A stretch of 44,542 nucleotides of DNA. It comes from Chara braunii (Eukaryota > Plantae > Charophyceae). The notes beneath the pieces are model-generated. The model made no database searches, was not told where the DNA came from, and worked only from the letters and a program-made list of their open reading frames with translations. The stretch is from positions 3,665,378-3,709,919 of the forward strand of contig BFEA01000019.1 in the NCBI GenBank assembly GCA_003427395.1. The letters run 5' to 3'. Every line of letters begins with the position of its first letter. Positions within the stretch are counted from its first letter, which is position 1. A program made the translations under genes and the position numbers. Below are positions 1 through 44,542 of the stretch, in pieces.

Positions 1-9957: not shown

Positions 9958-12900
9958 ATGCCGGAGGAGGAGGATGGGAGAGGTGGAGAAAGAAGACGAG
10001 GAAAGAGCCGGCGAAAAGCCTGCACATGTTTATGCGCTCCATTAGATGAACAATGTGCAAGTTCCCCCTGCTCATCTCCCTGCTCCCCCCCAGTCGAGAA
10101 AGAAAAGAACCGGAGATGGGAGAGGGAGAAGAAGACGACGAAGAAGAAGAAGAAGAAAAGAGGTGATCTTGTAGACGGCGAAAATGGCAAGGAGCTCCAG
10201 CGCAGGTCGGAAGGTGATGCCTTATGGCGATCGTCTTCGTCTGCTGGTGGAAGACGAGGAGGTGATAAAGTGGAAGAGGGACAAGCGGTCCAAAAGGAGG
10301 TGGAAAGGAACGATCACATCTCTCAACCTCCTCCTCCTCCTCCTCCTCCTCCTCCTCCTGTCTGTGCGCAGTGGCGGCAACAACAGATTTTGACAGACGA
10401 AAACAAGAATTATGACAGAGGAGAGGCTCATGGCGACATAGGCAGATATGGCTCATCCCCCGCAGCAGAAAGGATTGAGTTGAGGAAATTGAGCAGACAA
10501 AAGGGCATGAGGTTCAGTCCAGAAGTCTTAGCTTTATGTGGAGGAAGGCAGAGAAAGGGAGACGTCAACAGAGACTGTACTAGGAGGAGTAAACGTGGAA
10601 CTAGTACCCGACGACACCACCGTCATCATGACGAGTGCTTGCCATTCAGTGATATATCGTCCGTAGCTCCCGACAATGAAGACGAGGAGGTGATGAGCAG
10701 CACGTCTGGGGAGGATTACGGTTGTTGGAAGATACCTGCTTCTCCTCTCCCTGTCGCCCTTCCTCCTCCTTTTCCTCCTTCTCCTCCTCCTCCTACTCCC
10801 CCCCCCCTTCGTCCTCCTCCATGTGCTCCTTCTCCTCCTCCCCCTCCTGCTGCTGCTCCTCCTCCTCCTCCTCCTCCTCCATTGCCACTACGCAGAGTGC
10901 CTGTGACCACTGCTCCTGCTGCTGCTGCTGGAGGTGAACATGGATGTGAACCTCAATCTGGAAGAGCTTCAGTGAGCGTTAAGAAGCCAACAAAGCGCTG
11001 GAACCAATCCCCGGACAGGAGGTCAGTGGTAGGGGGAGTTAGTGAAGGTGTCTCTTCATTGTCCAGAAGTGGCAGCCAGTGGTCTTTGCCTGACGAAGGA
11101 GCCATCTTTGTTGATGACAATGATTGGGAGGAAGGACAAAATTTGCACGACAGTGATCGGGAGGACGAACAAAATTCGCACATCGTTTCACAGAAAGGAC
11201 AAAATGCATGGGAAAAGGTCTCAGCTTGGATGGATAGGGAGAAGAAGGATGGGAGTAAGGGAGAAGACACTGGGCAGGAGTTTGAATCGCTGCCACCCCA
11301 AACTCAGTGTGCCAAATCAAGCCTTGGTAATAAGATGGGAACGAACTCCAGAGACGATGAGCAGGGCAGCAGTGACAGTTGTAGTGGCTGGGAAGAAACA
11401 ATAAATCACCCCCCTTTGAGTGGAGGGGGATTGTCAAAGGCAGGATTTGACGCTTGGGAGAAGGTGTCGATTTGGATATCGAGGGACAAAGGAGATGGAG
11501 GAGATGGAGGAGATGGAGGAGGGGAGAGGAAGGAGGAGGGAGAGGAGGATGACAAGCGGCGTGAAAGTAAGCTGTCTGCAGTTCGGGATCGTGATCAAGA
11601 AGCCAGTAGGTTGGAACACTACTCCGGTAACCGGGACAAGGGACCGGTTGGAAGCGGCGTTGAGGCATCCAAAACGTCTTCTGACTGGACGTCTGACTCT
11701 TCTCATGAGGTTCAACAGATGCTACACAACGAAAAGGAGGGGAACGTTTCGAGGCGGAGTACACCCAAGTCGAGAAACGGTAGTTTCTTCAGGAATGGTA
11801 GTACGGGGGTGGTCGCGGAAAGCACAGGCTGGCTTGAGGGTGCCCTCCGCGAAAGTAAGAGTCGGAAGCTGGAGAAAGAGGGTCTGAGAGCACCTTGCCC
11901 CCACTGTGCACCTCCAGAGAGGGAAAAGATAGCTGGCAGTGGACTCAGTAAACAACAGGATGTTGCTGGTGAGGAGGAGTGGGAGGCGTGGCAACTGGGT
12001 CCAATATCGGCTTGGGCCCGCCCAGGCTTTTCCTCCTCGCCATCGCTGTCCCTTTCTGCGTCTGCTTCTTTTTCTTCTTCTCCCACCTCTTCGATGGTCT
12101 CCTCATCAGCAGTTCAGTCAAGGTGTGCCGCAAGCGCTGCTCAATCACCTTGTTCATCAGTGCGCAAGAATGACAAGAGTCCAAGACATATGCGTATTCC
12201 CTCCAAGGATCAAAGTCGAAGCTCCTCGTTGTGGTCTCCCTACCGGGCTACTGCTCCACAGAGGGATACCACTTATGATGTAATGACCAATGCTCTGTCA
12301 CACGCTGGTACTGATGGCTTGGCTGGTCCTAGGGAAGAGAGATTGCGGCTTGCCATTCCTGTTCCTGCTGGTGGAAACGCTTTGAGTCGAGATCTTAGTA
12401 GTTTGACGAAAGAGGATGTACTTCTTGCTCCACCTACCCTAGGGGAGAAACCTAATGCCAGGGACATGGACGATAGGTCCTGTGATCGTAGCACTCCTTT
12501 CCCAAGGGAGGAGGCAAGTTCAACTTATGACAATGATTGTTGTACCAATAACACACACAAGATGTTGAAAGGCTTAGAGGAGAAGAAAGAAGAAGAGGAG
12601 GAGGAGGAGCGAAGGAGGAAATGGGGAAGAGAAAGGATCACTCGATGGACCCTTAGAGCCGAAATGCTTCAATCTGCCCTAAAAGCCGAGAAGGTTCAGT
12701 CTGCCAAGTTCTCTCCTGAGCCTAGGGGTAAGGTTGTCCCATCATTCAAAGATGCCCATAGTGCCTATGGCGGAAGTGAAAGCTTGACTGGTCGGTTTTG
12801 GGACGACCGTGTTCAGACGACATGCAATTCTTCAATGGATGAGAGTGAAGTCCGGGTTTACCAGAAGGATCACAATCGTCTTGAAATGCGATTCCAGGCT

Positions 12901-15900
12901 TGGAAAGAACAAAGGGAGAAGGCATTATTAGTTCAGGATTCTAAGTTGGGACCCCCTCCACCTACTTCAAGCCTAGAGTTAGTGGGAGAAGATCTGGCAG
13001 CACAGGGCAGGGGCGATACGGGAGGGTACGTGATTAGCCATCATCACTCTGTTTCAAGTCGGAAGAACAACGATCCTGGCGAGGAATCATGTGAAGATTC
13101 ATCTGTCACAAATTGTGTGGGGGCCCTGCACACAGGAAGCCACCTGAGGGACCAGCTGGAGGCTAGTCGCACACAAACACTCTCTGAGGGCAATCATCAA
13201 TGCTCACAGCTGCAGAAGCCTTCTGTCTGGCAGCAGCCTATCTCCCAGGAGACTATCACCAAGCAAATCGATGGAGGCGCATCTCGCAAACCGTCAAAGG
13301 ACGCTGTGAGTTGTAAAAAAAGCAGTAGTGGTACCTCTTGTTTTAGGGGCAGTAGTTCTAGCACTGGTGATGACATCAACAGTAGTACTAATAACAGTGA
13401 ATCTGAGTCTGGGGTAATCAGCTGGAAGGCTGATTCAGCAAATTTATATGCTGGTTCAAGTTTAGGCAGGTGGAGAGAGGAGGTAGGAGGAGAGGAAAGA
13501 ACAACGACGATTCCATTCTCTCCATTATTTGCAGCAGCAGCGGAGGAGGAGGAGGACGGCGAAGAAGAGACGGTGGATGCGGAGGAGGAAAAAGAGTTGA
13601 AGGAGGAGGAGGAAGAAAAGGAGGAGGAAGAGGAGGAAGGAGAGGACCTAGAAGAGGAGAGTAAGGTAAAGGAGGCAGCTACCTGTTGTGTGTTCCCTCC
13701 TCTATCGGAAATGGAGGAAGGAGGCACCAGATACAGTAAACAAGTTCAACTGCAGATTGCCAAACAGCCAGACTGTGACAGCACGGGAAGTCTGATATAT
13801 CAGTCCCAGTTGACCGAGGATGATGATGACGGTAATCATGGTGGTGTTGACGAGGGTGGCTATGGTGATCATGATGGTGATCATGATATCAATGATGATG
13901 GAGATGATGATGCTGATGATGCTGATGCTGATGATGACGGTGGCTCAGTGATACTGAATATAGAGTCCCATTTTCCACCATGTGTTGTTTACGGGTCAAC
14001 CAGTGAAACAACCACAAGACAGAGTATTGAGAGGATGAATGACTGGGGGATAGAGAAGCCTGCTCCTGGAGTTTTAAACAGTTCGGAATCAATGAGAGTA
14101 GTTATCAATAGATGTCAGGAGGACTGGAAGTCTATCAACGGGAATGAGGTCGTAGAGGACTACTCACTGTTGAAGGGGTACGTTGAGCTTCAAGCTCGGG
14201 ATGCAGGAGACACATACTCAGAATGTTGTTACTCAGCTGCGGAGGAGGTTAAGGAGTGCTTACCCTTGTCACTGAGGGAGGAGCTGGAAATGAATGCCTC
14301 AGACTCTCAGGATTCTTCTGCGACAGTGGAGAGGTGGAGGCGTGATGCCACTGCACGCCCTGCTGTTACGGCTTTGGAGAAGAAATGTGCTGCTGTCGCC
14401 GAGGTAAAGCTTCCCGAAATGTGCGTAAGTCACAAGAGAAGAATAGAGGACGACTGTCGAAGTAATGTGCCAGAGGAGGAGTACAATCCTGACCAGCCAT
14501 GGCAGTTACCGTTCATTGTCCACTTAACCTCTGATACGCAGAGAGCTGAGAAGGGCGACGTTCGCTACTCTGGAAAGGAAGCCGCACTCAGTGTTGGTGA
14601 TGGGCATCATGTCGTGGACGAGGGAGAAGCCTTGAAAGAGAGGGTTGCCACTGCGGAGGGTTCTTTGAGGAAAACCATGGTGGAAGAGAGGAGGAAGAAG
14701 TCCTCTCCAAGAGAAACGATAGGAAAACTCGATCCCGCTGCACAAGCTCTGAACGGTACAGTTTGTGTGGCGTCATCATCGCAGAGAAATGCTCTGCCCA
14801 AGGATGTGCAGAAAGCTGGTCATCTAAGCACAGATTCGAACCTAACGATTCATCCATGGAGAGAGGTTCACTATGATATTGTACTGCCTCTGTCAGCAAT
14901 GCAGGGACCACCAGCAATGCGGGGACCACCTCCACCTCCTCGCCGTCAGGAGGAAGAGTGCATCATTGCAACAGCCCCTCCGCTGAGAACAGCTGCTCTG
15001 GACAGGCACTCACCGGTTATCATGAACACATCATCCGCAGTGGCTTTGCTTCAGAATCTGACGGACGAAGATATCTGTGACATCCCAACAGGAGAGTCGA
15101 GAGAGGGAAAGGGTAGTCATTCACGCTGTTTGGGACGGGAAAAAGATGCTCGAAGAGGGCTCATGTCTATTTCCCTACCCAGCTCCTCTTCCACCTTCAC
15201 CTGCACGTCCATCTCTGTCTCGACTTCCATATCCAGCTCCACATGCAGCTCCACTTCAAGCGCGTTTCAGGTGGTGACGATCGATGCAGATAAGCGAGCG
15301 ACAAAGAAGAAGAAGATCGGTGCAGATGAGTTTCAGGTGAAAGCCATGGATGCAGAGAAGCGGGTGACGACGAAGAAGAAGAAGAAGATCAGTGCAGCTA
15401 GTTTGAGTGATTATCTTTTTGAAGATGTTAACCTTAATTTGCAGCAATGTCCTTCACTGCATGCAGAGTCTATTGCTGCTGCCGTTTCAGAAGTCAATAG
15501 CAGCATACTCTTAGAGAATGAGTGTATCAGAGGTTATAATGATAGGCTTTTGGCTGGGACAAAATTGGGAATAGAGACTGCTATTCCTCCGGCAGTTGTG
15601 GGCCCTTGGGCAGAAGAGGCAGATGTCAGGCTCCACAGCTGTCAGATGGGAGACTTAGGATGCAGTGGTCACTTCTGCCAAGATAGGGACAACCATGAAA
15701 TCTCGAGCGAGCAATCAGTAAACCAGACGTCAGAAAAAGATGTAAGAGGGAAGACTACAACCCACCGGTTATCGCTGCATGTGGACTTTGAGCAGACAAG
15801 GCAGGAGAAGTCCGACGAAGACAGAACAATGGTTCCAGTCGTCTTAGAGGCAACGCGCCGCTTATCACCTCAGACCTTAACTGACGATAGTCATGTCCTA

Positions 15901-18900
15901 TGTCAATCCGCAGTGGACTGTCGAGAGACATCTACGTCGGATACGGAGCAGAAGTATCTCGGCCGCCATTCACATTTGCATGTGGAATCTATGGATGATA
16001 ATGAGACAGCTTTACACATCCCGACGGAGGCACCTGCAATCATCAGCAAAGTTTGTGCCAATGCTGCAGATGTTCGAGCTGGAAATGATACGCCTTTGCA
16101 GTCACTGTCTGTACTGTATGAACTGGTTGATATGTCAGCCAGAGAGAACTCGATCAAGAGACTATGTTTGTTAGAAGAAAAGAATGATGTAGGAACGGCA
16201 TGGGAAAGGGTCCAGATCCCTCTGGTCAATCACAACGGTGACGTTCTGGAGCTATCCTTGGGTGGGGAGAGAGAGGAGGTTTCTGAGTCCTGGCATGATG
16301 GGCAAGAAGGTCCCTCCATGTTTCCAGATTCAGAAGAATGCGACATGGTCATCAATGAGGACAGTGAGAAGGAGAAAGAGTCTATGCATGGCCAGGGTAC
16401 GATCCCATGTTCCCTGGCCATGGCAGATGCTCAAGAAGAGCAGGAGCTATCTGATCGAAAAGATGAGTACAACATGCTGGATATTTCAGAGGAAAAACAG
16501 GACAAGTTGCAGCAGCAGCAGCAACAGACGGAGGAGGAGAAGGAACAGCAAGATGGGAAGGAGGAGGCGGACAAGAACAACGAGGTGGAGGATCAGTGCG
16601 TTTCAATGAAGGAGAAGTTTGCAGGGCCATCAGGAACCAGTCTATGGCTTTCCTTGGACACTCGTGCTTCAGAGACCTTTACAGCAATTCCACGGAAGAG
16701 TGACAGTGTGGTTCTCTCTTCAGAGAATGATGATTTTGTGTGTCCAGAGCCAGTTTTTTCTGAGGGAAGGCAAGAGAGTCAGTGGGGGGAACTAAGCTGC
16801 CTCTCCATTCCACTTGTACATGACAACTACATGGAGACCTGGACAATTCTCCTAGATGGGCAACATGCAGGGGTTGATGCCAGAAGCGCAAGCCTGATGC
16901 CAGAACACAGTGTGCTTCCTCTGGAATTGGGCGAAAGCAGAGCAGTGCAACTGGAGGCGGAGGGGGAGGTGGTGGAGAGAGTGATCGTCTCATCTGAACA
17001 GGGAGCTCCTTCCATGACAGGGACTCAACTGGTGCGGGAGAATGCTCCCGCGGTTTTAGTGGATTACGATGGCCTGCTACGTTCAAATTGCTCAGGTCGT
17101 CCTTTTGCCGATGCAGTGGGAACGTTCTCACCGCTATTATTTCCAAGTTCAGAAAGGAGAATGAACTTTGAGGAGAATGGTACTCCTCCAATTGACCATG
17201 CCAACACCACTCCCTTTATTATGGGCTTAAGCGACTCTTATGAATCTTGGAGGGAGCCGTCTCCTGAACCTGCCAAGCCGTTATCTCGACAGAGTCTCGC
17301 AAGCGAAGGGCAACAGAAGAAGGGTTCCGATACGCTAGAGGAGAACAAGGCTGAGGTTGATCTGTGGGACGAAGCGGATGGACATGTGGTATCTCAGCTG
17401 GCTCTTGTCGAGAGCGGGGAACAGTTGGTTGATCTGAGAGGCCAGTTTGCCAGGGATAGTGGGGAGAGGACGGAAACGTCAGGTCTGATCATGACCTTGG
17501 CTGCTCCATTGCATGTCCCGGATTCTGAACGTGATGGTATGAACTCAGAGACTCCTGATGACAGAGCGTGTGTGGCCAGGGTGGAAGAGGATGATGATGA
17601 TAAAGGCTATGATGGGCCACTACTTTCAGGAGGGAAGGGAGGGAAGGGGAGCATCCGGTCTGTGCCAACGGCTACCAAGAAAGAGGACCGTGGCACTGTC
17701 CATGCGGAGCATGAACAGAAGTGCTTAGTGCCTGGACCAGAACCACCACGTTGCGAGGAATCAATGGAAATAGAGAGATGGAACGTTCCCGCTAACGAGG
17801 ATGGCACCATGACGGAGGAGATGGTCCAAGAGTTTGCCTGTCTCAGGGGTGGAGGTGAGACAGATGTGTACATTCCAGTTGCTTGTGTTGATGCAACAGC
17901 CTTGTTAGGAGATGATAAGGGACCTGGGTTTAGCGGTGGCGAAGAGGATGCTCGGTCTCATGTGTTACCTGCAGAGGATGAGAGTTGTGTGACCACTGGT
18001 GCCCCTCCAAACTGTGATGATGGTTCTAACTTCAGCTTGCTACAGGTCACAGCGACTACGAGGAGTGATGCACATGTTCCGACTATATCTGGGGAGGTGC
18101 AAGGTGACGCTACCGGTGCCCCTGATGTTCAGGTTCAGGTTCATGTTCACAGTCATGAATCAGTTGGTGCCGTTGACAAGGCCTCTAAGGCCATGACAAG
18201 CTCGTGCGATTCCATTAGGCTTATGGCGATGAATAGCGGTTTCGTGGTTCATGAGGACATCTCAGTGCTGCCAAAATCAGCTGTAGTCGATCCCCAGAAG
18301 GGGACCATGGAGCTAGTGCCTATGGAGACTGGAGAGAACAGAAGCTCCTTTGAAGGAGAGGAGCAACACCTATCGAGTGTGCTACTACAAAAGAGAAAAG
18401 CTGCAACGGAGGTGGACCTGCAGCCTGTTTTTGAAGAGAATGTAGTGCTACGCTCAGTGGGCGAAGGTAGTATGCAAACTTCATTTTTCACTTCCTCTGT
18501 GACAGATCAAGGCAGGCGCACTCTCATAGCAGATTGTGTAAGCGGGGACAACGGGCCCTCTGGTGACCAGGCAATGCACAGGGGCATTGGCAGCAGGGAG
18601 AGGGCGACGGTGTGGGAGACATCAGTTCTTATGCCTGAAGGAAAGGTGGAAAAGGATGTTGTAGATGTGATGGTGACTCAAGCAAGCTCGTTCGGAGACA
18701 ACGCTGCAGTTTCAAGTGAGAAAGGTAACCTCTTACTAGGAGGAGAGAGGAGTGTGGCAACCCAGAGTCTTATACTTAGGAGGCAGGAGGATACCATATC
18801 CGAGACAGGCGTTCGTTCACTCCCAGTAGAGAGTAGTTTATCAGTCCCTCGCATGCAGAAGGCGGGAGACGTTGGTGGACAATCCTTACCAAATGGTGGT

Positions 18901-21900
18901 GGACAGTCCTTGTCAAATGGGGAACCTCAAGGGGTGTCAATGAAACACTGTGAAGAAGGGCTTTCTCCAGCGGATGACAAAGAGGTATCGGTTGTTTCGT
19001 TGCGAAGTCGCATGGTCGAGCTAAAGGCCAGCTTCTCGGATCGGATGGAGGACTCGGTTCTTCTGCCAGATGGAAGGCAGGGTTCCCTCGCTGACACCGG
19101 AGGCCCAACTCCTTCGCCGCGTTTTGCTGATGCTGTCGACTGCATAAGCAGTCGAGAGGAGGGCTCTAACGTGTCTGCTTCAATGCATGTTACTGCAAGT
19201 CCTTTGCCTTACAAGCATGGCAATCTGGAAAGGCGAAGAGAGGCCGGCAAGGACCGTTCGGTCCGAGGAGAGATCTCGGGACAATCACATCCCATTTCAA
19301 AAGAAGATCTGAATGGCTATAGTGTTATGTTGTTGGGCACCGATGCGATGGATGTACCAGATGATCGACGTCTTCCTCCAGAAGAGGAGAAGCCTGCATC
19401 AAATGTTATGGAGGTGGTGGAGAAGGAACAGACTAGTACTCCGGTGAAGACCCCAGTTCTTCCCTCTGAGCACACTACTTCTTTGGAAGTCGGTGCCATT
19501 CTTTTGTCTGCAGATCAGTCGGCGGCGACCGCACATGCTAATGCATCTGGCTCTCATAACGATGAAGAAGATACTGCCCATTTCAAATCCAGTCTACTGC
19601 AGCCTAGTTATAGCAGCCTTGAGCATTTTGTGCTTTCGGCGGCTGACATTTTGAAGGGCAGCGGACTTACAAGTGATCAGACAAAACTTACAAAAGCCTC
19701 GCCTCATGTTACTGCGTTCGAGATGGATGATGGGACAAATGCTGGTGCTGCGCAGTCCAAATGCTTTGTTGTGCTCTCCTCATCGACAATTTCAAGCGCC
19801 AAAGGCTGTGGGATCGGCAGCGACGCGAAGGACGTTCTCAATCCTGTTTCCTGCTCACCGAACTCCAAAAATACGTCATCGAATTTGGAGAACTCGGACG
19901 ATACTCCATTGCCTTCAGCAAAAAATGTCAAACTTGCTGCATTAAAAAACGTGGAAGATGGTGCATGGGATTCAGTGGATGCAGAAAATGACGTATCGGA
20001 TGCTCTGTATTCCATCATCCAACGCTCGCAGCGTTTGAACGACGAGTGCAATGTTGAGCGGTTTCTGCTGTCAGCGGTCCATGTGTCAGAGGGAGGAAAT
20101 CAGGCTGCAAGGGATCAAGGTTCAGACGGCCAGAATCATGACAGTAATGTGGTTTCTGTCTTCACTGCCAACGTGGAGGGCAGCTCTAGCAGCCTAGTCG
20201 CTTCAGGACATAAGGGGAAAGAGGATGCAGGATCATCGTCGATGTCACTGAACAAAGTGATGTTCGCAAGGCCTGCAGGGGAAAGTGAGGCCAGAGGAGG
20301 AGGTCGACGTTGGACGATGGAATGGGGAACAAAGGGTGCTCTGGCTTCTCGTGGGGGGATTTCACTGCCAGAGGACTGGGAATTCACTGAAGAATCTATT
20401 TTGCGGGCCCTTGAGATGGGACAGCAGCTAGTGCAGTCGTTGCAAAAGGCACTGGATGAGGAGCGGAATCTAGTCAAGTCGCTGCAGAAGTCACTTTCCG
20501 AAGAGCAAATGCTTGTGGAGCAATTAAGGGCAATGCTCGGGCGGGATTACAACGACCCCAATGCACAGCAGGACTTGGCTGGTTCTATGCGCACCATATC
20601 GGCAGCACCAGCAGAACCCAGTGATGATCAACCTTCTGAGATGACATCAGGGCCCGGCCACGACCTCTATGGCGGTCAAGAGGACATGGTCGAGCTTGCG
20701 GAGAATGTAAAAGAAAGTGTTCCCGAGAACCTTGAAATCGACCTCCACGATCAAGCGCTTGGTCCGGTAGAGGAAGCTGAAGCTGAGAACGAAGCAGCAG
20801 CAAAAAAACAAGTGTCAAAATTTCCACCTGAGAATGAGGATGGGGATGAACAGCTGCCAAGGAGTACGCTGAAGCATGCATTAGAAAACAAGTACGAGAC
20901 TTGGGAGACTTCTTCTTGTGGTCCCAGTGTTCCACCAAAGGGTCATCCGGAAACAGCGAACTCATCACAGAATGTGGACTTGGCAGAGACGGCAGATGGA
21001 GAAGTAGTTACCGGGGTTCATTCTGTGGAGCCAGGTCCCGAAACCAGCTCTCCGAAGGTCCAGGAAGAAAAAGAGCGCTGCGTAACCAAAGAACCTGAGC
21101 TAAGCGTTCAAGATGATCTCCTGAAGTGCGAAGCGTTTGCAGTAAAGGTGGCGGAGGATGACGAGCCGGAGCCATCAGATGGGACGGAGATAGATCCCCA
21201 AGCTGATACCTCGGTAGACATAAGTGCAGGTGACCCGATAGAGAGGGATCATGCAGCCTTGATTTCGTTGGGAAGATCTGGGCCGATACTTGACCCGATC
21301 GAGCCAGAAACAAACAAGTTGATGATGACTGCGCCAACCAAGGTACGAGGGCTTGCAGAGCACTGCCACTCCGAACAGGCACTCCCTGGAGAGGAAGAAG
21401 ATACCATATCTGTGCCATCTGGTAAACGAGGAGATACTCTGGAAGGTGCCATGGACGAGGAGGAGGATCAGCTGGAGCCTTGGCAAGGCAGAGAACCGTC
21501 CGAGGGAGAGAGTTTTGAAGAGTTACCTTTGAGAAAGGAAGAGGGTGAAGCCCTAGAAGTCGGCAAAGAAGGAAATGATCTGGAATTGTCACAGGCTGGG
21601 GGTGCAAGCGAAGAGTCAAGGGAGCTCTTGCGTGCAGAAAAAGAGCAATGGTCGCATCTACAGACCCCGGACCTCGTCGGAAAGGATGCGATGGACTCTC
21701 TGTCTTTGAAGGAGGTGACCCTGAGCGTTGAGTGGCCATCGATGGAGGAGGTCGAGGAGGTCGATCAGTTTGTTTTGCAAGACGACGAGGATCAGCGGTT
21801 GCCTACGGAGACATGTGACACTGTTGGGAACAACATGACTGACTCCCCATCATTGCAGGACTTGGAGGAGGCAATAATCTTGGAATTCCTGGACTGGCAG

Positions 21901-24900
21901 GAGGAAGACACTCAACGTCCTTCTCAACTCCTGCCAGAAGCTGATGAGGATCTATGCGTGAATACATGGCCAAAGCGCATGATTGAGGAAAATGCGATGG
22001 AAGCCCCACCTCTGCAGCAGGGCGCACTGTTCTCAGGGTTCTTGAAGCAGGAGGTGGACGATGCTTCACAAGGGGGCAGGAACAGGGCGCACCGTTCTCA
22101 GGGTCAAAACCATGATGAGAGTGGGGCTTGGCTGACACAGATACAGGAAACTATTGGAAAGGATGGGGATCACCTTCTGACTCTGACGGAGTCAGATGCA
22201 ACGCTTATGTGTGAACCTCCGGTGGCAGACCAGGCCCAGGACTCCTCACACCACCAGGACCCCGCACGGGTTCAGGAGAAAGACTGTGATAACCTCACTC
22301 AGTTATCAGCAGTCCTCGTGGATCAACCGCCCTTCCTATCAGCAGTCCTCGTGGATCAGCCGCCCTTCCTATCGGCAGTCCTCGTGGATCAGCCGCCCTT
22401 CCTTACAAAGCAACAAGGGCTGGATGTGTCTCCTTCAGGCGTGCAGGATGTGGCAAACATATTGGGGCCTTTGAAGACGGAGAAGGTTGATGGCTGTTTG
22501 CAGGCCAAGGAAAAGGAAAAGAGCGGAGAGCTGTTCAAGCTAGAGGAATACGAGGATGTCGCTGCCCAGGTAAGGGGACAAGAGTCCGTGCGAAAGGACG
22601 TTACAGCGCCGCCTCGAGTCTTGCAAGCAGCTGCAAGCATTTTTCGTTCTCCGACGGTGGAGATTGTTGACTCTTGCCAGGCCCTGCAGAATGCTGAAAG
22701 GAATGTGGCAGATGTGCTTCCAGGCGAAGGCAGGCTGCCAGCAGAAGAGGAGGGGATTAAAGAGTCCATGCAAAAGGAGGATGGTAAGGAGCGTCTCCCA
22801 GTTTTGCGAGCAGCGTCAAGTATTGTTCATTCTGTGATGATGGAGGTTGTTGACTTTGGCCAGGACCTGAAGAAGAATCTTGGGAGGGACATGGCAGATG
22901 CTGCACTTCCAGGCGAAGGCAGGCAGCCAGCAGAAGAGGAGCAGACTGTGCAAAGCTCAGGACGGGAACACAAGACTTCACCAGGCCCGAAAGCAGAGCA
23001 TTCCTTTTCAGATAGCGCTACTACTGCAAGGGTTTACCAAAACGAGCCCGATTCCAGTAGTGTACTGAAAGGTGTCGGCATGGAGAAGCCCGTACGAAGT
23101 CCGATGGAAAGCGCAGCAGAGATGAGATTGGAGCACAAGGCCGTGGAGGACAGGACCTCGATCAACGACAGAAACTCCACTGCTGAGCCTGCTGCTGAGG
23201 ATGGGCAGCCTAGTGGTGGATCGCTTTATGAGGAAAGCAGTGTGTGCCAGAACAGCGGTCACCCGAGGCAAGATGACCAATGCATGCAAGGGTCACAGGA
23301 CTTGCTGTCGTCCCAAATGCCATCCCCGAAATCGGACTTAGAAGCCGCTCCGGTTCCAGAGGAGGAACTGGGCATCGTGCAGTCGGTATTAGAGAGTGGA
23401 TCACAGCAGCAAGTGATGATGGCCTTGGAAGAAGACAGCAACGTTGCGGACCCGACATCCTTGCGATTCCGAGAAAGCAGATCACAATCAGGGCGCAATG
23501 TATCAAACGAGGAGAACGACGAGTCTCAAGTGCGATCTCAAGAAGATGGAAAGTGTGCCGACAAATCTCCCGAAAAAAGGCACACAGAAGCAGAAAGTCC
23601 AGCCCACTCTGCAGCCACAGGGAAAGGGATGGAAGAAGGGTGTCTGAAAGGTGATGGCTGCGAGGGTATCCCGGAGTCCGTCGTCCTTGAGGGATCTGTT
23701 ACAGGGGTGCATGAGGAGCATAGCTCGTCTGAGAGTCGTCAGCTGGCTATCGGATCAGCACAAGTGGAGGCAAGGGACACAGTTGTGGCTGCTCCAGCAT
23801 CAAGCATGAAGGCGAAGGTGACTGTGGACTTGGATGGCGCCGACAACCGACTGCCATGTGGGCAACTTCTGCACGAGGAGGAAACGGTCGCACTACCATT
23901 AGTCCGTGTTGAAAAGGAGGGGAACACTGGCAAGGGCATGATAATACAGGCAGAAGGAGATGTTGATCGCTTGGCTCGGGCAGAAGTGATCGACTATGTG
24001 AGAGGTCAAGATTGGGTTGGACGTGGCGAAGGGAAAGAAGCGGGTGATGTTCCATCACTGCTAGAATCCCTACTAGTCAAAGCGGTGAAGGCATGGGAGA
24101 AGAGAAGGGTTGTTTCGATTGATGAAGAAAATGCCCGTGCAAAGAAGGAAAGAGAGGGCATTCACAGGAGGAGGATAGAAAGAGAAAGAGACAGAAAAGA
24201 GAGAGAGGCAAAGGTGGAGAGCAAGCAAAAAGAGGCGAAGTGGACATCCATGACGCCTGTTGGGAGGGAGGAGGGAGGAGAGACTGTAACGGATCTTCAG
24301 ATGCATTTCAAGACAGAGGCCAAGGATCCAGATGCCGAGGCCAAGAGGGATGCCAAGAGGGATGCGGCAGATCTTCCGATGCATTTCAAGACAGAGGACG
24401 ACGATTCAAATGCAGAGAAGACTGAGAAGGAGTCAAATACTAAGAGGGATGTGTCTGACGACGGTACTGGGCTACACAATGCAATGGACACGCATGCGAA
24501 TTTGCCGACGGAGGCAAAGACAGGACAGCTTGAGGTTGTTACAAAGACGATCGCTGGCACAGACATGAAGATGAAACCAAAAGCTAGAACAGACGATGAA
24601 ATCAAGGCCGGCACTGAGGGGGGTGAGATAGTAGTGCCTAAGAAGTTAGGGCATGTTTTAGCTACACAGGTTTGGACAGAGGCCATAAAGGATACAGAGA
24701 TTTTCTTCAAGCCAGAGGCTGATATGAAGGAGGAGGTAGACGCTAAGACAAAGGCGGTAGAAAGAGAGGTGAGGATGAAAAAAGGGGACAAGGAGGAAAG
24801 AGAAGGAATGGCAGTGAGTGTTACGGAGACATGCGACGAGAAGGTCAAGGAGAAGGACAAGGTGGAAAAGAAACGAATGAAAGTGAACGTCACAGAAACG

Positions 24901-25698
24901 TGTGACGAAAAAGCGGAAGAGAAGGAAGTGAGTGAAACAAATGGGCCAAAAATGAACGCTGCGGTGGAAGCTAATAAGACAGACAGGGCGAAAAGAGAGG
25001 TGGGGATGAAGATGAAGATGGACAGAGAGGAGAAGGAAGCAGTGGGAATCAAGGAGACAGAGAGAGCGGAGAAAGAGAGAGAGGAGGAGGAGGAGAATTA
25101 CGAAGTGGGAATGAAGGTGACAGAGAAGTATGAGAACATGATAGAGGAGAAGGGACTGAGTGAAACAGATGGACTACTACTGGAGATGGAGGAAGGGAAA
25201 AGGGAGGTGAAGGATGCGAGAGAAAAAGAGAATGTAGAGAAGGCCGCATCTGGTCCAGTCAAGGACGTCGTGAGAACTCTGGCGTCCAGGCTCTTAACAG
25301 TAGTAGAGGGAGGCGTCCCTCTGGTTCACCCACAGCTGGGGAAGAAGAAGTCAGAAGATGGTCATGCAAAGAACAGCGGCAACAGTCCGAGGGTCACTTC
25401 AGATGCAAGGTGGGTGCAGAACGCACGGACGGACACGGACATGCAACATGTGGTACGCGATGAGCAGGTGCCTTTTGCCGGGAGAAGTGAGACGACAGAA
25501 ATCATCGACGAGAAAACGGTTAAGAGCATAGCAGTGACATTAGAGAGCAGGCAAAGGATGCAACCAAAGGACGCGGTGGGGAGGAACATTACGGAAGCGG
25601 CGGAAGGCACGGCCTCTTTTCGTACGGTTTCCTCGGAGCAAGACGCGAGAAAGATCAAATCGGCAATCAGAATACAAGCTTCATGGCGAAGATGCATG
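9958..25698 (+). CDS. Giant coding exon A (~15.7 kb, 5,247 codons from first in-frame ATG) of a ~8,178-aa IQ-motif protein; mostly low-complexity/disordered (Pro tracts, E/D/S-rich), ending in the first IQ motif
   Basis: Stop-free frame 9823..25788. Simple repeats inside it are frame-preserving trinucleotides (CCT, GAG, GAT), whereas the flanks are full of homopolymers and dinucleotide runs. It ends ...IRIQASWRRCM|GTAAGT at 25698/25699 followed by poly-T, so the ORF tail VSFFLFFFFF is intron read-through. True start is uncertain: the ORF track begins at a TTG and upstream exons are possible. Confidence 0.85.
22303..22401 (+). repeat. Coding tandem repeat 33 nt x3 (LSAVLVDQPPF)
   Basis: Three near-identical TATCAGCAGTCCTCGTGGATCAGCCGCCCTTCC units. 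Confidence 0.9.
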
Positions 25699-26235
25699 GT
25701 AAGTTTTTTTCTGTTTTTTTTTTTTTTTGAAGAAAAAGAAAGGATAGAACGAAATATCAACAACAGGGGAGAAGTTAAGTCTCTTTAGAAAAAAAAAGAG
25801 AAAAAAGGCAGCAGATTTCTGGCAAAAAAGATGTCTGGCATGCTCGTTCGCTGGCATCCTGCTTGGAGAATGAGGGAGCATGTGAGATAGTAGTGGAAAG
25901 AGGAAAGACCAACAGCAAGAGAGCAGCAGAAAGGGGGAGTAAAAGAGATTGGAATGGCTGTTATTCTTGTTCGCATGAGAGAAGCAGGTTGATGTGCTCA
26001 TGTAATCTTTCTTTTCTTAGAAAAAAAAAATACAAAGACGCAAGGGTATGGAGGTCAGGATATTATGACCTAGACTCTTGGAGGTGGAAAAGGAACCAAA
26101 AAATGTTGCTGTCCAGCATAGAATGCTGGAGCCAAGCCCTGAGGTTGCATGTCCATCAAAAAAAAAAGAAAACATAGACTCGTTGTCAGCCATGGGAATA
26201 TCAGTGAGAACCTCGAGCAAGGTAGCACCATCCTA

Positions 26236-26340
26236 CAGTCTTCACCCGAATAGAACGCACGGTCATTATAGCTGTATTTGGGGCAACTTCCGCTCCAGAT
26301 ACAGCTATAATTATCGGGCGTTCTATTCGGGTGAAGACGG
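26236..26340. mobile_element. ~105-bp palindromic MITE, TA-flanked (Tc1/mariner/pogo-type), family 1, in intron 1
   Basis: TA|CAGTCTTCACCCGAATAGAACGC...GCGTTCTATTCGGGTGAAGACGG|TA; long TIRs that extend to TTATAGCTGTAT/ATACAGCTATAA. Confidence 0.8.
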
Positions 26341-26747
26341 TAGCCACTGACGCCTACCAACCGAATGGAGGAACCGACCAATAGGAGCAGACTATACAGG
26401 ATTTTGCTTACGAAGACAGTCAACCCAACCAACAGTGAAGGAAGGGAGGAAGGAGGTGGGAAGGGAGGAGGAGGGAGAGAGGGAGAGAGGGAGGTGGAGG
26501 GAGAGAGGGAGGTGGAGGGAAAGGAAGGAAGGAGGGAAGGAAGGGAGGGAAGGAAGGGAGGGAGGGAGGGGAGGGATGGGAGGCAAGGGAGGGAAATGAA
26601 ATGAAATTAATTAGGCTGCAACAGGGTAGGACTACCACTCGTCTAGGTGCGGAGGTGTTGGGACTTGGTCTTTCTCAGGTGGACAATACCTACCATGTGC
26701 GCATTTTGTGATTCTTTATTTATGTGGTTATTTTAAGCCCCCACGGT

Positions 26748-26953
26748 CCTCCAGTACAGTACTTTTCACCCTTCGTGTGCCGATCCTGGCCTGGAATTGC
26801 CCTGCGCGGCATGTGCCCAAAGAAAAGGGAACCGCTGTGGGTCTTCTTTTGGCTGCCGTCGCCAGCCATTTTGCCCCAGTAGGCCAACCCCAGAAACTTG
26901 CACCTGTATGCGTGCCGCATTGGAGAAAAATGGCTGGGTACTGTACTGGTGGT
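26748..26953. mobile_element. MITE family 2-related copy in intron 1
   Basis: CCTCCAGTACAGTAC...GTACTGTACTGGTGGT|TTAA inverted termini. Confidence 0.55.
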
Positions 26954-27091
26954 TTAACATTTTCTGACTTTTATTAATTTTTTAATATTTTTAATATTTT
27001 TATTGCATTTGCCGGGCCTTTTGTGATTTCTCCTGTGACTTCCATGTCATGCTCACATTTACCCCATGCGTCCGCTGTGGGATTATTGCAG

Positions 27092-27139
27092 GCAAGGAGA
27101 GCATACGAACGACAATTGTATCTGATTGAGAAGTTGCAG
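27092..27139 (+). CDS. 48-nt phase-0/phase-0 microexon encoding ARRAYERQLYLIEKLQ (linker between IQ1 and IQ2 plus start of IQ2)
   Basis: TTGCAG acceptor (AG at 27090-27091), CAG|GTGAGT donor at 27140, branch-like CTCAC at about 27052. Length is divisible by 3 and it completes two IQ motifs spaced 23 aa apart when joined to the flanking exons. Confidence 0.85.
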
Positions 27140-29385
27140 GTGAGTGGCCTGCTGCGAATTATAGATGGTAACCACTTCCACATGTTTTTTTTTTTTTTTT
27201 TTTTTTTTTTTCCCCTCCCACATGGTCATGAATGTTACATAAGGATTGGTTATTTCAACTTATTTGAAATTTGAAACAAAAAAAGAAGAAAGATGCACAG
27301 TTGGGCACCGTGTAGCCTGTTTTAGAAAGAGTGAAGACTCCGATCTTCTGAAGACCTGCAAATCGTTACGTGCAAGGACAAATCGTCTGGCTTTTTAGGA
27401 GGGCATGAACTCAGGGCAAACTCACACGCTAAGCCTGGTCACGTAGCCCCCCGCAGTCACGCGCAGCGCAGTGTGAATATGCCCTTTTTGGAAGTTTTCT
27501 CCTTTTTTTTCTATTTCTAAAGGGCGACAGCCTTCAGGCGTCATCTTCACACTGACCGGCCCCAGTTATATTCAGACTTATCTACTGACCTGAGTTGAGC
27601 AGGATTCGAACTGCGATGTGTATTTCAACAGTTTTTTTTTTTTTTTTTTTTTAAGTTTTTTTGGATGTTAACGATCATGGATCTTCCAACCATAGTGGGG
27701 AGAGGCATGGGTGTGTTCTTTTTATAAATTTATTTTCTTCTGATGTGTTCCACTGGACTTGTGTCTCCAGAATGGAAACTTAGGATTTATGTAACACTGG
27801 GGGGGGGGAAAAAAGGAACGGAGTTCAAAATTCGAGTAGAATGCATTTAAAATTTAAATAAATTAATTTTTAAATTTTTAAATTTTAAATCTTCCATCGG
27901 ATTACTCCGGCAAAATTGCTTGGAATTCAGTTGAGAGTCGAGACTCGAGAGTTTTGTCTTCAGATTCTAGACCAGGATTTACAAACCCTCGCTTGAAAAG
28001 AATTGTGGTAAGATGCGTGCGCTTCAGACAAGACTGGCTGGCACAAATGGATCACAGTTTAACGGCGTTAATGGGTCGACGACTCGGCGAGTAAATTGAT
28101 ACCGCCGTTAAACTGTGATCTAGATCACAGCTTAACTGGGTTGTGCTAATGGGTCACGTTAGTGGGTCACGTTAATGGGTCACGTTAATGGGTCACGTTA
28201 ATGGGCACAAATGGATCACAGTTAATGGGTTGCGTTAATGGGTTGTGCGAGCGCTTCAGACAAGACTGGCTGGCACAAATGGATCACAGTTTAACGGCGA
28301 CTCGGCGAGTAAATTGATACCGCAAGGTGAGGAAACCCTTAGGTGTAGGCGTAACGAAATTGTAGATAGATGTAAATCAATTCGACACGAAACCCTTAGG
28401 TGATCTAGCCATGAACGGGTTGAAGGGGCCGGGACACAAAAAAAAACACGCAGCGCAAGAACAGAGTTACTCTCTCATGCCGGTTCTCTATGTCTCCCTC
28501 TCCCTTAACTTCTACTCTCTCTTCCCCTACCTCTCTTTATAGTCTGGCGTGACGTTCCTCTACTTTCGTAGCACTTGACCTACTCCCTTCGACTACTACT
28601 ACTCCATAGCCACGGAGGTCATCGTCCTCACCCTCAAGATCCACCTCTTCAACACACAGCTTGCCTAACTCACCCTCAGGACGGAGCAGCAAACTGCCGG
28701 TTGGATGTGCCGGCCGGCCTTCTCATGACACCGAATGATGTCTTCATGACTCCCGGCCTCCCGTCCCTCGCTCACTGGGCACATCAGCCTGTACCGGTGC
28801 TCTAGACCTAATCCTCCCGGGGGACCGGTCCGGGACACAAAAACACGCAGCGCAAGAACAAAAGCTAGTTCACAGGCATAACACCCAGACACTCGGGAAA
28901 AATAGCGATCGAACTCAAACTTGAAATCTTCAGCGAACTGCAGAAATCTCATACTATGTGCATTGAAGGACTGCGTGGGCACAAGGAACCTCCCAAGTTG
29001 TTTTCTTCACTACAGTGAGCTTTTGTTGTGCGCTCGTTTTGACAGAAGCGAATTCAGGCGACACACCGACACCTCTTTTAGCATGCAAGTTGATGCCACG
29101 ACAAAACCCTTGTGGGGGATTGCGGTTACCGTAAACACCCTTTTAGCTAGTGTTTGAACTCTGAAGGAATCATTTTGCTTCCCCAAAGCAGCTAGTGCGT
29201 TGCAACTGTATCGATCCCAGATTTACCATGGAATTTTTTTTTTCATCCACTCTTGCCCAAGAGATCTTGTTGATTACCTTTTTTCCAGCGGCTTGACCTC
29301 TTTGATTCAATCTCATGGATGCGATCACTCATTTAATAATCGAATGTTGTTTCATCCATTGTTCACTCGTCTTCTCTTCATCCAG
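27140..29385 (+). other. Phase-0 spliceosomal intron (2,246 nt)
   Basis: GTGAGT...TCCAG ends; contains poly-T runs and tandem/direct repeats. Confidence 0.8.
28018..28323 (+). repeat. Intronic direct repeat enclosing a 13-bp minisatellite (GTTAATGGGTCAC)n
   Basis: GCGCTTCAGACAAGACTGGCTGGCACAAATGGATCACAGTTTAACGGCG occurs at about 28019 and 28251; the tandem units lie at about 28147-28243. Confidence 0.8.
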
Positions 29386-32300
29386 GCTGTGGTGAGAGGG
29401 TACTTTGTCAGGAAGTACTCACCAAGAGCGGTGTGGTTCATGGGCCAGATTGTTAGGGCAAGAGCCAGGGCATTAGAAGCAGAGAGAGCGATGTCAATCA
29501 TTGCGTCGGGAGGGGAGGAGCCTGTTGTGGACATGGTGCACCAGTTTGAGTCTGTAGAGGTAAGGCAGAGGAGGCGCATCCGACAGGCTGCGTTGGCACG
29601 CGCACGAATGAGGTCCAAGAGCTGGAGAGAGGGTAGTGGGAGGTGGAGTGATCTCGGCAGCAGCAGTGGGAGTGGGCGTTTATGGAGTGGGGACGGTGGC
29701 GAAAGCAGCAGCGGCGAATTGGCAACGGCAACTAGCATAACGGTGGATCCAAGGAGGAGTTCGGGTAATGCGTGGGGAATTACAGACGAGTTCAGAGACA
29801 TTGGAACGGACACCGAAGAGAAGGGTTCGAAGGGTTCGAAGGGGGGGTTCAAATGGAAGGATAAGCGGCTGGAGCAACTGCAGGAGAGAATAGCGAAGGC
29901 AGAGGCAGGGCTTGCGAAAGCTCGGGCGCGGAAAGCGCGAGTGAATGCATCTGAACGACGGCCTTGGTCTGTCTTAGCTGCCATAAAGGAAGGGAAGTGG
30001 TCAGGGCGTAGTGCCGATCAGCACAGCAGGTCAGTGGTAAAGGTAAGTCCAGGAACGGAAAAGTCCACAGAGCTCCCTCCTGCCACGGTGAGTCCCGCAA
30101 AGAAGATGGGATGGTCTTCTGGGCCCAAAGTTTTGTCGTCGGGACCACAGTCTGTCCCTAGGAAGTCTCCAGAACCAAGCCTGACAGTGGCGGACGATGA
30201 GAAGAAGGAAAAAGGAAGCGGAAGCGGAAGGGGAAGGAAGAACCTCGGTGCAAAAATCGATGAACTATATGGGAAGACACTGGGGCGTAGCTGGGGGAAA
30301 CACAAGGGACAGCAGCAGGTTGTTGGATCAGATGTTGCTGACACAGAAGGCCAACCTGAGGACCAGAGGCGGCAAGAGCTCGAGCAGGCTGCCGAGAAGG
30401 AAGAAGAAAGTGTGCGGAAATTGGCAGACCTGCGCGAAGCGCAGAAGCTGGCTTCTCTTCGAAGAGACGAGGATCGTACTGCGGCAAGAGAGAGAAAGGC
30501 TGCACGATCGGCAGAGCGCCGCCGAGATGCAGAACAGGCTGCCGAGCGACGTCGTGAAATTCAGAACCTGTGGGAGCAGCGACGCAAAGCCGAAGAGACA
30601 TTGCGAAGGAGGGAAGAGGCTGAGCAACTCCGCGGCACCGAGGCCACAAGTTTGACAAGCTTGAAAGCCCGAAATAGCGGTAGGGCAGAGGCGGTCGAGA
30701 GTGGCGGTGCAGCATCTGAGCTGCAGAAACAACTTGAGAAGTTTTCGGCACGGCGAAGGAGAACGGAACTGGCTGAGGAGGAGCGCCGGAAAGCTGAAAA
30801 GTCTGGCGAGCTGAGGGCACTGGATATGAGGATAGAGATGCTGGAAAAGGAAGATGGGATGAAACGAGCAGCAGCGCAGGCAGCAGACCTCAAAAGGCAG
30901 TTCGAGATGGCTGAAGAGGCGAGAAGGGAGGCAGAGAGGGCCGAAGCAGAAAGAAGCGAAGCACAGATGTTGACTCAAGGGCAAAAAGATGTGGAAAAAG
31001 CTGCAAAGCTACACAGCGACTTGATTAGGAAAGAGCTTCTCCGCCGTGAAAGGGAGAAGGCCGCTGAACAGAGCAATGAACTTGAACGGACTTTGGCAGT
31101 CATACGAGATGGAGTGAAGGCACTTGGACGCCGACGTCAACCCAATTCAAAAATGCAAAACGTTAGTCCGCTTGATGACCTGCGGCCAAAACAAGATAAT
31201 GCAGAGAAGGTCGATACGAAGGAGGAGGGAAGCAGTGAAGAACCTGAAGATGAGGTCGGGAGGATTGCTCGCAGTGCGCAAACACGGTCGCTGACTCCAG
31301 CAGCAGGGCCATCCTCAGTACTTGCTGCAGTTTCCCATCCTGGAAAGGAGGATGAGGAAGGCTCATTCATGCTTCGCAACGGGGAGGAGAAGCGGGCAAA
31401 GCCAGGCAAGAATGTAGGGCGCCTGTTTCCGGAGTCTTTTGCCGGAGACGGGGGCGAGCAGGCTCATCAGAGCAGCGACAACCAGCTTCAGAGTGGGACC
31501 GAGCGAGTACAGAGTGAGATGGAAGAGATGGCAGTGAGTGAGCTTCGTAGTACACAGCAAAAGGTTTTGAACAGGGACGAGAGGGAAAAGGGTGATGAGG
31601 AGGAGGTACGCATCTCCGGTGATGGCAATGCCCCAGGCACAGTAGTAAGTGGGGAACCAGAGATGCACGTTTTAGAAGCGCAAGGGGAAAGGAGCATCAA
31701 AAGAAATGCTGACATAAGGAATCCAGAGAGTGTGCCCGTGACGAAACAGGTGCGATCCACGACAGTAGCAATGAGAATAGCTCAGCTGCAAAAACAAGCA
31801 ACAGTGCAGAAGAGCCGAACGGAAGAGGCATCATCCGTGCACGTGCCGGTAGGAGGACCCAAGAGGGAACCCACCATAGAGGAGAGGAAGGAGAAGAAAG
31901 GGGTAGTTGAGGCATTAAAGCCGGTTGCAAGCCTCAAAGGAGCATGGCAAGGGACAACACATCTTGTGGTGGCGCCTCAGAAGCCAGGGGAGTTGGGAGT
32001 TTCCATGGAGAAGAAGGCGGGTGAGGCACCGATGCCGGTCTCAGACCTCAAAGAAGCATCACAAGGGGAAGCGCATGCCGCAGAGGCAACCCAGAAGTTA
32101 GTGGAGAACGAGGATTTGAAAATGGTTAAGAAACTGCTGCAGAAGGTGAGCAAGGCAGTCCACATGGGTGGTAGTAAGGGTGGCGTGGCAAGCAAAATGT
32201 GGCAGCCTCCAGAGAAGACAGAGCATCGTCCCAGCAAGGTTCGCGTTGCCTCCGCGTTACTTGATATCGGAGCACAGAAGGCTGATCAGCTGCTTTTGGA

Positions 32301-35300
32301 GGCTGTGAAGGCAAGAAGTCTTCGTTGGGAGTCGGACGACACAGGCGCATTGCAGGTGAATTCGAAGAAAGCCGAGCAGCTCGGCAGGGAGCAATCTCTG
32401 CCATCCGTTACGAAAATCGACTCGCAGAAAGGAAGGGACTTCGATTCCAAGATTCGCAAGGACTTGAAGAAGGTGTTTGACATGAAAGGACAGGACCAAA
32501 TGTGGGTGAAAACAACACCATTGAGCAGCAGGGTAAAGATGCGAGAAGAGACGGGCATGGAGAATCAGCTATGGGATCATTCTTCAGGTAAGGCAACGGC
32601 AAACAAGGACGCGAAGTCGCCAAGGTTGCAGCAGGGTGAGAAGGAGGATCAAGCTTGGTTGGAGGTTGAGAGACATGAGCAGATGCGACGGGAGGCAGAG
32701 AAGAAAGCAGAGAAGCTGCGGGCGGAAATTGAAAAACGGATAGAAGAGCTGACGCTGGCGACAGAGAGAGAGCAGCAACTCTGGCTAGAAGTGGAGAGAG
32801 AGGAGCAGGTCCAGCTGGAATCGAAGCTAAGAGCGCAGCAGTTGCGCCTTGAGGCAGAAAGACGCCTGCAACAGGTGGCGCTTGACACGGAGATAGAGGA
32901 GAGGAGGCAGTTGGAGACCAAACAAAGGGCAGAGGAGCTACGGTTGGAGGCGGAGAGACGACTCGAGGAGATGACCCAAAACACTGAGAAAGAGGAGCAG
33001 ATGCAGCTGGAGGCAAAGAGAAGGGCAGAAGAACTGCGGATGGAGGCTGAGAAACGACTGGCGGAGCTGGCTGTGGAAGCAGAGCGAGAGCAGCAGAGGC
33101 AGTTGAAGGCTAAGAAAAGGGCACAGGAGCTACGGCTAGAGGCGGAGAGACGGCTGGAGCAAGTAGTTCTCGACGCGGAGAGAGAGGAGCAGGCCCAGTT
33201 GCATTTGAAGAGAAGAACAGAGGAGCTGCGTTTGCAGGCAGAAAGGAGGGCAGAGCAGCTGAAGCTTGATGCTGAAAGAGAGGGACAGCTGAGGTTGGAA
33301 GCGGAGAGGAGAGCAGAGGAGCTGGTGCAGGAGGCTGAGAGAGAAGAGCAAGCACGCGTAGAGGCTGAGAGGAGAGCAGAACAACTCCTACAGGAGGCAG
33401 AGAAGAGAGTTGAGCTTCTGTCAGAAGAGGTTAAGAAAGACGACAGGATGAAACTGGAGGCGGAGAGGAGAACAGAACAGTTCAGGACAGAGGCGCAGAG
33501 ACAGGAGCAACTGAGGAGAGAAGCTGAGAAGAGGGTAGAGCAGATGCGTCGGGAAGCTGAAGAGCAGGAGGTTGCGCGGTTGGAGGCGGAGAAGGCAGCA
33601 GAGGTGCTGCTGAAGGATGCAGAGAGGAGGGTCGAGATGTTGCAGCTTGCAGGTGCAAGAGACGAAAAGCTCCGTTTGGAGGCCGAGAAAAGACTGCAGC
33701 AGCTCAGATTGGAAGCATGCCAAAAGCAATACCTGCGCAGAGAAGCCGAGAGGAAAGTGGAGCATTTAGGAATCGCACTGGAAAGAGAAGAGCATGCATG
33801 GCTGCAGGTAGAGAGAGCCGGCAAGCAGTTGCTGTTCGAAGCAGAGAAGCGAGTGAATCAGCTGCACCTGGAGGCTGAAAGGGACAAGGAACTCCGGCTT
33901 GAGGCTGAGAGGAAAGCTGCACAGCTCAGGATGGAGGCAGACACAAGAGCGAAGGAGCTTCAGCGCACAGCGGAGAAAGAGGAGAAACTACGGAAAGAGG
34001 CAGAACAAAGAGTCGAGCAATTACGCGAGGAGGTTCAGCGTAGGTTTGAGATGCTGAGGCAGGAGGTAGAGAAACAGCAACAGCTTCAGGTCATTGCTGA
34101 ACAGAAAGCAGAGGAAATGCATCTGGAGGCTGAGAGAGCAAAGCAGTTACGGGAGGACGCAGAGAGCAGAGTCAAGGAGAGGCAGATGGCAGCACAACGA
34201 GAGAAGCAACAGCTGCTGGCAGCTGAGAGGGCCGAGCAGCAGCGACGGCAGGCTGAGATGGAGGAGGAGATGAAATTGGAAGCCAGCAGAAAGGAACAGA
34301 TGAGACTTGAGGCTCAGATGAGGACTGAGAAATTGCAGCTTGCTGCAGCAAGACGAGTAGAGCAGCTCCGTCTGGAAGCTGAAAGAGAGGAGCAGCTCTG
34401 GAAGCAGGCGGAGGAGCAAGCAGCTCAGCTTCAGCTTGAGGCAGAAAGGGGAAATCATCTTCGGCTAGAGGCCGAGAGGAGAGCAAACCAACTCAGAGAG
34501 ATGCGCCTCGAGGCCGAGAGGAAAGCTGAGGAGCTCAGGCTTGAGGCAGAGAGAGAGGATCAACTTTGTTTGGAAGCTGAGATGAGAGCTCAACAGTTCC
34601 GCACGGAGGCCGAGCAAAGAGCTAGGCAGCTGCGGCTCGACACGAAGAGGAAGCTTGAGCTCCAGCGCCTGGAGTCAGAGTTAGTGAACCAGATTAGGCT
34701 TGAGGCTGAGAAAGAGGACTCGATGAGGCTCGAGGTCCTTAGGATGACTGAACAGCTGCGCCTTGAGGCCGAAAGAGAAGAGGTCCTGCGCTTCAAGTTG
34801 GAGATGCAAGCTGAGAAGGCCCGAATGCAGTCCAAGCGGGAGGAGCGGGCTAGGCTGCAGGCCGATTTGAAGACAAAGCAGGTCCGCATGCAGGCAGAGA
34901 GAGAGAGGCGAGCGCAACTAGAGGCTGAGAAACTGGAAATGTTGCAGCAAGAGTCGGAGAGGGTTCAGCAGCTGCGGTTGGGCGTCAGCAGAAACAAGGA
35001 ACGGCGTACGCCGCCGCCTCTCAGGGAGAATAAAAAGTCAAAGTCCAGAAGAGAGGAGACACTTGAGTTGAGGGCAACGAGCGAGGAACGGCTCCATCGG
35101 CAGCGAGAGGCTGAGATACTGGATCAGTTTACGGCTAGGGTGGATGCAACAGAGGAGAACCAAAGTGTTAGGGTTGAGAGAGCTGAGCTGCTGCACCTAT
35201 TGCAGGAAAGTGCAAGAGGGAGATTATCAGGCACAAGGAAACCGGAACAGCTGGAGACGGAGTCCAAAGATGAGAAGCAGGCAAAGCTGGAGGGCAAGAG

Positions 35301-38133
35301 AGAGGGGCAGCTGGAGCTAGAGGAGGCTGAGATGGAGCATCTGCCATGGGAGACCGAGAGAGGCGAGGAGATTCTGCAAGATTCGACCAGGGAGTCACAG
35401 ATTTGGCTGGAGGTTTGGAAGGAGGAGGAGCTACTACTGAAGCCAATGAGAGAGGGCGAGCCAAGGCCAGATGCGACGAACGAGGAGAACATGCACCTAG
35501 AGGCAAAAAGTGCAGGTCACCTTTCCCCGGAGAGAGAAAAGGACGACCAGCTTTGCCTGAAGGGTGAGAAGAGGGAGCAAGCAAATATCATAATGGCGTG
35601 TGAGAGAGAATCGTGGAAGGGGGTGGAGGAAGTGAGAGAGGACCTGTTGTGTAGGTGGTTAGAGGAAGAGGAGGAGCTGCAGCTAGAGGAAGCGAGGGAA
35701 TGCATGCTGAGCCTAGAGGCACAAATGGAGGAGGGCCTTTGCCAGGAGGAAGGCAGAAACTACCTCTTGTTCGAGGAGGGAAAGGCAGCGGAGAGGTCGC
35801 AGAATCAGGCTGAGAGAGCACAAGTAAAGACCGGGATAAAGTGGATGACAGACGGCCTTCCGCACCACCAGGAACCGCACGCTGGGGATGATGTGCAGTC
35901 AGAGCAGTTGATGAGGTGTCAGGAGAAGCGGCATGGAGATGCTGATGGACGAACAAAAGCGCTAGGAGGAGAGACGCACAGCGAGCAGCGCGCGCCAAGC
36001 ACGGCAAGGAAGCAACAAGAGCAGCTGCCGACCCAAAGGGAGAGAGGTCAGGGGTGGCAGTCGCTAAGGAAACGGGACGGAGCTTTGCAGGCCTCGCAGG
36101 AGGATGGGGACGATAGGAGCAATGGTAAGAAGGGGAGAGAGAAAGGCAATGGGGGAAACAAAGAACAGCATTTGTTGTCAGATGGGCTGCGCCGGCTGGC
36201 AGAGGCAGAAGGAGAGCTGTGCCGTGAGGCGGGAATGGTAGAAGAAATGATAAGGTTGAAAAGGAACAGAGGGATGGAGGAGGAGGACGGAGCGTCACAC
36301 TCACACACCCTATACCCAGGGCAGCCTACGACAAGTACCGAGCAACCTCGCACAGATCCTCCTAAGGCCACGATGACGGCAAACGCAGGTCGCCAAAACA
36401 CCCTGGAGCTTACTAGACAGACGGAAGACTCGTCAGAACAGCGGGAGCGAGAACCAGGTCCTCAGAAGTCAAGTAAAGGGAAAGGAGATGTGTTGACGTC
36501 ACGACTATTTGGTGCAGCTAGGACACAGGGGAAGCCAGAAGGTGGTGTAGACATGCAATGGTCTTTCGAGGTTGGGGTATTGAGAGATGGGGGGGACACG
36601 GTTGAGGGTGTTCCCGGCACAGGAGTGCAACAGTTGCGAGCCACTGCAACATGCCGCGAGGCAGCTCGTCTGGGGGCTGGTGCCAATGAAGGTGAAGATC
36701 CTACCGTTCAAACACAGACATTGTCAGCAGCAGAGCGGCACCCCGAGGACGGCCGAGTTGAAGACGAAGCGCATGGCCTTCTCTGGAGGGAGATGCATGC
36801 AGCAGTCGACATCGCCACAGAGGCAAGACGTGTGGGGAAGGAGAGCTCCGACGAGGACGAGGGAACCTGTATACACGTGGAGAAGCCGGCAAGGAGACGT
36901 GAGCAACCTCATCTAAGAATTGAGAACGTGATGGAGGAAGCACAGCACCATACATGGCCTCTACTGCAGGGTTGCACCCCCCGACGGTCGGCGGCCCTTG
37001 ACTGGTCCGCTGCCGACCCGCCAACCGATCGGCTCGTTAATAAGAGAAAAGCAGACGACCTGTCACAAAGGCAAAGTGAAAAAGAACAGGGTCAGGATCA
37101 ATCAAGTGAAGCAAGAGGACCTACCTTGGATTCACAGAGGGTCGGCGCCGCCATCAGGAGGGAAAGCGACAAGCTCGGGAGAAACGGAGGCAGTGTTATC
37201 GACTTGGTGGGACAGACCGAGAGGAGGACGGAAGAGCTGCGCAGACAAAGGGAGAAAGAAGGAGAAGGTTGTCAGCAGCTGAGCAGACGGAAACGAGTCG
37301 AGTGGAAATCGGACTCAATCTGTAACTCGGATTTCAGGGGAAAAGCCCCAGAGAGACACCAAGAAGACGGTGTCGTTTCTGACATGGGTTGGATGTTCGA
37401 GTCCGGCATACTGAAAGATGACCACCAGACTGCAATTTCTGACAGACGAACAACAAGAACACCGCCACCGACAACAGCGACCGAGGAGCTCTCTCTTTTC
37501 GGGGACAGTACTGAGCAAGCCGGTCATCCTGTTGTTAGAGCGGAGAGTTCCTCCTGCCGGAGAGAGCATGATTCCAAGGCAGAAGCCCCAAAACGCGAAC
37601 ACGACAACGACATCTGCGAAGAAACAGAAGCAGCCATCGAACTTGAGACGGAACGCATCGCGGCGAACGCCAGCACAGCAGAGAAGGAACCATCGGCAAG
37701 CACCCGGCAAAACGCGGTTGATTTGTGTCCTGGGCAAGATGCCAACGTAGAGCAGGAGACGGAGAAAGATAAAGATGAAACAGAGACAGAGACAGAGAGG
37801 GACAATACAGTGGCAGCCGAAACGTTTTGGGGCGATGACGAATGGGCTAGTCGTTTGCTAGCAATGAAGCGGTTCAACTCCTGGCTGGATCACGAGCTCG
37901 GGAGTCAGTGGGAAGGATTCAATTTCTCGGATTTGGACCTCGTGGCCCTTCTCAACGAAATGTATAAGATTGTGGAGGACATGAAGCGCTCTCATTCCGA
38001 CTGGACGAACAATATGTTAGATGCGAGGAGAGATTGGATTACAAAGTGGGATTCCAACCAGGGTCTGGAAGAATTACTCAGAATGGTAGTAGCAGCTCAG
38101 AAGGCGGCAATTCCTCCTCCTGATCAAAGTTGA
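29386..38133 (+). CDS. Giant coding exon C (8.7 kb, 2,915 aa + stop): IQ2 completion, basic/helical segments, long charged helical rod, disordered region, Trp-rich C-terminal domain
   Basis: Pyrimidine tract CTTCTCTTCATCCAG|GCT at 29385/29386, in frame with ORF 29200..38133. Starts AVVRGYFVRK and stops at TGA 38131-38133. ORF residues before 29386 look intronic. Confidence 0.85.
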   Translation, partial: AVVRGYFVRKYSPRAVWFMGQIVRARARALEAERAMSIIASGGEEPVVDMVHQFESVEVRQRRRIRQAALARARMRSKSWREGSGRWSDLGSSSGSGRLWSGDGGESSSGELATATSITVDPRRSSGNAWGITDEFRDIGTDTEEKGSKGSKGGFKWKDKRLEQLQERIAKAEAGLAKARARKARVNASERRPWSVLAAIKEGKWSGRSADQHSRSVVKVSPGTEKSTELPPATVSPAKKMGWSSGPKVLSSGPQSVPRKSPEPSLTVADDEKKEKGSGSGRGRKNLGAKIDELYGKTLGRSWGKHKGQQQVVGSDVADTEGQPEDQRRQELEQAAEKEEESVRKLADLREAQKLASLRRDEDRTAARERKAARSAERRRDAEQAAERRREIQNLWEQRRKAEETLRRREEAEQLRGTEATSLTSLKARNSGRAEAVESGGAASELQKQLEKFSARRRRTELAEEERRKAEKSGELRALDMRIEMLEKEDGMKRAAAQAADLKRQFEMAEEARREAERAEAERSEAQMLTQGQKDVEKAAKLHSDLIRKELLRREREKAAEQSNELERTLAVIRDGVKALGRRRQPNSKMQNVSPLDDLRPKQDNAEKVDTKEEGSSEEPEDEVGRIARSAQTRSLTPAAGPSSVLAAVSHPGKEDEEGSFMLRNGEEKRAKPGKNVGRLFPESFAGDGGEQAHQSSDNQLQSGTERVQSEMEEMAVSELRSTQQKVLNRDEREKGDEEEVRISGDGNAPGTVVSGEPEMHVLEAQGERSIKRNADIRNPESVPVTKQVRSTTVAMRIAQLQKQATVQKSRTEEASSVHVPVGGPKREPTIEERKEKKGVVEALKPVASLKGAWQGTTHLVVAPQKPGELGVSMEKKAGEAPMPVSDLKEASQGEAHAAEATQKLVENEDLKMVKKLLQKVSKAVHMGGSKGGVASKMWQPPEKTEHRPSKVRVASALLDIGAQKADQLLLEAVKARSLRWESDDTGALQVNSKKAEQLGREQSLPSVTKIDSQKGRDFDSKIRKDLKKVFDMKGQDQMWVKTTPLSSRVKMREETGMENQLWDHSSGKATANKDAKSPRLQQGEKEDQAWLEVERHEQMRREAEKKAEKLRAEIEKRIEELTLATEREQQLWLEVEREEQVQLESKLRAQQLRLEAERRLQQVALDTEIEERRQLETKQRAEELRLEAERRLEEMTQNTEKEEQMQLEAKRRAEELRMEAEKRLAELAVEAEREQQRQLKAKKRAQELRLEAERRLEQVVLDAEREEQAQLHLKRRTEELRLQAERRAEQLKLDAEREGQLRLEAERRAEELVQEAEREEQARVEAERRAEQLLQEAEKRVELLSEEVKKDDRMKLEAERRTEQFRTEAQRQEQLRREAEKRVEQMRREAEEQEVARLEAEKAAEVLLKDAERRVEMLQLAGARDEKLRLEAEKRLQQLRLEACQKQYLRREAERKVEHLGIALEREEHAWLQVERAGKQLLFEAEKRVNQLHLEAERDKELRLEAERKAAQLRMEADTRAKELQRTAEKEEKLRKEAEQRVEQLREEVQRRFEMLRQEVEKQQQLQVIAEQKAEEMHLEAERAKQLREDAESRVKERQMAAQREKQQLLAAERAEQQRRQAEMEEEMKLEASRKEQMRLEAQMRTEKLQLAAARRVEQLRLEAEREEQLWKQAEEQAAQLQLEAERGNHLRLEAERRANQLREMRLEAERKAEELRLEAEREDQLCLEAEMRAQQFRTEAEQRARQLRLDTKRKLELQRLESELVNQIRLEAEKEDSMRLEVLRMTEQLRLEAEREEVLRFKLEMQAEKARMQSKREERARLQADLKTKQVRMQAERERRAQLEAEKLEMLQQESERVQQLRLGVSRNKERRTPPPLRENKKSKSRREETLELRATSEERLHRQREAEILDQFTARVDATEENQSVRVERAELLHLLQESARGRLSGTRKPEQLETESKDEKQAKLEGKREGQLELEEAEMEHLPWETERGEEILQDSTRESQIWLEVWKEEELLLKPMREGEPRPDATNEENMHLEAKSAGHLSPEREKDDQLCLKGEKREQANIIMACERESWKGVEEVREDLLCRWLEEEEELQLEEARECMLSLEAQMEEGLCQEEGRNYLLFEEGKAAERSQNQAERAQVKTGIKWMTDGLPHHQEPHAGDDVQSEQLMRCQEKRHGDADGRTKALGGETHSEQRAPSTARKQQEQLPTQRERGQGWQSLRKRDGALQASQEDGDDRSNGKKGREKGNGGNKEQHLLSDGLRRLAEAEGELCREAGMVEEMIRLKRNRGMEEEDGASHSHTLYPGQPTTSTEQPRTDPPKATMTANAGRQNTLELTRQTEDSSEQREREPGPQKSSKGKGDVLTSRLFGAARTQGKPEGGVDMQWSFEVGVLRDGGDTVEGVPGTGVQQLRATATCREAARLGAGANEGEDPTVQTQTLSAAERHPEDGRVEDEAHGLLWREMHAAVDIATEARRVGKESSDEDEGTCIHVEKPARRREQPHLRIENVMEEAQHHTWPLLQGCTPRRSAALDWSAADPPTDRLVNKRKADDLSQRQSEKEQGQDQSSEARGPTLDSQRVGAAIRRESDKLGRNGGSVIDLVGQTERRTEELRRQREKEGEGCQQLSRRKRVEWKSDSICNSDFRGKAPERHQEDGVVSDMGWMFESGILKDDHQTAISDRRTTRTPPPTTATEELSLFGDSTEQAGHPVVRAESSSCRREHDSKAEAPKREHDNDICEETEAAIELETERIAANASTAEKEPSASTRQNAVDLCPGQDANVEQETEKDKDETETETERDNTVAAETFWGDDEWASRLLAMKRFNSWLDHELGSQWEGFNFSDLDLVALLNEMYKIVEDMKRSHSDWTNNMLDARRDWITKWDSNQGLEELLRMVVAAQKAAIPPPDQS
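32640..34980 (+). repeat. Coding tandem repeat: L(R/Q)LEAERR(A/L)E(E/Q) units, 96-nt/32-aa super-repeat
   Basis: LRLEAERR-type starts at 32842, 32938, 33034, 33130 and 33226 (exact 96-nt spacing); degenerate 10/11-aa units continue to about 34980. Confidence 0.85.
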
Positions 38134-38485
38134 AGAATGGGGAATGAAGTTACGAGACAGCCGCCCCCGCTGAAACGAACGCGCTGATCTCCAAACACTA
38201 TTGAAGTGTATTTTGATTGCGCTCTTGTGTTTTACATACTGTGAGTTGTGGAAGTTGGTCTCAAACGGGGGGTTAGAAGCATACGCAGAAAAGCTGCAGC
38301 AGCTCAGAACGTGACAATTCCTCCTCCTCCTCCTCCTCCACCTCCTCCTCCTGGAGGTTGAAGAGTGCAGAATGCACATAATGGGTGTTCCAGAAGTGCA
38401 GCAGGACGTTTTCTGAAGAGGATTAATAATAGGCAGACACCACAGAACACATTGCAAAGTGTCCTGGTGAGCTCCTGAGGAGTGT

Positions 38486-38549
<64 letters not shown>

Positions 38550-39229
38550 TCCTGTTGATGCGCTATGCTGACGATGATGGAGATGGTCCATCGTGACCAT
38601 TCGACATGGTGATCAGGGTCACGACAGACAGACGGGGGAGAGAGAGAGAGAGAGGGAGGGAGCTCCAGAGGGAGGGAGGAAGCGAGAAAAGAGTTCAAAA
38701 CAGTATTGTGTTGTTATAAATACAACTCTTTTGCAGTGAGGAGATCTGCGCAGCGATGAGATGCCTGCAGGGACTCTCAGTTCAGTGCTTTTTTTTTTCT
38801 TTTTTTTTTTGTCATTTTGTGTGTGCAACTCTTGGCTGGGTTTAACTCGCTACAGCCGTAGGATTGTGTTGTGGATATAATGTTGTTTTTTGACCTTTTT
38901 TTTTTTTTTTTTTTTTTTTGCTGTGTTGTGGATATAATGTAAAGCTGATGCAGTTAAAAAAGCGAGGTCATGATGACAGACTGGCGAGGTCTAAAACTAG
39001 CACGATAGAGTGTCGATACGTGCTTTTTCTTTTTATGCTTTTGGGTTTGCTTTCATTTATTGGCTAGCTTACGCATTCATCGTCACACCTTCAGAATGGA
39101 CCAATCGTCAAGGAAATGAGATGCGATAGAACGATGGAAAATGCGGTAGCACCACATGTTTTAGGGGTGAGACCCTACGACTTTTCCTCGTCCCGGACTA
39201 CAATCATGGTACACACAATAATCCTCCTT

Positions 39230-39356
39230 CCATCTTCACCCGAATAACACGCCCGCCGCCCGGTCATTATAGCCGTATTTACTATTTACTATTTGGGCCA
39301 ACTGTCTGTCCAGATGCAGCCATAATGACCGGGCGTTCTGTTCGGGTTGAAGACGG
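39230..39356. mobile_element. MITE family 1 copy (diverged)
   Basis: CCATCTTCACCCGAATAA...CCCGGTCATTATAGCCGTAT...ATAATGACCGGGCGTTCTGTTCGGGTTGAAGACGG. Confidence 0.7.
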
Positions 39357-40209
39357 ACTCAGATTAGGGACGGACAAGGTTGAGGCAGGCAGGTTGGCAG
39401 ATTAGGGACCGGACCAACTTGTCTCCGCAAAGTATCGGTCATAGCCTCGTAGGAGGAGATAGGCTGGTGTGATGATGATTCCTTCATAACCTACATTCGT
39501 TAGCCGTTGCGCATACATATTCCAGTCTTGATACGTTGGACATTTGCTACCGACTCCAGCGAGTCTACGGCACTAATATTTTTCTATTTTATTTATTTGC
39601 AAGTGCGGTCTGTTAGCACCATTTGGCGTCGTTGACCGGCCCTGTTCATCGTCGACTTGTGGGAGCGTCGGAGCGATAGCAGAGAGGACCACCACCGAGC
39701 ATGACCCCCATTTGCGGAGCGCATCGTTGCCCACTGGCCAGCATCCACTTAAGGGCGTCGCCACACCACTCTTGAAATGTGAATAAAGACGAAGTTCTGG
39801 CGGCTGCATCTGGCCATGTTCTACTGGTAAGTTCACTCTTCTCATTTTGCACATTCGGGAGTGGTGTGGCTATCCCCTAAGTATGCGTTCCATAAATGCG
39901 AACGCATTCATAGACCCCGTAAGTATGTGTTCCATAAATGTGAATGCATTCATAGACCCCGTAACGACTGACTCAAAAGAGGAGAGTACGATCGATTTCA
40001 TGCTAAACGTATGCATATCGGTTTGCCGCTATGGTCATTATGCTAAACATAGCATATCGGTTGTCGCTATAGTCATGCTCTCTCCCCCTCGTGACACAAG
40101 GTCTCCCTTGTGCTTCTCTTCTGCTTCGAGATATCTACAGCTTGGACGTTTTCCAACGCGGCAGTAGAGCGCAACAAACAGATTCGGAGACTGATCCTGC
40201 CAGATCCTA

Positions 40210-40302
40210 CCGTCTTCACCCGAATAGAACATAATGTACGGGTTTTATGGCGGTATCTAGACTGAAAGTTGGCCCAAATGCGTTCTATTCAGTGGAAGAC
40301 GG
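40210..40302. mobile_element. MITE family 1 copy (internally rearranged)
   Basis: TA|CCGTCTTCACCCGAATAGAAC...GCGTTCTATTCAGTGGAAGACGG|TA. Confidence 0.75.
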
Positions 40303-40646
40303 TAGGCCGCCAGGGTTGTGCCTCCCTCTTGTTCGGCAGGCCAAGGAGGGCCCTGGGCCAAGGGATAGGGCCAAAATGAAAGACGAAATGTGGTTCCTCC
40401 AGAATGGGCCGCGGACTTCTAAGTGGTATGGGTTGTACCGCATGGGACTGGGACTAGCACACCGCAGAATGAACCAGAATAGATCAGGGAGGGGCGGAAA
40501 GGGGAGAGGGGGGGGGGGGGGGGAAGGAGAAGCAATCAATCCAAGGCAGGAAAAGATTCTTGGGGCAGATTTGTTGTCAGCAAAGTGCATCATAGTGTGT
40601 GCTTGGTGCAGATTTGCCCTTGCATGCCATAGGTTCAGAAGAGAAG

Positions 40647-40649
<3 letters not shown>

Positions 40650-40711
<62 letters not shown>

Positions 40712-40807
40712 CAATTGAGTGAAAGGGGAATAGAAGGTTAAGTTTGTGAAGGTATGCCTGGGCCCTGTTATCTTACCTGAATCAGTTTCAGGTTCAGGCT
40801 AGATAGG

Positions 40808-40851
<44 letters not shown>

Positions 40852-40920
40852 TAGACAGATAGACAGATAGATAGACAAACAGATAGATTGATGGACAGAT
40901 AAATTCAGATAGATTAGATA

Positions 40921-40974
<54 letters not shown>
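40650..40974. repeat. Cluster of (GA)n and (GATA/GACA)n microsatellites
   Basis: (GA)n at 40650-40708, (GATA)n at about 40800-40922, (GA)n at 40925-40974. Other runs: (GA)n at 38489-38545 and 42388-42458, (CT)n at 44333-44403, (GGAA)n at 41995-42040. Confidence 0.95.
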
Positions 40975-40977
<3 letters not shown>

Positions 40978-42418
40978 CTGAGATGTGGGTGGCATGCTGT
41001 GCTGTGTTTAGGTTTGAAGTCCAGAGATATTTACGTAATTTGTAGGCGTTGTTTTTCTTTTCGTGACTTGTTTCAAGTTTTTTTCTTTCGATGTTGTAGC
41101 TTGCTAGATCCAGTGGGGTGACTTGGCCATACCGTTGTGGGTTTTGAATCTATGGTGCCATCACAGAGGGGAAAGATGTACAGAGATATGACTCTCAGGT
41201 TTTGATTACCACGTTTCTTTGTTCTGCTTTTTTCCCCCACGTTTCTAGTCCACATTTTTATAACATTTTTAATTTTTTATAACATTTTTCATTATGGGTT
41301 CTTATATTTTTCGAGTCCTGCCGTTCATTGTATCTGGCAACCCTGGATTCTCAAGTCAGCAATGGCTTTGTCAGTCTTAGTTGGTTTCACACTTGGCTGG
41401 TTTTCCTTTTTTGGTTTTTCCCCCTCCAAAGTCCAAACAAACCGTCAAGGTCGTATTCGAAACTTTGCATTTTTTTGAATATGGCGTTAACGGCATTTTT
41501 TTTTTTTTTTGCCGCATTTATAATGACAAAGTACACACTGACACTTGGACTTTCCTGGATGTATCTACCTGCAACTCCAGTTCTCCATTTTGTGATTCCC
41601 CCCCTCTTTTCTTACTCTAAGAGTAAAGGGTTGTTTGCAGGATAGCTCTGTATGATCTACGTTGGTGGTTGAGAATCTTGAGATTGTCGTTCGTGTAGCC
41701 AGCTCTGAGCAAATCAGTCGGTGGGACACTTTACGCTTCTCCACAATCCACAATCCACAATCCAAGATAGAGTCCTCTGCTGGACCTTGCTGGTGAGATT
41801 AGGATATATCTTCAAAGTTCAGCGTCGGAGACGACGACTTGCCTTCGTCCATGTTCTAATCACGTGCATTGATCTTAAGATTAGATATTGTGAGCTAAAG
41901 ATGAATGTAATTTCAGACGAAAGAAAAAAAGGGGGGGGGGGGGGGGCTTCAAAAAAGAAACCCACATGTCAGAGTAATTAATTAAATAGAAATGAAGGAA
42001 GGAAGGAAGGAAGGAAGGAAGGAAGGAAGGAAGGAAGGAAGAAAGAAAGAAAGGAAAAAGTGACCCGCACGTCAGAACTCTGAATTAGGAAAAAGAGGAG
42101 AGTCTCAAATAGCGTTGTTGTTCGCTATACTAGGGCATTTAGGCACATGATATGATAACATTTTCAATGTCATTCATTATATAAAGTTTTATAAACTTGA
42201 AACTTTGGAAAAAAAAGATTAGAAAATCATCCATCAATACTCTCAATGGGGTACTAATTAATGTTTTGCTTGCTTTCTTGCAGCTTTTGCTTCTTTTTTT
42301 ATTGATGGACTGTAACTGTGTGGTGGTGTGCGTACCATCGGGGGACGGCTGGTGAGCTCACCTCACATTTTGCCATTAGCTGTGCACAGAGAGAGAGAGA
42401 GAGAGAGAGGGAGAAGGC

Positions 42419-42461
<43 letters not shown>

Positions 42462-42485
42462 AAAATGAAGTCGGTTTTTCTTCTG

Positions 42486-43360
42486 NNNNNNNNNNNNNNN
42501 NNNNNNNNNNNNNNNNNNNNNNNNNNNNNNNNNNNNNNNNNNNNNNNNNNNNNNNNNNNNNNNNNNNNNNNNNNNNNNNNNNNNNNNNNNNNNNNNNNNN
42601 NNNNNNNNNNNNNNNNNNNNNNNNNNNNNNNNNNNNNNNNNNNNNNNNNNNNNNNNNNNNNNNNNNNNNNNNNNNNNNNNNNNNNNNNNNNNNNNNNNNN
42701 NNNNNNNNNNNNNNNNNNNNNNNNNNNNNNNNNNNNNNNNNNNNNNNNNNNNNNNNNNNNNNNNNNNNNNNNNNNNNNNNNNNNNNNNNNNNNNNNNNNN
42801 NNNNNNNNNNNNNNNNNNNNNNNNNNNNNNNNNNNNNNNNNNNNNNNNNNNNNNNNNNNNNNNNNNNNNNNNNNNNNNNNNNNNNNNNNNNNNNNNNNNN
42901 NNNNNNNNNNNNNNNNNNNNNNNNNNNNNNNNNNNNNNNNNNNNNNNNNNNNNNNNNNNNNNNNNNNNNNNNNNNNNNNNNNNNNNNNNNNNNNNNNNNN
43001 NNNNNNNNNNNNNNNNNNNNNNNNNNNNNNNNNNNNNNNNNNNNNNNNNNNNNNNNNNNNNNNNNNNNNNNNNNNNNNNNNNNNNNNNNNNNNNNNNNNN
43101 NNNNNNNNNNNNNNNNNNNNNNNNNNNNNNNNNNNNNNNNNNNNNNNNNNNNNNNNNNNNNNNNNNNNNNNNNNNNNNNNNNNNNNNNNNNNNNNNNNNN
43201 NNNNNNNNNNNNNNNNNNNNNNNNNNNNNNNNNNNNNNNNNNNNNNNNNNNNNNNNNNNNNNNNNNNNNNNNNNNNNNNNNNNNNNNNNNNNNNNNNNNN
43301 NNNNNNNNNNNNNNNNNNNNNNNNNNNNNNNNNNNNNNNNNNNNNNNNNNNNNNNNNNNA
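42486..43360. other. Assembly gap (875 N)
   Basis: Run of n characters. Confidence 1.
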
Positions 43361-44328
43361 AACTCCACTCTCGTCGTTTCTCTGTTCCCCGGTTCGACTC
43401 ATGTACACCAAATCATTCGGTTCAACAACTTCAATTTGATAATTTGGATTCGAGCTGTTCGAGATATGAGAAATCGGTGGTTCCTTTATGTTTTTCTATC
43501 TTATGGGAAATCGGTGGTTCCTTTATGTTTTTGTATCTTTATTTGTTCTTTTCCAAAAAGCAAATTCATGAAAAAGTGGGCCCAGGATGGTTCCTTTCAC
43601 ACCTCACCGGCAAGTGAGAAAGAAAGTACAACATACACCCAACGCACAAACCCCCTCCAATCTCATCTTTTGTTCTCTCATCACTTTGATTCATGTAAGT
43701 GCGCGTATTCCGCAGCTCCACCTGTCGCTAACATATAAATGTGTGGGTGAGTATGGGGATTTTGAGGACATACCAAGGTTGAGAGAGGTAGCAGCATATC
43801 GAACGTTGGGGGGAAAATGAAAAAAAAAAAAAAAAAAAAAAAAAAAAGACTCAAAGAGGTGGTTTTATTTTTGCTTCCCAAGGGCCGTGGGGAAGCGGTG
43901 GCAGGATGGTGCCGGCGAGGAGCAGCCAGCTGATACCAGTGCAGGTGGAGAGGATGGGGTGGATGCGGGCTGCAGATTATATGGCCTGGCTCCGCTACTC
44001 TTCACGTGCACAAAAGACAAAAAGTATGGCGGCGTATCTTCCCATGTTCTGGCATAATTCATATTCTCATTTTGCACATTCGGTCAGTAGTGTAGTTGAG
44101 CGAGGCCCATCATTTTGGGAAAAAGCAGGAATGACCAGCAGATCATTATTTAGTGTATGGTAACAGATTTGTGTGCATTGTGCAACGGATCTTTTCTCTC
44201 TGCATCTGGACTTGAAACTTTGGAAACCTTCAAAAGAATCCAAAAACAAATGCTATTAGTATCTAGGCATTAAGGGAACAAGTGGAACCCGCCACGGCTA
44301 CACCGTGGCGCACAGCAACACTCGCTGA

Positions 44329-44405
<77 letters not shown>

Positions 44406-44542
44406 TGGTCGAATTATGAACGTCACACACACACACATTCCATCGATAGGATGAGCAAAATGGGAATGAATCTTCTGCTGGAACGGGGAAATATACACCG
44501 CCACTTTTTGATTTGCTCGTTCTATCTATCCAAGTAGCGTGC

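Follow-up and report, generated by a model that had tools for sequence, protein, structure and literature searches.

A predicted giant IQ67-like protein from a putative three-exon gene of Chara braunii

Gene model and surrounding sequence

The analysed stretch of Chara braunii DNA (44,542 nucleotides, hereafter the window) harbors two long stop-free frames on the same (+) strand, at 9823-25788 and 29158-38133, as stated in the original prediction. In the gene model considered here, coding exon 1 (9958..25698, + strand; 15,741 nt, 5,247 codons) starts at the first ATG after an in-frame stop. It is followed by a microexon of 48 nt (27092..27139, +), which encodes the end of the first IQ motif (IQ1), a 12-aa spacer and the two opening residues of the second motif (IQ2), and by coding exon 3 (29386..38133, +; 8,748 nt, 2,915 codons plus the stop). 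The two predicted introns, both on the + strand and in phase 0, are intron 1 (25699..27091), situated at the hallmark position of IQD genes, and intron 2 (27140..29385), situated directly 3' of the Q of IQ2. Each exon has a length divisible by 3 and is free of N and of internal stops; GT/AG dinucleotides are present at four of the four junctions, with CAG at the acceptors. Lengths, frame and splice dinucleotides therefore agree with the proposal that canonical phase-0 sites and a 48-nt microexon join the two frames into a coding sequence of 24,537 nt; the predicted protein comprises 5,247+16+2,915 = 8,178 aa and has a mass of ~0.9 MDa. An additional candidate intron, with a GTGAGT donor and a YAG acceptor, may be located in the 5'-UTR (9509..9656, +).

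Could frames of this size be open by chance? Chance ORFs are ruled out by the probability of such stop-free frames, calculated from base composition (log10 P of about -119 and -58), and the other reading frames across the giant exons contain 121-311 stops. The codon score trained on one giant exon and applied to the other was positive over both, the mean for exon 1 being +0.07 compared with -0.28 for non-coding DNA. Homopolymer runs occur at 0-0.06 per kb in the exons, at 2.7-2.9 per kb in the introns and at 1.6-2.9 per kb in the introns and flanks taken together. The sequence itself establishes both giant exons as real coding DNA. A TE-derived ORF was also considered and rejected: no transposase, RT, gag or integrase domain was found, and the repeats of the window are absent from the exons. 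More generally, the domain searches agree with the earlier statement that no enzyme, motor or TE domain is recognisable.

A key question is whether the two frames belong to one gene or to two. The locus could contain two separate genes, or be expressed mainly as short isoforms, with the second ORF starting from the ATG at 29344 (and carrying a single N-terminal IQ) and the first ending at 25788; each ORF has its own ATG and stop, and intron 2 carries TATA-like and AATAAA words. However, the ORF overhangs score as non-coding. The frames remain open past both splice sites, 25698 and 29386, yet the codon log-likelihood changes there, from +0.16 inside exon 1 to -0.33 beyond the donor, and from -0.37 before the acceptor to +0.10 within exon 3 (overall, the overhangs range from -0.31 to -0.37, as against +0.10 to +0.16 just within the exons). 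Furthermore, the interval between the giant exons contains 270 candidate segments of the stop-free, phase-0 AG..GT type. Of these, 27092-27139 alone has R/K at codon 2 and a hydrophobic-Q end; it alone also combines a strong donor with a YAG acceptor, and its donor is the strongest in this interval. Without splicing, IQ1 would be cut in half. Separate genes or short isoforms are thus quite unlikely. Given the shift in coding score at both splice sites and a microexon without equal among the candidates, a single spliced three-exon host gene is highly probable, with its splicing predicted, and the suggestion that the two ORFs form one gene is well supported by these sequence tests.

If the IQ module is spliced as modelled, the protein could still be shorter, with a later start or in-frame introns trimming the 15.7-kb exon. 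Three strong donor-like sites are present inside exon 1, and the internal duplications of this exon are weakly constrained (pN/pS up to 0.88). Against such trimming, the 5,247 codons are open and lack the homopolymers typical of real introns, and the codon score drops below -0.2 in only 3 of 103 windows of exon 1, two of which fall in the poly-Pro stretch. We regard a shortened product as very unlikely and retain the complete three-exon model below.

Several further features were observed within and around the gene. Translated in frame from its ATG, the pyrimidine tract that precedes the acceptor of exon 3 (29344-29385) has I-Q as its last residues; an unspliced transcript from the ATG at 29344 would also begin with one IQ motif, and the codon score there is intron-like. 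A TATA-like word at 9081 is followed ~95 nt later by an 11-codon upstream frame (~9175-9210) that resembles the first residues of the protein; this frame may be an upstream ORF or may stem from an old duplication of the start. A near full-length U6 snRNA copy (6793-6893, +; Rfam, 100.5 bits) with an A-rich tail and a ~16-nt flanking direct repeat looks like a retrotransposed pseudogene, and a second, partial U6 match is located at 5318-5390. The U6 copy is plant-type in sequence and, together with the repeat-filled introns, would suit a charophyte such as Chara. Four MITE-like hairpin copies of ~105-130 nt, 70-85% alike, occupy 7095-7203, 26231-26343 (within intron 1), 39225-39356 and 40204-40279, and a further palindrome of ~330 nt is found at 4056-4382. 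The assembly gap at 42486-43359 consists of 874 N, and the apparent ORFs at 42300-43700 are artefacts of this gap.

Occurrence of the locus in sequencing data was revealed by its region 29386-33000, the 5' part of exon 3, which is present in 20 runs from six studies, 15 of the 20 containing half or more of its words. None of these runs is on record as RNA; they are probably RNA, because their contig totals (18-201 million letters) suit transcriptomes better than the DNA of a large genome. All database searches were performed exon by exon, with queries limited to kin of comparable length and without a positive control. Neither the search for homologous proteins nor that of 50% representatives gave a match for the exon queries, the IQ region included; no relatives were found among metagenome contigs; the PDB search gave matches at chance level only, and NCBIfam gave none. 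The best ESM Atlas matches (0.88 and 0.75) are leads only, and one cluster at 0.75 carries an IQ motif. An exact look-up in the protein collection, the coverage of which for the host proteome had no positive control, found neither single ORF, and no fragments of the predicted protein were present in the collection searched. Gene finders had been expected probably to split or truncate this gene; the protein looks absent from the collections rather than split in annotation, which makes the locus a concrete case of a gene seemingly missed by annotation. In the literature consulted, no Chara IQD sequence is named and the protein is not described, although an earlier description may exist in the preprint on the origin of algal IQDs (Dahiya 2023).

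The IQ module and its affinities

The IQ module is distributed over all three exons. Judging by motif position, codons 1-9 of IQ1 occupy 25672..25698 (+) in exon 1, and consensus comparison places the rest of IQ2, together with an IQ67-like 3' part containing a degenerate IQ3 slot, at 29386..29478 (+). IQ1 fits the relaxed IQ pattern and IQ2 fits the pattern with RG, while Pfam detects IQ half-motifs only (E 0.009 and 0.018, under the curated cut-off). The central tandem IQ module anticipated in the original prediction is thus present, in the form of two IQ motifs that are both completed by the microexon.

IQD genes are defined by three IQ motifs at 11- and 15-residue spacing, together with an intron in phase 0 that separates codon 9 from codon 10 of IQ1 (PMC1368998). 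Predicted intron 1 sits at exactly this place and in this phase, and the two discernible IQ motifs correspond to the number (at least two) used as a test of IQD membership. Comparison with the IQ67 consensus (PMC1368998, Table 5) gave 24 matches in 62 positions in a manual count by eye, without an E-value: 5/16 at the end of exon 1, 8/15 in the microexon with one inserted residue, and 11/31, ungapped, at the beginning of exon 3. The four residues directly after intron 1 are those of the consensus, and four matches fall past IQ2, in the IQ67-specific part. Farther downstream, manual comparison showed weak echoes of IQD motifs 11, 13 and 14 in the same order as in IQDs, the first of these being a basic helix (29551..29628, +) that weakly resembles motif 11 and lies at its expected place after IQ67.

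At the same time, the strict features of the family are not all retained. The spacer between IQ1 and IQ2 is 12 aa long compared with 11 aa in IQDs. The third IQ of IQDs follows a 15-aa spacer and keeps its hydrophobic-Q pair in 31 of 33 Arabidopsis members; in the predicted protein, the IQ3 slot reads A-R and the Q is lost, with the flanking residues still in register. Intron 2, after the Q of IQ2, is an extra intron and creates the microexon. Neither a Pfam match to DUF4005 nor the C-terminal microtubule-binding motif of IQDs was detected. The pI of IQDs is typically near 10.3, with two acidic exceptions known, and exons 1 and 3 give 4.8 and 5.7, respectively. IQDs of Arabidopsis and rice range from 103 to 893 aa (the largest being 794 aa in Arabidopsis and 893 aa in rice), so the model of 8,178 aa is nine times the size of the largest rice IQD.

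Does the module descend from IQ67 or from another tandem IQ array? Counting against the IQ67 reading, IQ motifs of different families are similar to one another. A single giant spliced gene could have taken its tandem IQ from a CAMTA- or myosin-type array, its product serving as a calmodulin-bound tether without IQD-like partners. The 12-aa spacer is the spacing of CAMTA and myosin arrays, a Trp of exon 3 aligns with the first Trp in the calmodulin-binding motif of CAMTAs, and an intron placed behind the Q of IQ2 falls outside the IQD definition. However, the CAMTA motif is matched at 2 of 11 positions strictly and at 4 with the published relaxations, no CG-1, TIG, ankyrin or motor domain is present, and intron 1 lies at the IQD position, the exon-intron layouts of these families being distinct (PMC1368998). 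We consider such an origin possible but doubtful. Membership of the CAMTA family itself was rejected on the basis of the motif and the absence of CG-1, TIG and ankyrin domains, and membership of myosin VIII/XI was rejected because domain searches found no motor domain. Through the predicted IQD intron hallmark and, by manual count, 24 of 62 consensus residues, the module resembles IQ67, and IQ67 ancestry appears likely. The earlier view that the protein cannot be assigned to a named family is therefore too weak.

Regions of the predicted protein

The proline-rich N-terminal stretch (10327..10887, +) and the basic region (29386..30285, +) were both found where they had been anticipated. The basic region, which corresponds to residues 1-300 of exon 3 directly after the module, has a pI of 10.5, is the only basic part and represents a candidate microtubule- or membrane-binding part. 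The acidic, largely disordered region (12958..24057, +; pI 4.5, net charge -352) also exists, but it extends over ~3,700 aa (residues 1001-4700) instead of the ~5,000 aa first proposed, as the first 1,000 aa are neutral. By a measure of the FoldIndex type, in which charged helices are counted too, 68% of the scoring windows in exon 1 and 92% of those in exon 3 appear unfolded.

The helical rod (32656..34995, +) consists of 780 proline-free residues arranged in 32-aa repeats (~3 x 10.6). Its hydrophobic periods are 10.6 and 3.54, its charge period is 5.3, and salt-bridge pairs are enriched relative to shuffles (121 vs 89 at i+3 and 112 vs 89 at i+4). A 200-aa piece was modelled as a single helix with a pLDDT of 94, and the proposed ~780-aa helical rod was borne out; as one straight helix, 780 residues would measure ~117 nm. 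Neighbouring 32-aa repeats have pN/pS values of 0.33 and 0.39 in blocks 1-2 and 0.67 in block 3, and the first two values indicate clear protein-level constraint on exon 3. The rod is, on the evidence of its sequence, a long helix under purifying, protein-level selection. In exon 1, five short internal duplications have pN/pS values of 0.45-0.88; since these exceed the 0.33-0.39 of the rod repeats, exon 1 is under weaker protein-level constraint than exon 3, as expected for a disordered region. A Trp-containing motif of ~12 aa occurs twice in exon 1 (~11206-11490, near residues 418 and 499), with a pN/pS of 0.45 between the copies, and is a candidate short docking motif.

Periodicity also bears on whether the protein could be a structural component of sperm or flagella, in which axonemal-type IQs would be combined with a trichohyalin-like filament. 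The rod autocorrelation peaks at 32, 21 and 53, and a 53-residue lag would equal ~8 nm, the repeat of the tubulin dimer. However, any 10.6 repeat yields this agreement, which is numerology, the rod has no Pfam match even with E values of up to 10 allowed, and the presence of 29386-33000 in runs of six studies suggests broad expression. A flagellar role is hardly probable.

The Trp-rich C-terminal 105 aa (37816..38130, +) are predicted to be helical. The claim of a folded domain at this end was not confirmed: the single-sequence model reached a pLDDT of 48, and no relatives were found among ESM Atlas leads, the PDB and metagenome contigs. The final 26 codons (38044-38121) recur ~200 nt downstream as a degenerate copy (74%) at 38252-38328.

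Proposed role and comparison with known systems

What function could a protein of this composition have? We lean towards a giant, divergent IQ67-like scaffold that is regulated by calmodulin and encoded by one spliced gene. Calmodulin or a calmodulin-like protein would bind the two IQ motifs, which would form the regulatory site, and the basic region behind them may bind cortical microtubules or acidic membrane together with partners, in the manner of the central region of IQD2. The rod, for its part, could act as a stiff spacer or dimerising tether, and the acidic disordered region, with short docking motifs along it, could provide an entropic spacer. The protein would then have no catalytic role; controlled by calcium/calmodulin, it would position other proteins. 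IQD2 of Arabidopsis uses IQ67 to bind calmodulin and its central region to bind microtubules and KLCR1 (10.1101/2024.10.01.615909). In Chara braunii, two full-length CAMTAs are known, and calmodulin and CMLs bind the IQ regions of CAMTA1 (PMC11662445). The Ca2+/calmodulin-regulated scaffold of the original prediction remains the best reading. Of this model, the sequence shows the anatomy of the gene, and binding and location are proposed by analogy.

A bolder interpretation, which we consider unlikely, is that the gene represents a separate, undescribed branch of IQ67-related proteins, with the 12-residue spacing and CAMTA-like residues marking a step from tandem IQ arrays to IQD. Its product would be a calmodulin-controlled ruler of 0.9 MDa, with a 117-nm rod and thousands of acidic-spacer residues, at the cortex of giant algal cells. 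An algal IQ67-like module with non-canonical spacing would make the origin of IQ67 testable. If spliced as modelled, the protein would be among the largest of the plant lineage, with a coding exon of 15.7 kb. Midasin and BIG have ~5,000-5,400 aa.

In comparison with IQDs, the predicted protein shares the position and phase of predicted intron 1, two IQ motifs, 24/62 consensus residues by manual count, a basic region behind the module, short motifs within long disordered regions and the lack of a catalytic domain. Algal IQDs are described as mostly single-copy and as carrying short motifs in long disordered regions (PMC13443282). The predicted protein differs in its acidic character, its 8,178 aa and its 780-aa helical rod, as well as in the spacer of 12 instead of 11 residues, the lost Q of IQ3, the second intron and the missing DUF4005. 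Because of the spacer, IQ3, the intron, DUF4005 and the acidity, we call it IQ67-like rather than IQD; it is best treated as a divergent protein that fails strict IQD membership.

As in CAMTAs, an amphipathic helix whose Trp is in register comes after the tandem IQ, whereas the calmodulin-binding motif agrees at 2/11 positions and the CG-1, TIG and ankyrin domains are absent. Plant myosins VIII/XI similarly combine tandem IQ motifs with a long helical rod far downstream, but the Chara protein has no motor domain, only two IQ motifs and no DIL tail. Charged single-alpha-helix and trichohyalin-like rods, finally, resemble the rod described here in being E/R/K/Q-rich and proline-free and in their enrichment in i+3/i+4 pairs; the Chara rod differs from them in the missing Pfam match and in its 3.54-residue hydrophobic stripe, which favours a coiled coil over a pure single helix.

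Follow-up and report, generated by a model that had tools for sequence, protein, structure and literature searches.

Does a 48-nt segment lying between two giant open reading frames of the alga Chara braunii encode a genuine microexon, and what would the protein gain from it? Within the window, i.e., the whole 44,542-nt stretch analysed here (contig BFEA01000019.1), two giant open reading frames on the + strand (9823-25788 and 29200-38133) match the frames of the two outer pieces of a three-exon gene. Giant exon 1 (9823..25698) is an open frame of 5,292 codons (25698 - 9823 + 1 nt), for which position 9823 marks the start of the open reading frame only, and giant exon 3 (29386..38133) holds 2,915 codons plus a stop; with the 16 residues of the candidate microexon (27092..27139, +), the gene spans at least 8,223 codons. 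Exon 1 ends at position 25698 as ...AGATGCATG/gtaagt (slashes mark junctions), the microexon is bordered by ttgcag/ upstream and /gtgagt downstream, and exon 3 opens at 29386 with tccag/GCTGTG. The + strand introns so delimited are 1,393 nt (intron 1, 25699..27091, GTAAGT...TTGCAG) and 2,246 nt long (intron 2, 27140..29385, GTGAGT...ATCCAG). Both junctions are phase 0, because they lie at whole-codon distances from the starts of the two giant open reading frames (5,292 codons for exon 1, and 62 codons from 29200 to 29386). The microexon is thus symmetric (0/0) and skipping its 48 nt would preserve the frame, as the original prediction for this locus had stated. With a probability of roughly 0.7, we read the segment as a genuine coding microexon, most likely constitutive, that would form the middle of an IQ67-like domain for docking calmodulin (CaM) or calmodulin-like proteins (CMLs) in a giant gene.

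Translated, the three pieces read ...KIKSAIRIQASWRRCM (exon 1 tail), ARRAYERQLYLIEKLQ (microexon), and AVVRGYFVRKY... (exon 3 head). Read across the junctions from these separate translations, they yield a first IQ motif, IQ1 (IQASWRRCM/AR), and a second, IQ2 (LQ/AVVRGYFVR), both of which fit [ILV]QxxxRxxxx[RK] and neither of which is complete inside one exon. The exon 1 tail (25651..25698, +), corresponding to IQ67-like codons 1-16, ends with IQ1 residues 1-9 (IQASWRRCM); the microexon contributes IQ1 residues 10-11 and the LQ with which IQ2 begins, separated by a spacer of 12 residues; and the start of exon 3 (29386..29478, +) carries IQ2 residues 3-11 (AVVRGYFVR), followed, after a spacer of 15 residues, by a third motif that is degenerate. 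Junctions, frames, and translations therefore agree with the earlier proposal that a tandem IQ module arises only when three exons are joined via the microexon. The 23 residues that it had given between the starts of IQ1 and IQ2 are likewise found in the translations, and its expectation that skipping would damage both motifs holds at the sequence level, as IQ1 would lose residue 11 and IQ2 its [ILV]Q.

The pieces of the module carry net charges of +5, +2, and +6 and would together form a basic helix some 63 residues long (pI 9.7-11.7). Structure prediction gave a helical exon 3 head (helices at residues 2-10 and 13-40, core pLDDT 89-95). The Pfam IQ profile (PF00612) matched the C-terminal 20 residues of the exon 1 product with 17.0 bits (E 0.0049; gathering cut-off 20.3), covering profile positions 2-14 of 21 before the match is cut by the exon end, and gave no match to the exon 3 head searched alone. 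A PDB search with the exon 1 tail returned an IQCG IQ peptide as its best, non-significant match (E 0.42); armadillo-repeat matches to the exon 3 head, confined to its loop, were rejected as spurious. A motif scan found no complete IQ motif within exon 1, and three acidic IQ matches in a rod-like part of exon 3, against 1.2 expected, were counted as chance, leaving no credible complete motif there.

The motifs were then compared, exon by exon in three parts, with the published IQ67 consensus (Table 5 of Abel, Savchenko & Levy 2005, PMC1368998), with 26968-27004 masked here and in codon-usage scoring. IQ67 is the CaM-binding domain of IQD proteins, and in IQD20 it is by itself sufficient for CaM binding (PMC1368998). 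For IQ67 part 1-16, the 16 residues that close exon 1 shared the top rank among 8,177 windows. For part 17-31, the microexon scored 21 against 3 for the next best of 289 frame-keeping AG..GT candidates, and it was likewise first (z 5.1) when the 11,333 stop-free windows of both strands were ranked; the best-scoring window coincided exactly with the AG and GT borders of the microexon. For part 32-62, the 31 residues that open exon 3 ranked first of 8,147 (47 versus 26, z 6.2). Given the rank of the 48-nt segment and the lack of a credible complete motif in either giant exon, the tandem IQ module is more than chance. Its second spacer (15 residues, core M.Q/GQ.VR) fits the consensus with no gap. 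The published spacing between the three IQ motifs is described as "precise", with 11 and 15 residues (PMC1368998), of which the second is matched here and the first is not (12 residues, which leaves a gap of one residue when the sequences are aligned globally). The expected start of the third IQ reads AR.. and lacks [ILV]Q, while a third IQ, or at least its hydrophobic-Gln start, is found in 31 of 33 Arabidopsis IQDs (PMC1368998).

These rankings bear on the possibility that the 48-nt segment is not exonic at all, so that exon 1 is joined directly to exon 3, or the two belong to separate genes, and the likeness to IQ67 is due to chance or to a decayed relic. Only one of the 289 candidates, the 48-nt segment, gives IQ1 a basic residue 11 and at the same time gives IQ2 an [FILV]Q, although a crude version of this two-feature test (basic residue 2, terminal [FILV]Q) would be passed by chance about 0.4 times per 289 candidates. 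Codon usage does not single out the segment (rank 71 of 289) and is uninformative in this case, because the microexon has only 16 codons. In addition, reading through upstream of the exon 3 acceptor itself yields an IQ in front of AVVRG. However, this IQ cannot become exonic through an alternative acceptor, since the 95 nt upstream of 29386, a tract that ends at the exon 3 acceptor, are free of AG. The splice signals argue in the same direction: only two GTRAGT sites occur on the + strand of 25699-29385, the exon 1 donor and the microexon donor, and the longest AG-free tract of that interval (26926..27089, 164 nt, +) ends at the microexon acceptor. Given also the wide margin of the first rank, the exact AG/GT borders, and half-motifs at the giant-exon edges that form no complete IQ without the segment, we consider a non-exonic origin quite unlikely. 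The sequencing runs for this DNA, three oligo-dT RNA runs among them, contain only 5-14% of the words of the window, a figure that does not separate RNA from low-coverage DNA. We infer transcription of the gene and inclusion of the microexon from the sequence anatomy, the consensus match, and the splice signals.

If the microexon is real, its inclusion could still be regulated, such that it is skipped in some tissues or conditions and the tandem IQ is reduced to a defective single motif, switching CaM/CML docking off. The phase 0/0 symmetry would keep the frame on skipping, a 48-nt exon is by nature difficult to define when the introns on either side measure 1.4 and 2.2 kb, and the pyrimidine tract of its acceptor is moderate (55%, versus 85% for exon 3). 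On the other hand, the microexon has a strong donor and a strong AG-exclusion zone, and in plants exon skipping is a minority mode of alternative splicing, with intron retention prevailing (PMC8831610). Symmetry here looks like a family habit rather than a sign of regulation, as IQD introns are nearly all phase 0 (PMC1368998). Such a cassette seems unlikely to us, and constitutive inclusion is favored because the IQ67 consensus requires the 16 residues of the microexon. A bolder version, in which a streptophyte alga moves these 16 residues in and out to assemble and dismantle the tandem IQ, coupling a scaffold of more than 8,200 residues from the IQ67 lineage to Ca2+/CaM-CML signalling and uncoupling it again, is speculative and improbable. 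It would amount to an animal-style microexon switch placed on an ancestral IQD module.

The position of intron 1 speaks to the ancestry of the module. As a hallmark, IQD genes carry an intron in phase 0 that separates IQ67 codons 16 and 17, which correspond to residues 9 and 10 of their first IQ motif (PMC1368998), and intron 1 falls on the same site in the same phase. The low-complexity giant exons and long introns had at first suggested a coccidian or apicomplexan gene, a reading that was dropped as the plant-specific intron position fitted. In Arabidopsis and rice, IQ67 residues 17-67 are encoded in one exon (PMC1368998), and intron 2, which separates codons 2 and 3 of IQ2, has no counterpart in that second exon (codons 17-67). 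The comparison with myosin necks and CAMTAs offered by the original prediction needs correcting, IQ67 being the better one: the first junction lies at the IQD intron, and CG-1, TIG, ANK, and myosin head domains are missing. A generic tandem IQ pair of the myosin-neck or CAMTA kind, independent of IQ67 and sharing its intron site by coincidence, would account for an IQ1-IQ2 offset of 23 rather than the 22 of IQ67, for the absence of a third IQ, and for the failure of database searches to retrieve an IQD, and most of the matched residues are covered by the Pfam IQ profile too. Against this, two introns in about 63 codons would hit the exact site and phase by chance with a probability of only about 1%, the second spacer with its conserved core fits IQ67 gaplessly, and 8,200 residues contain no CG-1, TIG, ANK, or myosin motor. 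We thus regard an IQ67-independent pair as very unlikely. The module resembles IQ67 in one published consensus and one intron position, and it is these two features that suggest the link. Much of the consensus-matching sequence is, for its part, generic to IQ motifs.

The host protein offers few other clues. Outside the module it is acidic, with pI values of 4.8 for the exon 1 product and 5.7 for that of exon 3. The exon 1 product is low in aromatic residues, and its only Pfam domain is the truncated IQ at its tail; exon 3 contains a rod of about 700 residues rich in E, R, A, and L and, at the C terminus, about 115 residues with many aromatics. For the C-terminal 150 residues, AF2 modelling reached a pLDDT of 47.6. 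Save for the IQ at the tail, neither DUF4005 nor any other Pfam family was found at E<=1 over the 8,207 residues of both giant exons, which likewise contained no CG-1, TIG, or ANK (including the 5,292 residues upstream of the module) and no myosin head or motor domain. A phmmer search of 1.84 billion proteins, for which the 80 residues at the start of exon 3 served as query, gave no match; word searches, metagenome scans, and atlas searches likewise retrieved no relative, and hence no IQD. Rfam found nothing in 27005-44542.

Taken as a constitutive microexon, the segment suggests the following history. Intron 1 would be the ancestral phase-0 intron common to land-plant IQD genes. Intron 2 would be an additional phase-0 intron, located at a CAG/G site, through which what is normally the second IQ67 exon became a microexon and the opening part of a giant exon. 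The protein is for the most part acidic and seemingly disordered or rod-like, and, by analogy with IQD proteins, we hypothesize that the helix, once assembled, brings CaM or CMLs to a large scaffold. If transcripts confirm this gene structure, the hallmark IQ67 intron would be older than land plants and traceable to a charophyte-grade alga, and IQ67 would be present in an unprecedented setting, namely a giant, acidic host whose gene has an additional intron setting 16 codons apart as a microexon, which bears on the origin of IQD scaffolds. At the practical level, the locus points to a concrete gene-model correction, since plant microexons are often missed by annotation pipelines, and omission of this one would cost the gene its sole recognisable domain. 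Moreover, at about 63 residues the module makes a short and well-delimited peptide for binding assays, and the CaM and eight CMLs of Chara braunii, which bind IQ regions, have already been cloned (PMC11662445).

Among known systems, myosin necks share the 23-residue IQ period and offer an uninterrupted helix on which apo-CaM or light chains dock, but the present protein has no motor domain and only two good motifs, and its intron is placed as in IQD genes. CAMTAs also have tandem IQ motifs about 12 residues apart, with CaM/CML binding in CbCAMTA1 of Chara braunii itself (PMC11662445); they are set apart by their domains, as CG-1, TIG, and ankyrin are missing here, and by length, as the two Chara CAMTA coding sequences measure about 4.0-4.2 kb, far below the present gene. 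With regard to exon structure, the segment resembles the plant coding microexons described by Yu et al. (2022, PMC8831610), which are conserved, at most 51 nt long, located inside domain-coding regions between long introns, and easily overlooked by annotation; those were defined by RNA-seq junctions, whereas the present one is proposed from sequence logic. The closest parallel is IQ67 of the IQD family, from which the module differs by its 12-residue first spacer, its degenerate third IQ, and the extra intron after the LQ of IQ2 that creates the 48-nt microexon. The host differs as well, as it exceeds 8,200 residues (about ten times a typical IQD), lacks DUF4005, and is acidic, while typical IQDs have a pI of about 10, with acidic exceptions known (PMC1368998). 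The likeness is seen only to the published consensus, with no significant database similarity to any IQD, and it includes consecutive IQ motifs on a basic, amphiphilic helix, an intron in phase 0 between IQ1 residues 9 and 10 (where M ends exon 1 and A opens the microexon), symmetric exons between phase-0 introns, ARRA- after the intron, LQA-VRG--VRK in motif 2, and the 15-residue second spacer. Finally, algal IQDs, which are single-copy according to reviews, lie within long disordered regions (PMC13443282), and the module described here is similarly embedded in a long, apparently disordered protein.

On the forward strand, the two giant exons lie in long open frames at 9823–25788 (5,321 codons) and 29200–38133 (2,977 codons): exon 1 ends at 25698 with the donor GTAAGT directly after it, and exon 3 starts at 29386, preceded by a pyrimidine-rich tract and CAG. 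Between them sits a predicted 48-nt microexon (27092–27139), flanked by TTGCAG and GTGAGT. Translation of each exon placed these coordinates in frame with both long frames, so that both introns (25699–27091 and 27140–29385) are phase 0 and the microexon is symmetric, as the original prediction had claimed. The exon translations also bore out the predicted pair of tandem IQ motifs, spread over three exons with starts 23 residues apart: the first, IQ1 (IQASWRRCM/AR, with the slash marking the exon junction), is completed by microexon residues 1 and 2, and the second, IQ2 (LQ/AVVRGYFVR), gets its LQ from the final two microexon residues. This IQ module across three exons is a real, coherent feature, and all three of its pieces are strongly basic within an otherwise acidic host protein of at least 8,223 codons.

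Within the ~3.7-kb interval between the giant exons (25699–29385), GTRAGT occurs on the forward strand at only two sites, the donors of exon 1 and of the microexon; the longest AG-free tract runs for 164 nt up to the microexon acceptor, and one of 95 nt leads up to the exon-3 acceptor. A repeat check of the surrounding sequence did not place the microexon within a local repeat. When the exon-3 acceptor is read through in frame (29368–29388), LFIQ appears ahead of AVVRG, with the acceptor ATC CAG mimicking the missing IQ. Such mimicry probably arose by chance, because pyrimidine-tract codons followed by CAG often yield [FILV]Q, and since the 95 nt upstream of exon 3 hold no AG, no alternative acceptor could take in the read-through IQ. 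Elsewhere in intron 2, within 28014–28323, duplicated blocks of 54 nt and 29 nt lie on both sides of a 13-nt tandem array (28137–28255), and a 21-nt hairpin is present at 28050–28120; the arrangement may reflect local duplication or the insertion of a small element.

At the sequence level, neither giant exon alone holds a credible complete IQ motif: a motif scan of the exon 1 translation found none, and the charged rod of exon 3 gave three acidic IQ-pattern matches versus ~1.2 expected. Among 289 candidate exons in the interval (AG-to-GT-bounded, frame-keeping, and stop-free), only 27092–27139 gives IQ1 a basic residue at position 11 and also provides IQ2 with [FILV]Q. The chance expectation for these two features was ~0.4 hits among the 289, and thus a sharper test was sought.

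We compared each exon separately with the published consensus (Table 5, motif 1; PMC1368998) of IQ67, the calmodulin-binding domain of plant IQD proteins, leaving 26968–27004 of the interval masked. IQ67 codons 1–16 had their top match in the final 16 residues of exon 1, which shared first place among 8,177 windows (z 4.4), and codons 32–62 had theirs in the initial 31 residues of exon 3 (47 vs. 26 for the next best, z 6.2). For codons 17–31, the microexon scored highest of the 289 candidates (21 vs. 3 for the next best) and ranked first among 11,333 stop-free windows of 15–17 codons on both strands (z 5.1), the top-scoring window coinciding exactly with its AG-to-GT boundaries.

Searches and folds of the module were also done exon by exon, on separate pieces. 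The exon-1 tail alone reached 17.0 bits against Pfam IQ (cut-off 20.3), the match breaking off where the exon ends, at position 14 of the 21-position profile, and its nearest solved structure, at a non-significant E of 0.42, was the calmodulin-bound IQCG IQ peptide. The exon-3 head was predicted to form helices at residues 2–10 and 13–40 (core pLDDT ~90), and phmmer found no relatives of it among 1.84 billion representative proteins; word searches, metagenome scans, and atlas look-ups likewise returned no relatives. Apart from the sub-cut-off IQ match, a Pfam search of the giant exons detected neither DUF4005 nor any other family. On this domain architecture, membership of the CAMTAs and of the myosins, to which the motif spacing had been likened, was rejected; in Chara, both CAMTA coding sequences measure just ~4 kb (PMC11662445), compared to the at least 8,223 codons here. 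The module is best read as an IQ67-like variant, not as a proven IQD.

Several other features of the gene and its flanks were observed. The exon 3 rod (~700 residues; 32793–33409, more widely ~32640–34980) is rich in E, R, A, and L, almost devoid of S, G, P, and T, and periodic at 96 nt (32 residues) and 33 nt, and probably forms a spacer that is either a single alpha-helix or a coiled coil. The final ~115 residues of exon 3 (37786–38130) are aromatic-rich (12 F/W/Y per 100), helical in a low-confidence model, and the only other folded-looking stretch, with no relatives in Pfam, the atlas, or metagenomes. Exon 1 carries three copies of a near-perfect 33-nt repeat (22304–22403; 97% matches), each encoding SAVLVDQPPFL. 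It also has a (TCC)40 tract (10761–10880) that is translated as a Pro/Ser-rich stretch; both are young in-frame expansions. Dense microsatellites flank the gene ((TCTTTT)n, 7510–8154; (AAAC)n, 38489–38545; (AG)n, 40650–40974; (TAGA)n, 44333–44403), whereas the giant exons are largely without them. An assembly gap (N run, ~42486–43360) accounts for an apparent GC of 0.24 there in the composition profile and for X-filled ORFs.

Mechanistically, the three exons would be joined in the mRNA, and the resulting ~63-residue basic helix may dock calmodulin or calmodulin-like proteins (CMLs), a role played by IQ67 in IQD1 and IQD20 (PMC1368998); Chara braunii is reported to have calmodulin and eight CMLs, which bind IQ regions (PMC11662445). 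The giant disordered or rod-like remainder could provide a scaffold, a function also proposed for IQDs of algae (PMC13443282). Inclusion of the microexon is most likely constitutive, because the domain needs its 16 residues and plants favor intron retention over exon skipping (PMC8831610), and its suggested use as a splicing switch for calmodulin docking is speculative.

IQ67 is defined by three IQ motifs with spacers of 11 and 15 residues, and "a hallmark of IQD genes" is a phase-0 intron placed invariably between IQ67 codons 16 and 17, which correspond to the ninth and tenth codons of the first IQ motif (PMC1368998). In Chara, residue 9 of IQ1 ends exon 1 and residue 10 starts the microexon, so that intron 1 is identical to the hallmark intron in position and phase. 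However, the first spacer is 12 residues instead of 11, and the third motif lacks [ILV]Q. In Arabidopsis and rice, IQ67 residues 17–67 lie on one (second) exon (PMC1368998), whereas the Chara module is split after LQ, and the intron at this CAG/G site is therefore extra here. We name the module IQ67-like because of this extra intron, the spacer of 12, the degenerate third motif, the giant, acidic host without DUF4005, and the absence of relatives. Overall, its sequence is best read as an IQ67-like calmodulin-docking domain that has kept the conserved ancestral intron and carries its middle part on a separate 48-nt microexon inside a giant gene.
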